Shown: in pieces, positions 1-64,000 of the stretch
How positions within the stretch are numbered: position 1 is the first letter of the stretch
Layout of the letters: each line of letters starts with the position of its first letter
NCBI GenBank assembly: GCA_028279585.1
Contig: JANQNL010000003.1
Span: 1,327 to 65,326 of the forward strand
Source of the DNA: Thermoplasmatota archaeon
Lineage (GTDB): Archaea > Thermoplasmatota > Penumbrarchaeia > JANQNL01
Direction of reading: 5' to 3'
DNA length: 64,000 nt
Notes under the pieces: model-generated
The model's database searches: none
Told to the model about the DNA's origin: nothing
Seen by the model: only the letters and a program-made list of their open reading frames with translations
Translations under genes and position numbers: made by a program

Positions 1-1615
1 TCGGAAGCTCTGCATCGTCTGGTGACCAGGCCCAGCCAGCTGGTGTCTGGTCATCGGCAAACCTTATTCCATCACCATCGAAGTCATCGTCGGTCGTGAT
101 GTAGTTGAGGTCCTCCCCGATACTTGCGTTGTGGAAACCAACGGTCACGTTCATCGGGTTGAACCACTCCTCAATGATAGGGGTGCTTCCAGGATTGGTC
201 TGCTCAAGACCAACCCACAGGCTCATGAAATACTGCTTGCCCTTCTGCAGGGACATCTCGTTGAGCCTCCATGGGAAGCCATACCTGGTCGTTGAGAAGA
301 ACGATCCTGTATCACCGATGAAGGTCTGACCGGTAGTGTCATCGTCCCAGAAACCTGGCGTGAACTTCTCGCCTGTATCTGGGTCCTGGATGTAGTTGAT
401 CGCTGTGAACGTGTCAAGCCTGTCATCAGGGATGGTAGGCCTTGGGTCCCAGTTATCGTCCATTCCATCACCGTCTGCGTTGCCACCGACGATGTCCAGG
501 TCGCTGTCAGCTTCAGCTGGATGTGTATCGTAGTTGTTCCACCTGTATGGTGCTCCACGATCGAGCCAGGCTGTTGCTGGGTCGGACTGGAGCATAGCGG
601 AGACATCCTGGGCAGAGACGTGTGGAGGTGCTGCAAGACCAGCATCGACATACACGTTATACCACATTGCATAGCAAAGTGGGTTCCAGTTCCAGTAAGC
701 AACATTCGTAGAGTCGACCGGAAGTCCGCCTAGTCCAAGGAGGTACTTCTGATGGGAATACTCGAACCAGTATCCCCACCACTCGAACTCACCCTCGGTA
801 AAGAGGTTGAATCCAGAGCTAGGATCGTTGAGGTTATGATCTGTATTATCCCTATCTGCGATGACGTTGACCTGGGTATAACCCCACTCTTCGACACTGT
901 TCGCGTTGATAGGACCAGGGCCCATGAGCTGGACCTCTACATTGTCCTCAAGCTCGTCAGCATCATCATCGACATCGTTGGGGGAAGTTCCAAGGAGGTC
1001 CTGTTCCTCAAGGTTCAGGATACCATCCATGTCGTTATCCTCCCATGGGTCGTCCAGACCATCGTTGTCGGAGTCTGCAAGGAAAGGATCTGTGGAACCG
1101 CGGGCGATACCGAGCTCCATGCCATCAGCGACCATGTCATTGTCTGTATCCCAATGATATGGGTCTGTTCCGATGTTCATCTCCTTCTCGTCGGAGAGGC
1201 CGTCCATGTCAGAGTCCACCAGGCCATTGTTCTTCACAAGGCTCGGGGTCATCTGCTTGATGAAGATCGCGTTGAACTCGGGAGTGCCGAGGTCTTCTGG
1301 GAGTGTTATCTTGATAGGAGATACATATGGTACAACTTCTATGTCATTCTCTATATGAGCGACATCATCCACATGTCCATCCGTTAGACCGCGCTCGATG
1401 GACAGCTCATTACCATCAGCGAGCGTGTCCTTCTCTTCCACCACGACCTCGTCTGTTAGGACGATCTGTTCTGCTGGAACGAATTCTTCATTCTTCTCAT
1501 CGGCCTTTTTGAACAAGGACATGTCCATGTCCACGGCCGTCACCACACCTAATATCGTAGAACCTGTCAAGAACACAAGCACCAGACAGGCAAAGATCCA
1601 ATGGGTTCGGTTCAT
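1..1615 (-). CDS. Secreted protein with thrombospondin type-3-like Asp-rich Ca-binding repeats. It is 5'-complete (ATG at 1615-1613) and runs off the window start, which is why it is absent from the ORF track.
   Basis: I translated the reverse strand manually. The product begins MNRTHWIFACLVLVFLTGSTILGVVTA (signal peptide). It then has repeated DxDxDGxxD blocks (DSDMDGLSDEKE, DTDNDMVADGME, DSDNDGLDDPWEDNDMDGI). The reading frame stays open and protein-like to position 1. A TATA box lies about 40 nt upstream. Confidence 0.6.
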   Translation of the reverse strand, partial: MNRTHWIFACLVLVFLTGSTILGVVTAVDMDMSLFKKADEKNEEFVPAEQIVLTDEVVVEEKDTLADGNELSIERGLTDGHVDDVAHIENDIEVVPYVSPIKITLPEDLGTPEFNAIFIKQMTPSLVKNNGLVDSDMDGLSDEKEMNIGTDPYHWDTDNDMVADGMELGIARGSTDPFLADSDNDGLDDPWEDNDMDGILNLEEQDLLGTSPNDVDDDADELEDNVEVQLMGPGPINANSVEEWGYTQVNVIADRDNTDHNLNDPSSGFNLFTEGEFEWWGYWFEYSHQKYLLGLGGLPVDSTNVAYWNWNPLCYAMWYNVYVDAGLAAPPHVSAQDVSAMLQSDPATAWLDRGAPYRWNNYDTHPAEADSDLDIVGGNADGDGMDDNWDPRPTIPDDRLDTFTAINYIQDPDTGEKFTPGFWDDDTTGQTFIGDTGSFFSTTRYGFPWRLNEMSLQKGKQYFMSLWVGLEQTNPGSTPIIEEWFNPMNVTVGFHNASIGEDLNYITTDDDFDGDGIRFADDQTPAGWAWSPDDAELP

Positions 1616-1654
1616 AACAACCACCACCTTCGAACAAAGACTCGGCGTGATCCG

Positions 1655-1662
1655 TATATATA
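1655..1662 (-). promoter_or_regulatory. Archaeal TATA box (TATATATA) about 40 nt upstream of the ATG at 1615
   Basis: The motif gtatatatacg sits at 1654-1664. Its spacing suits a BRE/TATA promoter with a short leader. Confidence 0.45.
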
Positions 1663-1909
1663 CGCTGACCGTGCATGTGTGGTAACAAAATGTGCATGAA
1701 CGCTCAGTAATGTTGCATGCTGAACAGTTAAGAAAATGGTGAAATGGTTGGGCCACTTATGGAACGCTGGCTGCAAGTCTGGTCGATTTCCTTCGTCGAC
1801 AACACATCGCATCAGAAATCGCCAGATACAGCTGCGCCTTGTGCGTCGGTGGCTATCACGGCGCGCAGTCTCCAATCTCGCCATGGTCCACACTGCATTT
1901 GTTGGGAAA

Positions 1910-1986
1910 TGGTGGACCAGGCGAGATTTGAACTCGCGGCCTCCTCCATGCCAAGGAGGCGATCTTCCGGTCTGATCTACTGGCCC
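1910..1986 (-). tRNA. tRNA-Ala (anticodon GGC), CCA encoded
   Basis: The reverse-complement folds as a cloverleaf. Acceptor GGGCCAG/CTGGTCC. D arm GATC...GATC. Anticodon stem CCTCC/GGAGG with loop TTGGCAT. T arm GCGAG-TTCAAAT-CTCGC. Then discriminator A and CCA. Confidence 0.8.
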
Positions 1987-2156
1987 ACTATGAAAATAAG
2001 GTGGCATGGACCTTGCGGAATCCGGTAAAGCCGCTTGCTTAATTTAAGGCTTTCGCAAACGCTGACGCTTGGCCACACTCATGGCTTGACCGATAATTTA
2101 AAAAATGGTTAGTATATATCCGGTCTCCCGCAGCCAGGTTTGGCTGTTGTTTATAT

Positions 2157-2234
2157 GGGCCTGTAGCTTAGTTTGGCTGGAGCACTCGGCTGATAACCGA
2201 GAGGTCGCCGGTTCGAATCCGGTCTGGCCCACCA
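2157..2234 (+). tRNA. tRNA-Ile (anticodon GAT), CCA encoded, followed by a T6 tract
   Basis: Sequence GGGCCTGTAGCTTAG...CTCGG-CTGATAA-CCGAG...GCCGG-TTCGAAT-CCGGT-CTGGCCC-A-CCA. There is one U-U mismatch in the acceptor stem. The downstream tttttt is an archaeal terminator. Confidence 0.8.
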
Positions 2235-2330
2235 TTTTTTGCATGCATTAGTCTATGGTGGGACAGAACGGATTCGACCAACCGCAAACTTAATCCCTTC
2301 CCCACACCCTACTTTCCCTGAGGGTATTTC

Positions 2331-3233
2331 GTGCGGCTCACCCATATCGTAGTAGGACTTCTCTTACTCGCTGGAGCCCTGGCTCTGCTCATCCATTCGG
2401 ACCAGGTCGAGGCCTCGAACCCCTCGGGATCTATAGAGATCGACCAGGAGGCAGCCTTTGCCCAAGTAGCACCTGGACAATCAGGTATAGTCACTTTCAC
2501 GGGAGTGATATCCATCCAGAACTCAGGGCTTGGATCGACCATCCAGACTATAATGGTCAACCTTGCAGCAGACGCTCAAGGATGGCCAGTTTCCATCGTC
2601 CCCGAGGTCATGGAGTTCCAAGATACCAACGGCTCTCAATCGTTCGCAGCTACGGTATCGGTCCCGCCAGACACACCCATGGACAAGGTGGGGACAATAA
2701 CCGTTAGTGGTACTGGTAACGTCCAGCCAGGAGTGAAATCCTTCACACTGTCCAGTGACTCCGCTAGCATCCTCATTAAACAGTACTATGATTTTGAGGT
2801 CAACTGTACAACCCCATTCCAAGAGGCAAGACCTGGGGACTCCACCGTCTTTAAGATAAGTCTCACGAACACTGGAAACGGTGATGATAAGGTCGGGATA
2901 TACCTTGACAACTACGTTGAGGTTACAGGAAATGGCCTTACTCCCATCTGGTCCACCAATGAGGTCACGATCGGACCAGACCTGTCAGCAATGGTATCGT
3001 TAACCATAGAAGTGCCATCGAGCATGACAGGGAACAAGGTTTACAACATCAAACTTCTTATTTATTCGATAACAGCACAAGAACTGGGTGAAATACCAAT
3101 AGAGATAACATACCCACTCCATCTTCGTGTCAAGGACCAGGTCACCGATCTCGTTCCCGGTTTCGAGTTAAGCATATTCGCCTTCGCTGCCGTCATCGTC
3201 ATTGCATTTGCAGGTCGCAGACTGTACAAATGA
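2331..3233 (+). CDS. Secreted cell-surface (S-layer-like) glycoprotein with a PGF-CTERM archaeosortase sorting signal; GTG start
   Basis: N-terminal signal peptide MRLTHIVVGLLLLAGALALL. Several NxS/T sequons. C-terminus LVPGFELSIFAFAAVIVIAFAGRRLYK, which is PGF plus a TM helix plus basic residues (PGF-CTERM). GAGGGT ribosome-binding site (RBS) 5 nt upstream. Confidence 0.75.
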   Translation: MRLTHIVVGLLLLAGALALLIHSDQVEASNPSGSIEIDQEAAFAQVAPGQSGIVTFTGVISIQNSGLGSTIQTIMVNLAADAQGWPVSIVPEVMEFQDTNGSQSFAATVSVPPDTPMDKVGTITVSGTGNVQPGVKSFTLSSDSASILIKQYYDFEVNCTTPFQEARPGDSTVFKISLTNTGNGDDKVGIYLDNYVEVTGNGLTPIWSTNEVTIGPDLSAMVSLTIEVPSSMTGNKVYNIKLLIYSITAQELGEIPIEITYPLHLRVKDQVTDLVPGFELSIFAFAAVIVIAFAGRRLYK

Positions 3234-3243
3234 CGTATAGTTT

Positions 3244-3903
3244 ATGTTCCAACACCACGTTCCTGCAGCGATGCTAAACGACTGGGCCTTCTACTTCATC
3301 ACTGACGACAAGCTCACTAAAAAGGACCCCATCCAGGACACTCTCGCAGCCATCAAGGGCGGTGCGAAGGTGGTCCAGTTCAGGTCCAAGCTATCGGATG
3401 GCACTGTCCTGTATGAGAAAGCTATGCAGATGCGGACCATCACCAAGGAAGCTGGAGTGGACCTTATCATCAACGACAGAGTGGACATTGCCCTAGCGGT
3501 GAACGCTGACGGTGTCCACCTGGGGCCAGAGGACCTTCCCTGCTCTGTAGCAAGGCTCCTATTCCCAGACGGCATCATTGGTGTATCAGTAGGATCTGCT
3601 GAAGAAGCCCAGCAGGCCATATATGACGGAGCATCGTACCTGGCAGCTGGAGCCATCTATGACACCACGACGAAAGCAGACGCCGGAGCAGGTGTAGGAC
3701 CAGGCCTGGTCGAAGAGATCAGATCCATAACTGACATGCATCTCACAACCATCGGGGGGATTACCCTGAACAATCTCCCCAATGTCCTCGCAGCTGGAGC
3801 AGATTCAGCTTGCGCCATATCTGCAACTGTAGCTGCAGATGATGTTACAGCTGCCGTTAAGGACTTCGAAGAGGCCATCAGAAGTGGTAGGAGAGTGAAA
3901 TAA
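3244..3903 (+). CDS. thiE: Thiamine-phosphate synthase (ThiE)
   Basis: TMP-TENI fold motifs (FYFITDD, DLIINDRVDIA, GVHLG, ISVG). The stop overlaps the thiL start (TAATG). The true start could be an internal ATG at 3271. Confidence 0.8.
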   Translation: MFQHHVPAAMLNDWAFYFITDDKLTKKDPIQDTLAAIKGGAKVVQFRSKLSDGTVLYEKAMQMRTITKEAGVDLIINDRVDIALAVNADGVHLGPEDLPCSVARLLFPDGIIGVSVGSAEEAQQAIYDGASYLAAGAIYDTTTKADAGAGVGPGLVEEIRSITDMHLTTIGGITLNNLPNVLAAGADSACAISATVAADDVTAAVKDFEEAIRSGRRVK

Positions 3904-4880
3904 TGACCACCATCAAAGAACTGGGGGGCGAGTTCGCCCTTATCGACAAGCTCACAAGGAAGTACACCGACGAAGAGGTCATCAAGGGAGTGGGAGACGA
4001 CTGTGCGGTTCTCAAGCTCTCAGCAGATCTCGTCCAGCTCGTCACAACCGACATGCTGGTGGAGGATAAGCACTTCAAGCTGGACTGGGCATCCCCAAGT
4101 CAGGTTGGCTTCAAGGCCATGGAGGTGAACATCTCCGACATTGCAGCCATGGGGGGTGTCCCCAAGTGGGCTTTCGTCTCGATAGCCATCCCAGAGGACA
4201 TGGAGGTCGAGGACATCGAAGCGATCTACCAAGGTATTAACGCCTCCTGCCAGGACAATGGCGTGGTCATCCTGGGTGGGGACACCACCAACGGTGATAA
4301 GCTGACCATCAACGTAGCCGTCCTGGGACTGTGCGAGACCGACGTGGTGAAGTTCAGGCATACAGCAGAGGTAGGCCAGCTCATCTGTGTCACAGGCGAC
4401 CTGGGACGTTCTGAAGCTGGACTCCAGGCTCTTTTAGCAGGAAAACGCCAGGATTACCCACGAGCGGTCCGCTCCCACTTGGAACCAGTCTCTTTGGTAG
4501 CTCTAGCGAGGGAGATCGCCCCTCACGCAACGTCCATGATCGACGTCTCTGACGGCCTTGCATCCGAGGTCCACCACATCTGCGACGAATCCGATGTAGG
4601 TGCAGAGGTCCACGAGTCCACGATCCCTCTGGCCGAGGATACAAGGATGGTTGCAAAGGCCCTAAAGGGAGACCCCTTGGAATGGGCGCTTAGAGGCGGC
4701 GAGGATTTCCAGCTTGTGTTCACAGCCACAGAAGAGAAGCTCAAGACCTTGGCAGACATCGACATACCCTTTGCGGTCATCGGCAAGATAATACCCAAGG
4801 AAGAGGGACGCTGGTTATTGGACCCAGACGATGGAAAGAAGGAGCTTCCAGGCGGCTTCGACCATTTCAAAAAGGCCTGA
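3903..4880 (+). CDS. thiL: Thiamine-monophosphate kinase (ThiL, AIR-synthase-related)
   Basis: N-terminus MTTIKELGGEFALIDKL...GDDCAVL, and a GGDTT motif. Adjacent to thiE. Confidence 0.85.
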   Translation: MTTIKELGGEFALIDKLTRKYTDEEVIKGVGDDCAVLKLSADLVQLVTTDMLVEDKHFKLDWASPSQVGFKAMEVNISDIAAMGGVPKWAFVSIAIPEDMEVEDIEAIYQGINASCQDNGVVILGGDTTNGDKLTINVAVLGLCETDVVKFRHTAEVGQLICVTGDLGRSEAGLQALLAGKRQDYPRAVRSHLEPVSLVALAREIAPHATSMIDVSDGLASEVHHICDESDVGAEVHESTIPLAEDTRMVAKALKGDPLEWALRGGEDFQLVFTATEEKLKTLADIDIPFAVIGKIIPKEEGRWLLDPDDGKKELPGGFDHFKKA

Positions 4881-4969
4881 ACATAGCTATCTTAGAGGGA
4901 AAAGTATATCAACACCTCGAAAAATGTGTGCCCAGCACCACATTATGTGGACCTCTATGAGGTATTGAT

Positions 4970-5899
4970 ATGAGAAACGAGCTGTTCGTAGCTGCGTTCG
5001 CCGTTGCCATCGTGGCCATTCTCCTATTCGCAGGATGCGTTATCCAGGGAGACGAAGGCACCGGCCCCATAGAATATTGGGATGCAGCATATGATTACGA
5101 GTATGAGTGTGTCAACACCACCGCCGGAAACGTCGGCATGGTTGACACGTTCAAGTACGAGGAGACCATCTTCAACGACGATGGAAAGATCAAGTACACC
5201 CTTGTAGGAAAGTACGAGGGCGTCCAGAGTACCGTCATACGTGGCGAGGCCTACGATTATGACACTGGTGGATACAATACCACTGTTGTCGGCACCGTCA
5301 ACTGCACGGTCCTGATGTACAACGTCACCAGGGACGAAGCACCAGACTCTTACCAGGACTTCCCAGCATGGTATTCATGCAGGATCTACATGGTTAAGGG
5401 TTCTGAGGTCGAGGCACAGGCCTCTACCGTAGAGGGATACTGGGCCAAGTTCTACTCCTGGGATGCAGATGGTAACACATACCTCTGGGAGAACCCAGAT
5501 GCAGTAGAGCAGAACTCGGACTACACCTCCTACACTGAGGGACAGGATGACCAGAACATCCGCGGAGAGGTCATCTGGCATCTCTATGGTACCTTCTGGG
5601 GTAACTTCCTTGCAGGTTACAATGCAGGCTTCAGGGACGGAAAGTGGTGGTCCATTGCCGCTGGTACAGCCGAGTGGTCACACTCCACGGACAAGACCCA
5701 GATGAGCGTCGGAACATACACCTTCGATGCCTGGGAGGCCAAGTCCAAGTGGGAGAACGACCAGGATGTCTGGACCAACAAGGCCGTCATCTGCCGCTCT
5801 CTGTGCATTCCTCTGCTGTTCCAGTGGAGGGCCGTAGACGAGGGTGACACGACCTCGTTCCAGTACGAGCTTGTGGACATCACGTTCAGGGCAGTTTAA
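4970..5899 (+). CDS. Hypothetical secreted or lipoprotein-like protein (aromatic-rich)
   Basis: N-terminus MRNELFVAAFAVAIVAILLFAGCVIQG is a signal peptide with a lipobox-like LFAGC. The product is Y/W/D-rich with no recognisable catalytic motif. A hairpin plus T-tract terminator follows. Confidence 0.5.
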   Translation: MRNELFVAAFAVAIVAILLFAGCVIQGDEGTGPIEYWDAAYDYEYECVNTTAGNVGMVDTFKYEETIFNDDGKIKYTLVGKYEGVQSTVIRGEAYDYDTGGYNTTVVGTVNCTVLMYNVTRDEAPDSYQDFPAWYSCRIYMVKGSEVEAQASTVEGYWAKFYSWDADGNTYLWENPDAVEQNSDYTSYTEGQDDQNIRGEVIWHLYGTFWGNFLAGYNAGFRDGKWWSIAAGTAEWSHSTDKTQMSVGTYTFDAWEAKSKWENDQDVWTNKAVICRSLCIPLLFQWRAVDEGDTTSFQYELVDITFRAV

Positions 5900-6006
5900 G
5901 GACCGGGTATCCTCCCGGTTCCTTTTGTTTTATTTCCTTCTTCTGGTTACTCTATGTACTACTAAGAAATCCATATATAGAAGGTCAACAATACCCGGCG
6001 ACTATA

Positions 6007-6036
6007 CAACCCGTGGTTAACATGTTCCACGGGTTG
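6007..6036. promoter_or_regulatory. Perfect 10-bp inverted repeat with 10-bp spacer (CAACCCGTGG-N10-CCACGGGTTG) between a TATA box and the groES start; candidate heat-shock operator
   Basis: Read directly from the sequence. A TATA-like ccatatatag at 5971-5980 puts the inferred transcription start site (TSS) at about the left arm. The architecture resembles CIRCE/Phr operators but the sequence differs. Confidence 0.4.
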
Positions 6037-6092
6037 CCTGGATACGGGTTTTCCGGGGGGAAGCCCGAATAGAATCTCAGGAGGAAGATCAT

Positions 6093-8041
<1,949 letters not shown>

Positions 8042-8333
8042 ACCCGCCAAAGAACGGGACGACCATCAGAAAAATATCGGCCGGACCAACTGCAACGACA
8101 GTGAACAAAGGTCCGGTCGACCTCTCTTTTTCGTCGTCACGTTCTTCAGGGTTTTCATCATACTCCTTTCAGACCGACCATCACCCACTCTTTCTTTTTG
8201 TTCTCTTTTTATATGTATACACACCCAGTGCATGTACATAAAATGGTCAATTTCTTCCGCTCCAGAACGGAAACTATTTAAATACTTTATATAATCCCCT
8301 AAATCCCTTTAAAAAGGGGGGGAAGGAGTCAAT

Positions 8334-8891
8334 ATGACCCAGGAAGAGGACATTACCATTCAGAACATAGTAGCGACCACAACCATCGCAAAGACGCTGG
8401 ACCTCGTAGCCATCAGCAACATCCTGCCAAACGCAGAGTATGATGTCGGGAGGTTCCCTGGACTCATCTATCACATGGACGAGCCCAAGACTGCAACGCT
8501 CCTTTTCTCCAGCGGCAAGGTTGTGTGCACAGGAGCCAAGGACATCGAGGATGCAAAGAGCTCCATCCAGCACATCGCCAAGGTCCTTCACGATGCCAAA
8601 ATCGACGTGGACACCAACCCGACCATCACGGTCCAGAACATCGTTGCAACCCACGACATCGGCACACCCCTCAACCTCAACTCCATCTCGGTCTCACTGG
8701 GACTTGAGAACGTTGAGTACGAGCCAGAACAGTTCCCAGGCCTGGTCTACAGGGTCTTCAACCCAAAGGTCGTCGCCCTTCTGTTCGGCTCTGGCAAGGT
8801 CGTATGCACTGGAGCAAAGAACCCAGATGACATACAGATCGCGATCCGTAAGATCAAAGAAGAGCTCCGCTTGAGCGGCTTCCTTACGTGA
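8334..8891 (+). CDS. tbp: TATA-box binding protein (archaeal TBP), two direct repeats
   Basis: TIQNIVATTTI...FPGLIYHM...SGKVVCTGAK occurs twice. TATA boxes and a GGAAGGAG RBS lie upstream. Confidence 0.95.
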   Translation: MTQEEDITIQNIVATTTIAKTLDLVAISNILPNAEYDVGRFPGLIYHMDEPKTATLLFSSGKVVCTGAKDIEDAKSSIQHIAKVLHDAKIDVDTNPTITVQNIVATHDIGTPLNLNSISVSLGLENVEYEPEQFPGLVYRVFNPKVVALLFGSGKVVCTGAKNPDDIQIAIRKIKEELRLSGFLT

Positions 8892-9011
8892 ACGGGCTGG
8901 ACCAATTAGGTGACAAAGAATCGTTTGTAGCGATTCTATTCTAATAGTTAGCGTAGCGGAGAACGACCCATCTTCATTGGTCCAGACCGTCCTAGCTGAG
9001 GCGCAGTTCTT

Positions 9012-9899
9012 CTACTCGTCCTCTGGAGAAATATTGTGCTTGGCCACCAGGCCAATTACCTCACGGGTCAGCCTGGCTGCTAAAGCTGCAGTGTTGCCAT
9101 GGGAGTCGTTGACCTCCATGACGTCAAAGCCTACAAGATGAGGCGCGAGATTATGGATGAGCAAGCGAACATCCATTGGGTCCAACCCGAACGGTTCTGG
9201 AGTTCCCACACCTGGAGCGAAGGCTGGGTCGATCCCATCGATATCAAGTGACAGATAGACCGGGTCTCCCTCCTCAAGCTTCAGAAGGTCCATCACCCGC
9301 TCCACCGCAGTTTCTCTACCTTCTTCCTTGAACACGAACGCGTCCACATACCCGAGCCCGTCCTCTTGTGCCTGGACCATTTCCTCCGAGCACATAGATC
9401 TGACCCCCACACCCACTATGTTCGGAGCACCAACGATCTCGGACATTCGTCGGGCAGCGCATGCATGTGACTGTGGGTTGCCCTCGTATTCTTTCCTATA
9501 ATCCAGGTGAGCATCGATGTAAACGACCTTCAGCTTGGGAAACTTCTCCTTCAGGACAACAACAGGTGCCTCGGAGATCGAATGTTCCCCACCAAGAAGT
9601 ATCGGAAATGCATCTGCCTCTACAAGCTCGGCCACCCTCTCCATCACCGCATCCACCATCTCCCCCACCGTGACCTTCTCCCCCACATCACCAGCGTCAT
9701 ACATCCCGACCTCCTCGAGATCGGTCCATACACCATAGACCAGTGTCTCGAAGTTGTAGGACTCGTCACGAATGGTCTTGGGTCCGGTCGCACAACCCGA
9801 CCTATGGCTGCACGTTTTATCGAAGGGTACACCTATGATAGCAAAAGCAGCCTCGTCCAAAGGGGACTCGGCATCGGCAAAAAGGTAGGACTGCTCCAT
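9012..9899 (-). CDS. speB: Agmatinase (ureohydrolase/arginase family)
   Basis: Ureohydrolase motifs GGEHSIS, DAHLD, SLDIDGIDPAF. The ORF track starts at a GTG at 9920 abutting the aIF5A stop. I prefer the ATG at 9899 (MEQSYLF...). Confidence 0.8.
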   Translation of the reverse strand: MEQSYLFADAESPLDEAAFAIIGVPFDKTCSHRSGCATGPKTIRDESYNFETLVYGVWTDLEEVGMYDAGDVGEKVTVGEMVDAVMERVAELVEADAFPILLGGEHSISEAPVVVLKEKFPKLKVVYIDAHLDYRKEYEGNPQSHACAARRMSEIVGAPNIVGVGVRSMCSEEMVQAQEDGLGYVDAFVFKEEGRETAVERVMDLLKLEEGDPVYLSLDIDGIDPAFAPGVGTPEPFGLDPMDVRLLIHNLAPHLVGFDVMEVNDSHGNTAALAARLTREVIGLVAKHNISPEDE

Positions 9900-9916
9900 G
9901 TGGAGCACGCTCCCGA

Positions 9917-10300
9917 TCACACTCGGGTGATCTTCTTCCGTTCCATCGCGATGAGGTAGTGGACCTCTGCGCCTGGCTCGATCTGACCCTCGAACTCCTC
10001 TGGAATTGGGACATTGAACGTCTCGTAGGTCTCAAGGTCCATGAGCTGGACCTCATCGCCCTCGATGGAGACGACCTGAGCGGTCCTCTTGTCGATGATA
10101 GGGACACTGATCTTGTGGGTCACTGGATTGACGATGCTGCGCTTCTTGCCATCGAAGATCCCGATGACCTCCATCCTGGCCTTGGATTCACCGTGCTTCC
10201 CAGGCTTGGATGTGGAGATGTCCACGATCTTGCAGGGTTCGTCCTCGACGATGACGTAGTTGTTAACCTTCAGCTTTCTTATCTCAGAGACGGTCTTCAT
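9917..10300 (-). CDS. eif5a: Translation initiation factor 5A (aIF5A)
   Basis: MKTVSEIRKLKVNNYVIVEDEPCKIVDISTSKPGKHGESKARMEVIGIF matches the hypusine-loop region STSKPGKHG. The ORF-track start at 10501 is an upstream extension. The ATG at 10300 gives a 127 aa product. Confidence 0.9.
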   Translation of the reverse strand: MKTVSEIRKLKVNNYVIVEDEPCKIVDISTSKPGKHGESKARMEVIGIFDGKKRSIVNPVTHKISVPIIDKRTAQVVSIEGDEVQLMDLETYETFNVPIPEEFEGQIEPGAEVHYLIAMERKKITRV

Positions 10301-10362
10301 GGGTTCACTCCCTATATTGAGGTCAGATATGACCTGAAAGGACATCGGGCTTATTAACTCTT

Positions 10363-12204
10363 TTATATGTCCTTTATACCTTGACTGGCCAGTTCCTGCT
10401 CCAGAAGCTCGATGGACCTGACCATCTGCTGAGCCCTGAACTTCAGGTCCTTCAGGGTCGGCCCAGTGTTCTCGATGTCCTCGTTCTCCTCGATCTCGCA
10501 CTCCACGTACAGGTCTGAAAGCCTTGCTCGTCCAAGTACTGGAAGTCGAGCGTGGAGAGAGACCATGGAACCGTTCGTTGTGATGGCTTTCTGGAGACCT
10601 GTCAGCCTCATCCGTTTACCGGTTGATGATAGACCGACCTGGATCGATCGTCCATCGATGAGCAGCTGCCCATCAGGGACCTTGCCCATCTCCCCCAGCA
10701 ACTGGAGCATTGGCCAGACCTCGACATCTTCGAACTCACCGGTGGGCCCTTTCACACGGACCTTGCCCGAAGTAGTGCTGCAGTGAAGCTTCGCCTCACC
10801 TTCCATGACCTCGATCGTCATCTCACCAGGCTCACACTTCCCAGTTCCCACATGAACCCAGTTCATTCCCTGGGGGATGTCCAGCTTGGACTTGGACTTG
10901 CCAATTAGGATGTTCCCTTTCGCAGGTCCACCGGACACAAGCAGTCTGATCCCCGAACACTCCTGGTCCAGGTCGAGCGAAACAACATAATCCGGAGATA
11001 GCGTGAGAGTGGTCATAGAGAGCTCAAGGTCCCACCCCGACACGATCTGCTTCTCCGGTGTGATCTCCAGGGTCATGGCTGCCTTGAGGACCTTTGCGTT
11101 CGAAGGGACCTCGAACTCACCCAAACTCGTGTCCACATCCCCAAGGTCCAGTTCCATGTCAGGTCCTGAAGAGAACCTCCGAATCTGGACAAGCCTCTTC
11201 GCAATGACCTCCAGAGAAGATACAGTGACATACCCTGGAGCTTCACTTCGTAGCTCTACTGGCAGAACCCACTCTCCATGCCCCTTGTGCGTTGAATCCG
11301 AAGCTACAGCGATGGTCCCATCAAGCTTTCCAGGATCCTCATGGACAACTTCGTTCCCGATGGTGATCCGAACCTTTTCCGGAACTCCACCCTCACCGCA
11401 CCAATGGACCATTCTTCGGAACATGTCTGTCAGTACCGGAGATGACGAGATACCTTTCACCTTCGGGCATCCGAAGTAGACCATCTTGTCCAGGTTCGAG
11501 GTCAGGACCACAGCCTGGTTCGATTGTCCGGTGTCAAGGATGGGGGTGGAATCACCAGGGTTCAAAGCGACGACGGGAACCTTTACCGCTTTCTTCGGAA
11601 CGAACGGCACCACAGACCGGCTGCCGCTTTGCAGGTCGATGAACCCTTCACCCATCCCCTTGACCAGCGACCCGATCCCTTTGGAGTGTAGGGTCTCCAT
11701 GTCAGCTTCCAGCGTCACCTTGGTCCCAAGCCCAGCATTCAAAGCCGTGGTCTGGTCGAGTATAATAAGAGGTCTGTCCGACCCAAGCACCCGCGATACT
11801 TCCCTTGGCTTGAGCGGTATTGCAACTACGAATACATCGTGTTCCTGCAAAGCTTCCTCGGACATCTGCTGCAGCTTCTCCTCATCAATGTGAACGACCA
11901 CAAGGTCACATTCATCAGCCTTTCTGGTCGTCAATGGGCCGATGGGACCGAACCCCTTCGTGAGCTGTGTCACAGCAGGTGCCAGACCTTGGAGCATGGT
12001 CCTTATGACCTTGAAGTCTGTAGAGCTGGATACCACCCCTACCTTGGCGATCGCAACGTCATTGAGCATGCTCCCCTCGAGCTCGAAGGACACATGCTGG
12101 ACCTGCATCCCGGACGGGACCTTGATGTTTAGGATGCGTCTACCTGCAGCTGGGAACTTGAATCGCTTCTTCGAGTACCCTCCATCGAACCTGTTCAACC
12201 TCAA
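10363..12204 (-). CDS. Hypothetical 613 aa protein (beta-strand-rich, no recognised motif). The annotated TTG start overlaps the hicA stop; the next ATG is 32 codons downstream.
   Basis: Long ORF with protein-like composition. It has a C-terminal coiled-coil-like segment, no Walker or nuclease motifs, and no signal peptide. Confidence 0.5.
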   Translation of the reverse strand: MRLNRFDGGYSKKRFKFPAAGRRILNIKVPSGMQVQHVSFELEGSMLNDVAIAKVGVVSSSTDFKVIRTMLQGLAPAVTQLTKGFGPIGPLTTRKADECDLVVVHIDEEKLQQMSEEALQEHDVFVVAIPLKPREVSRVLGSDRPLIILDQTTALNAGLGTKVTLEADMETLHSKGIGSLVKGMGEGFIDLQSGSRSVVPFVPKKAVKVPVVALNPGDSTPILDTGQSNQAVVLTSNLDKMVYFGCPKVKGISSSPVLTDMFRRMVHWCGEGGVPEKVRITIGNEVVHEDPGKLDGTIAVASDSTHKGHGEWVLPVELRSEAPGYVTVSSLEVIAKRLVQIRRFSSGPDMELDLGDVDTSLGEFEVPSNAKVLKAAMTLEITPEKQIVSGWDLELSMTTLTLSPDYVVSLDLDQECSGIRLLVSGGPAKGNILIGKSKSKLDIPQGMNWVHVGTGKCEPGEMTIEVMEGEAKLHCSTTSGKVRVKGPTGEFEDVEVWPMLQLLGEMGKVPDGQLLIDGRSIQVGLSSTGKRMRLTGLQKAITTNGSMVSLHARLPVLGRARLSDLYVECEIEENEDIENTGPTLKDLKFRAQQMVRSIELLEQELASQGIKDI

Positions 12205-12389
12205 GGTATCACCTCAACACCGAGGTCCTTGCAGATCTTTTTTGACAGAACATCAGAGATCTCAGTGTGCCTAGGGAGAGTGCTAACCAATCCTTTCTCT
12301 GGATTAATGAAAACAGAGTGGCGTCCCCCCTCACGCAGTAATGTACAACCGTGAGAGGTTAGATGTTTGATCAATTTCCGCCGCTTCAC
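12201..12389 (-). CDS. hicA: HicA-family toxin (mRNA interferase)
   Basis: MKRRKLIKHLTSHGCTLLREGGRHSVFINPEKGLVSTLPRH matches the HicA consensus (LIK.L...G...R..GSH..F..P..G.VT.P.H). Confidence 0.85.
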   Translation of the reverse strand: MKRRKLIKHLTSHGCTLLREGGRHSVFINPEKGLVSTLPRHTEISDVLSKKICKDLGVEVIP

Positions 12390-12631
12390 TAGATTGCCAC
12401 CGCCAGCTCCTCCTTGATGACCTCTTTCCCCTCCACGTCCCTCTCGACGAGCTTGCGGTTTGCCTCTATGACCAGAACAACAGCTTCCTTGAGGTTCTCC
12501 CGTGCCTCTTCCAGGGTCTTGCCCTGGGTGTTCGCACCTGGGATCTCCTCAACATAGCCTATCCATACATCGCCATCCTTTTCGAAGATGGCTGTGAACT
12601 TGGATTCCATGAGACGTACCATATTTATCAT
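12389..12631 (-). CDS. hicB: HicB-family antitoxin (UPF0150)
   Basis: FTAIFEKDGDVWIGYVEEIPGANTQGKTLEEARENLKEAVVLVIE. It overlaps the hicA start by 1 nt. Confidence 0.8.
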   Translation of the reverse strand: MINMVRLMESKFTAIFEKDGDVWIGYVEEIPGANTQGKTLEEARENLKEAVVLVIEANRKLVERDVEGKEVIKEELAVAI

Positions 12632-12718
12632 ACCTGTAGGAGTTGATAAAGCTTAGCCTACTGGTATTCATACTGATTATGGTTCGAATGGAAACTCATC
12701 AGACATTTGTTCAGAGAT

Positions 12719-12870
12719 AAGGATTGTCCCATGCCCTCGCTCCGTAGACCTCCGATAGAAGAAGGGTTGTCCGACTTGTCCTATACTATTGGCTTTTTGA
12801 TACGGGCAAATCGGACAATTCTTTGTAGTCCCAATCGAAGGTCTACTATGCAGTCCATGAGACAATCCTT
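12719..12870. promoter_or_regulatory. Divergent TA promoter/operator region. It holds a perfect 10-bp inverted repeat (IR) AAGGATTGTC/GACAATCCTT, an inner IR GGTTGTCCGA/TCGGACAATT, and a direct repeat ATGTATAACT x2.
   Basis: Read from the sequence. It lies between hicBA (minus strand) and vapBC (plus strand). Confidence 0.35.
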
Positions 12871-12906
12871 ATGTATAACTCAATGTATAACTATACTTGT
12901 GAGCCC

Positions 12907-13119
12907 ATGGTGAAAGTGGTGGTCAAGAAATGGGGTAACTCCCTTGGCGTGATACTTCCAGCAGACCTGGTCAAGGACAACGACCTGCATCCGAACGATA
13001 CGATAGAGATAGTGGTGGAGAGGAAGGTCAAACCGATATCTGATCTGTTCGGAAGCTACAAACAGAATGGTTCCACGCAACAGATCAAGGATGGGATGAG
13101 GAGGGGATGGGATGACTGA
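12907..13119 (+). CDS. vapB: AbrB/MazE/SpoVT-domain antitoxin (VapB-like)
   Basis: MVKVVVKKWGNSLGVILPADLVKDNDL. It overlaps the downstream PIN gene by 8 nt. Confidence 0.7.
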   Translation: MVKVVVKKWGNSLGVILPADLVKDNDLHPNDTIEIVVERKVKPISDLFGSYKQNGSTQQIKDGMRRGWDD

Positions 13120-13480
13120 GTACTTCTACGATAGCTACGCCATCATCGAGTTCATTGGTGGAAGCAAGGGGTACAAGAAGTTCTTCGAGGAACCATCTGG
13201 AGTGACCACCAGGCTCAATCTGATGGAGATCTATTACTCCATGATGGATGAGCCTGATATCGCGGAGGATGTTTTCGCGTCGTTCTCAACAGTGGCCACA
13301 GACTTTTCTGACGAGGAGCTTAAGGGGGCGATGAGGCTTCGGAAGGAGTTGAAGGCGAAGAAGCCCGATGTCAGTTACGTTGACGCTCTGGGTTATCACA
13401 TCGCTAGGGAGCGGGGGTTGTTGTTCCTGACCGGGGATATGGCGTTCGAGGGGCTCGAGGGTGTGGAGTATGTGAAGTGA
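13112..13480 (+). CDS. vapC: PIN-domain toxin VapC
   Basis: FYDSYAIIEF (first acidic residue) and VDALGYHIARERGLLFLTGD. Confidence 0.8.
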   Translation: MTEYFYDSYAIIEFIGGSKGYKKFFEEPSGVTTRLNLMEIYYSMMDEPDIAEDVFASFSTVATDFSDEELKGAMRLRKELKAKKPDVSYVDALGYHIARERGLLFLTGDMAFEGLEGVEYVK

Positions 13481-13498
13481 TCCCATATCGAAATCAAT

Positions 13499-14002
13499 AT
13501 GTTCCCTCACAGCACTGCCACCTCAATGAGTGAGCCGTTGTTGCGAGAGGCCAAACCCGAGGATGTCGATCCCATCTACGCCCTCCTGGATGCAGCCTTC
13601 TCACCCTACAAGGACCAATATCCCATCGATGCCTACAACTCAACTGTAGCCTCAAAGGAGGTCCTCACCCAGCGCATCCCCAGCGAGGAGGAGTGGATCT
13701 ACGTGGTCACCATCGATGAGGCCATTGTAGGTACGGTCTCCCTACACATCAAGGACGGGGACAACCTCTACTTCTACACCATGGCCGTAGACCCTAAGTT
13801 CCAGGGTCGGGGCATTGGCAAGATCCTTTTCAACAAGCTCGACCAGATGGCACAGCTTCATGGATGCTCGGTCATCTCCCTGGAGACCTCGGACCCGCTC
13901 CAGACGACCCATGTCATCTACGAGAAGATGGGTTACAAGCGGACGGGGAAGACCAGGCCATACCATGGGATCGAGGTGTTTGAGATGGAGAAGAGACTTT
14001 GA
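13499..14002 (+). CDS. GNAT family N-acetyltransferase
   Basis: VDPKFQGRGIGKILF acetyl-CoA-binding motif. Confidence 0.8.
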   Translation: MFPHSTATSMSEPLLREAKPEDVDPIYALLDAAFSPYKDQYPIDAYNSTVASKEVLTQRIPSEEEWIYVVTIDEAIVGTVSLHIKDGDNLYFYTMAVDPKFQGRGIGKILFNKLDQMAQLHGCSVISLETSDPLQTTHVIYEKMGYKRTGKTRPYHGIEVFEMEKRL

Positions 14003-14011
14003 GATGATACC

Positions 14012-14641
14012 ATGGATGAGGAAACGACCTGGCAGGATGAACTCCACGAAGGCTATGACGATCTAGTTGCCGATTACGAATCCTGGGGGGACGACCTGGT
14101 CCTTGGTCTGACCTTCCAGTACCTCAAGGAAGGGAACGAGCTGCTCGACCTCGGTATCGGGACTGGCCTTTCCTCGATCAACTTCACCAAGGCAGGCATC
14201 GTCGTGGACGGAATGGACATCTCCGCAAGGATGCTTGACCAATGCCGAAAGAAGAACTTCGCGCGGAGACTGGAGCAGGGCGATCTGACCAAGCCCCCAT
14301 TCCCATTCGATGATGAGGCTTACGAGCACGTCCTATGCTGTGGTGTCATGCACTTCTTCAAAGACATCTCTCCAGTTTTCACAGAAGCCTCTCGTGTCCT
14401 CAAACCAGGAGGGACCTTCACATTCACCATCCAGGAACCACCAGGGAACAAGGGCATTAACCATTCTGTGGACGAGGAGTTTCATGCGGATATCTGGCAG
14501 CACGGAGTCGATATCATCGATGAACTACTCACAACCAACGGCCTAGCCAGGGTTAAACGTATCAAGGCCTTTGGATGGATCCACGATGGAGAAGAGGGCG
14601 AGATGTTCTGGGCATACTTGGCAATAAAGGGGAAGGATTAA
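14012..14641 (+). CDS. Class I SAM-dependent methyltransferase
   Basis: LDLGIGTGLSS (motif I) and VLKPGGTFTFT. Confidence 0.75.
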   Translation: MDEETTWQDELHEGYDDLVADYESWGDDLVLGLTFQYLKEGNELLDLGIGTGLSSINFTKAGIVVDGMDISARMLDQCRKKNFARRLEQGDLTKPPFPFDDEAYEHVLCCGVMHFFKDISPVFTEASRVLKPGGTFTFTIQEPPGNKGINHSVDEEFHADIWQHGVDIIDELLTTNGLARVKRIKAFGWIHDGEEGEMFWAYLAIKGKD

Positions 14642-14654
14642 ATCGAACCTCTTC

Positions 14655-15728
14655 ATGCCCCCGTCAATGACCGAGCTCGACGCTCTCGGATGGAACGAGG
14701 AGTTCCAGCAAGCATACGATGAGCTTGGGCTCTCCAAGATCGAAGGGATCAGCCTCGGCCGTGTCGTCAAGACCACAGGCGGAACCTGCACGGTCCTTCC
14801 TTCCGACATCACAGCGAACATCCCATCCCGCGTCAAGGACGAGGGTGCCCCTGCGGTGGGAGACTGGGTGGTCTACAAGCACATGGACCCCGTGGACGTC
14901 ATCGTCAAGGTCCTTCCGAGAAAGAGCAACCTCTCCAGAAAGGTCGCAGGCAGGAAAACAGCAGAGCAGGTAGTTGCCGCCAACATCGACATCGTGTTCA
15001 TCGTCATGGGCATGGACGGGGACTTCAACCTCCGCAAGCTGGAGCGACTCCTGACCATGGCCGCTGGCTCCGGAGCGGTCCCAGTAGTTATCCTGAACAA
15101 GGCAGATATGGCAGAGAACCCCGAGGAGATGGCCGGTCAAGCCGAGTCCGTCTCAAGCGGTGTTCCGGTCCACACCATCAGCGCCCTGGAGCAGGACGGC
15201 CTGGAGGTCATCACGGATTACCTCGGCCAGGGTGTGACCATCGCTCTGATCGGAGCGTCCGGTGTGGGTAAGTCCACTCTGATCAACGCCCTCTGCGGTG
15301 ACGAGGTACTGAAGACCGCATGCGTCAGGGAGGACGACTCCAAGGGCAGACACACAACCACCCACAGGGAACTAGTGAAGATACCTGGGGGCGGTCTGCT
15401 CATCGACAATCCTGGTATCCGTGAGATACAGCTCTGGGCCGACGAGACGGACCTGGACGAGGCGTTCTCTGACATCGCAGAGCTTGCCCAGGGATGCAAG
15501 TTCAACGATTGCTCTCACACGTCCGAGCCGAAGTGCAAGGTTCTCGAAGCCATCGAGAACGGGGACCTGGACCAGGCTCGTTATGATAATTACATCAAGA
15601 TGCGCGCTGAGATCGCCAATCTCCAGGCGCGGAGGGAGAAGGGCGGGGACGCAGTGAAGCGTGAACGCTGGAAATGGATAGCTCACGCTGCCCAGAATTA
15701 TCGCAAATACAAGCGGGAAGGCCGTTAG
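14655..15728 (+). CDS. rsgA: Ribosome small-subunit-dependent GTPase RsgA (YjeQ)
   Basis: Circularly permuted GTPase: VILNKADM (G4), then [14 protein letters not shown] (G1), and a zinc-finger [16 protein letters not shown]. Confidence 0.85.
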
Positions 15729-17413
15729 AAGATGGCCGGTTCCTTGTATTCTCCGAAGACCTCTTTCATCACACCGATGATCTCACCAAGTGTAGCGTGG
15801 GTCTTGACAGCCTCGAGGATGTAAGGCATTGTGTTGAGGTCCTCCTCGCACGCCCTCTTGACACCTTCGAGCGCCCTGTCGCACTTGATCTGGTCCCTGT
15901 TGGTCTTGAAGTCCTTGAGATGCTGGAGCTGCTTGCGCTCACCCTCTGGGTCCATGCGTAGGATAGGGATCTCGATCTCCTCTTCCAGGCAGTAGTCGTT
16001 GACACCGACCATTATCCTGGTGTTGTCCTCGATCTCCTTCTGATACCTGTAAGCAGCGTCTGCGATCTCCTTTTGGAAGAATCCCTTGTCAATAGCTGGA
16101 AGCACACCGCCAAGTGACTCGATCTTTCGGAAGTACTCGTAGCACTGGTCCTCCATCTCGTCGGTCAACGCCTCTACGGCGTATGAGCCCGCAAGTGGGT
16201 CGATGGTGTTGGTCACACCGGACTCGTGCGCGATGATCTGCTGGGTCCGGAGTGCAAGGCGCACGGCCTTCTCGGAAGGAAGCGCAAGGGCCTCATCCAT
16301 GGAATTTGTGTGGAGGGACTGCGTCCCGCCCATCACCGCTGCCAATCCCTGGATGGTAACCCTGATAAGATTGATCTCCGGCTGCTGTGCGGTAAGGGAG
16401 CAACCAGCCGTCTGTGTGTGGAACCTGAGCCACCAGGACCTTGGGTTCTTGGCGCCAAAGGTCTCCTTCATCTCCCTGGCCCATATCCTCCTCGCGGCCC
16501 TGTACTTGGCTATCTCCTCGAACAGGTCGTTGTGAGCGTTGAAGAAGAACGAAAGGCGTGGTGCGAAAGCATCCACATCAAGACCGCGCTCTACACCGTG
16601 ACGGACATACTCAAGACCGTCCGCAAGTGTGAAAGCAAGCTCCTGGGCCGCTGTGGACCCAGCCTCACGGATATGGTATCCGGAGATGGAGATGGTGTTC
16701 CACCTGGGGACCTCCTTGGTCCCGTACTCGAAGGTGTCCACGATAAGCTTCATAGATGGTGCTGGTGGGAAGATCCAGCTCTTCTGTGCGATGTACTCCT
16801 TCAGGATGTCGTTCTGGATGGTCCCGCCTATCTGGTTCTTGGCAGCACCCTTTCCCTCGGCCATGGCGATGTAGAACGCCCAGACCACTGGTGCAGGGCC
16901 GTTGATGGTCATGGATGTTGTGACCTTGGTCGGGTCGATGCCGTCGAACAAGGTCTCCATGTTGCCAAGGGTGGAGATGGACACACCGCACTTTCCGAAC
17001 TCGCCCTCGGACATCGGATGGTCAGTGTCGTAACCGTAAAGTGTTGGATAGTCGAAAGCCACGGAAAGGCCTGTCTCGCCGTGGTTGAGAAGGTAATGGT
17101 AGCGCTCGTTGGTCTCAGTAGCGGAGCCAAAACCTGCGAACTGTCGCATGGTCCAGAGCCTGCCCCTGTGCATTGTCGGCTGGACACCTCGGGTGAAGGG
17201 ATACTCGGATGGGAAACCGAGCTTCTCCTCGTAGTCGAAGTCCTTGATGTCTGCTGGGGTATAGATCCGCTTGATAGGCATGGAGGAGGTCGTGATGAAC
17301 TTCTCCAAACGCTCTGGGTGCTTTGAGAGGAGGGGGTTTAACGTCTTGTCTTCCCACTCTTTCTGCTTCTTCGCGATCTTTTCCGGTACGTTGTCTTCGT
17401 AGTCGCCAGGCAT
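15725..17413 (-). CDS. mcmA: Methylmalonyl-CoA mutase, large (catalytic) subunit
   Basis: [30 protein letters not shown]...TNERYHYLL. No B12-binding small subunit lies adjacent. Confidence 0.9.
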
Positions 17414-17502
17414 ATGAGCACCTTCTGTGAGGCCAGTGTTGTGGAATGGAAGTGTGGTATTTAGAGGTTATCGTGAAGAGTTCTATAGGGGGTGGGTAGC
17501 CA

Positions 17503-17641
17503 AAGGTCAAGAACTCCGCTAGCTCCGAAATGGGGGAGAAGAGCGGTTGTCCAATTCACCAGACTACGATTGCTTACGCTATTTAGTGAATTGGACAATA
17601 TCTTCCAGTTAATTTCGGAGCTAGCTCCGTTCCTTGACCTT
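17503..17641. repeat. Nested inverted-repeat element (~140 bp) in the acyl-CoA synthetase/mutase intergenic region
   Basis: Outer arms AAGGTCAAG...GCTAGCTCCGAAAT (17503-17531) pair with ATTTCGGAGCTAGC...CTTGACCTT (17612-17641). Inner arms GTTGTCCAATTCAC (17546-17559) pair with GTGAATTGGACAA (17587-17599). Confidence 0.55.
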
Positions 17642-19249
17642 CGTCGGCACTATCTTCTCGATGCCCTCTTCCTTGATCCTATCGTCAAGCTGCTTTCGCA
17701 GGATGAACTTCTGGACCTTACCACGGCCAGAGACCGGGATCTCGTCACCGATGAAGACGAACCTAGGGACCGCGAACTTGTTGATGGTCCCGTAGCAGTA
17801 ATCGACGATGTCCTGGCCAGTGATGCCCTCTTCAGCCTCGATGACGGCTGCGACGACCTCACCAAGATCATGGTCTGAAACACCAACGATGGTAGCGTTG
17901 ACGATCTTCTCATGCTCCATGAGGAAGTTCTCGATCTCCACAGGGTAGACGTTGAAGCCACCTACGATGACCATGTCCTTCTTCCTGCCGACGATCTTGT
18001 AGTAACCCTCCTCGTCGACGGTTGCCAGGTCACCGGAGTAGAGCCAGCCATCATCATCGATGGCCTCAGCGGTCTGCTCGGGCATCTTGAAGTATCCCTT
18101 CATGACATTGTATCCCTTGCAGGCCAGCTCGCCCATCTCTCCCATTGGGACCTCGTTGTGGTCATCGTCGACGATCTTGACCTCCACATCTGGGATGGCC
18201 TTGCCGACGGTCTCGACCCGATGCTTGATGTCGTCGTTCATCTGTGTCATAGTGATGAGAGGTGAAGCTTCAGTGAGTCCATAACCGATGCAGACATTGA
18301 AGCCCATGATGTTGATAACACCCTCCATGGTGTCGATCGGACAGGGTGCTCCTGCCATGATGCCGGTCCTGAGAGAGGATGTATCGAACTTCTCTGTCTC
18401 CAGGATCTCAAGCTCCCTGATGAACATGGTCGGCACGCCGTGCGCAACGGTGAGCTGGTGCTTCTGGATGAGTTCCAAGGCAGCCCTTGGGTCGAACACG
18501 TCCATTGGACATATACCAGCACCTGCACAGCAGGCCATTGTAATTGAAAGCACATTGCCGAAGCAGTGTGAGAACGGAACTGGGACAAGGAACTTGTCAG
18601 CAGCTGAAAGCTCCATGATGTCGGCTGCGTCCCATGCGTTCCTGATAACGTTCGCATGAGTGAGCTGGGCGCCCTTTGGCTGTCCAGTTGTTCCGGATGT
18701 GTAGAGAATGAATGCAACATCGTCAGGGACCATCTCGGCCTTTCCGCCGAGGCCTGCTCCTTTCTCAAGAAGTGCTGGCAAGGTGACCTCGCCCTTCTCT
18801 AGGTTCGGCTCGTAGTCAGGGTTGTTGTTGACCACGATGATGTGCTTGAGACTGGTGAGGTTCGGACGGATCTCGTCGAGCATGTCCAGGAAGTTGGTCT
18901 TGCCGAACGTGTTCGCGGTGACGATACCGACAGCTCCAGAGTGGTTCAGGATATACTCGGCCTCGGAAGGCTTGTACCAATAATCCATTGGTATGACGAC
19001 GGCACCAGCCTTGCTGATACCGAACCAGGCCACTACCCACTCGGGCAGGTTCTGGAACCAGATACCGAGCTTGTCGCCCTTCTGGACACCCATGTCGATG
19101 AGCGCAGCTGCCATATCGTCAGCCATCTTGTTGAGCTCACCATAGGTAGTCTTGACGTCCTCGTGGATGATAGCCACAGCGTCAGGTGCGTTCTTGGCCC
19201 TCTCGGCCAGTAGATCCCCCAAAACCCATTCAGCATATTCCTTTCCCAT
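17621..19249 (-). CDS. AMP-dependent acyl-CoA synthetase / fatty-acid-CoA ligase
   Basis: YTSGTTGQPKGAQLTH AMP-binding motif and GYGLTE. Confidence 0.9.
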   Translation of the reverse strand: MGKEYAEWVLGDLLAERAKNAPDAVAIIHEDVKTTYGELNKMADDMAAALIDMGVQKGDKLGIWFQNLPEWVVAWFGISKAGAVVIPMDYWYKPSEAEYILNHSGAVGIVTANTFGKTNFLDMLDEIRPNLTSLKHIIVVNNNPDYEPNLEKGEVTLPALLEKGAGLGGKAEMVPDDVAFILYTSGTTGQPKGAQLTHANVIRNAWDAADIMELSAADKFLVPVPFSHCFGNVLSITMACCAGAGICPMDVFDPRAALELIQKHQLTVAHGVPTMFIRELEILETEKFDTSSLRTGIMAGAPCPIDTMEGVINIMGFNVCIGYGLTEASPLITMTQMNDDIKHRVETVGKAIPDVEVKIVDDDHNEVPMGEMGELACKGYNVMKGYFKMPEQTAEAIDDDGWLYSGDLATVDEEGYYKIVGRKKDMVIVGGFNVYPVEIENFLMEHEKIVNATIVGVSDHDLGEVVAAVIEAEEGITGQDIVDYCYGTINKFAVPRFVFIGDEIPVSGRGKVQKFILRKQLDDRIKEEGIEKIVPTKVKERS

Positions 19250-19507
19250 GTTCGGTCACTCCTGCGATAGACACTGATAGACCTGGCCAAACTCCCCCAC
19301 ATGGCCTTGGTACAGGCTTGGACCCAGGTCGCTGGTTCCGACTGATTGTGTTAAATATATAAACAAATAGCGTGGATTTGTTTTAACGAACGTTGCATCC
19401 ATTGACCTGATAATGACCAAGACCCTGCAACAAACCCATTATCTTCCCAGACCATGCAAAAACCATAACTATCCTATGGGTGATGCACCAGGGCGAGGCA
19501 AGCCCTA

Positions 19508-20437
19508 ATGGACGCCGGAATCACTCCCCAGCTCATCGAGGACATCACCGTCGAGATCCTCCGAAGAGCCTTGACCACCATCCCCTCTGATGTAGTGGAC
19601 GCCCTCTCCAGGGCCTATGAGGCAGAGACCGAGAACGTCCCCAAAATGCAGCTTGCCGCGATACTGGAGAACATCAGTGTCGCCTCCTCCAAGGGCATCC
19701 CGATATGCCAGGACACCGGAACTCCCACATTCTACGTGAACATGGGCGAGGAGATGGAGATGGACCTCAACGTCTTCATCGACGCTGTCCAGAAGGGTGT
19801 GGCCAGAGCTACGAACGAGGTGCCGATGCGGCCGAATGCGGTCCATCCCATTACCAACGAGAACCCTGGCAACAATATCGGTAAACTGATGCCTTACATC
19901 GTGTTCAACGTGCTTCCAGGAGCACACTTCATCGAGATCACAGCCTTCCCGCGAGGAGCGGGGTCCGAGAACATGACCGTTCTGAAGATGCTGTCCCCGT
20001 CCCAGGGGATGGAAGGTGTGAAGAGGGCTGTTGTCGAGGCCATGGCCAGTGCTGCAGGCAACCCCTGTCCCCCAGGCATCATCGGCATCGGTCTTGGCGG
20101 AGATTCATATCTTGCTTTGAAGCTTGCCAAGAGGGCTGTGATGAGGCCTATCATGGACTCCAATCCTGACCCAGAGATCGCCAAGCTCGAGGATGAGCTT
20201 TATGAAGCGATAAACTCGCTTGGGACAGGACCGATGGGACTTGGTGGCAAGACGTCCACTCTGGCTGTCAAGGTTGACTACGCCTACTGTCACACAGCGT
20301 CCTTACCGCTCGCTATCGCCTTTCAGTGCTGGGCATCCAGACACTGCACTGCCCGGGTCCACAGCTCCGGGACAGTTGTCTATCTCGATTATCCATCCGA
20401 TTACGGCTCTGAGGCCATAAGGGAGGTGAACCGTTGA
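19508..20437 (+). CDS. fumA: Class I fumarate hydratase (Fe-S hydro-lyase), alpha subunit
   Basis: Fe-S hydro-lyase tartrate/fumarate alpha family (CQDTGTP). It is followed by a beta subunit with an overlapping start. Confidence 0.85.
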   Translation: MDAGITPQLIEDITVEILRRALTTIPSDVVDALSRAYEAETENVPKMQLAAILENISVASSKGIPICQDTGTPTFYVNMGEEMEMDLNVFIDAVQKGVARATNEVPMRPNAVHPITNENPGNNIGKLMPYIVFNVLPGAHFIEITAFPRGAGSENMTVLKMLSPSQGMEGVKRAVVEAMASAAGNPCPPGIIGIGLGGDSYLALKLAKRAVMRPIMDSNPDPEIAKLEDELYEAINSLGTGPMGLGGKTSTLAVKVDYAYCHTASLPLAIAFQCWASRHCTARVHSSGTVVYLDYPSDYGSEAIREVNR

Positions 20438-21015
20438 CGGTCCTTTCCCCCCCGGTCGCAGCCGAGGCTGTCAAAGAGCTCTCTGTGGGAGATGTGGTCT
20501 ACGTCTCCGGCATCATCGCTACCCTGCGTGACGAGGGCCACATGAAAGCTTTGGAAGCGGGAGCACTTCCGTTCGACCTCAACGGAGGTATACTCTACCA
20601 CTGCGGCCCTCTCATTGTTGGAGAGGGCTCGGACAGGAAGGTCCTTGCCGCTGGCCCAACAACCTCGTCCCGCATGGAGGACCTGGAGCCTGAGTTCATC
20701 ACCAAGTTTGGTGTCCGCGTGGTCATCGGAAAGGGGGGCATGGGTCCCAAGGTCATTGAGGCCATGAAGGAGAACTCATGCGTCTACCTTGCCATGCCTG
20801 GTGGCTGTGCGGCTGTAGCTGCCGATGCCGTGACCAGGATAGTGGACGTCCACTGGGAGGAGCTCGGTATGCCCGAGGCTCTATGGGTGTTCGAGGTGGA
20901 GAAGCTTGGACCACTGGTCGTAGCTATCGATGCCAAAGGCTCAAGTCTGTATCAGATCTCGGAGGATACGGTACAGGAGAACCTGGAGAGGATCGAGAAG
21001 GGATGGTCGCCGTAG
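20434..21015 (+). CDS. fumB: Class I fumarate hydratase, beta subunit (TTG start overlapping the fumA stop)
   Basis: GDVVYVSGIIATLRDEGH...GPTTSSRME...VVIGKGGMG. Confidence 0.8.
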   Translation: MTVLSPPVAAEAVKELSVGDVVYVSGIIATLRDEGHMKALEAGALPFDLNGGILYHCGPLIVGEGSDRKVLAAGPTTSSRMEDLEPEFITKFGVRVVIGKGGMGPKVIEAMKENSCVYLAMPGGCAAVAADAVTRIVDVHWEELGMPEALWVFEVEKLGPLVVAIDAKGSSLYQISEDTVQENLERIEKGWSP

Positions 21016-21051
21016 AAAGGCTTTGAAAAATTACTGATAAGAATCGATATT

Positions 21052-21112
21052 CAGAACTGTTATAGCACTAGAATTCTAGTTCTGGATATCGACCCCTTCT
21101 TCTCCCTTTTTC
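21052..21112. terminator. Hairpin (CAGAACT...AGTTCTG enclosing the 12-bp palindrome CTAGAATTCTAG) plus a T5 tract between convergent genes
   Basis: Read from the sequence. Confidence 0.35.
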
Positions 21113-21178
21113 GAAGCCTGCCGGAGGTTGACCATCTATTTTCGGGTACATTGATGGAGGGTGCCAATTATTGAATAT

Positions 21179-22174
21179 TTACAATCGTTTCACTACAGCG
21201 TCTGCGAACTCCTGTGTCCCAAGGCTCCCACCCTGGTCCTTCGTAACTTCCTTTGCAGCATAGCATTCACGCAGCGCAGCCTCTATCTGCTCAGCAAGAC
21301 CGACCTTGTCCTGATGCTTCAGCATCATGGCCGCAGAGAGCATGGTCGCTGTCGGATTGGCGATGCCCTTGCCCGCGATGTCGGGGGCCGATCCGTGCAC
21401 TGGCTCGAAGAACGAATGGACCTCTCCGATGTTCCCGGACGGCGCCAATCCCAATCCACCAACAAGACCTGCAGCCTCGTCAGATAGGATGTCTCCGTAC
21501 AGGTTCGTGGTCACGACAACATCGAACCGAGCTGGGTCTGTGATAATGAACATCGCAGCTGCATCAACGAAAAGCTCATCCGTTCGCAGCTTGGGAAACC
21601 GCTGCGAGACCTCACCGAACGTCTTCCTGAACGCCCCATCCGTCACCTGCATCACGTTCGCCTTATGAACACAAGTTACCTTCTTGCGAGCATTGTCCCT
21701 GGCATAGGTGAACGCGAACCTACAGATCCGCTTCATCCCCAAGTCGGAGTATCGCCGCTCGGCAACATAGGCCTTGGTCCCGTCCTCCAGCTCCTCCACC
21801 CGCTCTTCCCCCACGTACAATCCCTCGGTGTTCTCCCGAACGATCACCATGTCTGGGCCATCCCCTACGATAGGCTTGACCGGGCGCAGGTTCGCATACA
21901 GGTCGAGCTTCTGCCGGAGCATCGGGACCACTGGCCTGTAACCCGGAGTGCCTGCTGGTGCGGACTGCACAGCCCCAAGGAGGCACGAGTCCGCCTCCAT
22001 TATCCCGTTGACGGTCTCATCCGGTAGGAACTGCCCTGTGTCCTTGTTGCACTGCAGTCCTGCCTTAAGCTCGATGAGCTCGATATCCGGGACCAGCGCC
22101 ACGAGGACCTTGACGGTTGCTTGGACTACCTCTGGCCCTACGCCGTCGCCTTCGACCAAAGCTATGCGCATCAT
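21179..22174 (-). CDS. Isocitrate/3-isopropylmalate dehydrogenase family (NAD(P)-dependent beta-decarboxylating dehydrogenase)
   Basis: IALVEGDGVGPEV...GSAPDIAGKGIANP. Cannot distinguish ICDH, LeuB or homoisocitrate dehydrogenase by eye. Confidence 0.8.
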   Translation of the reverse strand: MMRIALVEGDGVGPEVVQATVKVLVALVPDIELIELKAGLQCNKDTGQFLPDETVNGIMEADSCLLGAVQSAPAGTPGYRPVVPMLRQKLDLYANLRPVKPIVGDGPDMVIVRENTEGLYVGEERVEELEDGTKAYVAERRYSDLGMKRICRFAFTYARDNARKKVTCVHKANVMQVTDGAFRKTFGEVSQRFPKLRTDELFVDAAAMFIITDPARFDVVVTTNLYGDILSDEAAGLVGGLGLAPSGNIGEVHSFFEPVHGSAPDIAGKGIANPTATMLSAAMMLKHQDKVGLAEQIEAALRECYAAKEVTKDQGGSLGTQEFADAVVKRL

Positions 22175-22227
22175 CAAAGGGGGAATTACCTATCAGGTAT
22201 AAATGGGAGTCGAACCTTCAGGCCAGC

Positions 22228-22965
22228 ATGGACCGCGAAGAGTACTTCATGGAGCTTTACGGCACTCTACCCAGAGCAGGACCAGGCGATAGCAACTCCA
22301 CAAGACGGGCGTTCGAGCAGCTTAAGCTCGTCGACGAACCGAAGATCCTCGACGTAGGATGCGGTCCGGGCGTGCAGACCGTGGACCTCCTCAAGATGAC
22401 CAAAGGCACGGTTGTAGCTCTTGACTTTTACCAGATCATGCTCGATAGGACCAAGGCCCTCGCCGAGAAGGAAGGTGTAGCAGATAGGCTTGTGACCACT
22501 CAAGGTGACATGACCGACATGGATTGGAAGCTGGAAAGTTTCGATGTGGTCTGGTCAGAAGGAGCGATCTACATCATAGGTTTTAGACGTGGTCTTGAGG
22601 TCTTCAAGTCGTTCCTCCGACCTGGAGGATATCTCGTAGCAAGCGAAGCTGTATGGCTCAAGCCAGACCCGCCGCACGAGGTCAAGGTCTTCTGGGATGA
22701 GTACCCAGAGATAGACTTCGCAGACGAGAAGCTCAAGATAGCAGAGGACCTCGGTTACCATTACGTGGACCACTTCATCTTACCTCACTCATCGTGGACC
22801 ACCCCCTACTACAACCACCTCGTCATCAAGGTCGAGGAGAAGGAGGAGGAGTGGAAGGGCATACCTGAGGCCGAGGACGTCCTGGTCGAGGCTAGGAACG
22901 AGCTTGCAGTGTTCGAAAAGTATGCAGAGTATTACTCCTACGCGTTCTTCATCTTGAGAAAGTGA
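22228..22965 (+). CDS. Class I SAM-dependent methyltransferase
   Basis: ILDVGCGPGVQT motif I. The ORF-track start at 22117 overlaps the opposite-strand dehydrogenase. I prefer the ATG at 22228. Confidence 0.7.
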   Translation: MDREEYFMELYGTLPRAGPGDSNSTRRAFEQLKLVDEPKILDVGCGPGVQTVDLLKMTKGTVVALDFYQIMLDRTKALAEKEGVADRLVTTQGDMTDMDWKLESFDVVWSEGAIYIIGFRRGLEVFKSFLRPGGYLVASEAVWLKPDPPHEVKVFWDEYPEIDFADEKLKIAEDLGYHYVDHFILPHSSWTTPYYNHLVIKVEEKEEEWKGIPEAEDVLVEARNELAVFEKYAEYYSYAFFILRK

Positions 22966-23346
22966 TCATTTCCTATAGGTCTTGATCCACAGGATGTGGC
23001 AGGTAACGCCTACTCCTACGACAAGTAGTAGGAGTCTTATTTCAAGTATGTCCGTGAACAGGAACGCAGATACTCCCAGTGTTGCCCACAACAAGGCTAG
23101 TGTGATGATCTTGTTCCTGACCCTCATGCCCTTGCGTTCAAGATAGTTCCGCAGGTACTCTCCACAGAGCTTGTTGTTGAGCAACCACTTGTACATCTTC
23201 TCCGAGCTACGGACATAACAGAGAGCTGCAAGGATGAGGAACGGAGTGGTGGGAAGCAGAGGGAGGAAGATGCCTAGGATGCCTAGACCTAGACATATCG
23301 TTCCTGCTATGAGGAGGATGACCTTGAGAGGCTTCAGAGCCATCAT
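22966..23346 (-). CDS. Small membrane protein, DUF454/YbaN-like
   Basis: 126 aa with four predicted TM segments and a YbaN-like pattern. Confidence 0.55.
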   Translation of the reverse strand: MMALKPLKVILLIAGTICLGLGILGIFLPLLPTTPFLILAALCYVRSSEKMYKWLLNNKLCGEYLRNYLERKGMRVRNKIITLALLWATLGVSAFLFTDILEIRLLLLVVGVGVTCHILWIKTYRK

Positions 23347-23380
23347 AGCTTGGAATGGACTGGTGGTTTATGGACTTTGG

Positions 23381-26300
23381 TCAATCCTCTTCCTCAGTGC
23401 TCCATACCTCATCCCCATCCTCATCGATTGACTCAAGCTCTGCAAGTTCCTCTTCGAACTCCTCTTCCGGTGTTAGCTCTTGTAGTTCCTCATCCATATC
23501 CTCATCTGGAAGGTCATCCCATCCTTCATCCTCGGGATCCAATACTTCTACTTCGATAGGTTCGACCTTTGGCATGTCCTCTTCATCTTCCTCCACCTCC
23601 TCCTCTTCCTCGACCTCATCCGGTTCAGAGGCTTCCTCTTGATCTTGGGACATGCGGCTTCTGACGAACAGGAGCGCAACGATAGCGACCAGTATCAAGA
23701 CCAAGATCGCCACGATGATAAGGATGATGTTCGCGGTTCCCAGGTCTGAACTGGAACCACTACCTGGGTCCTTCTCGATGATCGGTAATGTATAATCTGC
23801 ATCGCCTGTTTCATTGACCGTCAGAGTGAAGAAATAGTCACCGACCGGTGCCTTGATGGTCACATCATATGTTCCGGGTTCCAATCCCTCGAACGTCACA
23901 TGGCCGTCATCGTTGGTGGTCTCTTCCGTTCCATCATCCAGTATCATTACGATACCATCTGCTGGTTCTCCATCCTCGTACACCAAGGGTCCTACATCAA
24001 TATCGTATGTAGGTGTAATCCCATCCCAGACCTTGACAGTAAAGTTGAGGATATCAGTACCACCCCGACCATCGGCCACTGTTAGCTCCACCCAATATGT
24101 TCCAATGTCTGCTTGGGTAGGAATACCTACGATCCTTCCAGTCTCGATGTCCAACCACCCTGCGTTCGTTCTCAATGACCAGGTCAATGTATCCCCGTCA
24201 AGGTCCGTCGCGATCAGGCTCTCGATATACATCTCGTCATAAACGACCATCGTAGATGGGTCCATGTCAATGATCGGGTCCTCGTTGGGTTCTGGGACGT
24301 CAATGACATTGATAGTGAACGTCTGTGTATGGAACTCATCTCCATCGGTGACGTTCACAATGACGATATGCTCTCCCACTTGGTCTTTCGTCGGTGTCCA
24401 TGTGATAGCGCCTGTTGCTCCATTGATGTTCATTCCTGCCGGAGCGCTATCGAATGAGAATGTCAGGACGTCCCCGTGAATGAGATCATCATCGATTGCG
24501 GTCACATTGTATGTGTACTTCACAAGTTCTGTAGCGTTGAGGACAGGTGTGCTGACGATCGACGGTGGGTCGTTCGTGTTCTCGACGGTCAAGGTAAAGT
24601 TCTCAACTGTCTGCCCACCTAATCCATCGCTCACCTGTATCTCTACCCAGTAGGAGCCTACATCATTGTTGAGAGGAGTTCCACTGAGTACCCTTGTTCC
24701 TGCGTCAAAGCCCAACCATCCTGCATTGCTGTCCATGGACCAGGTCAAGCTGTCACCTGTTGGATCAGGGTCTGTTGCAGAGTATGTGACGGAGTATAAT
24801 GTGTCCTCGTAGGCAGTATCAACATGGTCTGTATCGATGACAGGACCATCATTGGCATTTGATACTTCTATCGAGAAGTTTGTGAAGGATGAACCACCCT
24901 TCTCATCAGACACGGTGACATTGGCCCAGACGGACCCAACATCGTCGTTGGTCGGTGTTCCCGAGAGGACTCCGGTGTTGAGGTCGATATCGAGCCAATC
25001 CGCTTCTGTATGGAGAGACCATGTCAAAGTATCACCGGTAGGATCGATGTCGTGAGCCTCGTAATCGACGGAATACTCAACGTCCTCGGTGGCTGTCTCG
25101 ACATCCACCGTATCGATGATCGGGTCGTCATTGACGTTCTCTACGGTTAGGATGAAGTATTGGAAATCGCCCGCACCAACAGTGTCGTTGACGGTAACAT
25201 TCACCCAGTATGAGCCAACCTCTGAATTAGTCGGTGTTCCAGAAAGAACCCCGCTCATGACATCGATGCTCAACCATCCCGCATTCGTATCGAGTGCCCA
25301 GGTCTGCGAGTCGCTGGCATCAACATCCGTTGCATTGTAGTCGACCTCATACAGAACGTCCTCATCGGTCGTGATCTGCTCTAGGGTCGTTATTGAAGGT
25401 GCATCATTGGTGTTGAGAACGATCAGAGTGAGGTTAACAGTGTCCGTTGCATCGAACGCATCAGTGATGGTCATTTCCACCCAGAAGGTCCCAACATCAT
25501 TGTCCCCTGGAGTGCCTGATAGGACACCATCGGTCAAGGTCAACCAACCGCTCGCATTGGTCCTCAAAGACCATTGCGGGATGCCGCTCGGGACAATGGT
25601 GATATCGAAGAGGATGGTCTGGTTGTAGAACAGGTCCTCTGTGGCATCTGGTAGGGAATCAGTAAGGATCTGTGGAGGATAGTAGAACTCAAGAAGATGA
25701 TCGAAGTATGGATAGGACCTCGTGTTCTCGATGGCCCAGACATTGGTAAAGTCCCAGCCAGCTCCAGTGAACGTAGTGCTTGTCATCATCTGGGTCGTTG
25801 TCTGTCCAGTTCCACCATCACTTGCTGCCTGGCCCGACGTTTGAGTATCCCAGAAACAGTTGGTGATCGTGCCGAAATTCTCTCCGCAAAGGCCGCCTGT
25901 CAGGGTGGTTCCGGTTACCGATCCAGAGCTGTAGGCATCATCGATGGTTCCTTGGTTGCCGCCTACCAATCCACCGACCTTGTCGTTTCCGGACACATCT
26001 CCTTGAGCGTAACAGTCCTTGATGGTTCTTGTATTATTTCCTACTAAACTTCCGGTATTGTTGTTTCCAGAGACATCGCCATATGAGCAGCTGTGCTCGA
26101 TAATTGCATTGGAGTCAAAGGAGATTCCCGCCAACCCACCTACGAAGTCAATACCAGAAACATCACCAAAGTTTGTAGATGTGACAATACTTCCCCGGTC
26201 ATTCTCACCAATGATACCACCAACATTGTTCATTTCACCATCGACCGAGCCAAGGTTCGTGCAATTTGTAACATCGGAATCATAATTATAACCGATGATA

Positions 26301-29300
26301 CCGCCTACATCGTATGATGTTCCATAGATGTCATCGTGGTTCGTGCAATTGGCGAGTGTTAGGGTCCAGCCGCTACCAACAATACCAGCAACAGAAGAAT
26401 TTCCATAGACGTAACCGTAGTTGTGTGAATTGATCACTGATCCGGTACTGAAATACCCAATTATTCCACCCACAGCATTTGCGGTTCCGGTAACATTGCC
26501 ATTGTTGGTGCAATCCAAAACAGTTCGACTAGAACCATACGCACCTACGATCCCGGCACCATTCACAGATACACAGGTGATATCGCCCCAGTTAGTGCAG
26601 TTCGTGATATCCTTGTTACAATAACCGGTCATACCGCCAATATTAGAATCTCCGGAAACATTTCCAAAATTGACATTGTCTTTTAGTTCCCGGGTGGATC
26701 GGCCGGCGATACCGCCTCCATTAGAACCAGAAGAGTTGATGTCGCCATAGTTCACACATCGCTGAAGGTTTCCAGTATTAAGATAACCACAAATACCTCC
26801 GATTTGATCAACACCAGAAATGTTACCGTAATTATAGGAATTATGGATGTTACCACCACCCATTGAATGAAGACCAGAGATTCCACCGAGATAGTCTTCT
26901 CCACTAACATCGCCATAGTTGATATTGAAATTTAAGTCACCACCCCGATGCATTCCTATTATTCCACCGATCATTTCTTCACCGGATATTGTACCAAAAT
27001 TTTGATTATTAGTTGCCCAGTGACTCCCAGAAAATCGGTAAAAGTAGCCAATAATTCCTCCAACGTAGTCCTCAGTTCCTGTTACAGATGCATAGTTTGA
27101 GTTATGTTTTAGATCAGAGTTGGAGGCATATCCTGCAATCCCACCTACGTCCTCTGCTCCGTAAATTTCTCCATGATTCGAACAATTCTCAATCATTGAA
27201 TTGGAACCAAGGTATCCTACAATTCCTGCCGCATTATCCTCATCGGAAATAACAGAACCATAGTTGGAGCAATTATGGATCTCACCTGCAAAACCACCAA
27301 CAATACCACCAACCATAAAATCGGTAGCATAAATCGTACCATAGTTTATTAAACCAAAATAATAGGTGTTTTGCTGGAACCCAGAAATTCCACCGACGCT
27401 GTAATCACCAGTGACATTTCCGTGGTTCGAAGAGTTCACAACTGACGCACCATCTGCAATGCCGTTTATACCACCAGCATAAATTCCCGTCCCATTTATT
27501 ATTCCATAATTCTCACAATTGGAAATGGGAGTTCCATCATTTCCACCAATGATGCCGCCTGTGTTATGTTCACTAAAAATATAACCAAGGTTTGTACAAT
27601 TCTGGATAACACCCGTGTTAGATTGGCCAACAATTCCACCAGAGTATTCATTTCCAGAGATCATACCTTCATTTGTGCAGTTTTTGACCTGTGAAGAGAA
27701 TTGCATTCTTCCAACAAATCCTCCGACATCATCATCTCCACTTGATACATTTCCATAATTCGTGCAGTTGAAGATATAAGAATTTAAAGTAAGGAAGCCT
27801 GAAAATCCACCCAACCCCCAGTCCGTACCTCCGAACACATCGCCGTGGTTAGTCGTTTTACTGATTGTTGTTCCCTCAGCTTCACCTACGATCCCAGCAC
27901 CACGGCTGAGAGTACAATTGACATCGCCATAGTTTACACACATCTCAATGGTCGCAGAATTGGAATGCCCAACAAGCCCCCCTACATAGAATGAACTGGT
28001 TACATCTCCGTAATTGATGCAGTTGAACATAGTTTCATCACTAAAATAACCGCTTATTCCAGCGACATCTATACTGGTTCCAGTAACCAAACCTTCGTTT
28101 ACACAATTGGACAATCTTGCTTCACTACTTGATCCTGCAATACCTCCCAGATGGTGTTCCCCATCAATATTCCCGTAATTATATCCATCAATAATGTCTG
28201 ACTCCGCTACATAACCACATATTCCACCAACACTCTCCGTTCCGGTAACATTGCCATGATTGATCGGATTCTTAAGAGAACCAAAACCATCGATATACCC
28301 TGTGATACCACCGGTTGCTTCATCAGTGGCAGTTATCTCACCGTAGTTTTGAGTGTAGTTCAAGTAAATATCTTCCGAATTACCGATTATTCCAGCGGTG
28401 TATTCTACTCCATAAACATCACCATAATTGGTACAGTTCTCGATGGAAGCGACTTCGTTTCCACCAACGATTCCTCCGGACTTATAATCCCCCTTGATAG
28501 TACCATAATTGGTACAATTTCGAATATCCACCGTGTAGGCATTTGCAACAATTCCACCGGTACTTGTATCACTGTTTGTGACATCGCCATAGTTGTGGCA
28601 TCCGAAGATGTCAATGTAGTCTCCCACACCTACCAACCCACCGGTTTCATCACTTCCTTCGATATCTGCACTATTTGTACAGTTGTTAAGTACTCCATTT
28701 TCAAACAGACCAACCATCCCACCGATCAGACTATCACCTAGGATGGTACCCTCGATCGAGCTGTTGAATATAGTTCCCTCATAAAATACACCACAAAGGC
28801 CAATAAGATCATCTCCTTTGATGTAAGCATTGATCAAGTGCAGGTTCTCCAACTTTGAGTCCTGATCATTTATTTGTCCAAAGAGCCCAACACGATCCTC
28901 AGAAGGGCGGTTGATGTAAAGACCATCAACAACAAAGCCCTGACCATTCAACGAGCCAGTAAATGGAGTTGAGGTTGTTCCAACAGGTTCGAAACCATCC
29001 CCATCATACCAGAACTTTGACTCGGAAGCATCAAAACTGTTGACTATGGTGAAGTTCGCCCACAGGTAGTTCCTCATATTCTGAAGATCGAAAACGTTCT
29101 TGATCTTGAACGGATCGCCAACTGTTCCCGAACCCCCTAAGGTGGAATACGTCCCAAAGAATGGATAGGTCTCGTCCTCGAAGATGGACCAGATACCTGT
29201 GAAGTTCCAACCGGGAGTGATGAAAGTTGCCGCCTTTTGCATTAGGGCTGTTGTCTGTCCAGTTCCGCCATCACTTGTCGCTTGACCGGATGATACTGTG

Positions 29301-32300
29301 TCCCAGAAACAGTTTCGGATTGTTCCACCAGTGTTGTCACCACAGAACCCACCAAATGTACTTGATGCTGTCACAGCCCCAATGCTGTAACTTGTATTGA
29401 TGCGCCCGATATTCTCTCCAACAAAACCGCCAACGGTTGAACTTCCTGTGACCGAGCATTTTGAAAAACTGTTATCGATGGACCATTCGTTCCTTCCGGC
29501 AAATCCACCAGCAGTGTCTCCTGTCCCTGCACCTTTAACAACTGAACCAGTACTGAAACTTCGGTTGATCGATCCAAAATTCCGACCAACAAAACCACCG
29601 TATGTGCTGTTTCCAGTTATCGTTGCATCTATAGAAGCACTATTGTTGATTTCCATATTTGACCAGGCTGCAACGCCACCAATATAAATATCGCCGGTAA
29701 TGTCGCCGTAATTGAAGGAGTAATTTACCAACCCCTCACCATTTGCCTCTCCGACAACCCCGCCAATATAATCATCTCCTGAAACATCACCAAAATTATT
29801 CGAATTATAGATCGATCCTTCTATTATGATCCCGGCGATGCCCCCAAGACGATTTCCATAATAAACATCCCCATTATTATCACAATTGGAGATCTCACCA
29901 ATATCGAGATAACCGGTTATTCCACCGACACCATAATTTGCCACTATTAAGCCGTTGTTCACGGAATCAAAAACATCGCTGTCATCTTGTATACCGACAA
30001 TACCTCCAACGTAGACATCGCCTGAGATCGTGCCATAGTTGATGCAATCTATGATCTCTTGGCCATTTTCCTCACCGGCAATCCCACCAACCTCGTCATC
30101 TGCAGTAACACTTCCATAGTTCACACAATTATAGATCGAAGCGGTATTTCTGATCCGGCCAACAATACCACCAGCCTCGTCTCTGGTGGTAGAAACGTTT
30201 CCGAAGTTTACACAGCGTTCGATGGTTCCTCCACTTACATAGCCAAAAATTCCACCAACATCATCATTGTTGTGTGTTACATTCCCCCAGTTGATACAAT
30301 CCTGCCCTCCCTTGGAGTTTGACCCAGCTATCCCCCCTACTTCCTGGGCCTGACCATTGATCAGACCATAATTGGTATGGTTATTGAAGACCGATGCGGT
30401 ATTTGTTCCAACGATCCCACCAGTCGATCTTAGACCCTGGATGTGACCGTAATTTGTGCAATTGACAAATTCTGAACCTGCAAAGTAACCAACAATACCT
30501 GCGTTCCTCCAGCTGTTCCCTTTGATCGATCCATTGAATGTGCAATTCCTAAGAATGCCACCGCTTATTCTCCCTGCTAGGCCAGCTTTCTGGGAATTTG
30601 CCTCGATATCGAAATCGTCCATATGAATGTTCTGGAATACCGATGAACTGAGACCCGCGGTACCAAAAATGCCTTGATCGTTGCTCCTTGGCCTATAGAT
30701 GTTCAGGCCTGTTATTGTGTATCCCTGACCGTCCAGAGAACCCTTGAACATAGAAGAACTGGTCCCGACAGGAATGAAACCAACACCGCCATTCCAGACC
30801 TCGGTTTCTGAAGCATCAAAGCTGTTGTTAATAATATAAACTCCATTCAGGTCGTTCTCCATACCCTGGAGTTCGTAAACATTTGTGATAACATATGGGT
30901 CTCCGGCTGTTCCACTTCCAGTAGGTGTTGGATAAGTGATGAGGTCGAACATAGGACAAGTCTCGTCCTCTCTGATCATCCAGACATTTGTGAAGTCCCA
31001 GCCTTTGGCTGTAAATGTAGCCTGCATCATCATATCGTCATTCCAAGTTGCGATCCCGCCATCACTTGAACCAGTCCCGGAATTATCTCGATCAAAGAAG
31101 CAGTTTGCGGAAATGGTTCCACTGTTGTCACCGCAGAAACCGCCAACATTTGTATTTCCTAAAACAAGCCTTGTGCTGTAGGACATACTGATGGTTCCAG
31201 AGTTCTGTCCTACAAAACCACCAACAGAAGTATCACCGGTGACCTCACCCCAGGCATAAGTATTGTTGATCACTCCACTGTTGTCACCAACGAATCCACC
31301 GATACGATCATCACCGGATGCATCACCGGTAGCAGAGGAGTTTTCTATAGTGTCGCTATTTATACCTGCAAATCCACCGATCTCATCTGCCAAACCGGTT
31401 CCGGTAGCCGTCCCGGTTGCTGAACACCAGTAGATATCTCCACCATTGTATCCTATAAATCCCCCAGCCTGTGAAGAACTGGCCTGGGCATTCCCTGTTG
31501 CAGAGCAATACTTAAAGATAGCATCATCGCTCTCTCCAGCAAAACCCCCAATATAATCCGATCCGGTAGCATTACCGCTGCTTGAGCAATTCTCAATAGA
31601 TATGATCGTTTCGACATATCCAACGAATCCTGCAACATACGAAGTGCCGGATGCATCTCCTGAGCTTGTGGAATTAATGATAGACCCATAACTACCACCT
31701 ACAAAGCCACCTATGTCAGATAATCCATTTATGTCACCAGAAGCAGAACTGTTTGATATTGACCCGGAAAAGTGCAATCCAACGAAACCCCCAACATTGT
31801 CAACGCCTCCAACATCTCCGGTTGCAAAGCAATTTTCAACAGTGCCTTGGTTTTCTCCAATCAAGCCTCCAACATTACTCAAACCTGAAATATCTCCATA
31901 AGAATGGCAGTTGGTGACTGTAACGTCATTATTTACAGTTCCGGAAATACCTCCAATGCTTGATGCAGTACCAGTCATTTTTCCATAGTTATAACAGCTC
32001 CAAATTGAAGCGTTATCAAGCCTTCCAGCTATTCCACCAAGAAGTTGAGGGGAGTCTCCGTCACCATAGTTAATACAATCAAACATATCGCCAATTTGAA
32101 GCCTTCCCGCAATCCCACCAACATATTCATTACCAGAGAAGTTTCCTACATTAGTGCAGTTCCAAATATTTGATATATCATCTGCTCGACCTGCCACACC
32201 ACCAACCCATCGATCTCCGGTAAGATCGCCATAGTTTGAGGAGTTGCAAATATTAAGGTTATCTCCTTCCCCGACAATTCCACCGGTAAGATCATCTCCA

Positions 32301-34405
32301 GTAACATCACCATAGTTTATACAACGGTCTATTAGGCCATTTTGAAATAACCCAACGATTCCACCATTTCCCATATTGATATTGGAAACTGTTCCATAAT
32401 TCTTGCAATTGGTGATGTTGTAATCTTCTACATTACCGGCAATTCCCCCAACCCTGTGTCCACTGAGCGTACTAATGATGTCGCCATAATTATCACAGTC
32501 GATAATATCTGCATCAGACTCACCAACAATGCCACCAACATCTGCTTCGCCTGATACTGTAGCATAATTGATACAATTATCAATTGAGCCTAATTCCTTA
32601 TACCCGATCACACCACCAACCTCATAGTCTGTGGATGAAATGATACCATCAACAGTGCAGTTCCAGATATCCCCAAAGGAATGATAGCCAGCTATACCTG
32701 CGACATTTTCATCCCCGGTGAAGTTAACATTAGTCAAATCAATATCGTGAATATCTGTTCCTACACCACTTACATATCCGAAAATACCAACATAATCCCT
32801 GGTAGAGCGGTTGATGAACAAACCATCAATGGTATATCCCTCTCCGTTAAGGGAACCTGTGAACGGATCAGAATTAGAACCTACTGGATCATATCCGGCA
32901 CCACTGTTCCAGGTCAGGGTAGGAGTGGCGTCTATGTCGTTTACTATTTTATAATGAGCTGATTTGTTAAGCGTCATGTTCTGGAGTTCCCAGACATTGT
33001 GGATGAGATAAGGATTACCAATGGTTCCATTACCTTGTTTGAAAAGGCTCTCTGCACCGATGTAACGGCAGACCCTGACGTAATTATCTATCCTGATGAC
33101 CTCGCCGAACGGCCCATTGCCTTGCGGGTAGTTCGATGGGTTCCCCTCCTTTCGGTCGGCACGAAGAGCACCTGCTCCATGGACATCGATCAGGTTATAT
33201 ACACCCGAACCCGGAGGCATTTTCTCCATCCATCCATAAGCCTGACCAAAGGCAGCATATATGGCAAAGGATCCATTTGTGCCTGTGGTCCAGTTGTGGA
33301 GCGTGGTCCCGGTCCAGTAGTATGGGAATGTGTCGTTGTTCGCCTCGTCCTTTATCTTAGTACAATTGAACAATGGGTCAATGGTCGGGGTTCCATTTGT
33401 TGTGGGTGAGACCGAATAGTTGACGATCGAGTGAAGCTCTTTTGCGTCCGGAAGTCTCCAGTCATAGTAACCTGCGAACGTCATGGACTCAGCGTGGTCG
33501 AGTGCATCCGACCAGTTCATTCCAGATCCACTATCATATTGCTTCCACATAAGGCCCGTTGACCAGTCTGTGATAGTGCCATCTCCATTGTCCTCGAGGT
33601 CATTGACACCATAGTTGTCTCCACCACGGACGTACTGGACGTATGAGTAATTTGGTGTGCCCCCTTTTAAGGTAGTGCCATAGCCCTTCAATGTTCCATC
33701 TGCAAAGTTAACGCCAAATACCGTATGGACATTGTTCATAGTCGTGCTCACATACTGGGTCGACGACCAGTATTGGGCCTGAACGACATGCTCTCCTTTG
33801 GAAGTGTCCCCGTACTTGAATCCAAAGTAATTGGTATCTATGAAAGGCGTGAGCTCTGATGTATCTGTCCCTCCGGATTCCTCCCACCACTGGCAGTCCT
33901 CTCCCCTGAAATCAATGAGCGAGTACAGTTCCTTGATAGTTGGCACCCTCCAATCACTGTGACCACCTGTAGTGATGTTCCCGTTCGAGGCGTTGTTCAT
34001 AGCCTCCATCCACGGTGCCTTGTCATATCCATTGGGATCTGCCTGCCACATCAACCCGGTGATGTTGTCGGTGATGGTCCCGTCCCCATGGTCATAATAA
34101 CGAGCCTGGAACCCTTCATAGTTGGCATCCTGACCCCAGAACCCTTCTCCCTCCGAGGGAGTGGTAATGATACTATCGGTGTCGAATGCCAGATCCTGCA
34201 TGGTGTCAACCACAGGATAGCTCACTTCACTTGGATCGATATGGACCGAGGTTCGAACTGCAGCTTCAGCAGGCTCGACCAGCGGTCCATCGAGGATCGT
34301 TATGATCCCAACGAAACTGCTAACTATCAACATACATACTACCAATACGCTCAGTTTTCTACCCATAGGTTCACCCCGGAGGTCCAATTTCTCATATTTG
34401 TCCAT
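23381..34405 (-). CDS. Giant (3674 aa) type I membrane surface protein. Domain order: signal peptide, 2x DUF1566 (Lcl-like), three tandem super-modules of GLUG-type repeats (about 100 repeats), cadherin-like/He_PIG Ig domains, CarboxypepD_reg-like domain, TM helix, poly-acidic tail.
   Basis: DUF1566 motifs GDGTITDNITGLMWQ and TGLMWKQ. Repeats of the form NC[ST]N[YH]G...VGG[IL][AV]G with about 28 aa period. Ig-like domains (NDAPSI, NDDPII). C-terminal TM ANIILIIVAILVLILVAIVALLFV followed by about 95 aa of D/E-rich tail. A TATA abuts the first ATG, so the true start may be M14 (MGRKLSVLVV...). Confidence 0.85.
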   Translation of the reverse strand: MDKYEKLDLRGEPMGRKLSVLVVCMLIVSSFVGIITILDGPLVEPAEAAVRTSVHIDPSEVSYPVVDTMQDLAFDTDSIITTPSEGEGFWGQDANYEGFQARYYDHGDGTITDNITGLMWQADPNGYDKAPWMEAMNNASNGNITTGGHSDWRVPTIKELYSLIDFRGEDCQWWEESGGTDTSELTPFIDTNYFGFKYGDTSKGEHVVQAQYWSSTQYVSTTMNNVHTVFGVNFADGTLKGYGTTLKGGTPNYSYVQYVRGGDNYGVNDLEDNGDGTITDWSTGLMWKQYDSGSGMNWSDALDHAESMTFAGYYDWRLPDAKELHSIVNYSVSPTTNGTPTIDPLFNCTKIKDEANNDTFPYYWTGTTLHNWTTGTNGSFAIYAAFGQAYGWMEKMPPGSGVYNLIDVHGAGALRADRKEGNPSNYPQGNGPFGEVIRIDNYVRVCRYIGAESLFKQGNGTIGNPYLIHNVWELQNMTLNKSAHYKIVNDIDATPTLTWNSGAGYDPVGSNSDPFTGSLNGEGYTIDGLFINRSTRDYVGIFGYVSGVGTDIHDIDLTNVNFTGDENVAGIAGYHSFGDIWNCTVDGIISSTDYEVGGVIGYKELGSIDNCINYATVSGEADVGGIVGESDADIIDCDNYGDIISTLSGHRVGGIAGNVEDYNITNCKNYGTVSNINMGNGGIVGLFQNGLIDRCINYGDVTGDDLTGGIVGEGDNLNICNSSNYGDLTGDRWVGGVAGRADDISNIWNCTNVGNFSGNEYVGGIAGRLQIGDMFDCINYGDGDSPQLLGGIAGRLDNASIWSCYNYGKMTGTASSIGGISGTVNNDVTVTNCHSYGDISGLSNVGGLIGENQGTVENCFATGDVGGVDNVGGFVGLHFSGSISNSSASGDINGLSDIGGFVGGSYGSIINSTSSGDASGTSYVAGFVGYVETIISIENCSSSGNATGSDYIGGFAGESDDAIFKYCSATGNAQASSSQAGGFIGYNGGDIYWCSATGTATGTGLADEIGGFAGINSDTIENSSATGDASGDDRIGGFVGDNSGVINNTYAWGEVTGDTSVGGFVGQNSGTISMSYSTRLVLGNTNVGGFCGDNSGTISANCFFDRDNSGTGSSDGGIATWNDDMMMQATFTAKGWDFTNVWMIREDETCPMFDLITYPTPTGSGTAGDPYVITNVYELQGMENDLNGVYIINNSFDASETEVWNGGVGFIPVGTSSSMFKGSLDGQGYTITGLNIYRPRSNDQGIFGTAGLSSSVFQNIHMDDFDIEANSQKAGLAGRISGGILRNCTFNGSIKGNSWRNAGIVGYFAGSEFVNCTNYGHIQGLRSTGGIVGTNTASVFNNHTNYGLINGQAQEVGGIAGSNSKGGQDCINWGNVTHNNDDVGGIFGYVSGGTIERCVNFGNVSTTRDEAGGIVGRIRNTASIYNCVNYGSVTADDEVGGIAGEENGQEIIDCINYGTISGDVYVGGIVGIQDDSDVFDSVNNGLIVANYGVGGITGYLDIGEISNCDNNGDVYYGNRLGGIAGIIIEGSIYNSNNFGDVSGDDYIGGVVGEANGEGLVNYSFNYGDITGDIYIGGVAAWSNMEINNSASIDATITGNSTYGGFVGRNFGSINRSFSTGSVVKGAGTGDTAGGFAGRNEWSIDNSFSKCSVTGSSTVGGFVGENIGRINTSYSIGAVTASSTFGGFCGDNTGGTIRNCFWDTVSSGQATSDGGTGQTTALMQKAATFITPGWNFTGIWSIFEDETYPFFGTYSTLGGSGTVGDPFKIKNVFDLQNMRNYLWANFTIVNSFDASESKFWYDGDGFEPVGTTSTPFTGSLNGQGFVVDGLYINRPSEDRVGLFGQINDQDSKLENLHLINAYIKGDDLIGLCGVFYEGTIFNSSIEGTILGDSLIGGMVGLFENGVLNNCTNSADIEGSDETGGLVGVGDYIDIFGCHNYGDVTNSDTSTGGIVANAYTVDIRNCTNYGTIKGDYKSGGIVGGNEVASIENCTNYGDVYGVEYTAGIIGNSEDIYLNYTQNYGEITATDEATGGITGYIDGFGSLKNPINHGNVTGTESVGGICGYVAESDIIDGYNYGNIDGEHHLGGIAGSSSEARLSNCVNEGLVTGTSIDVAGISGYFSDETMFNCINYGDVTSSFYVGGLVGHSNSATIEMCVNYGDVNCTLSRGAGIVGEAEGTTISKTTNHGDVFGGTDWGLGGFSGFLTLNSYIFNCTNYGNVSSGDDDVGGFVGRMQFSSQVKNCTNEGMISGNEYSGGIVGQSNTGVIQNCTNLGYIFSEHNTGGIIGGNDGTPISNCENYGIINGTGIYAGGINGIADGASVVNSSNHGNVTGDYSVGGISGFQQNTYYFGLINYGTIYATDFMVGGIVGGFAGEIHNCSNYGSVISDEDNAAGIVGYLGSNSMIENCSNHGEIYGAEDVGGIAGYASNSDLKHNSNYASVTGTEDYVGGIIGYFYRFSGSHWATNNQNFGTISGEEMIGGIIGMHRGGDLNFNINYGDVSGEDYLGGISGLHSMGGGNIHNSYNYGNISGVDQIGGICGYLNTGNLQRCVNYGDINSSGSNGGGIAGRSTRELKDNVNFGNVSGDSNIGGMTGYCNKDITNCTNWGDITCVSVNGAGIVGAYGSSRTVLDCTNNGNVTGTANAVGGIIGYFSTGSVINSHNYGYVYGNSSVAGIVGSGWTLTLANCTNHDDIYGTSYDVGGIIGYNYDSDVTNCTNLGSVDGEMNNVGGIIGENDRGSIVTSTNFGDVSGIDFVGGLAGISFDSNAIIEHSCSYGDVSGNNNTGSLVGNNTRTIKDCYAQGDVSGNDKVGGLVGGNQGTIDDAYSSGSVTGTTLTGGLCGENFGTITNCFWDTQTSGQAASDGGTGQTTTQMMTSTTFTGAGWDFTNVWAIENTRSYPYFDHLLEFYYPPQILTDSLPDATEDLFYNQTILFDITIVPSGIPQWSLRTNASGWLTLTDGVLSGTPGDNDVGTFWVEMTITDAFDATDTVNLTLIVLNTNDAPSITTLEQITTDEDVLYEVDYNATDVDASDSQTWALDTNAGWLSIDVMSGVLSGTPTNSEVGSYWVNVTVNDTVGAGDFQYFILTVENVNDDPIIDTVDVETATEDVEYSVDYEAHDIDPTGDTLTWSLHTEADWLDIDLNTGVLSGTPTNDDVGSVWANVTVSDEKGGSSFTNFSIEVSNANDGPVIDTDHVDTAYEDTLYSVTYSATDPDPTGDSLTWSMDSNAGWLGFDAGTRVLSGTPLNNDVGSYWVEIQVSDGLGGQTVENFTLTVENTNDPPSIVSTPVLNATELVKYTYNVTAIDDDLIHGDVLTFSFDSAPAGMNINGATGAITWTPTKDQVGEHIVIVNVTDGDEFHTQTFTINVIDVPEPNEDPIIDMDPSTMVVYDEMYIESLIATDLDGDTLTWSLRTNAGWLDIETGRIVGIPTQADIGTYWVELTVADGRGGTDILNFTVKVWDGITPTYDIDVGPLVYEDGEPADGIVMILDDGTEETTNDDGHVTFEGLEPGTYDVTIKAPVGDYFFTLTVNETGDADYTLPIIEKDPGSGSSSDLGTANIILIIVAILVLILVAIVALLFVRSRMSQDQEEASEPDEVEEEEEVEEDEEDMPKVEPIEVEVLDPEDEGWDDLPDEDMDEELQELTPEEEFEEELAELESIDEDGDEVWSTEEED

Positions 34406-34471
34406 ATATATAGCATTCTAGTCAGGTCAGTTCAAGTGATACAACCTGAACCAATGGCTTGGATCGACCGA

Positions 34472-37375
34472 CTAGTCTGCCCATTCATCTTCATCCTGTT
34501 CTTCTTCCAACTCCACCTGGTCCCACCCCTCGTCATCTGGTTCATCTTCATCGTAATCGAGGTCATCGTCCTCATCGAACTCATCTTCTCGCGGTTCATC
34601 TCCATCTACGCTCTCTTCCTCCTCGACCACCTCCGTTTCCGGCTTGATGTCCTCTGTGACCTCCGCGTCCACGATCTCGTCCTTGTCCTCGAACAGGTCC
34701 TCCTCCCCTATCTCCACATCCTCCTCCGGGATCCTCGGGCTTTCCTCTTCCTCCCTGTTCTTCAGGAACAGCAGGACGCCTACGATAATCGCTATGATGA
34801 CAATAACAGCGACAACAAGAAGGACCAGGTAGAGAGCGTTCCCAGCAAGGTCGCTGGAGGACTGGCTTCCACCATCTTCCCCATCTGTGGCCCCACCATC
34901 CGTGGTGTTGGTCCCACCGTCGGTTCCATCAGTGGTTCCGCCATCGGTACCGTCCGTAGTGTTGCCATCGGAGCTTCCTCCATCGGTACCGTCTGTGGCC
35001 CCACCATCAGTAGAACCGCCATCGCTTCCACCATCTCCACCATCCACGACGACCTCCTCGATGCGCTCGATGAACACTGTTTGCTTGCACACATCCGAGT
35101 TTATTGTGCCATCAGAGATCGTTAGGGTGATAGTGTAGGTCATGTTCTCCTCGAGTTCAGGATAGGTGTAGGATGTCTCCAGACCCTGGCTGACATTTCC
35201 CTCGCCAAGGTCCCAGAGGTAGGTGAGCAGATCTCCATCTACATCAGAAGCTGTATTTGCTTTGAGCGCGACTGATGTCCCATTGACGCTTGCCGTGAAG
35301 TTGTTGTTCACTGGTTCGTCGTTGACCGGAAGGACCGTGACATCCACAAAGGCCGAGACCTCGAGCTCTGTGTCGTTGGCTGTGAAGTAGAGCCTCTCCG
35401 CTCCATTGTAGTTCAGCTTTGGGGTGAGCTCCACGGTCTCGTTCGGTAGGATGATGATGCTGATGTTCACGTTCTCCTCGAAAGTGAAGACCAGATCGTC
35501 CCCATCGATGTCCGAGAACCAGTGGTTCAGGTCAATGTCGTTATTGACAGTGTCCTCATCGAAGCTGAAGTCGTCAACGGAGTTGTTCACCCTCGGCCCA
35601 TCATTGGTGTTGTGGACAGTGAGCGTGAACAAAGAATGGGCCTCCCCACCGTTCCCATCGGCAACAGATACATTGACAGAGTAGGTGCCGATGTCTGCCT
35701 GGACCGGTGTCCCTGAAAGGAGGCCCCCGGTCGTCATGGAGAGAAAACCTGCATCCGAGCTCATGGCCCAGAACAGATTGTCTGAAGTTGGATCGATGTC
35801 ATCTGCGGAGTATTGGACCGAGTACTTCTCATCTTCGTGTGCGTCGAGAACATCGTTGGTCAGGATCATCGGGTCATCGTTCACGTTAATGACCTCGAGC
35901 GTGAAGTTCGTATGGTCCGACATGAACGTGGTGTCGGTCACAGTAACGTTGACCCAGTAGGTCCCAACATCCTCGTTCAATGGGGTTCCAGACAGGTTGC
36001 CGGAGATCGCGTCCATGGAAAGGAAACCTGCATCGGTATCGACGGTCCAGGTAAGGACGTTCTCGTCGAGGTCGATAGCTGTATACGTCACAAGATACTC
36101 TTCATCCTCTGTGGCGTTGATGTCGTTCACCGTCTGGATCTCAGGTTCGAAGTCCGGAGGGTCCACCTCGAATGCGACCCTGCAAGGCCGGACCATGTTG
36201 AAGATCCTAATGATATCTCCCTGGGGTCCATTGCCATTAGGCCAGTTGGATGGGTCTCCGTCCTTCGGGTCGCTCCTCTGGGCTCCTGCGCCGTGGACGT
36301 CTGTGAAGACGTAATTGCCGGAGTTCGGAGGCATCTCGTTCCATCCCCATGCCTCACCGAAGGCTACGTAGGCTCCCCAAGGTGTACCACCATCAAGGTG
36401 TGTAGAGGATGACCAATAGAACCCATAATCCGGATAGATTCCGGAACCGATATCTGTGATATTGAACACATCATCGATCGCGGGTCCGACATTCTGGGGG
36501 TCCGTTGCGTTCGGAGCTTTGGAGTATTCAAGGATACCCTGAAGCTCCTTCGCGTTCGGCAGGTACCAATCATCATGTCCTGCAAGTGTCAGTGAAGTGC
36601 AGTAGTCCAGTGCATCACTCCAGTTCATCCCGGAGCCAGAGTCGTCCTTGGCCCACATGAGGCCTGTGGCGTTATCGGTGATCGTTCCATCGCCATTGTC
36701 GATGAAGTCATTGACACCATAGTCTGTAGGACCACGGACGTACATCGCTTCGCACTCCTTTTCGAATTGGTTCCCCGGTGGACCCACAGGCTCTGCTGGG
36801 TACCCCTTGATCCTGCCATCTGCGAAGTTCACACCAAAGGCGGTCTTGTCCCCACCCATGGTCTCTCCGACATAGAGTGTGGATGACCAGTACTGAGCAT
36901 CGATGAACCTCTCCCCTGCAGACTCATCTCCGTACTCGAAATCAAAGATGTCGTCATCGAGGAACGGGTCGGAAGTGGCAGCGCTGTTACCACAATATCC
37001 CGAAAAGTCCATCAGGGAGTATAGCTCCTTTATAGTTGGGAGTCTCCAATCATCATACCCCGCAAGGTCGAGGTCATCGGCACCAGACACGGCATCATCC
37101 CAGTTCACGTCCTCGCCTGGTGTCTTCTGCCACATGAGGCCGGTGTTCAGGTCCAGGACCGTCCCATCTCCCATGTCTTTATAGCTTGGAGAGGTACCAT
37201 CGACCTGGGCATCCTGGCCATACCATTGCTCCCCCTCGTTCGGGTCGGGTATGTATCCGTCCTCATCAAAGCAGTCTTCCTGGTTCGTGTCTACCACGAC
37301 ATAGCTTGCCATGACAAGGGACGAGAACAGTACAAAGCTTATCATTCCTATGAGCAGGGATGTTGTCTTTCTCAT
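34472..37375 (-). CDS. Surface protein (~967 aa). Domain order: signal peptide, 2x DUF1566, about 4 cadherin-like/He_PIG domains, a G/S/T/D-rich stalk, TM helix, poly-acidic tail.
   Basis: MRKTTSLLIGMISFVLFSSLVMA signal with a GGAGGTG RBS. The ORF track extends to 37528. The DUF1566 region is highly similar to that of the giant protein. The stalk reads DGGDGGSDGGSTDGG... The TM is LYLVLLVVAVIVIIAIIVGVLLFL, followed by an acidic tail containing DEGWD. Confidence 0.8.
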   Translation of the reverse strand: MRKTTSLLIGMISFVLFSSLVMASYVVVDTNQEDCFDEDGYIPDPNEGEQWYGQDAQVDGTSPSYKDMGDGTVLDLNTGLMWQKTPGEDVNWDDAVSGADDLDLAGYDDWRLPTIKELYSLMDFSGYCGNSAATSDPFLDDDIFDFEYGDESAGERFIDAQYWSSTLYVGETMGGDKTAFGVNFADGRIKGYPAEPVGPPGNQFEKECEAMYVRGPTDYGVNDFIDNGDGTITDNATGLMWAKDDSGSGMNWSDALDYCTSLTLAGHDDWYLPNAKELQGILEYSKAPNATDPQNVGPAIDDVFNITDIGSGIYPDYGFYWSSSTHLDGGTPWGAYVAFGEAWGWNEMPPNSGNYVFTDVHGAGAQRSDPKDGDPSNWPNGNGPQGDIIRIFNMVRPCRVAFEVDPPDFEPEIQTVNDINATEDEEYLVTYTAIDLDENVLTWTVDTDAGFLSMDAISGNLSGTPLNEDVGTYWVNVTVTDTTFMSDHTNFTLEVINVNDDPMILTNDVLDAHEDEKYSVQYSADDIDPTSDNLFWAMSSDAGFLSMTTGGLLSGTPVQADIGTYSVNVSVADGNGGEAHSLFTLTVHNTNDGPRVNNSVDDFSFDEDTVNNDIDLNHWFSDIDGDDLVFTFEENVNISIIILPNETVELTPKLNYNGAERLYFTANDTELEVSAFVDVTVLPVNDEPVNNNFTASVNGTSVALKANTASDVDGDLLTYLWDLGEGNVSQGLETSYTYPELEENMTYTITLTISDGTINSDVCKQTVFIERIEEVVVDGGDGGSDGGSTDGGATDGTDGGSSDGNTTDGTDGGTTDGTDGGTNTTDGGATDGEDGGSQSSSDLAGNALYLVLLVVAVIVIIAIIVGVLLFLKNREEEESPRIPEEDVEIGEEDLFEDKDEIVDAEVTEDIKPETEVVEEEESVDGDEPREDEFDEDDDLDYDEDEPDDEGWDQVELEEEQDEDEWAD

Positions 37376-37654
37376 GGTAACCACCTCCACTATTTGTCGA
37401 CCCGAGGCCTTTTCTTCATTGTCGTAAAGATCTGGACGAGCTCGATGTCCACTTCGTACAGTATCCCACAGTGGGGACATGGGTACTTGGTGTTCGTGAT
37501 TCCCGGAACCGGAATATCCTTGCGACAATCCGGGTAAATGGGCCTATCACGTGTCTCGATCCTATCCATAGGTCGGGCTTCCTTGTTCTATCCATCCGAG
37601 TTGAATGTATATATTGATAGACCGAAATGACACCCAAATCGTTCCCAAATTCGT

Positions 37655-40600
37655 TCAGTCCATGAACTCGAGATCGTCATCATCATCATCCCAATCCACG
37701 TTCTGGCCATCATTCTCCTCACAGTCATCATCGTAATGCTCCTCGTCGTCTCCATCCTCATCCTTCTTCCTCTTCATTATGATCACGAGGACGATGGCGA
37801 CAACGTTGATAGCACAGACGACCAATATAGCGACCACACCACCTATGACAGCGTACAGAAGGGTCGGGTCCGATCCCTGTTCCCCATCCCCATCATCGAT
37901 TGGGGGGTTCTGGTCCATAGGCGGGTCCTCGGTCCCGTTCGGCTCATCCGTTGTGTTTTCGATCACAGGCTCCTGGGCCTTGACGGTCACGGTCATAGTG
38001 TCAGTAGCAGACCAGGCACCATCCTCATCCTTTACCACCAACGTGAACACATAGGTCCCTGCCTCTGTGGCCTTGAAGGAAGCGGTCTCCTTTACCTCAT
38101 CTATGATGGATAGAGAGGGATGCGTCGTGCAGTTCCATTCCCAGGAAACTATAGTGCCATCGCTATCACTAGACCCTGTTCCGTCCAGTGAGACCGTATC
38201 TCCTACTTCAGCAGCGACATCGGCTCCAGCAGCAGCGATCGGCTTGATATTTGGGCGATCGATCACAATTACGATGACCGTTTCGGTCCCAGTGGACCAC
38301 AGGTCCAGATCGTCCATCACTCGAAGTGAGAAGGTGTAGGTCCCGGTCTCTGTTGGAGTGAACGAAGGGGCCGATGAATTAGCATTGGTCAGCGTCAAAC
38401 TGTAGCTTGTACACACCCATTCCCATCCCGCGATGGAACCTTCAGGATCTGTGGAATTGGCACCATCCAAGTACACGACCGTGTTCACATAGGCCTGGAG
38501 ATCGGTTCCGGCGTTTGGTGTTGGAGGGGTATTATCCTGGATGATATTGACGACCACCTCATCTTCCAAAGCCCATGCACCTCGATCATCCTTGACGGTC
38601 AATGTGAATGTGTACGTCCCAACGGTCGTTGGAGTGAAGAACGGGTTGTACGTGTCCTTATCTGTGATCGCAAGTGATGCATGAGATGTGCAGTTCCAAT
38701 CCCACACGACGATGCTTCCGTCCGTGTCCACGGAGTCCGAACCATCCAGGTATATCTTGGTGTTCGGGTAACCCGAGATGTCTGGTCCAGCATTGGCCGT
38801 GGGCTTGACGTTCGGAGGGACCTCTACAGTTATGGAGACCTCGTCTTCCACAGACCATGCATTGGATGTATCTTTGACCACTAAAGAGAACGTGTATGTT
38901 CCTGTGGTGTCGGGGGCGGGAAAAGTAGGCATCATTGCAGACTCTGAAGAAAGTGAAACTGCAGCCGGATTCGATGCAGACACGTTCCAATCGAAAGTCA
39001 GGGCGTTCATTGCATCCTCGGCATCCGTAGAAGCGGAGCCGTTCAGGGTCACAGACGCACCAATATAGACGGTCTGATCAGAACCTGCGTTTGCGGTCGG
39101 GACAGTGTTCGCTGCCGTCACAACGATGTCAACAGTATCTGATACAGAGCTCCATCCGAGGTCTGAGTCCTGTACCCTCAGTGTAAGGGTGTAGGTTCCC
39201 TCATGGGTCGGTACCAATGATGGCTTTGCAGCTGCATCTGATGGCGAGAGGTTCGCATCCGTCATCGTTGATCCTGCAGGCTGGGATGATATCCCCCAGT
39301 CATAGATGAGGAGAGATCCCACCGCATCACCCGATGGGCAATCCTCTGCATCGCACGAGGCAGTGCCGTCCAGGTTCACAGTGTTTCCAAGGACGATTCC
39401 TTGATCATCCCCAGCATCTGCAACTGGAAGTGAGCCGGTGGCAAACTTGGTCTCATAGACCTTGATACCACTACCCCAGGATGCACCAGCGATGTCCTTG
39501 TCCCCATCTCCATCCATATCAAAGAACTGGGAACCATAGTAGGTCCCGGAGGTTGGTAATCCTTTATCAGAGACCTCTGTGAAACTGAAACCAGTTCCAG
39601 GGCTTGTGCTTCCATCTCCTAAGTAAAGATGGAGCCCAGAGCTCTCCTTGGCAGCGATCAGATCAAGGTCTCCATCTCCGTCAATATCTGTAAGGTCTAT
39701 CTGGCTGAACATGCCATTGGTGCCGGAACTTGCCATGCCGCCATTTGTCGAAGTGGGTGTGGTCCATGTGAACGAAGAACCTCCAGCTCCACCACTGTTA
39801 CCGAGCAAGACCTCCATCCCATCGTACCTGTCACAATAGACCATGTCCACATGGCCATCGTTGTTGAGATCTCCACATGCAACTCCTGTGAAATCCCCGG
39901 TGTAGGCTGCGGTTGGGAGTGTGCTGGAAACATCGGTCCATCCACTTGCTCCCTGGGTATAGACCCTCATCCCTGTGCTGGAGTAGTAACCTGCAGCTGC
40001 GATGTCTGGCGATCCATCGTCGTTGAGGTCTATCACATCGATGCCAGTGAACTGTCCCGAGCTTGGTAGACCGTTCGAGAAGCTTGTCCATGATATCGGT
40101 GAGGACCCACTGCCCGAGTAGACAGCAAGTCCAAAGCTTGGCTGCTTGGAGGAACAGACCGCGATGTCCAGACCGGGTCCGCCTGTGATGTTGGCAACAA
40201 GCAGATTGTTCGCAACCCCGGACGTCACGGGTGATGTGATCCCTGTTGTTGACCAGGACCCACCTGAGTATTCCCATGCTCCTACGCCCTTGTTCGGACC
40301 TGATGCACTGTTGTACCAGGTGTTCGCTCCATAGAGCTCCATGTTCCCGTCCTCATCAGCGTCTGCAAGGGCGATGCCACCCCATGAATCCACGGTCGGA
40401 AGTCCCGTGGAGGCCGAGGTCCAGGTACCAGCACCGTTGCCGGTATAAACCTCGATCCCTAGGGTGTTGTAGGATCCGTAATCGTTCCCACCAAAGGCTA
40501 TGTCCATGTTCTGGTCGCCGTTCACATCGCCTACGGTGATGAAGTTGTAAGCTCCAGAGGTCGGAAGGTTCGTAGACACGCTCGTGCCGAAGTCATCAAG

Positions 40601-40696
40601 CTCTTCGGCTGATGCCGTGGTCATCACACATATCATCGAGAAGATGATCATAATGACCAAGGCTGCTATTGATAAGATAGTGGTGGTCCTTTTCAT
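37655..40696 (-). CDS. Surface protein (~1013 aa). Domain order: signal peptide, FG-GAP/VCBS beta-propeller, about 5 PKD domains, TM helix, acidic tail.
   Basis: FG-GAP motifs (GDVNGDQNMDIAFGG, DLNDDGSPDIAAAG, DIDGDGDLDLIAA, DMDGDGDKDIAGA). PKD-like repeats (ANAG.DQ...LDGS.S.D.DG.I..W.W). TM then KRKKDEDGDDEE...DWDDDDDDLEFMD. ATG at 40696 with an AGGAGGTG RBS. Confidence 0.8.
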   Translation of the reverse strand: MKRTTTILSIAALVIMIIFSMICVMTTASAEELDDFGTSVSTNLPTSGAYNFITVGDVNGDQNMDIAFGGNDYGSYNTLGIEVYTGNGAGTWTSASTGLPTVDSWGGIALADADEDGNMELYGANTWYNSASGPNKGVGAWEYSGGSWSTTGITSPVTSGVANNLLVANITGGPGLDIAVCSSKQPSFGLAVYSGSGSSPISWTSFSNGLPSSGQFTGIDVIDLNDDGSPDIAAAGYYSSTGMRVYTQGASGWTDVSSTLPTAAYTGDFTGVACGDLNNDGHVDMVYCDRYDGMEVLLGNSGGAGGSSFTWTTPTSTNGGMASSGTNGMFSQIDLTDIDGDGDLDLIAAKESSGLHLYLGDGSTSPGTGFSFTEVSDKGLPTSGTYYGSQFFDMDGDGDKDIAGASWGSGIKVYETKFATGSLPVADAGDDQGIVLGNTVNLDGTASCDAEDCPSGDAVGSLLIYDWGISSQPAGSTMTDANLSPSDAAAKPSLVPTHEGTYTLTLRVQDSDLGWSSVSDTVDIVVTAANTVPTANAGSDQTVYIGASVTLNGSASTDAEDAMNALTFDWNVSASNPAAVSLSSESAMMPTFPAPDTTGTYTFSLVVKDTSNAWSVEDEVSITVEVPPNVKPTANAGPDISGYPNTKIYLDGSDSVDTDGSIVVWDWNCTSHASLAITDKDTYNPFFTPTTVGTYTFTLTVKDDRGAWALEDEVVVNIIQDNTPPTPNAGTDLQAYVNTVVYLDGANSTDPEGSIAGWEWVCTSYSLTLTNANSSAPSFTPTETGTYTFSLRVMDDLDLWSTGTETVIVIVIDRPNIKPIAAAGADVAAEVGDTVSLDGTGSSDSDGTIVSWEWNCTTHPSLSIIDEVKETASFKATEAGTYVFTLVVKDEDGAWSATDTMTVTVKAQEPVIENTTDEPNGTEDPPMDQNPPIDDGDGEQGSDPTLLYAVIGGVVAILVVCAINVVAIVLVIIMKRKKDEDGDDEEHYDDDCEENDGQNVDWDDDDDDLEFMD

Positions 40697-40867
40697 GGGG
40701 GGCACCTCCTGTTCTTATCAAGAACTACCCCCAAGGAACATATTAAGGGATTTACCAGATTGAGCCCCAATTCAGACCCAAATTCATTCTGAATTTAGGT
40801 CATCCAAAAATAAACTGAACTGATCTTTGACCCTATTCGTTTAAGTTTGGATCATACCCAAATTGGA

Positions 40868-41350
40868 CTACTCCAGGCTAAGGTAGAGCAATATGGCCAA
40901 AGCTATGCCGATACACATGTCCGATAGCATCATGAACGGGCCTAAACCCTCGAGCTTGTATCCGAAGGTCTCATGGATGACAGGATTGGCAGTGATGGCG
41001 TAGATGAACAGTGCACTCATCATGATGAGCAGTCCTAGAGTGAACTTGGACTTGACCTTTTGGTACATGTTGATATACAAGTATATCAACGGGAAGAGCA
41101 GCGCGATATTGATGAATGAGAACATGGTCTTGAGGAAATAGAACTGTCTATGACCTACAGGTCTAGCAGGTGGAGGGGGTTGACCATCCGGTGGAGGAGG
41201 TTGACCATCCGGAGGAGTTGGCTGGTCATCGGCAGATCTCTCATCTTCTGTTTCTATGACCATAGGCAGCACGCTCGTTGCTAAGGCTGCTATGATCACG
41301 CCTAATATGACAAGACCTGCGATCATCCCGATCCGGTGAAGCTCTTTCAT
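40868..41350 (-). CDS. Membrane protein with Pro-rich PPDGQPPPP repeats
   Basis: TM helix, then TPPDGQPPPPDGQPPPPARP, then 3-4 TM segments. AAGGAG RBS before the ATG at 41350. Confidence 0.5.
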   Translation of the reverse strand: MKELHRIGMIAGLVILGVIIAALATSVLPMVIETEDERSADDQPTPPDGQPPPPDGQPPPPARPVGHRQFYFLKTMFSFINIALLFPLIYLYINMYQKVKSKFTLGLLIMMSALFIYAITANPVIHETFGYKLEGLGPFMMLSDMCIGIALAILLYLSLE

Positions 41351-41379
41351 TTGTTCACACTCCTTACTACGACTTGCTA

Positions 41380-41739
41380 TTAAGTCTGATTTTTCCCAAT
41401 TTGTTCCCAAATCTCCTCGAAGACCTCGAAGTTCTCTTCTAAAAGTGGGGACACGAAATACATCTTGGCGTACTTCTTCCCAGAGGAGGTAATCATATCG
41501 TTCTCCTCTAACACGTCAAGATGATGTCTGACGGTCTTGTAGTCAAGCTCCAGCACCTCCGCTAACTGGTTAGCATTGTAAGGACGCTGGTCGAGGGTGT
41601 GGATGATCCGAGCCCTGTTGAGACCTCCGGTGCTGCCTGCTAGAAGCCACCAAAGGAGACGCTTGACCGCTCTCATTGAAGATTCATAATAAGCACTCGG
41701 ATAAAAAGGTAGAGGGTAACCTATGCAAAGTTTCGCCAA
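41380..41739 (-). CDS. Winged-helix transcriptional regulator (ArsR/PadR-like)
   Basis: RARIIHTLDQRPYNANQLAEVLELDYKTVRHHLDVLEENDMI is an HTH region. It sits immediately upstream of the Pro-rich membrane protein. Confidence 0.55.
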   Translation of the reverse strand: MAKLCIGYPLPFYPSAYYESSMRAVKRLLWWLLAGSTGGLNRARIIHTLDQRPYNANQLAEVLELDYKTVRHHLDVLEENDMITSSGKKYAKMYFVSPLLEENFEVFEEIWEQIGKNQT

Positions 41740-41860
41740 TCCCCTTCAAATGATATCGGACCCGAAAGACCTATAGCGCCTGTCCTAGTTCCATTCGTAA
41801 TACTAAATGGCAAGTTCCACGTTGCCGGTAATATTCAACATCCATATTGGAGGAGATCGA

Positions 41861-42382
41861 ATGAGCAAGACAGAAGAGAACCTGAAAGCGGCCTTCGCCG
41901 GGGAGTCCCAGGCAAGGAACAAGTACACCTACTATGCAGAAGTAGCCAGGAGCGAGGGCTACCACTACATCGCCAAGATCTTCGAGGAGACCGCAATGAA
42001 CGAGAAGCAGCACGCCAAGGACCACTTCATGAAGTTGAAGGGCCTGGGCACGACAGTTGAGAACCTTGAGGCAGCCATCAACGGCGAGCATTACGAGACC
42101 GTGGACATGTACCCACAGTTCGCCAAGGAGGCGGAGGAAGAGGGTGACATGGAGGCAGCAGCCCTGTTCCGAACCATCGGTATGGTAGAGGAGCAGCACA
42201 GGGAGAGGTACAAGAGGATCCTGGAGATGGTCAAGAACGATACCGTCTACAAGAGGGACTCACCTATCAGGTGGAAGTGCGCTGTCTGTGGTTTCATCTA
42301 CGAGGGGACCGAGCCACCACCACGCTGCCCTGCATGCAAGAACCCTCAGCAGCTCTATGAGCCTGACGGCCTCGGCCTCTGA
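41861..42382 (+). CDS. rbr: Rubrerythrin
   Basis: Ferritin-like diiron motifs EENLKAAFAGESQARNKY and EKQHAKDHF, plus a C-terminal rubredoxin-like CAVCG...CPAC. GGAGGAG RBS. Confidence 0.9.
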   Translation: MSKTEENLKAAFAGESQARNKYTYYAEVARSEGYHYIAKIFEETAMNEKQHAKDHFMKLKGLGTTVENLEAAINGEHYETVDMYPQFAKEAEEEGDMEAAALFRTIGMVEEQHRERYKRILEMVKNDTVYKRDSPIRWKCAVCGFIYEGTEPPPRCPACKNPQQLYEPDGLGL

Positions 42383-42407
42383 TCAATGGTGGGGCCATAT
42401 GGCCCCA

Positions 42408-42830
42408 TCAATTTTCATCTTTGCTACCTTTATGGGTGAGCAATTCCAGAAAGCCTTTTGCACTGACGGTCTGGATACCTGGTATCTCTGTCATCGATAA
42501 CAGATCCTCATCTCCAGTGATGATAAGTTCTGAACGACCTAGCACTCCAGTCTCAATGATATGGTTGTCCCTTGTGTCACGGGTCTTATGGTCGACATCT
42601 GTAAGAGGAATGACAAGATCTGAATGGACAAGAATTTCCATCAAGTAATCAAGAACCCTACTATCATCAAGGTCGAACTTGTTCCTGAAAACGTGATCGA
42701 CCTCGACCATGATAGTGTCTGATATGACGTTCTTAGTTGGACCAGATAGGCATGCTCTCAACACAAGTCGTTCGTTCCCGTTCCAGAAGAATGCAGAGAT
42801 CAGTATGTTCGAATCAAGGACCACTCGCAT
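42408..42830 (-). CDS. vapC: PIN-domain toxin VapC
   Basis: MRVVLDSNILISAFF...LIITGDEDLL. Confidence 0.8.
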   Translation of the reverse strand: MRVVLDSNILISAFFWNGNERLVLRACLSGPTKNVISDTIMVEVDHVFRNKFDLDDSRVLDYLMEILVHSDLVIPLTDVDHKTRDTRDNHIIETGVLGRSELIITGDEDLLSMTEIPGIQTVSAKGFLELLTHKGSKDEN

Positions 42831-42837
42831 TTACCAA

Positions 42838-43173
42838 CTAACCTCCAGACCTTTCTTCATTGATGGCCTGGATGACGTCCTTTCGGGTGATACCTTTCTC
42901 TCGGGCTACCTTCTCCCCCCACTCCAGTATTCTTTCGAAATCAGAATCCGAAGGAATGTCAAGACGTTTCAGGATTATAGTGTCGTCCTTACCATACATT
43001 GCAAACACTGCACCTTCATCAAGACCCAATGTCTCACGTAATCCTTTTGGTATCACGACCTGTCCCTTGGAGGATAATCGGGTAAGGTTCACTTCTGTCA
43101 GTTGATCACCACAATAAAAGTAAGACGGTCTTACTATATCTATCTTACTTTCAATGTCACATACTTGGACCAT
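42838..43173 (-). CDS. vapB: AbrB/SpoVT-domain antitoxin (VapB-like); start uncertain
   Basis: SSKGQVVIPKGLRETLGLDEG swapped-hairpin motif. Confidence 0.6.
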   Translation of the reverse strand: MVQVCDIESKIDIVRPSYFYCGDQLTEVNLTRLSSKGQVVIPKGLRETLGLDEGAVFAMYGKDDTIILKRLDIPSDSDFERILEWGEKVAREKGITRKDVIQAINEERSGG

Positions 43174-43223
43174 CGGACCAAAGAACTTGTCTTTTTAAAG
43201 CAAACTATTGGTTCGATCGGAAA

Positions 43224-43907
43224 TCAGTTCTTGATCTTTTCATAGCGCGCAAGGATATCCTTGTTCTCAAGGGTATCCTTGTTGTTTCCTTTCAGCCCCA
43301 CATCGACCATGCTGTGGGCTAGTTTGTCAGAATCTATACCCATACTGGGCATGATCTTCCCAAGGACCGGCCAGAGGGCCCTGGAGATCTTGTAAGAAAG
43401 GTTAGGCTCTTTCCGCGGTGTGACGGGGTGAATGTATCCAGGTCTGAAAGTGTAGACCGCTTTGAGCTTCTTATTGTTGAAAAGATAGTTCTCAGCCTTG
43501 CCCAGGGACCTGGCGAAGACCATCCTGCTCTTCTCGGTCCTGTCGGCACCTCCGCCGCTGAGGAAGCAGAACGTCAGGTCCTTGTTGTTCTTCACAACGG
43601 CCTTGGTGAAGTATCTTGGGAAGTCTGCCATAATGTGCTCTTGCTCCTTTGCCGGAATGGTCCCGGTGTAGACCCCGATGCAGTAGATGACCACATCCTG
43701 GTCTTTGAGATGCTCCGAGATATCGGAGTAGTCCTTGAAGTCCGAGTGTATGACCTCCACGAGCTTTTTATGCTTGATGCCGGTCTTTCTCCGTGTGATG
43801 ATGGTGACCTTGCCCACGTCCTTGCGCTTTAGCGCATAGCGGACTGCGAGGTTACCGGTCATACCGGTAGGGCCTGTGATTATGACGTTCTTCTTACCTT
43901 TGCTCAT
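43224..43907 (-). CDS. NAD(P)H-binding oxidoreductase/epimerase family protein
   Basis: VIITGPTGMTGNLAV Rossmann motif. Confidence 0.75.
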   Translation of the reverse strand: MSKGKKNVIITGPTGMTGNLAVRYALKRKDVGKVTIITRRKTGIKHKKLVEVIHSDFKDYSDISEHLKDQDVVIYCIGVYTGTIPAKEQEHIMADFPRYFTKAVVKNNKDLTFCFLSGGGADRTEKSRMVFARSLGKAENYLFNNKKLKAVYTFRPGYIHPVTPRKEPNLSYKISRALWPVLGKIMPSMGIDSDKLAHSMVDVGLKGNNKDTLENKDILARYEKIKN

Positions 43908-45148
43908 GGGATCAACTCCTCTCTACTTTCATCTGCAATTCGTGCATGCACCACAGGGTCGGTCATCCATGCTATGATCGCTGTAACGATCGGTAACATC
44001 ATGAGTGCTACCAGAATGGTCAGTATCATCCAGGCCTCGATGTCGAGTAGTCCAACAAAAGCGACCCCGACCGCAGCCACAAGTATTGCCAGGCCACCTA
44101 TCCTCGCCATCCTGATGTGCTCTTTGTGGTGTTTGACCGTATTGATCAGAATAGCGATAGTGATAAGGACCAGTGCCAGAGTTGTGACCATGACCAGCCT
44201 GGTCACAGCAGGTAGGTTCTCCCCCGTGTGTTCGATGACATTGACGAGGGTTGCACCAACGGCCGCAATACCCAGCGTCAAAGGTAGATGTAGATAGAAC
44301 CAGGGAATGAAGTAGGCAATATTGCGCTTTGGTATCTTGCTCGAAACACTATCGAAATATAACCACCAAGCAGCAATGGCCATTATCGTTCCTAGAACTG
44401 ATACACCCCCGAGCGTCCAACTCAGATGATGATGTGTGGACACTCCGACGACCACGGCAACTACGACCTCCCCCAGAACGATGATCGTGAACAATCCGAA
44501 CCTTTCTACGAGTGAATGGGTCGCCTGGGAAGTTATCTCCATCTGTTCCCTTGCTCCCTGATGGAACTTCCCAAGGATGAACAGGAACCCAGGCAGTATC
44601 AATGAAAGGACCAGGGCGATACCCCAGAGATAGAACCTAATCGGTGTCGGCACGAACACCGACACCACGAACAGTATCGTGTTCAGTAGGAACACAGCAG
44701 AGTATGGCATAGATAGCGGCCGATGGTCCTTATCATGCATGCCCGTCCTCCACCAGAGGTATGTGAGGATAAGCTGGAAAGCAGCATACGAGAGGGCGAA
44801 CCCAATAGAACCATCCTCCATCGCATCGTGGGCGAACACAGCCATAGCCGCTACCGTGATCATTTGCAGGAACGTGAAGATCCGTGTTCGTATGTCGTCA
44901 TTTCCATGACTGTCATGGTAGAGCGATCCGTTGATCCATGCCCACCAGACTATGACGAAAAGAAAAGCGAACTTGCCCAGGGATTCCCAGCTCATATGGG
45001 TTGCTAGGTGGTGGGCAAGCTCTGCGATGATGACAACGTAGACCAGATCGTAGAACAGCTCCAGGAATGTCACCCTTCTGTGTGAGAGGCGAATGCCGGC
45101 ACGGCGGGGTATCTTCCACCAGGAGCGGAACGGTACGAGCGTAGCCAT
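43904..45148 (-). CDS. LtrA-like (low temperature requirement A) polytopic membrane protein
   Basis: FLELFYDLVYVVIIAELAHHL and about 10 TM segments. Confidence 0.6.
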   Translation of the reverse strand: MATLVPFRSWWKIPRRAGIRLSHRRVTFLELFYDLVYVVIIAELAHHLATHMSWESLGKFAFLFVIVWWAWINGSLYHDSHGNDDIRTRIFTFLQMITVAAMAVFAHDAMEDGSIGFALSYAAFQLILTYLWWRTGMHDKDHRPLSMPYSAVFLLNTILFVVSVFVPTPIRFYLWGIALVLSLILPGFLFILGKFHQGAREQMEITSQATHSLVERFGLFTIIVLGEVVVAVVVGVSTHHHLSWTLGGVSVLGTIMAIAAWWLYFDSVSSKIPKRNIAYFIPWFYLHLPLTLGIAAVGATLVNVIEHTGENLPAVTRLVMVTTLALVLITIAILINTVKHHKEHIRMARIGGLAILVAAVGVAFVGLLDIEAWMILTILVALMMLPIVTAIIAWMTDPVVHARIADESREELIP

Positions 45149-45191
45149 GTTATCATCTTCTTTCGGACCTTAGAAAGGACCCGTGCTATAT

Positions 45192-46793
45192 CTAGAAATC
45201 CTTGTGTCTCAACTTTCCTGTCAATACAGAGGCTGTCAATGACGCAAGCTTTCTCCAAGTTGGATCAACAGCATATTGTGCCATATGCACACCCATGTTG
45301 TTGAAGGCTCCCTTGTTCGTATTTATCATATGTCCCGGTGACATGAAGTGGCTGTATGCAATGGACTTTTCTACGTTTTGGAAGTTCATTGCATTGCCGA
45401 AGTTGCCAAATCCTGAAACGAACCTCTTTCCTTCTTCGTTCCCACCCCATGTCAGGTACGGGTTCATCCAGATCATCGGTGGCATGGTGTTGACACCGAT
45501 ACCGCCGTACTCCATGTCTGTAACGGCTTGTTCGAGGACCTCCCTATGGACCTTCATGGTGTGGTCATCGATGAGGATCGCACTTCCAAGGGTCCCTAGA
45601 AGCTTGGTATTGCAGAACTCTACAGCCTTCGGAAGGAAGGATTCCGCATCCTCTGGTGTATCAAGCTCTACGACGCTCATGATCTGACAGAAGGCCTCGT
45701 TCTTTACAGCGAAGCTATCCTCACTAACGTTCTCGATGAGGATGAAATCGGAGCTCTTGCGCTTTCCTCCTTCTGGCTTGATGACCTCAGCCTCTGGATG
45801 GGCCTCCAAGAACCTCTCGATGACCTCTGCGGTTCCTGGATAATAGCTTCCGGCAGCTGGTGTTTCTATCTCTATCGCTAGTCGGAGCTCCTTGAGGAAC
45901 TCAGCCTTTTGAGACCAGTTCTTTGAGATGACTATCGTCTGGATCCTGCCACATACGGCACCACCGTTCATCTTCGAGATGGTGGCTATCTGTTCGGTCT
46001 GATGTATCATCTGCTTTCGGGTCCATGGTTTCAAACCTGGAACTACGATACAAGGATTGTTGCCACCACACTCCGATATGAACTCTGTCTCTGTGGTGGA
46101 CATGATCTTCTCAGCAACGTCGGTGCTGCCAGTGAAATATATCATCTTCAGCCGTGGGTCTTTTACAAGCTCCCTTCCTCCATGCGAATCGCAAAAGCTC
46201 AATGCGCCGTACTCCACAAGAGGCTGCATGATCTTTGCCCAGATCTTGTCGGTCTCCTCATTGTTATGATGGGGCCTATGGACGACCGCACAGTTCTCAA
46301 GGAACAGAGCATTGATCATCTCGATAGAGGAACTATAATTTCCTGCTCCGAGGATAGCAATGATGCCTCCCTCCTGGTCCACGGGATTGATCTGTTTCGG
46401 CTCTCCCTTCACCCTGATGTAATCCTTCCTGTCGTTGTAGAGGACCTTGTCCTTCTGGTGAATAGGGAACACCTCGATGTCATAGAGGCCATCCTTGACC
46501 TTCTTGATCTCAAGTGGTTGTGGCATCTTGCCATCGATGATGGCTTCATAGACATCGACACAGGCCGATAACGTGCTTCCTACCGGGTAGGCTGTGGCTA
46601 TCATGCTCTCCTGAACACTGAAGATATCCTCACCAATGAGGCCGTTCTTCATCTTGGCATCAACTACACCAAGATCGTCCATATGCTCCTCGAGGTTCTT
46701 TCGGACCTTGATGAGCAGCTCTAACTTCTTCTCTGGTGGAGTATCCCTCCACTTTTCAGGTTGTAAACTATCAACTGCTTCCTTTGGTTCCAT
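45192..46793 (-). CDS. Aldehyde dehydrogenase superfamily protein (acyl-CoA/aldehyde reductase-like)
   Basis: SECGGNNPCIVVPG resembles the ELGGKSP Glu motif. NGGAVCGRI about 40 residues later resembles the catalytic-Cys motif. GGGAGGG RBS. Confidence 0.55.
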   Translation of the reverse strand: MEPKEAVDSLQPEKWRDTPPEKKLELLIKVRKNLEEHMDDLGVVDAKMKNGLIGEDIFSVQESMIATAYPVGSTLSACVDVYEAIIDGKMPQPLEIKKVKDGLYDIEVFPIHQKDKVLYNDRKDYIRVKGEPKQINPVDQEGGIIAILGAGNYSSSIEMINALFLENCAVVHRPHHNNEETDKIWAKIMQPLVEYGALSFCDSHGGRELVKDPRLKMIYFTGSTDVAEKIMSTTETEFISECGGNNPCIVVPGLKPWTRKQMIHQTEQIATISKMNGGAVCGRIQTIVISKNWSQKAEFLKELRLAIEIETPAAGSYYPGTAEVIERFLEAHPEAEVIKPEGGKRKSSDFILIENVSEDSFAVKNEAFCQIMSVVELDTPEDAESFLPKAVEFCNTKLLGTLGSAILIDDHTMKVHREVLEQAVTDMEYGGIGVNTMPPMIWMNPYLTWGGNEEGKRFVSGFGNFGNAMNFQNVEKSIAYSHFMSPGHMINTNKGAFNNMGVHMAQYAVDPTWRKLASLTASVLTGKLRHKDF

Positions 46794-46813
46794 GTTATCC
46801 CTCCCTAAGTTAC

Positions 46814-47634
46814 TCAGCCACCCATGCTGCGTATCATCTTATCGAACATCCTATCAGGTAGGACCTTTCTCATGAATATCGAAGGAGCGCTCATGTAGCC
46901 TACTGCATACCTGGTCTTGGGCCTTTTTGCAGTGATAGCCTTTAGGATCGCATTTGCAATGACAGCTGGTGGGGATAGCTTATCCCCTCCATACATCTCC
47001 TTCATCATCTTGGCGTTCTCTTTCGCCTGTTTCTTGTAGGCTCCAGATCCAGAGGTCTTCAGCAGGTTGTCTGCAGCGATGGCTCCCCAGTCGGTCTTTA
47101 TACCACCTGGTTCGATGACAACCACATCTATCCCGAACTCCTCTGTCTCTAAACGAAGGCAATCTGAGAAACCTTCCAATGCATGCTTGGTTGCGTGGTA
47201 CCATCCTCCCATCGGTGTGTATATTTTACCACCCATGGAGCTGATGTTGATTATCCTTCCATACCTCTTCTTTCGCATGTATGGTAACACTAACTGAGTG
47301 AGCCTTGCTAGACCGAAGATGTTCACCTCGAACTGTCTTCTAGCTTCATCGATGGGAACATCCTCGATGGTCCCATAGGAGCCATACCCAGCGTTGTTGA
47401 CGAGGGCATCTATCCTTCCCTGCTCTTTGATCATCTGCTTGATGCCCTTCTGCATGGACTCCTCGTCCGTGACATCCATCGCGAGAAGCTTTGCCCCTTT
47501 CTTCTTAAGGCCTTTCATCCGCTCGATCCTTCTAGCTGCTGCGTAGACTGTGTGACCGTTCTTCAAGAGCATCTTGGCCGTGGCTTCTCCAATGCCTGAT
47601 GACGCTCCCGTGATCAATACTACTTGCTTTGCCA
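46814..47634 (-). CDS. Short-chain dehydrogenase/reductase (SDR)
   Basis: VVLITGASSGIG...NNAG...YHATK. Confidence 0.85.
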
Positions 47635-47659
47635 TCTCATTCATCTCCGTTCATTTGTT

Positions 47660-48586
47660 TCATTTGAACTTGTACTTGGTTCCTGTCAGTTCCTCCGAGA
47701 TCTTCCAGAGCTTCTTCGCATCCTTTCGACTATGTGATTCCTTGATAGACTGCACAATTATCGGATATCCCCTCATTTCATTGAATCCACCAGGCCCATA
47801 ATACAGTCCACCCTTGACATTTCGATCCACTGATGCTCGGACTTCTGGTAGTGTCCCTTGAGCTGCGGATTGAGCGATAATCGATAATAGTGGTTTTGTG
47901 ATCCTGAACCATAGCTTGGTCTCAACATGTCTTGATAGGTTAGTAGCTGAACCCCCAGGGTGTGCAGCGACCGAGATGATGTCGAGGCCGTTCTTTTCGA
48001 ATCTTCTCTGGAGCTCATAAGTGAAAAGTAGGTTCGCCAGTTTTGAATTGAAATAGGCTTGTGTTGGCTTGTAACCTCCTTTTTCGAACTGGAGGTTATC
48101 AAAGTCCATGACCCCATTACGGTGCCCAAGGCTGCTGACATTTACAACCCTTGAACCCTTTGTGGCCATCAGAACATCTAACAATTGACCGGTCAGGGCA
48201 AAGTGCCCGAAGTGGTTGGTTCCCAATTGGGATTCAAATCCATCCTTAGTTCGATCATATGGACACCACATTATCCCAGCGTTATTGAGAAGAACATCAA
48301 GCCTTTCGTAGTTGTCTTTGAAATCGTTTACGAAGTTCTTGACAGAGCTCAGATCCGCCAGGTCAAGTTCCATGACATCTATCCTAGCCTTGGGAAACTC
48401 GGCTTTGATGACCCTTTTGGCCTTTCTTCCCTTTTTCATATCCCTTGCTGTCAATATCACTAGCGCCCCTTTTCTGGAAAACATCTTCACTGCTTCATAG
48501 CCAAGACCAGAGTTACCTCCAGTAACGATGATGGTTTTTCCAGTTAGGTCCTGGATATTTTCATATGTCCACTTCTTTCCACTCAC
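47660..48586 (-). CDS. SDR family oxidoreductase (retinol-dehydrogenase-like); GTG start overlapping the upstream stop
   Basis: TIIVTGGNSGLG...NNAG...YFNSK. Confidence 0.8.
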   Translation of the reverse strand: MSGKKWTYENIQDLTGKTIIVTGGNSGLGYEAVKMFSRKGALVILTARDMKKGRKAKRVIKAEFPKARIDVMELDLADLSSVKNFVNDFKDNYERLDVLLNNAGIMWCPYDRTKDGFESQLGTNHFGHFALTGQLLDVLMATKGSRVVNVSSLGHRNGVMDFDNLQFEKGGYKPTQAYFNSKLANLLFTYELQRRFEKNGLDIISVAAHPGGSATNLSRHVETKLWFRITKPLLSIIAQSAAQGTLPEVRASVDRNVKGGLYYGPGGFNEMRGYPIIVQSIKESHSRKDAKKLWKISEELTGTKYKFK

Positions 48587-50820
48587 TCGATCACCTCACT
48601 TGTTTCATCCAAACCTTTCATTAGATCAATGGTCAAAATCGATGTTACTATCAAACCGATACCATACAGAATTGGAGATAATAACATCAATGTGATGATA
48701 TCAAGACCAAGAAGATAGAAGATCGGGAAGAATAGCAATGTTACAAAAGCGACCCCGAGGTCTATTCCAAGGACCCTTATCGACCTTTCAGCAGTTCTAT
48801 TGACCTCTTTCAGAACCAGGTGCAATGAATATCTGTTCATCAATAATGCAAAGGGAACAAGCATGATCAATCCGAAGATGATCATAGTTCTACCTGTTTG
48901 ATTGTAGATGAAATCGATGGCGCAAATGAACAGGAGGCATAGCCCGATATAAACGATCAAATAAGAGCCAAAAAGCAAACGAAGAGAGTTTCTTACTGAG
49001 GGATCATGGGGCCTTTCCTGTTCAATGAACGCAGACACTCCTTTCCAGATATGTCTTCTTCCGATCTCGAACGCAGATGCTACCGAGATGAACCCAAAGA
49101 ATCCCATTAAGGTCACTCCAAACAGTTCTGGTGGGTCCCAGAACGGATTGCTCATTGAATTGTAATCATAGTTCATAGAAAAGAGTAGAGCAAGGAACTG
49201 CAAGACCAACAATACGACAGCCCCACCTATGAACCACGTGTACGCCCTTCCAATTTGCTTAAAGGGATCGATCTTGGATCCCTCCTTCCCTCTTTTTAAC
49301 AGCCGATCGATTAGCGTGGTGGCCCAAGTACCTAGGATAACGCAGATGGCCAGGATGAATCCTATTAATAGGAATATGAAGGTGAAGACATAGTCGTCCC
49401 ATCCCAATAGTTCTGGTGGGGTTTCACCCCCTTCTGGATATTCTATGGGGGATGTTTGGTTCGATGTGCCATTGGAAGTGGGACCATCGAACAACCAAGC
49501 ATTTATCCCACCCCCCCAGGAACATGCTACACAATCAAGATCATTATCGCCGTCCCAATCACCGAAATTGGCACCGTATGCCGAACCACCAACGGTCAAT
49601 GGATCTGCTTTCAATTCAGCTTCATCTTTGCTATCATCACCTCTGAATATCCAGGTCCATCCGTTCGGAAGATCGTTGATATAGACATAGACATCACTTC
49701 CACCATTATTAGCTGCGATCAACTCAGGTTTCCCATCGCCGGTGATATCTGCTAGTTCCATCTGGTCCCAATGTCCTCCGCTATCATGTAATCCAGCGCT
49801 GGCATCGGTCCATTCGAAATCCATACCTCCGTTGGAACCACCTCCATTGCCCAACCAGGCCCGCATACCCTGGCTTCTTGTACCATATATTACATCCTGG
49901 TTCCCATCCAGGTCAAGGTCCTCTATTTTGATACCAAAACCTTGTCTTCGAACTTCTTTGAAAGTGATTTCTTCCCAAGTCCTTGCCTCTGTCTGAATAT
50001 ACATCCGTATATCGTAAGACCCCATATATGGACAAGCAACAAGGTCCAACAACCCGTCATTGTTCAGGTCTCCAGCATCAACCCCTGTCATCTCATTATC
50101 TGTCATTGGAGGGCCGCTTGCTTGCCAGGAATCGAGGGAACCGGTTCCGAACCAGACCTTCACAGAATCCAGTGTCGTGACCACTATATCCATATAGGTA
50201 TCATTATCGAGGTCCGCAACGATCGCTTCGTTGGAGGATTCCCCGATAGATATCTTATGAGCGAAGGTGAAACCTCCCTGGCCGTCTCCGGCATATATCT
50301 CAAGTCCGTTCTCGTCACCATCGTACCATTCCGTTAGCAATGGCGCGATGATATCAAGGTCCCCATCGTTGTCGAGGTCTCCGAAGTCCAAAGCTCCATA
50401 GCTCTTACCGCAATCATCTCCTGGAAGACCACTACCGAACTTGACCCATTCTCCAAGGTCTAGATCGAACTCATATGCCCAGATCCCGTAGGTATAGCGA
50501 GGAAGCCGGCTAGCACCGCCAAGGTAGATCTCATCACGCCCGTTCCCGTTGGAATCGAACACATCCACAGCGGAGAAGGATGCATCCTCAGGAAGGCCCT
50601 TGGAGATCTCGGTCCTTCCTTCTATCTTGAAAGTGTGCTCTTCCTCGGAGGCCACGTTGAACGGCGTCAAGGAGATCACTAGTAATAGTAGGATCGCAGC
50701 AAGTAGAACCGTTCCTTTGATCCGATCCGATCCGATAAGACCGATGGTGGATCCCACTTTGAAGTCTCGATGCGTCCTTTTTTTGCTAGAGCTTTTAGAA
50801 CGCTTCCTTTCCTGTCGCAT
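48583..50820 (-). CDS. FG-GAP/VCBS beta-propeller fused to a C-terminal polytopic (about 6 TM) membrane domain
   Basis: N-terminal signal anchor. Repeats DLDNDGDLDII, GDLNNDGLLDLV, DLDLDGNQDVIY, DITGDGKPELIAA, GDWDGDNDLDCVA. About 270 aa of hydrophobic helices follow. GAGGAGGG RBS. Confidence 0.7.
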   Translation of the reverse strand: MRQERKRSKSSSKKRTHRDFKVGSTIGLIGSDRIKGTVLLAAILLLLVISLTPFNVASEEEHTFKIEGRTEISKGLPEDASFSAVDVFDSNGNGRDEIYLGGASRLPRYTYGIWAYEFDLDLGEWVKFGSGLPGDDCGKSYGALDFGDLDNDGDLDIIAPLLTEWYDGDENGLEIYAGDGQGGFTFAHKISIGESSNEAIVADLDNDTYMDIVVTTLDSVKVWFGTGSLDSWQASGPPMTDNEMTGVDAGDLNNDGLLDLVACPYMGSYDIRMYIQTEARTWEEITFKEVRRQGFGIKIEDLDLDGNQDVIYGTRSQGMRAWLGNGGGSNGGMDFEWTDASAGLHDSGGHWDQMELADITGDGKPELIAANNGGSDVYVYINDLPNGWTWIFRGDDSKDEAELKADPLTVGGSAYGANFGDWDGDNDLDCVACSWGGGINAWLFDGPTSNGTSNQTSPIEYPEGGETPPELLGWDDYVFTFIFLLIGFILAICVILGTWATTLIDRLLKRGKEGSKIDPFKQIGRAYTWFIGGAVVLLVLQFLALLFSMNYDYNSMSNPFWDPPELFGVTLMGFFGFISVASAFEIGRRHIWKGVSAFIEQERPHDPSVRNSLRLLFGSYLIVYIGLCLLFICAIDFIYNQTGRTMIIFGLIMLVPFALLMNRYSLHLVLKEVNRTAERSIRVLGIDLGVAFVTLLFFPIFYLLGLDIITLMLLSPILYGIGLIVTSILTIDLMKGLDETSEVIE

Positions 50821-50842
50821 ATCTATCCCTCCTCACTTCTTC

Positions 50843-52327
50843 TTATCTGGCCCTTTTTCTGATGATCAAGACAAAAACGACTATCAATATCACGAGCAGG
50901 ACCCCTATGACCAGGACCCACCAGTACGAGAGGATCCCGCCTCCAAGGTTCATTTCCTGATCTGTGCCATCATCACTTGAGGGTGTGACAGGTTGGTCGT
51001 CTACTATGGGCTCAACATAACCATCATCAACAGGATCATCGCCATTATCAGGTTCGACGTCGTCATCTTGTGGATCATCGCCATCACCAGGTTCGACGTC
51101 GTCATCTATTGGATCATCGTCATCATCATCCGGAGGCACAGGGTTCCCGTTCAGATCGTTCAACCAGACAGAGACACCATCTCCCCAGGATGCTCCTGCG
51201 ATATCCTCATCACCATCATGATCGATGTCTGCAACAGCGCACCCGTAATAGGTCCCGCTTGGGAGGCCCGTATCGCTTGCTTCGGTCCATGTCCAGGAGG
51301 AGAATGCACCTGTACCTCCCTTATAGATCTCGACCCTTGTGTTGGAGCCTGCGGTGACAATATCATAGTATGAGTCCTGATCAATATCTACGACCTGCAA
51401 CTCACCGTATTCACCATTTATTGGAAGACCGCTCGATGCATCAGAAAAGCTCCAATCGCTGTTTCCTGTGAAGGCGCTTATTCCTCTCCATTGGGAATTG
51501 ACGATAAGGTCCTGATGTCCATCCTTGTTGAAATCAATGATATCTATCCCAAAATTATTGTTTCTAGTGATCGGGGAAGAGTCTGTCTTATCTGTCCACT
51601 TTCCATTTCCATCCCCTTGATACAGATGGACCCCATTTCCGTTATAATCGGTTGCCGCCATGTCAAGGTGTCCATCACCATCGATATCTCCAAGCGTGAC
51701 TCCAGTGTATTCGTCATCATCAGGAAGTCCATCGGAGGATTCGGTCCAGGTATTTGCGGTCCCATCTCCCAACCAAACCTTGATCCCTTCTGATTGAGTA
51801 GCCGCTATGATATCCATGTTATTATCATCGTTGATATCTTCGATCAACAATTGGGATGCATATTCAGAGGTGTATGGTGAGGAACCTTTGCTCCATCCTC
51901 CTTCTCCATCACCAAGATAGAGCACTATCCCGTTGGGGTCTGATCTTGCCCAGTGATCGTGTCCGGCAATGAGGTCAAGGTTCCCATCATTGTTCAGATC
52001 ACCAAGCTCCACAACCCCATAACTTCCAGTTGTGGGGAGGTCCGAGCTGGAATCGGTCCATTCACCATATCCGTCACCTAAGCTTACGAACAGGCCAAAG
52101 TATCTGCTATCAAGATATCCACCACCGCAGTATGCGATATCTAGATCATCATCGTTGTTGACATCTCCAAATGTCACATAGTTGTATTCTTCGGTTGTGG
52201 GTAATCCATTGGACGATCCACTATAGGACTCAGCCTGGACATTGGGTAGGAGCAAGATCATTGTCGATAGTCCTAGAACCAGTATGATCAGTGATGATAG
52301 AACTCGGATAAGGCTATTGGATCTCAT
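50843..52327 (-). CDS. FG-GAP repeat surface protein with a poly-Asp stalk, C-terminal TM anchor and RKRAR tail
   Basis: Signal peptide. Repeats GDVNNDDDLDIAY, GDLNNDGNLDLIAG, GDIDGDGHLDMAA, DIDHDGDEDIAGA. The stalk DDDDDDPIDDDVEPGDGDDPQDDDVEPDNGDDPVDD precedes the TM. Confidence 0.75.
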   Translation of the reverse strand: MRSNSLIRVLSSLIILVLGLSTMILLLPNVQAESYSGSSNGLPTTEEYNYVTFGDVNNDDDLDIAYCGGGYLDSRYFGLFVSLGDGYGEWTDSSSDLPTTGSYGVVELGDLNNDGNLDLIAGHDHWARSDPNGIVLYLGDGEGGWSKGSSPYTSEYASQLLIEDINDDNNMDIIAATQSEGIKVWLGDGTANTWTESSDGLPDDDEYTGVTLGDIDGDGHLDMAATDYNGNGVHLYQGDGNGKWTDKTDSSPITRNNNFGIDIIDFNKDGHQDLIVNSQWRGISAFTGNSDWSFSDASSGLPINGEYGELQVVDIDQDSYYDIVTAGSNTRVEIYKGGTGAFSSWTWTEASDTGLPSGTYYGCAVADIDHDGDEDIAGASWGDGVSVWLNDLNGNPVPPDDDDDDPIDDDVEPGDGDDPQDDDVEPDNGDDPVDDGYVEPIVDDQPVTPSSDDGTDQEMNLGGGILSYWWVLVIGVLLVILIVVFVLIIRKRAR

Positions 52328-52330
52328 CCA

Positions 52331-53368
52331 TCACACCTCGATGAGCTTGTACTTTGCAGAACCGAGGCCGATGCTCTCAGAATACGCAAAGACCTTGCTT
52401 CCTCTGAACTTCTTTCCATTCTCTTTCACAATGTCCCAAGAGGCCTTGTCGATGGCCACAGGGTCTGTGGATGCCATGATGCCGATGTCGTCCATTATCA
52501 CCTTCATCTTCTTACCCTCACAATCACAGCCCTTTGTGACGTTCATTATGAAGTTGATGTAGATGTTCCGCTTGCCTTTCTGAGCAGCATATGCATACTC
52601 GGCCAACTTCTCTCGGAACGTACCCATCTGGAACGCCGAGACGATCCCCTGTACCTGCATGATGCTCACTGCTTTGTGTGGACATATCGCAGAACATGCA
52701 CCGCATCCAACACACTTGTCGTGGTCAATGAAGGACTTGTCACCGATCGTGATAGCGTCCACCGCACACCTTGACTGGCAGAGGTGACACTTCTTGCACT
52801 TGCGGTTCGAGATCTTCGGTTTTATCCCCATGTGCATGGCGAGCTTGCCACCCTTGGACGCACAGCCCATTGACAGCTGCTTGATGGCTCCTCCGAAACC
52901 AGCGATCCCGTGGCCCTTGAAGTGTGCCAGGACAAGAAGCTGGTCGTAGTCTCCGAACGCTGCACCGATCTTGCAGGTCTTATAATGCTTCAGATCGACC
53001 TTGATCTCATCGAACTCCTGACCGTGGGACCCATCAGCAATGACGATAGGTACTCTGGTGAAGCCGTGGTTCTTTGCGGTCTTGATGTGTACCTCTTCTT
53101 TATCCCGAACCCCCCCATAGAGGACGTTCGTCTCCATGAAGCATGTCTCGATGTCGTTGTCCTCTAGGTAGTCTATGATCCCATCGAAGTTCTCCGATCT
53201 GATGAAGGTAATGTTACCTCCCTCTCCGAAATGGACCTTCATGGGGATCTTGTCGTTGAGCTTCACCTTCTCTTTCTTAACAACGGTCTCGAGAAGTTCT
53301 CTTGACATCTTCTGAGCTTTTTTTGCAGAGCTCTTTCCCTTGAACCTTTTGAAATAGACATTCGACAT
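52331..53368 (-). CDS. DUF362-domain protein with a 4Fe-4S ferredoxin domain
   Basis: CKKCHLCQSRCAVDAI and CVGCGACSAICP are two CxxCxxCxxxCP clusters. The N-terminal DUF362 assignment is from the overall sequence pattern, not a defined motif. Confidence 0.75.
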   Translation of the reverse strand: MSNVYFKRFKGKSSAKKAQKMSRELLETVVKKEKVKLNDKIPMKVHFGEGGNITFIRSENFDGIIDYLEDNDIETCFMETNVLYGGVRDKEEVHIKTAKNHGFTRVPIVIADGSHGQEFDEIKVDLKHYKTCKIGAAFGDYDQLLVLAHFKGHGIAGFGGAIKQLSMGCASKGGKLAMHMGIKPKISNRKCKKCHLCQSRCAVDAITIGDKSFIDHDKCVGCGACSAICPHKAVSIMQVQGIVSAFQMGTFREKLAEYAYAAQKGKRNIYINFIMNVTKGCDCEGKKMKVIMDDIGIMASTDPVAIDKASWDIVKENGKKFRGSKVFAYSESIGLGSAKYKLIEV

Positions 53369-53382
53369 GCGAACACTTCCAC

Positions 53383-54351
53383 CTATTTCTTATCCAAGCC
53401 TACGATCTTGCGGCTCATCTTCACAAGCTTCTTTGCTGTCTTCATGTCACGAGCATTGGGATTCGGAGACCTCATAGGCCAACCACCGTTCTTGCACTCC
53501 TTGTCGCGATAGAGCACACTGCTCTGGCTGTAGTATTCGCCACTATGCTCTGGAACATCATCTGCAAGCATTACATGGAGGGATGTCTGGGCAGACTCCC
53601 AGTTGCTATCGGACATACCACTGGTGAAGGGTCGTGCAACGGCCATGATCAATTTCATGAACGCTCCGCCACCGCTGCCGAAGTTCGACCTTGCCCATCC
53701 TGGATGGACAGAAGCTGTAGTTATTCCTGTACCTTCTAGTCTCTTTGCGAGCTCCATGGCATAGAGGATGGTTGCGACCTTGGCTTCACCGTAGGCTGCA
53801 AAGTTCTTCCACTGTCTCTTCTTGTAGTTCAGATCCTCAAGGTGTACCTTCGGCCTGTTCTTTGGATTTCCTGCATGTACGACCGATGAAACGATGAGCA
53901 TCCTTGACGGAGCGCTCTTCTTCAACATATCGAGCAGGAGCTCGGTAAGAAGGAAATGGCCGAAGTAGCTGACACCGATGGTGGTCTCGAGACCGTCCTT
54001 GGTGCGCTGTATCTCATTGCCCATGACCACGAGTCCAGCGTTACAAACAAGCCCATCAAGCCTGTCATACTTCTTCTCGAACTTCGCTACAAAGTCCCTT
54101 ACAGACTGGAGGTCTGCGAGGTCCATTCTCATGATGTCGTAGGTCCCTTTCAGACCCTTGAATCCTGTAGCAACCTCCTTTGCAGCTTCCGGTCGCCTGC
54201 AGGCCATGATCACATGACCCCCCTGTTTGATCAGCTGCCTCGTGGTCTCAAGACCGACCCCCGAGTTTGCCCCAGTAACGATGTATATCTTGTCCTTCAA
54301 GTTCTTTTTAAGGTCCTTCTTATCGGCCCATATAAGATTCTTTCTTGTCAT
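53383..54351 (-). CDS. SDR family oxidoreductase
   Basis: IYIVTGANSGVGLET...NAG...YGEAK. ATG at 54351 with an AGGTGA RBS. Confidence 0.8.
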   Translation of the reverse strand: MTRKNLIWADKKDLKKNLKDKIYIVTGANSGVGLETTRQLIKQGGHVIMACRRPEAAKEVATGFKGLKGTYDIMRMDLADLQSVRDFVAKFEKKYDRLDGLVCNAGLVVMGNEIQRTKDGLETTIGVSYFGHFLLTELLLDMLKKSAPSRMLIVSSVVHAGNPKNRPKVHLEDLNYKKRQWKNFAAYGEAKVATILYAMELAKRLEGTGITTASVHPGWARSNFGSGGGAFMKLIMAVARPFTSGMSDSNWESAQTSLHVMLADDVPEHSGEYYSQSSVLYRDKECKNGGWPMRSPNPNARDMKTAKKLVKMSRKIVGLDKK

Positions 54352-54365
54352 TTGTATCACCTGTT

Positions 54366-54458
54366 TTAGATCAGTTCACCTCGCCTCGTATGTATTTGTG
54401 CGAGACCCATACTGATATCGGAGGAGGCCCCGGTTATCAGAGCAACTTTATTAGCCAT
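54366..54458 (-). pseudogene. SDR N-terminal gene remnant (30 codons, MANKVALITGASSDISMGLAQIHTRRGELI*) with an intact RBS
   Basis: The DNA is near-identical to the 5' end of the SDR at 55130-55912 (ggaggaggccccggttatcag...ttggccat). The glycine-rich motif is degenerate (GIG changed to DIS) and a stop follows after 30 codons. Confidence 0.5.
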
Positions 54459-54545
54459 TTCGTTTACCTCCTAAATCTTTAGTAGAGGTATTCGTTCATG
54501 ACTATTAATAATTTACTATTGTTTAGCGGCTAAACAATAGTCTTT

Positions 54546-55001
54546 TCATTCGTCAAAAGAATCAAACAATTTCTCTGATGCCTCGAGAAACTCCCAAATG
54601 GCCTGGTATCTTGATGGATCCTCTTCAAAGAAGTCTATCAGGATCTGGACCATGCCCTCGTATGAAGCATAGGCGTTCTTGGCCACTATCTCGCCCTTAT
54701 CTGTCAAGGCCATGAACACCTCCTTCTTATTATCTTCATACTTGTACTTCCTTAGGTACCCTCTATCCACTAGCTTATTGGCCGTCTGGGATATGGCACC
54801 CTTAGTTAAGGAGAACATCTCCGCTAACTTGGTGATGTTCATGTCTGGGTTCTTGTAAACAGCTTTAATGATCTGGAGTTCCGGATAATATATGGCCTCG
54901 CCTGTACCATAATCCACTGGTTTTGCCGTATAGGCTCTCAACCTATTGTTCACTCGCTCGTACTTGACAAGGAGCTTGAGTATCTCATCAGGAGTGGCCA
55001 T
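54546..55001 (-). CDS. MarR-family transcriptional regulator
   Basis: MarR wHTH region ITKLAEMFSLTKGAISQTANKLVDRGYLRK. Confidence 0.8.
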   Translation of the reverse strand: MATPDEILKLLVKYERVNNRLRAYTAKPVDYGTGEAIYYPELQIIKAVYKNPDMNITKLAEMFSLTKGAISQTANKLVDRGYLRKYKYEDNKKEVFMALTDKGEIVAKNAYASYEGMVQILIDFFEEDPSRYQAIWEFLEASEKLFDSFDE

Positions 55002-55129
55002 AGTAATCGTATAGTTTCTAATCAATAAATAGTTTACGTACAGATTTCACCAACTATCAGTTCGTTTACACAACATACTATTAGATTCCTGTACTTAATG
55101 ATCATCCTTGTTCGGGATTGGATATATTA

Positions 55130-55912
55130 TCAATCGACCTCTTGTCCCTTCCTGATATATTGTAGCGTGTACCACTTTGGTGCAAGTGGGATCAATCTTA
55201 TCAAGAATCTCTGAGAGAAAGTAAGTCCCGCAAGCACATCGAGCTTACCTGCCATCATCCCATCATAACCCGCTAGGGCGACCTCACGAGCACTGAACGT
55301 CTTTTTAAATAGCTCTGTCTTTTCCATTTCAGAGACCTTACCGAATTCGGTCTCGGTAGCACCTGGCATGAGGGCGGTCACGGTGATGTTCGTGTCATGA
55401 AGTTCTTCATTGAGAGCATTGCTAAATGAGGTCACATATGCCTTCGTCGCATAGTAGACCGCCTGCAATGGACCCGGCATCATACTCGCTGTCGAAGACA
55501 CGTTCAGGATCTTTCCACGGTTCCTCTTGACAAAGTCTGGAAGGAAGAACCTGGTCAGTGCTGTCAAGGCCACGATATTGAGGTTGATCATCGCAAGGTC
55601 GGTCTCCCAATCCCGCTCATGGAACTTTCCCAGGCCTCCGAACCCTGCATTGTTTATGAGGTAGTCGATCTTGATCTTGGCCTTCTTGACCTCGTCGTAT
55701 ATCTCCTTCGCAGCGTTGGGTTGTGTCAGATCCTTTGTAATGATCATGACCTTGACCTTGTGCTTCTTCTCAAGCTCTTTCTTAAGCTCCTTCAGTCGAT
55801 CCTCTCTGCGAGCGATGATGACTAGATCGCCGCCACGTTCAGCGTGGATACGTGCAAATTCCTTTCCGATACCGGAGGAGGCCCCGGTTATCAGTGCCAC
55901 TTTCTTGGCCAT
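55130..55912 (-). CDS. SDR family oxidoreductase
   Basis: MAKKVALITGASSGIGKEFA...NNAG...YYATK. Confidence 0.85.
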   Translation of the reverse strand: MAKKVALITGASSGIGKEFARIHAERGGDLVIIARREDRLKELKKELEKKHKVKVMIITKDLTQPNAAKEIYDEVKKAKIKIDYLINNAGFGGLGKFHERDWETDLAMINLNIVALTALTRFFLPDFVKRNRGKILNVSSTASMMPGPLQAVYYATKAYVTSFSNALNEELHDTNITVTALMPGATETEFGKVSEMEKTELFKKTFSAREVALAGYDGMMAGKLDVLAGLTFSQRFLIRLIPLAPKWYTLQYIRKGQEVD

Positions 55913-55953
55913 ATCTATTACCGCCTGTGAATGAGAAAAAGCATTTCTTCTAT

Positions 55954-56388
55954 TTATCGATAGGATATTTTGCTACCCATCTTCCCATCCTTGAACCTTT
56001 CTGGATGGGTCAGGAAATCCCCAAGAGAACCACCGAACCAGGCGATAGGCTCCTGGGTATCAATGAAGTCCCTGTACACAGTCCCCTGGTCATACTCTCC
56101 CAGGTCCGCCTCCTTGGCCTTCTGGCTCTCGTTGGACCTCATGAAGATGAGATAGCACCTGCCGACGTTGATGTCCAGCGATGGACCGTCCTCATCGAAC
56201 AGGGCAAAGTAATCGAAGATCTTCTTGTGGTAGGCAAGCGTCCCGGTCAATGGACCATCCCAGATGTCCTCGATGGTCAGGACCAGGATCTCGTTTATGT
56301 CCCAGCACGGCAGCTCATCTAACTGGTCACGCCACGTGCGAAGTGGGGAGTCCTCGTCCACCCACCACATGGTAGGATCTTCTTCCAT
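55954..56388 (-). CDS. Hypothetical cytoplasmic protein (Trp/acidic-rich; possibly immunity-protein-like)
   Basis: Clean ATG ORF, no recognised motifs. Confidence 0.45.
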   Translation of the reverse strand: MEEDPTMWWVDEDSPLRTWRDQLDELPCWDINEILVLTIEDIWDGPLTGTLAYHKKIFDYFALFDEDGPSLDINVGRCYLIFMRSNESQKAKEADLGEYDQGTVYRDFIDTQEPIAWFGGSLGDFLTHPERFKDGKMGSKISYR

Positions 56389-56420
56389 ACAATGGGTGGA
56401 ACGAGTATGCTCGTAAAATA

Positions 56421-56891
56421 CTAACGGTCGGCATTTCCAAAGGTCAGGTCGATATCGTCCAATGTAAGGACCTCGATGCTAAGGGGATGGAGATACTGCT
56501 TAGTCGTGTCATTGAAGAAGTGCTTGTCATCCGATAGTATCCTATTACATTTCCAATTGATGGCAGAGGAGATATGCAAGGCATCTGGAGCGTGAAGACC
56601 AAGGTCGATCTGGATCTTTGTTGCGGTCCGATAGACGGTCTCATCATCACAAGAAATAAGCAATCCCGTTCGATAGAAATGTGATATGTCGAAAGCAGCT
56701 GATCTGGTCTTTGAGTCTGGAAACTTGGACCGTTTTAGTGTTCTTACTAACTCTAGCAATCCATATCTATGAAGAAAGAAAGGTCTTTTTTCTTTGGCCA
56801 TTGAATCCAATATAAGAAGAGCCTTTTCAGACCCGCATTCACCCTTTTTGAACCATTTCACGATGATACTTGTGTCAAGATAGTCGTTCAT
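56421..56891 (-). CDS. vapC: PIN-domain toxin VapC
   Basis: MNDYLDTSIIVKWF...DALHISSAI...ILSDDKHF. Confidence 0.8.
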   Translation of the reverse strand: MNDYLDTSIIVKWFKKGECGSEKALLILDSMAKEKRPFFLHRYGLLELVRTLKRSKFPDSKTRSAAFDISHFYRTGLLISCDDETVYRTATKIQIDLGLHAPDALHISSAINWKCNRILSDDKHFFNDTTKQYLHPLSIEVLTLDDIDLTFGNADR

Positions 56892-57126
56892 CCTCTTCAC
56901 GTCTTATCTCTAGTAGAGCTTCCGTCAATGACCTATTACCATGGTTCTCATTGGCGATTTTTTCAATGTCTTGCCTTATCTTGAGCAATTGGTATCGTCG
57001 TACAAGCTCCCGGATCGCCTCATTTACAGCTTCGGACCGGCTCTTGAAGTAACCATCATCTACCAAATGGTCCAGCTCGTCCATCATCAAAGGCGTAGTC
57101 CGGATGTTCAGTTGTACGCTTGCCAT
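56875..57126 (-). CDS. Ribbon-helix-helix (CopG-family) antitoxin
   Basis: MASVQLNIRTTPLMMDELDHLVDDGYFKSRSEAVNEAIRELV. It overlaps the vapC start. Confidence 0.65.
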   Translation of the reverse strand: MASVQLNIRTTPLMMDELDHLVDDGYFKSRSEAVNEAIRELVRRYQLLKIRQDIEKIANENHGNRSLTEALLEIRREEDERLS

Positions 57127-57433
57127 TAGATCACTGTATATCAATTGTTATACTTTAGTTATATAGATTACGCCGTAAGATAATGCAAAAGCTCTCTATG
57201 AGTGAGAAGAAGGAGGTTGATAAGGCGATTGTGGTTCGAAGGGAAAATGGGCGATGGTCGGGTCAGGAAAGAAGATACTCGAACAAAGATTGGGAGGTCA
57301 CTCGATCTAGGTCCGACAAAGCTCGTCGACCATCCACTTCACAACCTCGGAAAAAGAAAGGTTGGTCCATCCCATCCTGTATCTTGCAGGCAAGATGGAC
57401 CAATTTCTTGTTACCGGGTCCTCGGCCGCTTCG

Positions 57434-64000: not shown

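What the first reader, a model, noticed from the sequence alone, without database searches (positions are those of the whole stretch)
23381..23740. A transmembrane helix plus homologous poly-acidic tail (EG[WY]D motif, near-terminal Trp) is shared by four large surface proteins
Four genes carry this module: 23381-34405, 34472-37375, 37655-40696 and 59817-63647. Each ends with a single TM helix followed by a 40-130 aa D/E-rich tail. The tails are more than compositionally biased. Gene 1 has PEDEGWDDLPDED and gene 2 has PDDEGWDQVELEE. Gene 4 has DDEGYDDFED and gene 3 has VDWDDDDDD. All place an aromatic residue 2-9 residues from the C-terminus (EVWSTEEED, DEWAD, LEFMD, DVWM). The same genome also uses PGF-CTERM (gene 2331-3233) for another surface protein. 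This tail therefore looks like a distinct C-terminal anchoring or sorting module that is not described. A cytoplasmic partner or a dedicated export/processing route is plausible.
Basis: seen in the sequence. Interest (0 to 1): 0.72.

Follow-up and report, generated by a model that had tools for sequence, protein, structure and literature searches.

The report
Acidic cytoplasmic tails on archaeal surface proteins
Four large cell-surface proteins of an uncultured archaeon are each held in the membrane by one helix followed by a floppy, very acidic tail inside the cell, but the tails are not a conserved sorting module; they look like fast-evolving low-complexity tails with a few possibly meaningful tryptophan motifs.

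Summary
Exactly four ORFs in the window end with one hydrophobic helix, a K/R cluster and a 39-133 aa tail that is 47-61% Asp/Glu. EGWD occurs in g1 and g2, EGYD in g4, and an aromatic residue lies 2-7 residues from every C-terminus.

The interpretation as a distinct, homologous sorting module is only weakly supported.
- Composition-corrected BLASTP finds no similarity between the tails.
- Shuffle tests give modest, partly post-hoc significance.
- An exhaustive profile search of 1.84 billion proteins recovers three of the four query proteins, then only heterogeneous acidic tails.
- Relatives from other genomes keep the helix-plus-tail design but carry different tails. In the g4 family, 27 of 31 end Lys/Arg-rich and none has a terminal Trp.
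- No Pfam or NCBIfam family covers the tail.
- The features that define PGF-CTERM-type signals are not met.

Best reading: ordinary type I membrane anchors with disordered polyanionic cytoplasmic tails that grow partly by codon-repeat slippage. Some hints point to selection on the acid-flanked aromatics. These are 6.6% aromatics against 1% in extracellular acidic linkers, DEGWD kept despite different codons, and DDDDVWM added after g4's basic block. A shared cytoplasmic docking motif is therefore not excluded. The host phylum is unresolved.

The parts
23381..34405 (-). g1: giant surface protein (3674 aa from the first ATG; 3661 aa from the ATG at 34366 in the database version P0169). It has a signal-peptide-like N-terminus, Lcl_C (DUF1566), GLUG repeats, He_PIG/Big_9 Ig-like repeats, a TM helix and an acidic tail.
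23663..23728 (-). g1 transmembrane helix IILIIVAILVLILVAIVALLFV, followed by RSR.
   Evidence: AF2 helix with block-mean pLDDT 84-96
23384..23662 (-). g1 cytoplasmic tail, 93 aa with net charge about -47. It contains LDPEDEGWDDLPDE (23501-23542) and ends in EDGDEVWSTEEED (23381-23422 including the stop).
   Evidence: mostly coil with pLDDT 54-71; an 18-nt repeat x2.4
34472..37375 (-). g2: 967-aa surface protein (Lcl_C, He_PIG, Big_9, Cadherin_5, PKD, G/T/D-rich linker, TM, acidic tail); identical to P0003.
34763..34834 (-). g2 transmembrane helix LYLVLLVVAVIVIIAIIVGVLLFL, followed by KNR.
34475..34762 (-). g2 cytoplasmic tail, 96 aa. It contains DEPDDEGWDQVELE (34505-34546) and ends in EQDEDEWAD (34472-34501 including the stop).
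37655..40696 (-). g3: 1013-aa surface protein (FG-GAP repeats, five K319L-like PKD domains, TM, short acidic tail); identical to P0123.
37775..37861 (-). g3 transmembrane segment LLYAVIGGVVAILVVCAINVVAIVLVIIM, followed by KRKK.
37658..37774 (-). g3 cytoplasmic tail, 39 aa. It contains NVDWDDDDDD and ends in LEFMD. It has no EG[WY]D.
59817..63647 (+). g4: 1276-aa gingipain-like (Peptidase_C25) surface protein with CARDB and Big_9 domains, a TM helix and a long tail; identical to P0124.
63171..63245 (+). g4 transmembrane helix GLILLIVAALVILLVVIVIVVVFVM, followed by KGK.
63246..63644 (+). g4 cytoplasmic tail, 133 aa. It has an acidic/Tyr block containing DEYDDEGYDDFEDQ (63357-63398), then a mixed block with KIWKPEEEE. 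A basic block PPRRRRKGKGRKGRKGKGRKRRPKQ follows, and the tail ends in DDDDVWM (63621-63647 including the stop). Much of it is built from short tandem DNA repeats.
50843..52327 (-). Internal control: a 494-aa FG-GAP surface protein of the same genome. It has an acidic extracellular linker, a TM helix and only a 5-aa basic end (RKRAR), so an acidic tail is not obligatory for anchoring.
40868..41739 (-). An ArsR/SdpR-like HTH (41380-41739) and a small multi-pass membrane protein (40868-41350; 'DUF8036' in precomputed annotation) immediately upstream of g3. They are a possible regulator pair and are not shown to be linked to the tails.

Best explanation
The four proteins are ordinary single-pass (type I, N-out/C-in) cell-surface proteins of an uncultured archaeon.

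**Anchor.** An N-terminal signal-peptide-like segment sends the ectodomain (adhesin-type Ig, PKD, FG-GAP and GLUG repeats, or a gingipain-like peptidase) across the membrane. A 22-29 residue hydrophobic helix stops transfer. Two to four Lys/Arg right after the helix fix the orientation. What follows stays in the cytoplasm as an intrinsically disordered polyanionic tail.

**Tail.** The tail is not a conserved domain or a cleavable sorting signal. It is low-complexity sequence that expands and diverges quickly, partly by slippage of short codon repeats. It is replaced by quite different charged tails in relatives from other genomes.

**Shown versus inferred.** Most of what the four tails share is composition. 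The acid-flanked Trp/Tyr/Phe (EG[WY]D, near-terminal W/F) are the only candidates for specific contacts, and their function is inferred, not shown. The shown steps are the architecture, the lack of family membership, the lack of conservation in relatives, and the repeat origin of parts of the tails. The inferred steps are the cytoplasmic location and the disorder, taken from topology rules and a single-sequence AF2 model.
For: - **Architecture.** Searches show signal-peptide-like N-termini, one C-terminal helix and a K/R cluster.
- **Disorder.** AF2 gives a confident helix and a low-confidence coil tail.
- **No family.** Pfam and NCBIfam cover only the ectodomains. The tail gets only sub-threshold look-alikes: TMEM154, SIT and FAM176.
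- **No composition-corrected similarity** between the tails.
- **Exhaustive profile search.** Three query proteins score 166, 147 and 77 bits. There is then a gap to 52 bits or less, filled with unrelated acidic or Tyr-rich tails.
- **g4 relatives** (30-41% identity, mostly 40-90% coverage). 31 of 36 have a TM helix plus a tail. Of these, 27 end K/R-rich, only 2 are at least 40% D/E, none has Trp in the last 9 residues and 1 has the motif.
- **g2 relatives.** Only 10 of 119 have a TM helix plus tail, and none has the motif.
- **Other type I proteins** on related contigs have unrelated tails.
- **Repeat origin.** The g4 tail DNA contains a 12-nt repeat x5, a 27-nt repeat x2.2 and a 24-nt repeat x2.2. 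The g1 tail has an 18-nt repeat x2.4.
- **Internal control.** A paralogous-type FG-GAP protein in the same window is anchored with only RKRAR after its helix.
Against: Several observations suggest the aromatics are not just noise.
- Motif and terminal-Trp recurrence beat within-tail shuffles (p about 7e-4 and 0.02).
- The g1 and g4 tails align collinearly better than shuffles (p=0.0035).
- DEGWD in g1 and g2 is encoded with different codons at every degenerate position, so it is kept at the protein level and was not copied recently.
- The cytoplasmic tails are 6.6% aromatic, against 1% in the acidic extracellular linkers of the same proteins.
- g4 keeps its family's basic block but has DDDDVWM added after it.
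- A clade of g1/g2 relatives ends in VKWE.
- Subclades of g4 relatives conserve tail motifs: KGE[MI]xFD..SFDEAFGDE, and juxtamembrane WDEF, DDFF or DKFF.
Confidence: 0.55

Rival explanations
1. The tails carry a genome-specific short linear motif: an acid-flanked Trp/Tyr such as EG[WY]D, plus a near-terminal W/F. This motif docks all four surface proteins to one cytoplasmic partner with a basic and hydrophobic pocket, for example a cytoskeletal, membrane-remodelling or quality-control protein. The tails would have converged on it within this genome.
For: - Shuffle statistics.
- Protein-level conservation of DEGWD with divergent codons.
- Aromatic enrichment in the cytoplasmic but not the extracellular acidic segments.
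- g4 gained DDDDVWM beyond its family-typical basic end.
- VKWE ends in P0069, P0084 and P0087.
- Archaeal-looking Ig-repeat proteins with W-acidic tails: P0231 with five EEWDEDEL-like repeats, and P0213 ending in DEDFWE.
- Conserved tail motifs in g4 relatives show that such tails can be under constraint.
Against: - The patterns were defined after seeing the data.
- Only four proteins from one 64-kb window were available.
- The position of the aromatic varies (-2, -3, -3, -7).
- g3 lacks the Gly motif.
- The g1-g2 tails are not more alike than shuffles overall (p=0.58).
- No partner candidate is encoded nearby.
- P0213 and P0231 were retrieved with a profile that rewards Trp, so they are biased.
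- Relatives mostly lack the motif.
Confidence: 0.25
2. The helix plus acidic tail is a dedicated C-terminal sorting or processing signal, comparable to PGF-CTERM/archaeosortase or rhombosortase signals. A specific export or processing enzyme would recognise it.
For: - The same genome uses a PGF-CTERM-like signal on another surface protein, so C-terminal sorting systems exist here.
- Four unrelated ectodomains share the design.
Against: - There is no conserved motif immediately before the helix. The sequences there are SSSDLGTAN, SDLAGNALY, SDPTLLY and NFLEENG.
- The tails are 39-133 aa and acidic, not under about 10 aa and basic.
- No sorting-signal HMM reaches its cut-off. The best is PACE-CTERM at 16.7 bits against a cut-off of 110.
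- Relatives have quite different tails.
- No sortase-like or rhomboid gene lies in the window.
Confidence: 0.05
3. The tail works physically rather than through a motif. A long polyanion cannot be dragged through the bilayer, so it would plug the single helix against pull-out forces on very large adhesins. It might also bind cations at the inner membrane face.
For: - The tail occurs on very large extended ectodomains of up to 3661 aa.
- Net charge is -18 to -48.
- Charged tails, acidic or basic, are near-universal in the g4 family (31 of 36). This fits a requirement for charge rather than for sequence.
Against: - The FG-GAP protein at 50843-52327 and many g2 relatives manage with a few basic residues or with other anchors.
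- This reading does not explain the aromatic enrichment.
- No force or ion-binding data exist.
Confidence: 0.12

Closest known systems
Archaeal C-terminal sorting signals (PGF-CTERM/archaeosortase A and relatives)
   Same: They sit at the C-terminus of archaeal surface proteins and include one hydrophobic helix. The same window has a PGF-CTERM-like protein (2331-3233).
   Different: Those signals have a signature motif just before the helix and a very short basic end, and they are cleaved. Here there is no such motif, the tail is 39-133 aa and acidic, no sorting-signal HMM matches above cut-off, and relatives differ in their tails.
Generic type I (bitopic) membrane anchoring of surface proteins with a disordered cytoplasmic tail, for example the eukaryotic TMEM154, SIT and FAM176 look-alikes hit below threshold
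   Same: Signal peptide, large ectodomain, single helix, positive residues after the helix, and a charged low-complexity cytoplasmic tail.
   Different: The Pfam matches are far below the gathering scores (17-20 bits against 27-32) and reflect architecture, not descent. Polyacidic tails of this length have not, to my knowledge and in the four text searches I ran on this, been described for archaeal surface proteins.
Eukaryotic acidic-cluster and tryptophan-acidic linear motifs in cytoplasmic tails (furin and CI-MPR acidic clusters; kinesin-light-chain W-acidic motifs; the acidic-Trp end of WASP-family proteins), cited from general knowledge
   Same: A Trp embedded in Asp/Glu within a disordered cytoplasmic segment, sometimes at the extreme C-terminus (DEDEWAD, EGWDD, VDWDD).
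   Different: This is a resemblance only. No homology was found and no partner such as a KLC TPR domain, Arp2/3 or PACS was identified. PDB sequence searches with the tails found nothing. The host phylum is unresolved.
Gingipain-like (Peptidase_C25) extracellular peptidases of sedimentary archaea (Thermoplasmata / MBG-D type)
   Same: g4 has a Peptidase_C25 domain (154 bits) with CARDB and Ig-like domains. Its relatives have the same architecture, including a TM helix and a charged tail. One relative is named as coming from a Thermoplasmata MAG.
   Different: g4's tail is far more acidic than those of its relatives and ends in DDDDVWM instead of a K/R run.

Membership tests
PGF-CTERM / archaeosortase-type sorting signal | Conserved signature motif (PGF or equivalent) immediately N-terminal of the helix | tested here: not met
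   The pre-helix sequences are SSSDLGTAN, SDLAGNALY, SDPTLLY and NFLEENG. By contrast, 2331-3233 has VPGF before its helix.
PGF-CTERM / archaeosortase-type sorting signal | Very short, basic C-terminal end after the helix | tested here: not met
   The tails are 93, 96, 39 and 133 aa with net charge -18 to -48.
PGF-CTERM / archaeosortase-type sorting signal | Match to a curated sorting-signal HMM above its cut-off | tested here: not met
   The NCBIfam scan gave only PACE-CTERM-PROT at 16.7 bits against a cut-off of 110 for g4, and nothing for g1-g3.
PGF-CTERM / archaeosortase-type sorting signal | Cognate archaeosortase or exosortase encoded in the genome | not testable with these tools
   Only 64 kb of the genome is available, and none of the window ORFs scanned is one.
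Type I single-pass membrane protein | N-terminal signal-peptide-like segment and a large extracytoplasmic domain set | tested here: met
   The N-termini are MGRKLSVLVVCMLIV.., MRKTTSLLIGMISFVLF.., MKRTTTILSIAALVIMII.. and MSLKTLIALMLVLLLTIP... The domains are of surface type. This rests on inspection; no dedicated signal-peptide predictor was available.
Type I single-pass membrane protein | One C-terminal hydrophobic helix followed by positive residues (positive-inside) | tested here: met
   Hydropathy scan; AF2 helix with block-mean pLDDT 84-96; RSR, KNR, KRKK and KGK directly after the helices.
Proposed new 'acidic-tail module' as a homologous family | Sequence similarity among the four tails beyond composition | tested here: inconclusive
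   Composition-adjusted BLASTP finds none. Alignment against shuffles gives g1-g4 p=0.0035, g2-g4 p=0.027, g3-g4 p=0.025 and g1-g2 p=0.58. The motif shuffle gives p about 7e-4, post hoc.
Proposed new 'acidic-tail module' as a homologous family | Conservation of EG[WY]D and the near-terminal aromatic in homologues from other genomes | tested here: not met
   Among g4 relatives, 0 of 31 have a terminal Trp and 1 of 31 has the motif. Among tailed g2 relatives, 0 of 10 have the motif and 3 of 10 have a terminal Trp, all from one clade ending in VKWE.
Proposed new 'acidic-tail module' as a homologous family | A profile of the tails retrieves further members from sequence databases | tested here: not met
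   In the exhaustive search of 1.84e9 representatives, only g4, g1 and g2 score above 52 bits and g3 is not retrieved. The remainder is heterogeneous. The word-indexed search was uninformative.
Eukaryote-type W-acidic / acidic-cluster linear motifs | Trp flanked by Asp/Glu in a disordered cytoplasmic segment | tested here: met
   EGWDD, EGWDQ, VDWDD, DEWAD and DVWM; the tail is predicted as coil.
Eukaryote-type W-acidic / acidic-cluster linear motifs | Presence of a cognate binding partner and demonstrated binding | not testable with these tools
   There is no whole proteome and no binding assay. PDB sequence searches with the tails returned nothing relevant.
Peptidase family C25 (g4 ectodomain only) | Pfam Peptidase_C25 match above the gathering score | tested here: met
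   154.3 bits against a cut-off of 23, covering residues 105-512. The catalytic residues were not checked.

The most novel reading that the evidence does not exclude
In this uncultured archaeon, the acid-flanked tryptophans in the cytoplasmic tails (EG[WY]D and a near-terminal W) form a shared docking code. The archaeon's aconitase is closest to those of Heimdallarchaeota MAGs, but its phylum is unresolved. The code would couple several unrelated surface adhesins and a surface peptidase to one cytoplasmic machine, such as a cytoskeletal or membrane-remodelling system. That would be a prokaryotic counterpart of eukaryotic W-acidic and acidic-cluster tail signals. It would have arisen by convergence within the genome; g4 appears to have added DDDDVWM to an otherwise family-typical basic tail.
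Probability: 0.12. Interest if true: 0.7.

Novelty: new variant of a known kind. Interest (0 to 1): 0.33.

Why it matters
If the tails are just low-complexity appendages, the finding is descriptive. It would tell annotators that many large surface proteins of uncultured sediment and marine archaea are anchored by a plain type I helix with a long charged cytoplasmic tail, not by a sortase-type signal. If the acid-flanked tryptophans are a real docking motif, they would be a rare case of inside-the-cell signalling or coupling by archaeal surface proteins. They would also give a simple peptide handle for fishing out the cytoplasmic partner in an uncultured lineage.

Tried and rejected
2. **Genome scan with g2.** It found no relatives.
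3. **Genome scan with the neighbouring aconitase.** I hoped for synteny with g4 orthologues. It returned Heimdallarchaeota MAG loci at 69-72% identity. These share no synteny, have GC 0.33 and carry no tail-bearing proteins.
4. **Metagenome scan with the conserved HTH upstream of g3.** It returned 80 loci, and the HTH and membrane-protein pair is conserved in 52 of them. Almost none carries TM-plus-tail surface proteins, so the pair is not a general companion of such tails.
5. **Cluster look-ups for names or taxonomy.** Nearly all clusters were singletons, and none gave a useful name or an organism.
6. **Text searches.** I searched for described acidic or W-acidic tails in archaea, for the run accession and for DUF8036. 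Nothing relevant turned up.
7. **PDB sequence searches with tail peptides.** Nothing meaningful was found.
8. **My first guess that 6377-8041 is a thermosome was wrong.** It is a GroEL.
9. **Recent gene conversion as the source of the shared DEGWD** is rejected, because the codons differ.
Full report
**What is in the sequence.** The ORF list and translations and a six-frame hydropathy scan show that exactly four ORFs in the window end in a hydrophobic helix followed by an Asp/Glu-rich tail.
- g1: 23381-34405(-). The database version P0169 is 3661 aa and starts at 34366.
- g2: 34472-37375(-), 967 aa.
- g3: 37655-40696(-), 1013 aa.
- g4: 59817-63647(+), 1276 aa.

The finding's coordinates (23381-23740) cover g1's helix (23663-23728) and tail (23384-23662). 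All four have signal-peptide-like N-termini. Their ectodomains are of surface type but mutually different:
- g1: Lcl_C, GLUG and He_PIG/Big_9.
- g2: Lcl_C, Ig-like and PKD.
- g3: FG-GAP and five PKD domains.
- g4: Peptidase_C25 (gingipain-like), CARDB and Big_9.

Each helix is followed at once by two to four Lys/Arg and then by 39-133 residues that are 47-61% D+E, with net charge -18 to -48. A single-sequence AlphaFold model of g1's last 139 residues gives a confident helix (block-mean pLDDT 84-96). The tail is low-confidence coil with one short helix. The topology is therefore N-out/C-in with a cytoplasmic disordered tail. This is inferred from the signal peptide, the single helix and the positive-inside cluster.

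**Is the sharing more than composition?** The evidence is mixed.
- Composition-adjusted BLASTP finds no significant similarity between any pair of tails tested.
- Within-tail shuffles give p about 7e-4 for [DE]G[WYF][DE] in at least three tails. The pattern was defined after seeing the data, so the true significance is weaker. They give p about 0.02 for Trp in the last nine residues of at least three tails.
- Gapped local alignment scores against shuffles give g1-g4 p=0.0035, g2-g4 p=0.027, g3-g4 p=0.025 and g1-g2 p=0.58. The g1-g4 alignment is collinear: EPxE, then EG[WY]DD[LF], then [VI]W..EEE.
- The DEGWD shared by g1 and g2 uses a different codon at every degenerate position. It is therefore kept at the protein level and is not a recent DNA copy.
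- The cytoplasmic tails are 6.6% Trp/Phe/Tyr. The acidic extracellular linkers of the same proteins are 1%.
- Large parts of the g4 tail, and a piece of the g1 tail, are short tandem DNA repeats (12-nt x5, 27-nt x2.2 and 24-nt x2.2 in g4; 18-nt x2.4 in g1). This is the signature of slippage-driven low-complexity growth.

**Is it a family?** No Pfam or NCBIfam model covers the tails. Only sub-threshold matches to eukaryotic type I proteins with acidic tails (TMEM154, SIT, FAM176) appear, and they reflect architecture rather than descent.

A profile of the four linker-helix-tail segments (A1) was searched exhaustively against 1.84 billion representative proteins. g4, g1 and g2 came back at 166, 147 and 77 bits, and g3 was not retrieved. 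Nothing else scored above 52 bits.

The other 145 hits are a heterogeneous collection. Counting g1's own database entry, 59 of the sequences have a C-terminal helix plus an acidic tail. Nine of those have Trp in the last nine residues and nine have the motif. A few look like related archaeal Ig-repeat surface proteins with W-acidic tails: P0231 with five EEWDEDEL-like repeats, and P0213 ending in DEDFWE. They were selected by a profile that rewards Trp, so they are not independent evidence.

**What homologues do.**
- **g4 relatives.** They share 30-41% identity over 40-90% of the length, and one is labelled as coming from a Thermoplasmata MAG. Nearly all keep the helix plus a charged tail (31 of 36), but the tails differ. 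Of the 31, 27 end in a Lys/Arg run, only 2 are at least 40% acidic, none has a near-terminal Trp and one has the motif.
- **g4 itself.** It retains the family-typical basic block (PPRRRRKGKGRKGRKGKGRKRRPKQ) and has DDDDVWM after it.
- **Motifs within g4 subclades.** Short tail motifs are conserved there: KGE[MI]xFD..SFDEAFGDE in P0125-P0127, and juxtamembrane WDEF, DDFF, DKFF or DDYF in about nine others. Cytoplasmic tails of this protein class can therefore be under local constraint.
- **g2 relatives.** Most are bacterial Lcl_C proteins without a helix. Ten have a helix plus tail, and none of them has the motif. One clade of near-full-length relatives (P0069, P0084, P0087; about 40% identity) has short tails ending in VKWE.
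- **Other type I proteins** on contigs of these relatives have unrelated tails.
- **Internal control.** A FG-GAP surface protein in the same window (50843-52327) has its acidic run outside the cell and only RKRAR after its helix. An acidic tail is therefore not required for anchoring in this organism.

**Comparison with known signals.** PGF-CTERM-type signals are defined by a motif directly before the helix, a very short basic end and a cognate archaeosortase. The first two features were tested and are not met. No sorting-signal HMM reaches its cut-off. Gene 2331-3233 of the same window does show a PGF-CTERM-like end on a choice-of-anchor T family protein, so the contrast lies within one genome. 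The acid-flanked Trp resembles eukaryotic W-acidic and acidic-cluster tail motifs. That is a resemblance recalled from general knowledge. No partner could be sought, and PDB sequence searches with the tails returned nothing.

**Context and host.** The window is archaeal: it encodes TBP and aIF5A. It also carries a bacterial-type GroEL, not a thermosome.

Its aconitase is 69-72% identical to those of Heimdallarchaeota MAGs and at most 55% identical to anything else returned. The only named relative of g4 is from a Thermoplasmata MAG. The phylum is therefore unresolved. Nearly all of the window proteins looked up are singletons in the protein collection.

An ArsR/SdpR-like HTH and a small multi-pass membrane protein lie immediately upstream of g3. 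The same pair lies upstream of the g1/g2 relative P0069. The pair is adjacent in 52 of 80 metagenome loci, but those loci rarely encode helix-plus-tail surface proteins. I do not link the pair to the tails.

**Verdict.** The interpretation as a distinct homologous anchoring or sorting module is largely not supported.

The best-supported reading (confidence about 0.55) is a plain type I anchor with a fast-evolving, disordered polyanionic cytoplasmic tail. The main rival (about 0.25) is that the acid-flanked aromatics are a genome-specific docking motif for a common cytoplasmic partner, and several modest observations keep it alive. A physical charged-plug role (about 0.12) and a processed sorting signal (about 0.05) are less likely.

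A proteome-wide survey of the complete MAG and peptide-binding tests would decide between these readings. Neither could be done from one 64-kb window with the database quotas available.

Noticed in passing
window 40868-41739 (-); L002 8926-9722: An ArsR/SdpR-like HTH gene and a small multi-pass membrane protein ('DUF8036' in precomputed annotation, not reproduced by my own hmmscan) lie directly upstream of g3. The same pair lies upstream of the g1/g2 relative P0069. The two genes are adjacent in 52 of 80 metagenome loci. This may be a membrane-sequestration regulator pair like SdpR/SdpI.
   Followed up: partly
window 6377-8041 (+): A bacterial-type GroEL (773 bits to the NCBIfam GroEL model) lies on a contig that also encodes archaeal TBP and aIF5A. 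It is not a thermosome.
   Followed up: partly
window 57434-59506 (-); L006-L012: The aconitase is 69-72% identical to those of Heimdallarchaeota MAGs and at most 55% identical to all other hits. The flanks share no synteny, and the GC of those loci is 0.33 against 0.52 here. This reflects either an Asgard affiliation or gene transfer. The host phylum is unresolved.
   Followed up: partly
window 26000-34000: GC falls to 0.43-0.46 with GC skew near -0.2 across the GLUG-repeat body of g1, against about 0.52 in the flanks. The cause could be repeat composition or foreign origin; I did not examine it.
   Followed up: no
window 1910-3233: A choice-of-anchor T family protein (2331-3233) has a PGF-CTERM-like end (VPGF, helix, RRLYK). 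It lies next to divergent tRNA-Ala(GGC) and tRNA-Ile(GAT) genes.
   Followed up: partly
window 48583-52327 (-): Two more FG-GAP surface proteins lie here. One (50843-52327) has an acidic extracellular linker and only RKRAR after its helix. In the other (48583-50820) the FG-GAP ectodomain is fused to a multi-pass membrane domain. They sit in a run of short-chain dehydrogenases with a DUF362 Fe-S protein.
   Followed up: partly
proteins P0178, P0215, P0250, P0272, P0287, P0290; P0222, P0226, P0245: Unrelated proteins with a helix and an acidic or Tyr-rich tail share conserved ends. One set has a '[DE]FEFEFL[DN][LM]D'-like motif at or near the C-terminus, and another ends in 'DDEGVKI[FY]KK'. g3's DDLEFMD end faintly resembles the first set. 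The source organisms are unknown.
   Followed up: no
proteins P0125-P0137, P0151, P0152: Cytoplasmic tails of g4 relatives carry conserved short motifs. P0125-P0127 have KGE[MI]xFD..SFDEAFGDE. About nine others have an aromatic-acidic juxtamembrane motif (AWDEF, DWDEF, DDFF, DKFF, DDYF) 8-12 residues after the helix.
   Followed up: partly
window 62925-63881 (-), 33959-35125 (+): Long antisense ORFs overlap the tail-coding and repeat regions. Their products are runs of Leu/Ile/Val/Phe and Ser. They are mirror artefacts of the GAN-rich coding strand, not genes.
   Followed up: partly
window 42408-43173 (-) and 56421-56900 (-): A PIN-like ORF (42408-42830) and a small upstream ORF (42838-43173) look like a toxin-antitoxin pair by inspection of the sequences. 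A second PIN-domain gene, confirmed by Pfam, lies at 56421-56900.
   Followed up: no

Follow-up and report, generated by a model that had tools for sequence, protein, structure and literature searches.

A giant membrane-anchored surface protein of an uncultured archaeon, with a lectin-like head, three capped GLUG rods and an Ig-like stalk

Proteins built on the GLUG motif (PF07581) are widespread on the surfaces of bacteria and archaea, and they share a common plan: a 27-aa repeat (G.I.NC...G.V.G...VGG[LIF]VG), an N-terminal cap (G.PY.I...L..M...Y.L..DIDAS.T..WN...GF.PIG) and a C-terminal cap (WD..TSG...S.GG.G.TT..M....TF...GWDF...W.I.....YP), with modules set in tandem. The giant beta-helical members of this family make up a very common and little-studied class. 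In M. blatticola, GLUG-motif membrane proteins have been proposed as adhesins (PMC9723798), and the adhesin-like proteins of methanogens (Methanobrevibacter, Methanosphaera, Methanimicrococcus) combine Ig-like repeats and a single transmembrane (TM) anchor with right-handed beta-helix domains that carry alpha-helical N-caps and reach 1,236 aa (PMC11532034). Three other systems bear comparison. In the M26 IgA1 proteases (S. pneumoniae 6XJA/6XJB, G. haemolysans 7UVK), a "gating" beta-helix, NTD2, acts as a lid over the active site. In Legionella Lcl (8Q4E), a C-type-lectin-like DUF1566 domain that binds (sulphated) glycosaminoglycans stands at the distal end of a stalk with collagen G-X-Y repeats, a "lollipop" layout; the generic role of DUF1566 has been called not clear (PMC11162425). 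Lastly, Ag43, UpaB, Fap2 and filamentous haemagglutinin-type adhesins expose a long right-handed beta-helix rod at the bacterial surface.

Here, we describe a well-resolved archaeal example of the giant GLUG class, a membrane-anchored surface protein of 3,661–3,674 residues from an uncultured archaeon, encoded in a stretch of 64,000 nucleotides that we call the window. Its gene is a single unbroken open reading frame on the minus strand, 3674 aa long when counted from the first ATG, and its product resolves into a clean domain map running from signal peptide to acidic tail (residue numbers count from the same ATG):

23381..34405, minus strand: whole open reading frame, 3674 aa (probable coding sequence 23381-34366, 3661 aa)
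34371..34413, minus strand: putative archaeal promoter and ribosome-binding site, from direct reading of the sequence
34262..34366, minus strand: signal peptide, aa 14-48, from a hydropathy scan and inspection
33050..34261, minus strand: membrane-distal head, aa 49-452, tandem DUF1566/Lcl_C, from Pfam, AlphaFold2 and Foldseek
30935..33034, minus strand: GLUG module 1, aa 458-1157 (N-cap 458-546, 20 repeats 547-1092, C-cap 1093-1157)
29150..30919, minus strand: GLUG module 2, aa 1163-1752 (N-cap 1163-1251, 16 repeats 1252-1689, C-cap 1690-1752), from AlphaFold2 and Foldseek
25697..29134, minus strand: GLUG module 3, aa 1758-2903 (N-cap 1758-1872, 35 repeats 1873-2841, C-cap 2842-2903)
24002..25672, minus strand: stalk of six Ig-like domains of ~93 aa each (He_PIG / Big_9 / cadherin-like), aa 2912-3468, from Pfam
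23771..24001, minus strand: membrane-proximal prealbumin / CarboxypepD_reg-like domain and Gly/Ser linker, aa 3469-3545, from weak Pfam matches
23663..23734, minus strand: single C-terminal TM helix, aa 3558-3581, from hydropathy
23384..23662, minus strand: predicted cytoplasmic tail, from composition

Searched as a whole against Pfam, the protein matches Glug (E 2.3e-50; 166 bits against a gathering cut-off of 20.5), He_PIG (5e-51) and Lcl_C/DUF1566 (1.4e-36), all of them above threshold, as is Big_9. CarboxypepD_reg (E 0.0019) and SpaA (E 0.0059) match the membrane-proximal domain, each under its gathering score, so that all four families originally proposed from the sequence (GLUG, DUF1566, He_PIG and CarboxypepD_reg) do appear, the last of them weakly. 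Along the stalk, He_PIG is found in five stretches and Big_9 in five, together with Cadherin_5, and N[DE]xP linker motifs at aa 3000, 3092, 3185, 3278 and 3374 divide one domain from the next. Hydropathy reveals only two hydrophobic segments. One lies near the N-terminus, within a signal peptide that was recognised by inspection rather than by a dedicated predictor (a basic MGRK start, the hydrophobic core LSVLVVCMLIVSSFVGIITIL and an AEAA cleavage-type site); the other is the TM helix, ANIILIIVAILVLILVAIVALLFV, followed by RSR. Beyond this basic motif, the final 89 aa, which start at aa 3586, hold 50 Asp or Glu and a single Lys or Arg, with Trp set amid the acidic residues (EGWDDL, DEVWSTEEED).

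Three super-modules, each with its own N-cap and C-cap, form the bulk of the protein. The N-caps are 51-55% identical to one another and the C-caps 48-60%. The claim that the three modules arose through internal duplication is supported; their lengths (~700, 590 and 1146 aa) depart from the 800-1000 aa first estimated. Between the caps lie 71 repeats of 26-29 aa in three arrays (20+16+35), with the consensus G.I.NC.NYGDV.G...VGGIVG, and a repeat HMM recovers 71/71. AlphaFold2 models module 2 as a continuous, all-beta helix with three strands per 27-aa repeat (pLDDT 96.9, pTM 0.93), the high-confidence solenoid for which such a model had been suggested as the check. Foldseek ranks 3n6z first for this model, then the M26 IgA1 proteases (7uvk, 6xja) and then generic right-handed beta-helices. 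Searched in full with phmmer, the protein matched no PDB sequence; the solved homologues surfaced only with a family profile, which finds 3N6Z (BACOVA_03286) at E 1.9e-27 and residues 114-373 and 1031-1297 of M26 IgA1 proteases at E ~1e-22 (2.6e-22 for the NTD2 domain). The matched protease residues are the NTD2 beta-helix (PMC9637739). With the Pfam results, these models and matches support the original prediction of a beta-helical, GLUG-type giant surface protein with adhesin-like architecture.

How unusual is this protein within its family? At E <= 1e-3, the GLUG family comprises 50,071 cluster representatives, and our comparisons cover the best 150 by score. These are themselves giants of 1.1-7.5 kaa, so that giant multi-module GLUG proteins are common and the present one is an unusually long member: its 71 repeats are the most among the 150 best-scoring representatives (median 24.5), and its modules hold 16-35 repeats each, whereas many shorter homologues fit 2-3 C-caps within <=1,000 aa. 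No close relative of the giant was found in 185,579 species genomes, nor any relative above 50% identity in a library built from ~15 billion proteins, where the best match was the same protein called from Met14. The N-cap and first repeats are homologous, in sequence and in fold, to 3N6Z and to the gating helix of the M26 proteases; the module 2 cap even gives a weak Peptidase_M26_N match (19.2 bits, under the cut-off of 27.7). The metalloprotease part is absent here (HExxH is found nowhere in the protein, and Pfam returns no peptidase catalytic domain), and the helix is many times longer, is present three times and would serve as a stalk instead of a lid. Ag43 and its like, which appear as weak Foldseek matches, belong to another repeat family and depend on an autotransporter barrel or a two-partner-secretion signal that is absent here; the Pfam search shows no autotransporter beta-barrel translocator, and the C-terminus is one alpha-helical TM segment for a single membrane.

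The head invites comparison with Lcl. Pfam places Lcl_C (PF07603) on two stretches of it (125.7 bits, well over the cut-off of 34.9), and thousands of bacterial DUF1566 proteins share 50-58% identity with it. Its AlphaFold2 model is of moderate confidence only (pLDDT 72, pTM 0.78); Foldseek nonetheless gives the Legionella Lcl C-terminal domain 8q4e as the best match (probability 1.0, E 2.9e-3), followed by C-type-lectin-like domains of snake venoms and of the mannose receptor. By analogy, the head is likely to be the part of the protein that binds a ligand, presumably a glycan. In both proteins a long stalk bears the lectin-like domain at its far end, but the archaeal head consists of two tandem DUF1566 units with a conserved C-terminal extension and belongs to a subfamily that is spread over many bacteria at 50-58% identity, and the collagen G-X-Y repeats of Lcl are missing (no run of >=5 triplets occurs in the protein), so that nothing here speaks for a collagen-driven trimer.

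One column of the GLUG repeat deserves separate attention. Here, an Asn stands next to a position that is most often Cys, and the Asn-Cys dipeptide would lie in the two-residue turn that leads from strand one to strand two of each rung. About a third of these turns are N-x-S/T sequons, completed by a Thr or Ser at the second position past the Asn; by count, a sequon starts at this turn in 23/71 repeats, and turn Asn is associated with Ser/Thr two positions on (odds ratio 5.1, p = 0.003). The protein contains 82 sequons, 57 of them in the GLUG region, fewer than the ~100 glycosylation sites first supposed and still well above the 51.7 +/- 6.4 expected from composition (0/1000 shuffles reach 82), and these sequons look selected. 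No sequon falls in the acidic tail, where the chance expectation for such a composition is also zero. The turn sequon is found in 32% of repeats here against 5.6% in homologues, and repeat column 12 is Asn in 69% against 3%; the higher sequon frequency is due to a repeat subtype, NC[TS]NYG, that dominates in this protein and in which a turn that is probably exposed has been converted to a glycosylation sequon. Among the giant homologues, a TM helix with an acidic tail occurs in 4/6 of those with a sequon-rich turn and in 8/143 of the others (p = 3e-4); the sole named example that combines the two is archaeal.

We think it likely that this is a rod-like, adhesin-type protein of the cell surface with a type I membrane anchor. 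Cleavage of the signal peptide would leave the chain outside the cell, held by its one C-terminal TM helix, a topology supported by the two hydrophobic segments, the RSR that follows the helix and the acidic tail. Outward from the membrane would come the prealbumin-like domain, the six Ig/cadherin-like domains, the three GLUG rods and, at the tip, the DUF1566 head. The neighbouring genes fit this reading: two further large surface proteins encoded next to it have the same anchor and tail, and one of them carries a 50%-identical head directly on an Ig stalk. The rods would be right-handed, with ~22, 18 and 38 rungs in modules 1, 2 and 3, and Pro/Thr/Gly linkers no longer than roughly 10 residues connect them. 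A rise of 4.8 A for each rung would give ~35-40 nm for the three together, and the extended ectodomain should then reach ~70 nm, which makes the predicted fibre of tens of nanometres plausible. N-glycans, if attached at the turn sequons, would run as a stripe down one edge of the rods. Heavy glycosylation of the rod is not assured, since glycoproteomics of an Asgard archaeon (the one examined) found N-glycosylation mainly on a solute-binding protein (PMC11284389). The word "adhesin" reflects architecture and domain homology: like the archaeal adhesin-like class, the protein has a capped right-handed beta-helix, Ig-like repeats and a single TM helix, a structural likeness in which adhesion itself is putative. 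It differs from the methanogen proteins in having a C-terminal anchor with a long acidic cytoplasmic tail, where most of those have an N-terminal helix, in its lectin-like tip and in a host that is not a gut methanogen.

Might the protein serve as a structural coat or as a spacer, and not as a specific adhesin? We consider this unlikely, yet worth weighing. A tall glycosylated protein could replace an ordered S-layer, keeping the glycocalyx hydrated and neighbours or particles at a set distance from the membrane, with the head bound to glycans of its own cell. Cultured Asgard archaea have no ordered S-layer and many complex protruding surface proteins (PMC9834061; PMC11284389); four or more large surface proteins encoded in the window, this rod included, share one type of anchor and tail; and the sequon enrichment extends along the entire ectodomain. 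Against a coat stands the layout itself: the lectin-like head is highly conserved and sits at the far end of a long stalk, an arrangement that is classic for fibrillar adhesins and not for lattice proteins. Lattice-forming domains were not found in the protein, and neither was a PGF-CTERM/archaeosortase signal (the PGF motif is absent, and the 89-aa acidic tail follows the TM helix). The comparison also leans on the host. That the host is archaeal follows from the TBP encoded in the window; that it is a Heimdall-type Asgard archaeon is possible, an affiliation drawn from one gene. A "Cpn60_TCP1" protein proved to be a bacterial-type GroEL, whose best named matches (Woesearchaeota, ANME and bacteria) are uninformative on host taxonomy, and no synteny with Heimdall loci was found. 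Were the host of this type, the protein would become a concrete candidate for one of the tall "complex surface proteins" that cryo-tomography has shown on Asgard cells and that are thought to mediate cell-cell contacts in a syntrophic lifestyle.

A bolder proposal, and a long shot in our estimation, is that the host belongs to the Heimdall group, that the rod and three other surface proteins are TM receptors whose acidic, Trp-bearing tails dock a cytoskeletal or membrane-remodelling partner and that NC[TS]NYG is an archaeal glycan-coating adaptation. Trp does recur in the very acidic tails of four surface proteins of the window (EGWDD, DEDEWAD*, VDWDDDDDD and DDDDVWM*, where the asterisk marks the chain end). 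In the acidic tails of further archaeal GLUG giants, no conserved Trp-acidic motif was found. If the proposal were true, a glycan-binding head ~70 nm out would be linked to the cell interior, much as in the adhesion receptors of eukaryotes.

Right-handed beta-helices often bear glycan-active sites, as in pectate lyases and phage tailspikes, and one might imagine that the modules are lyase- or hydrolase-like and the whole a surface-tethered, glycan-degrading enzyme. Tailspikes, capsule depolymerases and lyases are indeed among the weaker Foldseek matches, at E >= 0.09 and TM-scores of 0.2-0.27, but no pectate-lyase, glycoside-hydrolase or Beta_helix family appears in Pfam at E <= 0.01. The repeats are very regular, with short turns and without long loops or groove-forming insertions; neither of the solved homologous domains, 3n6z or NTD2 of the IgA1 proteases, is catalytic; and HExxH is lacking, as noted above. 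We would be surprised to find catalysis here.

Returning to the adhesin-type rod, we can ask what its conspicuous cysteines do. The original prediction saw a regular ladder of ~100 Cys, nearly every repeat carrying one inside a sequon, and a functional ladder (disulfide, metal or redox) matched one-to-one with N-glycans on ~100 rungs would be its natural extension. Cys is the commonest residue at its column (39/71, or 55%, with Ser in 18/71), it adjoins the conserved Asn, and NC[ST] does occur there in 16 repeats. The counts otherwise largely refute such a ladder, which we regard as highly improbable: the protein has 59 Cys, 55 of them in the GLUG region; NC[ST] is found at the conserved column in only 23% of repeats (18 instances in the whole protein); Cys and sequon are not significantly associated (p = 0.13); and the runs of Cys-bearing rungs (5, 5, 3 etc.) follow no pairing pattern. 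Among 1,335 homologous repeats from 120 homologues, the column is Cys in 51% and Ser in 33% (84% together), and entire giants use Ser (63 S and 1 C in P0243; 56 S and 0 C in P0246) where another keeps Cys (49/52 in P0252). Because of this exchange across the family, the repeat Cys is probably a small packing residue rather than a functional thiol, by this comparison ancestral to the family and freely swapped for Ser; the same substitution patterns suggest that it points inward and is buried, with the sequon Asn exposed.

That the array is collapsed or chimeric, a risk raised at the outset and natural enough for a highly repetitive protein from a metagenome, we regard as negligible, because the longest exact direct DNA repeat within the gene is 19 nt (assembler k-mers, typically e.g. 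31, and the far longer sequencing reads both exceed it) and a separately built 19,470-nt Logan contig (run SRR20820740) equals window positions 16797-36266, base-for-base over the gene, and so yields an identical protein, while repeat copies are only 60-76% identical in DNA, modules only 33-38% identical in protein and the frame stays open across 11 kb.

The remaining observations concern the gene itself. The Logan contig codes for the 3674-aa version, and a gene call in an NCBI-sourced contig (P0241, a 100% identical protein) starts at Met14, the ATG at 34366, which is probably the true start and gives 3661 aa (23381-34366, minus strand). GGGGTGA at 34371-34377 lies 4 nt upstream of this ATG and could be its Shine-Dalgarno site; TATATAT at 34406-34412, which adjoins the first ATG, could be a promoter element. 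The GC content of the GLUG region is low. A single horizontally acquired block fits this poorly as a source, since third-position GC rises again at each cap junction.

What might a protein of 3674 amino acids do at the surface of its cell? For the giant, encoded by one uninterrupted open reading frame on the minus strand (23381-34405), the explanation that we find best, and quite probable, is a segmented rod, anchored in the membrane and likely N-glycosylated, that would hold a lectin-like head tens of nanometres off the cell. With about 78 rungs of 4.8 Å, its three beta-helical rods would measure 35-40 nm; with the head and six Ig domains, the extended length could be roughly 70 nm.

Parts of the giant (residues from the first ATG)
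aa 49-452 (33050-34261, minus strand): head, tandem DUF1566, about 400 aa
aa 458-546, 1163-1251 and 1758-1872: N-caps, 51-55% pairwise identity
aa 1093-1157, 1690-1752 and 2842-2903: C-caps, 48-60% pairwise identity
aa 2912-3468: stalk of six Ig-like domains with N[DE]xP motifs between them

The head shares 50-58% identity with thousands of bacterial DUF1566 proteins, many of which bear type IX secretion or dockerin tags. Its model is of moderate confidence (pLDDT 72, pTM 0.78), and the closest structural match is the C-terminal domain of Legionella Lcl (8Q4E), followed by C-type-lectin-like domains. Lcl is an adhesin that binds glycosaminoglycan through a C-type-lectin-like DUF1566 head (PMC11162425), and the giant's head is predicted to be lectin-like too. 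For an adhesin tip, it is unusual that this archaeon and many bacterial phyla should have so conserved a domain (P0121-P0240, the head homologues); about 75 columns are invariant, including HGAG.R.D.K...G.GP.G..R near the head's C-terminus. The ligand may thus be universal, or the head may have an activity not yet recognised, and horizontal spread is likewise suggested. The giant has two hydrophobic segments only, a signal peptide and a helix at aa 3558-3581, and after this helix come RSR and an 89-aa tail (50 D/E, 1 K/R); this argues for a type I topology that would place the lectin-like head farthest from the membrane. That the giant is simply a non-specific coat or spacer protein seems to us unlikely, if well worth keeping in mind.

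Between head and stalk lie the three capped super-modules of GLUG-like repeats that the original prediction had described, and its general classification as a giant GLUG beta-helix protein was right. Among the Pfam families that it had named, Glug (E 2.3e-50), He_PIG (five stretches, E 5e-51) and DUF1566 (as Lcl_C/DUF1566, two N-terminal stretches, E 1.4e-36) were matched and CarboxypepD_reg weakly; Big_9 also came over threshold, and Peptidase_M26_N matched weakly on the module 2 cap. Entire modules are 33-38% identical to one another, and between their caps stand 20, 16 and 35 repeats (71 in all, each 26-29 aa) of consensus G.I.NC.NYGDV.G...VGGIVG; an HMM made from them retrieves 71/71. Module 2 (aa 1159-1750, predicted from an alignment of 39 homologues) folds in the model, as the beta-helix proposal had it, into an all-beta solenoid (pLDDT 96.9, pTM 0.93). 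Each repeat contributes three strands; the N-cap has two helices, and those of the C-cap are short.

Searched with Foldseek against the PDB, this model found 3N6Z best (E 4.7e-5), M26 IgA1 proteases second, and then generic right-handed beta-helices (tailspikes, Fap2, Ag43). The GLUG family profile likewise matches 3N6Z (E 1.9e-27), a solenoid whose distant relationship to GLUG repeats had been recognised earlier (PMC4021314), and residues 114-373 (6XJB) and 1031-1297 (7UVK) of IgA1 protease (E ~1e-22), which form the NTD2 beta-helix gating domain (PMC9637739). That the giant's own beta-helices are catalytic is very unlikely, since no family match or motif supports it.

How unusual is such a protein? 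A full HMMER scan over 1.84 billion cluster representatives gave 50,071 GLUG family matches at E <= 1e-3, of which 6,936 reach E <= 1e-30. The 150 that score highest span 1,098-7,476 aa with 6-26 matched stretches, and the giant's 71 repeats are the most among them (median 24.5). Many shorter homologues have two or three C-caps, so tandem GLUG modules appear normal in the family. No relative above 50% identity was found, the scan of 1.84 billion representatives included. GLUG-motif membrane proteins of a gut methanogen have been put forward as adhesins (PMC9723798), and known archaeal adhesin-like proteins join Ig-like repeats and a transmembrane helix to several right-handed beta-helix domains, which are capped and reach 1,236 aa (PMC11532034); the giant has all these kinds of part too. 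It is an exceptionally long newcomer in a known and abundant class.

The original prediction went further, to a ladder of about 100 Cys and about 100 glycosylation sites, with nearly every repeat placing a Cys within a sequon, and here it ran too high. The totals are 59 Cys and 82 N-x-S/T sequons; in the conserved column, which follows the conserved Asn, Cys stands in 39/71 repeats and Ser in 18/71, a sequon starts beside it in 23/71, and NC[ST] is found there in only 16/71. Cys and sequon are not significantly associated within the giant (p = 0.13), and runs of Cys-bearing rungs showed no pairing. The model places the Asn-Cys pair in a two-residue turn from the first to the second strand of a rung. 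Across 1,335 repeats of 120 homologues, the Cys column holds C 51% and S 33% (the one before it, N 44% and D 12%), and among the best 150 representatives whole giants use Ser nearly exclusively (P0243, 63 Ser to 1 Cys; P0246, 56 to 0) or Cys (P0252, 49/52), so that the repeat Cys, judged from these alignments, is a family trait and not peculiar to the giant. We take it for a small residue that packs into the corner of the solenoid, not for a functional thiol. With NC[ST] so sparse and the column so often Ser in homologues, a functional Cys/glycan ladder is highly improbable.

Sequons nevertheless exceed composition (82 against 51.7 +/- 6.4; 0/1000 shuffles reach 82) in head, GLUG region and Ig stalk, and a second, weaker site, G-N-[VI]-[ST]-G, occurs in 11/71 repeats. 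The giant's repeats carry Thr/Ser at column 11 (41% versus about 12% in homologues), Asn at column 12 (69% versus 3%) and Tyr at column 13 (42% versus <3%), giving a subtype NC[TS]NYG where the family has NCYSTG; this composition raises sequons at the turn to 32% from 5.6%. Asn at the turn and the Ser/Thr after it tend to occur in the same repeats (odds ratio 5.1, p = 0.003). Among giant representatives, a sequon-rich turn tends to accompany the layout of transmembrane helix and acidic tail (4/6 versus 8/143, p = 3e-4); the one named example is archaeal, from a Thermoplasmata MAG. All this fits, and does not prove, selection of the exposed turn for N-glycosylation in archaeal membrane-anchored members.

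The gene itself is real. Its repeat copies share only 60-76% DNA identity, the longest exact direct repeat within 11 kb is 19 nt, Tandem Repeats Finder detected only short acidic-tail repeats, and a 19,470-nt Logan contig (run SRR20820740), identical to window 16797-36266, encodes the same protein. The feared assembly collapse is therefore unfounded, mis-assembly is next to impossible, and the internal duplication is ancient. The likely start is Met14, because GGGGTGA lies 4 nt ahead of its ATG (34366), a TATATAT box directly adjoins the first ATG, and a separate gene call on the identical sequence (P0241, 3661 aa) begins there. Plus-strand antisense frames of up to 388 aa (33959-35125, 28256-28741 and others) overlap the gene and its neighbour's acidic tail; most likely they are by-products of coding-strand biased codon content.

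Genes for large surface proteins are packed densely in the window; their GC3 is below that of housekeeping genes, and the giant gene comes after two others of this sort on its strand.

Surface proteins and acidic tails (tails end at the stop)
34472-37528, minus: 1018-aa paralogue, DUF1566 head on He_PIG/Big_9/cadherin/PKD, transmembrane helix, acidic tail
37655-40705, minus: FG-GAP repeats, five PKD domains (K319L-like), giant's anchor and tail type
59814-63647, plus: 1277-aa surface protein, Peptidase_C25 (gingipain-like), CARDB, Big_9, transmembrane helix
23384-23662, minus: acidic tail, EGWDDL...DEVWSTEEED
34472-34750, minus: acidic tail, DDEGWDQ...DEDEWAD
37655-37850, minus: acidic tail, NVDWDDDDDDLEFMD
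63400-63647, plus: acidic tail, QDDDDVWM

The paralogue has the giant's architecture minus the GLUG rods, its head (50% identical) being joined straight to stalk domains, an arrangement that points to insertion of the rods at the junction of head and stalk. Three proteins have FG-GAP/VCBS repeats (37655-40705, 48583-50820 and 50843-52327, all minus). In four large surface proteins, the one transmembrane helix is C-terminal and is accompanied by an extremely acidic tail of 60-130 aa; that of 59814-63647 is acidic, then strongly basic (RRRRKGKGRKGRKGKGRKRRPK), with a terminal DDDDVWM. Close to its C-terminus, each of the four tails has a Trp among acidic residues, which resembles eukaryotic Trp-acidic docking motifs; in the acidic tails of other archaeal GLUG giants, the Trp is mostly absent.

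Some minor points of interest remain besides the sequon-bearing repeat subtype, namely a possible Asgard host and a codon-usage mosaic within the gene. A TATA-binding protein (8334-8891, plus) marks the host as archaeal. Next to its gene is a bacterial-type GroEL (6377-8041, plus; top match 73% identity, named matches Woesearchaeota, ANME-2, Methanosarcinales and bacteria), which indicates a group I chaperonin acquired laterally. The only taxonomic pointer to an Asgard host is one gene, aconitase (57434-59506, minus), which shares 69-72% identity with seven Heimdallarchaeota/Promethearchaeati MAGs and at most 55% with the next-best matches, from bacteria. Asgard archaea in culture have no ordered S-layer and bear many complex protruding surface proteins (PMC9834061), a picture that a rod of this type would suit. 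As for the mosaic, third-position GC is 0.27-0.44 in the repeat arrays (25883-32767, minus), returns to 0.46-0.60 at every cap junction, and is 0.55-0.64 in head and Ig stalk; the window's housekeeping genes have 0.70-0.75. The repeats favour T-ending codons (GAT 74%, AAT 59%), the housekeeping genes their C-ending counterparts. The arrays may be of foreign or younger origin, or selected for slow decoding.

Follow-up and report, generated by a model that had tools for sequence, protein, structure and literature searches.

Fibrillar adhesins are laid out as a head, a stalk and an anchor (PMC8286594). Big_9 is one of their listed stalk domains, and these proteins evolve rapidly by domain shuffling (PMC8286594, PMC9210967). 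Regarding DUF1566, the C-terminal domain of Legionella Lcl has been solved as a DUF1566 adhesin head and described as C-type-lectin-like, the role of the protein being surface adhesion (PMC11162425). Diversity-generating retroelements are known to target DUF1566 as well, as a ligand-binding domain (PMC5758913).

In the window, by which we mean the whole stretch of 64,000 nucleotides that was analysed, three consecutive co-oriented minus-strand ORFs, named here G1, G2 and G3, lie where a preliminary description had placed them. On balance, we think it probable that they encode three membrane-anchored, probably N-glycosylated surface proteins of a heterotrophic archaeon, which would most likely be fibrillar adhesins or ligand-capture proteins. 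The genes, their parts and their neighbours are as follows:

22966..23346, minus strand, DUF454 small membrane protein
23381..34366, minus strand, G1, type I surface protein of 3661 aa (ORF, Pfam, start site)
23381-23659, minus strand, G1 acidic cytoplasmic tail, after the hydrophobic core (topology)
23660-23728, minus strand, G1 TM helix (topology)
24002..25696, minus strand, G1 proximal stalk of five to six He_PIG/Big_9/Cadherin_5 Ig-like domains (Pfam, motifs)
25697..29131, minus strand, G1 GLUG module C, aa 1746-2890, about 35 coils
29132..30946, minus strand, G1 GLUG module B, aa 1141-1745, about 16 coils (AlphaFold2 model)
30947..33034, minus strand, G1 GLUG module A, aa 445-1140, about 20 coils with N-cap and C-cap
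33065..34225, minus strand, G1 distal head, aa 48-434, tandem DUF1566/Lcl_C with a conserved C-terminal extension (Pfam)
34405..34412, minus strand, TATATATA box, candidate G1 promoter read from the sequence
34472..37375, minus strand, G2, type I surface protein of 967 aa (ORF, Pfam; public call P0001 identical)
34472-34759, minus strand, G2 acidic tail (topology)
34760-34828, minus strand, G2 TM helix (topology)
34841-35053, minus strand, G2 G/T/D-rich linker
35090-35293, minus strand, G2 PKD domain (Pfam)
35306-36175, minus strand, three G2 Ig/cadherin-like domains (Pfam)
36179-37309, minus strand, G2 head (Pfam Lcl_C)
37655..40696, minus strand, G3, type I surface protein of 1013 aa, start ATG 40696 (ORF, Pfam)
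37655-37765, minus strand, G3 acidic tail (topology)
37766-37834, minus strand, G3 TM helix (topology)
37982-39403, minus strand, five G3 K319L-like PKD domains (Pfam, 203 bits)
39422-40594, minus strand, G3 FG-GAP beta-propeller (Pfam FG-GAP_3, 93 bits)
40868..41350, minus strand, polytopic membrane protein with a Pro-rich loop, related to a DUF8036-labelled protein
41380..41676, minus strand, ArsR-family winged-HTH regulator, 98 aa from M22 (Pfam HTH_5, 36 bits)

That these are three adjoining type I proteins, each with signal, ectodomain, TM helix and acidic tail, was borne out by ORFs, Pfam and topology, and every family named in the preliminary description (DUF1566, GLUG, cadherin-like Ig, FG-GAP and PKD) was found by Pfam above its threshold; the word giant suits G1, with its 3661 aa, but not G2 and G3, each of about 1000 aa. 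From its N-terminus, G1 consists of a signal peptide, the tandem DUF1566 head, three GLUG beta-helix modules, an Ig stalk, a CarboxypepD_reg-like domain, the TM helix and the acidic tail. Two of the starts lie inside the ORFs listed previously. G1 starts at ATG 34366, 39 nt inside, with a GGGGTGA Shine-Dalgarno a few nt upstream, and its 3661-aa product is the same as that of the public gene call P0361; a start at 34405 was rejected, since the TATATATA box overlaps that ATG. G2 starts at ATG 37375, 153 nt inside, with GGAGGTG upstream.

All three proteins begin with a hydrophobic signal and have one TM helix towards the C-terminus, followed by a basic stop-transfer and then by the acidic tail (96, 99 and 40 aa in G1, G2 and G3, of which 50, 54 and 22, respectively, are D+E), a layout in line with the positive-inside rule. 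With regard to the fibrillar adhesin class, the anchor is thus present as a Sec-type signal plus one C-terminal TM helix with stop-transfer, the tandem-repeat stalk as He_PIG, Big_9, Cadherin_5 and PKD repeats plus GLUG coils (Pfam), and the DUF1566 heads and FG-GAP propeller, being N-terminal, are placed far from the membrane anchor (Pfam), an adhesive role being known for that of Lcl only. N-x-S/T sequons are enriched, with 82 in G1 against 52 expected and 19 in G2 against 8.7 expected. The sequences support the view of G1-G3 as predicted C-terminally anchored type I surface proteins whose adhesion-type modules have been shuffled.

The heads of G1 and G2 match Lcl_C/DUF1566 (PF07603) with 125.7 and 145 bits, respectively, in two stretches each, the Pfam gathering score being 34.9 bits. 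Residues 48-434 of G1 and 23-399 of G2 are 50% identical (E = 8e-117), so the clear paralogy claimed previously holds, but not in the sense of recent tandem duplicates. The G1 head is 60% identical to that of the archaeal protein P0067 and clusters with archaeal G2-like proteins (98% bootstrap), and the nearest head to that of G2 (65%) is carried on a bacterial contig. Judging from these relationships, the two heads are old paralogs and not a tandem duplicate, and the shuffling of modules proposed for these proteins is real. When a model of the G2 head (pLDDT 88.6) is compared with the PDB, the top matches are all C-type-lectin-like domains (DEC205, Endo180/uPARAP, bitiscetin and SPL-1), which hints that the tandem head may adopt this fold, in agreement with the Lcl C-terminal domain (PMC11162425). 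Both heads are strongly acidic, with net charges of about -28 in G1 (50 D+E versus 22 K+R) and -50 in G2 (68 D+E versus 18 K+R). They were rejected as targets of a diversity-generating retroelement, since no reverse transcriptase was found among the scanned window ORFs and no repeat above 78% identity, as a template/variable repeat pair, in the window.

Below its head, G1 matches Glug (PF07581) with 166 bits, the Pfam cut-off being 20.5 bits. About 71 GLUG coils of 26-29 aa are split over the three beta-helix modules, each of which has an N-cap (G-x-G-T-x-x-D-P-Y) and a C-cap (F-W-D...G-W-D-F). The AlphaFold2 model of module B (pLDDT 93.4) is a capped three-stranded beta-solenoid, whose best PDB match is the GLUG protein 3n6z (E = 3.4e-5), then the IgA1 protease 7uvk, with tailspikes and autotransporter adhesins further down the list. 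He_PIG, Big_9 and Cadherin_5 are matched in both G1 and G2, whose Ig regions are 48% identical. Between the Ig-like repeats, at a spacing of about 92 aa, stands an N-x-N-D-x-P motif, four times in G1 (aa 2985, 3077, 3170 and 3263) and twice in G2, which we take to be a cadherin-like calcium-binding linker. The propeller of G3 has paralogs at 48.5-52.3 kb, FG2 (33%) and FG1 (30%).

In the mechanism that we propose, each protein would be exported by Sec and then held in the membrane by its one C-terminal helix, with the acidic tail in the cytoplasm. In G1 and G2, the tip of the stalk would bear the paralogous tandem DUF1566 head with its predicted C-type-lectin-like fold. The stalk of G2 would be short, with three Ig/cadherin-like domains, one PKD and the flexible G/T/D-rich linker, and may reach roughly 25 nm. 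In G1, the coils would form three capped beta-helical rods of about 34 nm (0.48 nm per coil) within a total stalk of roughly 60-70 nm, to which the five to six Ig domains and their cadherin-like linker motifs also contribute. Thus, the same kind of binding head would be shown at two heights. G3 would hold up a seven-bladed-type FG-GAP propeller on its five PKD domains. The ligands would probably be carbohydrates or other surface polymers, on particles or other cells. What the analysis shows directly is the structure of the genes, with their domains, topology, predicted folds, paralogy and composition; adhesion itself, like the ligand class, glycosylation, stalk dimensions and regulation, is what we infer for G1-G3. 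Among the other products of the window are a C25 protease anchored in the same way and enzymes of beta-oxidation and the TCA cycle, which would fit a particle- or polymer-degrading lifestyle.

As for expression, each of the three genes had been assigned its own promoter. TATA-like boxes at a suitable distance and Shine-Dalgarno sequences are indeed present for G1 and G3, but the sole TATA-like tract of G2 lies about 230 nt upstream of its ATG. Since, in addition, no oligo-T terminators were found between G3 and G2 or between G2 and G1, separate promoters are plausible, though unproven. The DUF454 gene starts 35 nt past the G1 stop codon with no T-tract between, and may for this reason be co-transcribed with G1. 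The pair of HTH regulator and membrane protein is present, but, when the genes are read as they are transcribed, it is immediately upstream of G1-G3 instead of following them as had been stated; with its shared orientation, this pair may control G1-G3. The HTH gene has a TTTTTAT tract about 26 nt before its ATG, which suggests a leaderless transcript, and the membrane-protein gene starts 30 nt past the HTH stop codon with its own AAGGAG Shine-Dalgarno. The HTH is 67% identical to one preceding a G2-like gene in another archaeon (L051/L052), where the order of HTH, membrane protein and DUF1566 protein is found again; among the three archaeal relatives examined, this is the only one in which the pair adjoins a DUF1566 gene. 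The C-terminal 96 aa of the membrane protein are 49% identical to the DUF8036-labelled protein of L051, and the Pfam search gave no match for either of them. A 142-aa minus-strand ORF at 41771-42199 is spurious, the plus-strand ORF there (41807-42382) being rubrerythrin.

The host is an uncultured, poorly sampled archaeon. No close relative was found: among 5.8 billion proteins, none is more than 53% identical to the product of the flanking IDH gene, and for LtrA the best homolog reaches 70% identity, on tiny contigs. Genome and metagenome scans gave no syntenic relative of the block. P0067 and its relatives P0091 and P0082 align with 77% of the length of G2 at 40-41% identity and share its whole layout, from the head through cadherin-like domains, PKD and an Asp/Gly-rich linker to the TM helix and the acidic tail. 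The archaeal-looking giants P0418, P0369 and P0504 have GLUG, Ig, TM helix and acidic tail, which is the layout of G1 minus the head. None of these six unites the DUF1566 head with GLUG, and no such fusion was found among the best 147 of 1.84 billion representatives. The acidic tails of the window proteins are two to four times longer than those of these relatives.

The deviation in GC and codon usage that the preliminary description had looked to over 23-41 kb is present in part of G1, but G2 and G3 are native-like, with GC3s values (0.63 and 0.56) near the 0.67 of housekeeping genes. The GLUG core of G1 (aa 446-2890, 7.3 kb) has a GC3s of 0.38, below the intergenic GC of 0.46 and different from the G1 head and tail (p = 2e-21). 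GC drops to 0.42-0.46 over 26-34 kb, and GC3 changes sharply at the head/GLUG (aa 450) and GLUG/Ig (aa 2750-2800) boundaries; the GLUG genes of two other archaea have no comparable drop. By these values, the compositionally foreign part of the block, and with it any compositional island, is the GLUG core of G1 only, and G1 may be a mosaic of a native-like head, this foreign core and a native-like Ig/TM/tail part. They would favour the entire 17-kb block being one horizontally acquired, strain-variable genomic island, as would the PIN/MazE toxin-antitoxin pair with deviant codon usage just upstream and the bacterial closest homolog of the G2 head. We consider such an island unlikely, however: the deviation is limited to part of one gene, another archaeon has HTH, membrane protein and DUF1566 gene in the same arrangement, and window scans revealed no integrase, transposase, tRNA border or flanking/direct repeat at the block borders, the only tRNAs of the window being at 1.9-2.2 kb. 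The GC3 steps could likewise be explained by an assembly artefact joining a foreign low-GC GLUG gene in frame to native sequence. This is hardly credible, since the 11-kb frame stays open through both junctions with sensible domain boundaries, similar GLUG/Ig/TM helix/acidic tail proteins occur elsewhere, and an independent assembly (Logan SRR20820740) matches 16797-32174 (15.4 kb) without a difference and contains the whole G1 gene as a 3674-aa ORF.

Two other functions have been weighed against adhesion. G1-G3 could form a structural envelope, an S-layer-like or glycocalyx coat that would be the chief layer for protection or spacing in an archaeon without a wall: each is anchored C-terminally, rich in sequons and probably an abundant surface feature, the housekeeping-like codons of G2 (deviation 0.108) are compatible with high expression, and other surface proteins of the window use the same anchor design. 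Nevertheless, we regard this coat as doubtful. The canonical S-layer identity that the preliminary description had set against its own proposal did not appear, as neither an S-layer family nor a PGF-CTERM or archaeosortase-type signal was found in G1-G3 (Pfam, NCBIfam), and their TM helices are followed by tails of 40-99 aa, unlike the extreme C-terminal signal of archaeosortase substrates. Moreover, the architectures are three unrelated ones, each ending in lectin-like or propeller modules on a long stalk, as is typical of adhesins and not of a lattice, the codon usage of G1 is poor, and full-length orthologs of G1-G3 were not found even where the heads are conserved. Equally improbable, in our opinion, is a role as substrate-harvesting receptors for algal polysaccharides, sulfated or other, serving extracellular degradation rather than attachment. 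Here, 16 of the best 119 DUF1566-head homologs also contain a sulfatase or arylsulfotransferase domain as a fusion (verified for P0094 and P0080), sulfated glycosaminoglycans are ligands of Lcl (PMC11162425), a further study reports its high-affinity binding to fucoidan (PMC6111780), and the beta-helix fold weakly resembles polysaccharide lyases and tailspike depolymerases. The strongly acidic heads nonetheless argue against direct polyanion binding, the block has no sulfatase, glycoside hydrolase or lyase gene, the lyase matches are insignificant (E above 0.1), and the GLUG helices have no known catalytic site.

Taken as putative fibrillar adhesins or ligand-capture proteins, G1 and G2 share with Lcl a DUF1566 domain at the tip of an extended stalk and, as predicted, the C-type-lectin-like fold (PMC11162425). 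However, their head consists of two domains in tandem, roughly 390 aa in all, with a conserved extension at its C-terminal end, and it is N-terminal instead of C-terminal. The collagen-like trimerising stalk of Lcl (PMC11162425) has no counterpart, as no collagen-like repeat was found in G1/G2 by Pfam. Since the heads are acidic and the glycosaminoglycan-binding face of Lcl is basic and positively charged (PMC11162425), its mechanism is not simply transferable, and the acidic heads and the lack of collagen-like repeats set G1 and G2 apart from an Lcl-type glycosaminoglycan-binding adhesin. With BACOVA_03286 (PDB 3n6z) and the N-terminal domain of streptococcal IgA1 proteases (7uvk/6xja), G1 shares the Pfam family and the capped right-handed beta-solenoid; contrary to them, it comprises about 71 coils in three modules and lacks a protease domain, and its GLUG helix would be a spacer between the lectin-like head and the Ig stalk. 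The adhesin-like proteins of Methanobrevibacter and Methanosphaera, from a lineage unrelated to this archaeon, also combine an archaeal host, a right-handed beta-helix, a Big-type stalk and a membrane anchor, but this anchor is mostly an N-terminal TM, their Big domains are archaeal, and they lack DUF1566 heads and acidic tails (PMC11532034).

A likeness in layout exists also with the bacterial fibrillar adhesins of the Monzon & Bateman class, which have a terminal putative binding domain, an Ig-like or repeat stalk and a surface anchor (PMC8286594, PMC9210967). The text of a fibrillar-adhesin survey mentions neither DUF1566 nor GLUG. Contrary to the members of that class, G1-G3 belong to an archaeon, are putative adhesins, and would be anchored by a C-terminal TM helix with a long acidic tail instead of by sortase, T1SS or T5SS. 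Made of known lectin-like, beta-helix, Ig-like and propeller modules, they would thus represent an ordinary kind of attachment gene cluster, with a few unusual details.

The region carries three consecutive open reading frames on the minus strand, whose products are best read as adhesin-like surface proteins that have a C-terminal anchor and evolve independently of one another, encoded downstream of a candidate regulator pair, with G1 being a compositional and architectural mosaic. The genes concerned are the following:

23381-34366, minus strand: G1, 3661 aa, tandem DUF1566/Lcl_C unit (the head), GLUG core and Ig-like domains
34472-37375, minus strand: G2, 967 aa, head and Ig-like domains
37655-40696, minus strand: G3, 1013 aa, FG-GAP propeller and PKD domains
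40868-41350, minus strand: polytopic membrane protein with a Pro-rich loop
41380-41676, minus strand: HTH gene of the ArsR family

The preliminary description had noticed a cluster of giant surface proteins here, an observation that proved to be real and correct in outline. Translations and Pfam scans of the three proteins confirmed every domain family it had named: Lcl_C/DUF1566 domains occur twice in both G1 (125.7 bits) and G2 (145 bits; cut-off 34.9), Glug in G1 (166 bits), and He_PIG, Big_9 and Cadherin_5 Ig-like repeats in both, with one additional PKD domain in G2, while G3 combines FG-GAP_3 repeats (93 bits) with five K319L-like PKD domains (203 bits). The common signal/TM/acidic-tail design also held, with hydropathy giving an N-terminal signal and a single C-terminal TM helix in all three, followed by two to four basic residues and an acidic tail (96 aa with 50 D+E in G1, 99 aa with 54 in G2, and 40 aa with 22 in G3).

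The same design is seen in a gingipain-type C25 peptidase with CARDB and Big_9 domains, encoded on the plus strand at 59814-63647, whose Ig region shares ~30% identity with the Ig regions of G1 and G2. The tails of these four proteins (23381-23659, 34472-34759, 37655-37765, and the C-terminus of the peptidase) contain more than 50% D+E over at most 99 aa, and carry Trp within acid runs near their C-termini (EGWDD and VDWDDDD, plus DEDEWAD and DDDVWM, which end at the stop codon); the peptidase tail additionally has a K/R-rich block. The acidic tails of relatives are shorter.

G1, all of whose coordinates were checked by translation, is organized as follows:

aa 48-434: head, ~390 aa, preceding the GLUG super-modules
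aa 445-1140: GLUG super-module A, ~20 coils
aa 1141-1745: GLUG super-module B, ~16 coils
aa 1746-2890: GLUG super-module C, ~35 coils
after GLUG: five to six Ig-like domains, then a CarboxypepD_reg-like domain, the TM helix and the tail

The coils, of 26-29 aa each and roughly 71 in total, are framed in every module by an N-cap (G-x-G-T-x-x-D-P-Y/F-x-I-x-N-V-x-E/D-L-Q) and a C-cap (C-F-W-D...S-D-G-G-T-G-Q-T-T...G-W-D/N-F-T-x-x-W). The array is old, since the modules (33-39% pairwise identity), their caps (42-58%) and the coils at the DNA level (just 60-76%) have widely diverged, and no near-identical repeats were found within it. Phase variation via inversion or tandem DNA repeats was rejected after repeat searches. 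Modelled with AlphaFold2 (pLDDT 93.4), module B forms a capped three-stranded beta-solenoid. In the PDB this model most resembles the GLUG protein 3n6z (E = 3.4e-5) and the IgA1 protease beta-helix, followed by tailspikes and autotransporter adhesins; a PDB sequence search with a GLUG module gave no match. At the Ig-domain junctions, a motif N-x-N-D-x-P, which we take to be a cadherin-like calcium-binding linker, is repeated four times with a spacing of ~92 aa.

The block had been proposed to be a variable or accessory island, to be checked by its GC and codon usage. This idea is only partly supported: the GLUG core of G1 (aa 446-2890) is compositionally foreign, but the rest of the block is native-like. 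Against a GC3 of 0.60-0.75 in the housekeeping genes of the window, G2 and G3 show values of 0.65 and 0.58 with a low synonymous-usage deviation (0.108 and 0.129), whereas in G1 the GC3 falls at aa 450 (window ~33.0 kb), precisely at the head/GLUG junction, is as low as 0.27-0.31 within the coils, and rises again at aa 2750-2800 (25.9-26.1 kb). The GC3s of the core (Met and Trp excluded) is 0.378, lower even than the intergenic GC of 0.457.

Amino-acid composition was rejected as the cause: the core's own amino acids would give 0.652 with housekeeping codon preferences and 0.537 with those of the G1 head and tail (chi-square p = 2e-21), and the shift is present in each amino acid. The idea that low GC3 is intrinsic to GLUG arrays was rejected too, since in two control genomes, a Thermoplasmatota MAG and Halopiger, GC3 does not dip in a similar way between the GLUG genes and the genes around them. 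The assembly is unlikely to be chimeric because the frame is open over both junctions and an independent Logan assembly contains the entire G1 gene at 100% identity. Most economically, G1 is read as a mosaic in which the 7.3-kb GLUG core derives from a more A+T-rich source, a clear case of a beta-helix core of foreign composition set in an otherwise native-like frame. The Logan contig stops inside the G2 head-coding region (window position ~36266), where there is no strong DNA repeat, and this break may be due to coverage or strain variation.

A second low-GC3 patch (GC3s 0.46) is found at 47660-52327, where an SDR gene is accompanied by genes for two FG-GAP membrane proteins paralogous to the G3 propeller (30-33% identity); FG1 (745 aa), one of the two, bears a polytopic membrane domain at its C-terminus. 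Two PIN-domain genes are located at 42408-43173 and 56421-56900; the former lies just upstream of the block, with a MazE/AbrB-type antitoxin partner and deviant codon usage.

Regarding synteny, a genome scan with the housekeeping IDH/HICDH-type dehydrogenase encoded at 21179-22177 on the minus strand returned Thermoplasmatota and other archaeal MAGs at no more than 51% identity and no shared neighbours. Its next-best homolog among 5.8 billion proteins is just 53% identical, which suggests either that the lineage is very sparsely sampled or that the origin of this gene is unusual. A metagenome scan with the window gene LtrA reached 70% identity at best, on contigs of 1.3-4.8 kb that are too short to reveal the gene neighbourhood, and the lineage is poorly sampled. 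The window is of archaeal origin, as seen from a thermosome, an eIF5A-arginase microsynteny shared with another contig (L035), and TATA and leaderless features; weak best matches suggest a relationship to Thermoplasmatota. In this archaeal context, 14655-15728 on the plus strand encodes an RsgA-type GTPase (171 bits), a type known mainly from bacteria.

The head is a conserved two-domain unit with two invariant blocks, D-V-H-G-A-G-A-x-R-x-D-x-K and G-x-G-P-x-G-D-x-I-R-I-x-N. The paralogy proposed for the N-terminal regions of G1 and G2 was borne out by the 50% identity of their heads (window 33065-34225 and 36179-37309; E = 8e-117), with stretches of their Ig regions sharing 48% identity; a recent tandem duplication, however, was rejected, since the heads occupy separate positions in a neighbour-joining tree of 40 heads. 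They are instead old paralogs or separate acquisitions. The G1 head groups (bootstrap 98%) with those of P0085, P0067, P0082 and P0091, type I proteins of G2-like architecture that look archaeal, and the G2 head is placed among heads that include named bacterial proteins. Its nearest head, that of P0056 (65% identity), is encoded on a contig with adjoining genes for a HisKA_3 kinase and a GerE-type response regulator, a bacterial context. The best 119 homologs of G2 align mainly via the head, and the named matches are bacterial (Sumerlaeota, Desulfobacterales, Verrucomicrobiota, Marinimicrobia, Latescibacteria and Anaerolineae; 45-65% identity). Because the identity of the head across domains of life (65%) exceeds the best value for the neighbouring IDH (53%), an inter-domain transfer of the head module is likely.

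With respect to transcription, each gene had been thought to have its own promoter. The first ATG of the G1 open reading frame is overlapped by a perfect TATATATA box (34405-34412), and the next ATG, at 34366, follows GGGGTGA and leads straight into the signal peptide; the public protein P0361 has exactly the 3661-aa sequence translated from this start. G3 starts at ATG 40696, preceded by AGGAGGTG and, ~50 nt upstream, by the TATA-like CTTAATATG. G2 starts at ATG 37375 with GGAGGTG ahead (public protein P0001, 967 aa), but its sole TATA-like tract is ~230 nt upstream. From this TATA placement, own promoters are plausible for G1 and G3; sequence inspection found no oligo-T tracts 3' of G3, G2 or G1, and read-through may also occur.

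The HTH gene of the upstream pair has a TTTTTAT tract ~26 nt ahead of its ATG, and the membrane protein gene begins 30 nt past the HTH stop codon. The repeated DGQPPPP of the Pro-rich loop corresponds at the DNA level to a 21-nt tandem repeat in 2.3-2.5 copies. A rubrerythrin gene (41807-42382, plus strand) diverges upstream of the HTH gene and occupies the locus of a minus-strand 142-aa ORF (41771-42199), which is thus spurious. In an archaeal MAG (L051, GCA_964614925.1) and a JGI contig (L052), the pair stands directly before, and co-oriented with, the gene of the G2-like protein P0067 (HTH 67% identical; membrane protein 49% over its C-terminal half), and C25 and C11 peptidases are encoded nearby, in L051 beside the DUF1566 gene itself. 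In two other relatives (L053 and L055) the pair does not adjoin a DUF1566 gene. The association is suggestive, and gives a candidate regulator/membrane-protein pair tied to DUF1566 adhesin genes in two archaea.

A conserved archaeal adhesin switch resembling Bacillus SdpR/SdpI would be one, rather improbable, interpretation of this pair. The DUF8036-like membrane protein would detect surface contact or a ligand, possibly via the cytoplasmic tails of the adhesins, which are long, acidic and Trp-bearing, and would sequester the HTH repressor, turning on the downstream DUF1566 adhesin genes, of which at least one (G2) may have a head of bacterial origin. The best NCBIfam match of the HTH protein, the SdpR autorepressor family, scores 31 bits, below the cut-off of 100, so that a repressor sequestered by its membrane partner is an analogy only; no Pfam match reproduced the precomputed DUF8036 label.

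Surface adhesins are thought to mediate the attachment of uncultured heterotrophic archaea to particles and polymers, and to our knowledge no adhesin from these lineages has been characterised. The ~390-aa tandem DUF1566 head (55-65% identity between bacteria and archaea) and the FG-GAP propeller are concrete targets for binding assays. Sulfatase or arylsulfotransferase fusions were found in 16 of the 119 best head homologs (P0094 and P0080 verified). A head model built from the homolog alignment (pLDDT 88.6, pTM 0.89) retrieved exclusively C-type-lectin-like domains as top PDB matches with Foldseek, at weak scores (best E = 0.019), and PDB sequence searches with the head, alone or as a profile, gave no match. 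This predicted fold is in line with the Lcl C-terminal domain, whose crystal structure is described as C-type-lectin-like and whose ligands are sulfated glycosaminoglycans (PMC11162425), and with the role of DUF1566 as a ligand-binding target of diversity-generating retroelements (PMC5758913). Unlike Lcl, the G1 and G2 heads are strongly acidic, so its binding mechanism is not simply transferable. A diversity-generating retroelement was rejected here, there being neither a reverse transcriptase among the scanned window ORFs nor a template/variable repeat pair.

Searches for G1 homologs used module B and the first 1200 aa, the latter giving 10,585 matches at E <= 1e-30 among 1.84 billion representatives. 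Lengths of 2000-7000 aa are frequent among the best 150; GLUG giants are common, and three (P0418, P0369 and P0504), which look archaeal, combine GLUG, Ig, a TM helix and an acidic tail. A DUF1566 head was present in none of the 147 other sequences scanned from these best 150. Two head-only proteins outside those 147, P0091 and P0039, ranked in the top 150 (~495 bits), so that any representative with both head and GLUG would be expected in the list; among the best matches listed, the head-GLUG fusion so far appears unique. The locus does not overturn current understanding. Comparable classes are the fibrillar adhesins of bacteria (PMC8286594) and the adhesin-like proteins of methanogens (PMC11532034), multiple adhesion domains linked to particle attachment have been reported in Marine Group II archaea (PMC4511931), and the domain reshuffling in G1-G3 is normal for such shuffled adhesin families.
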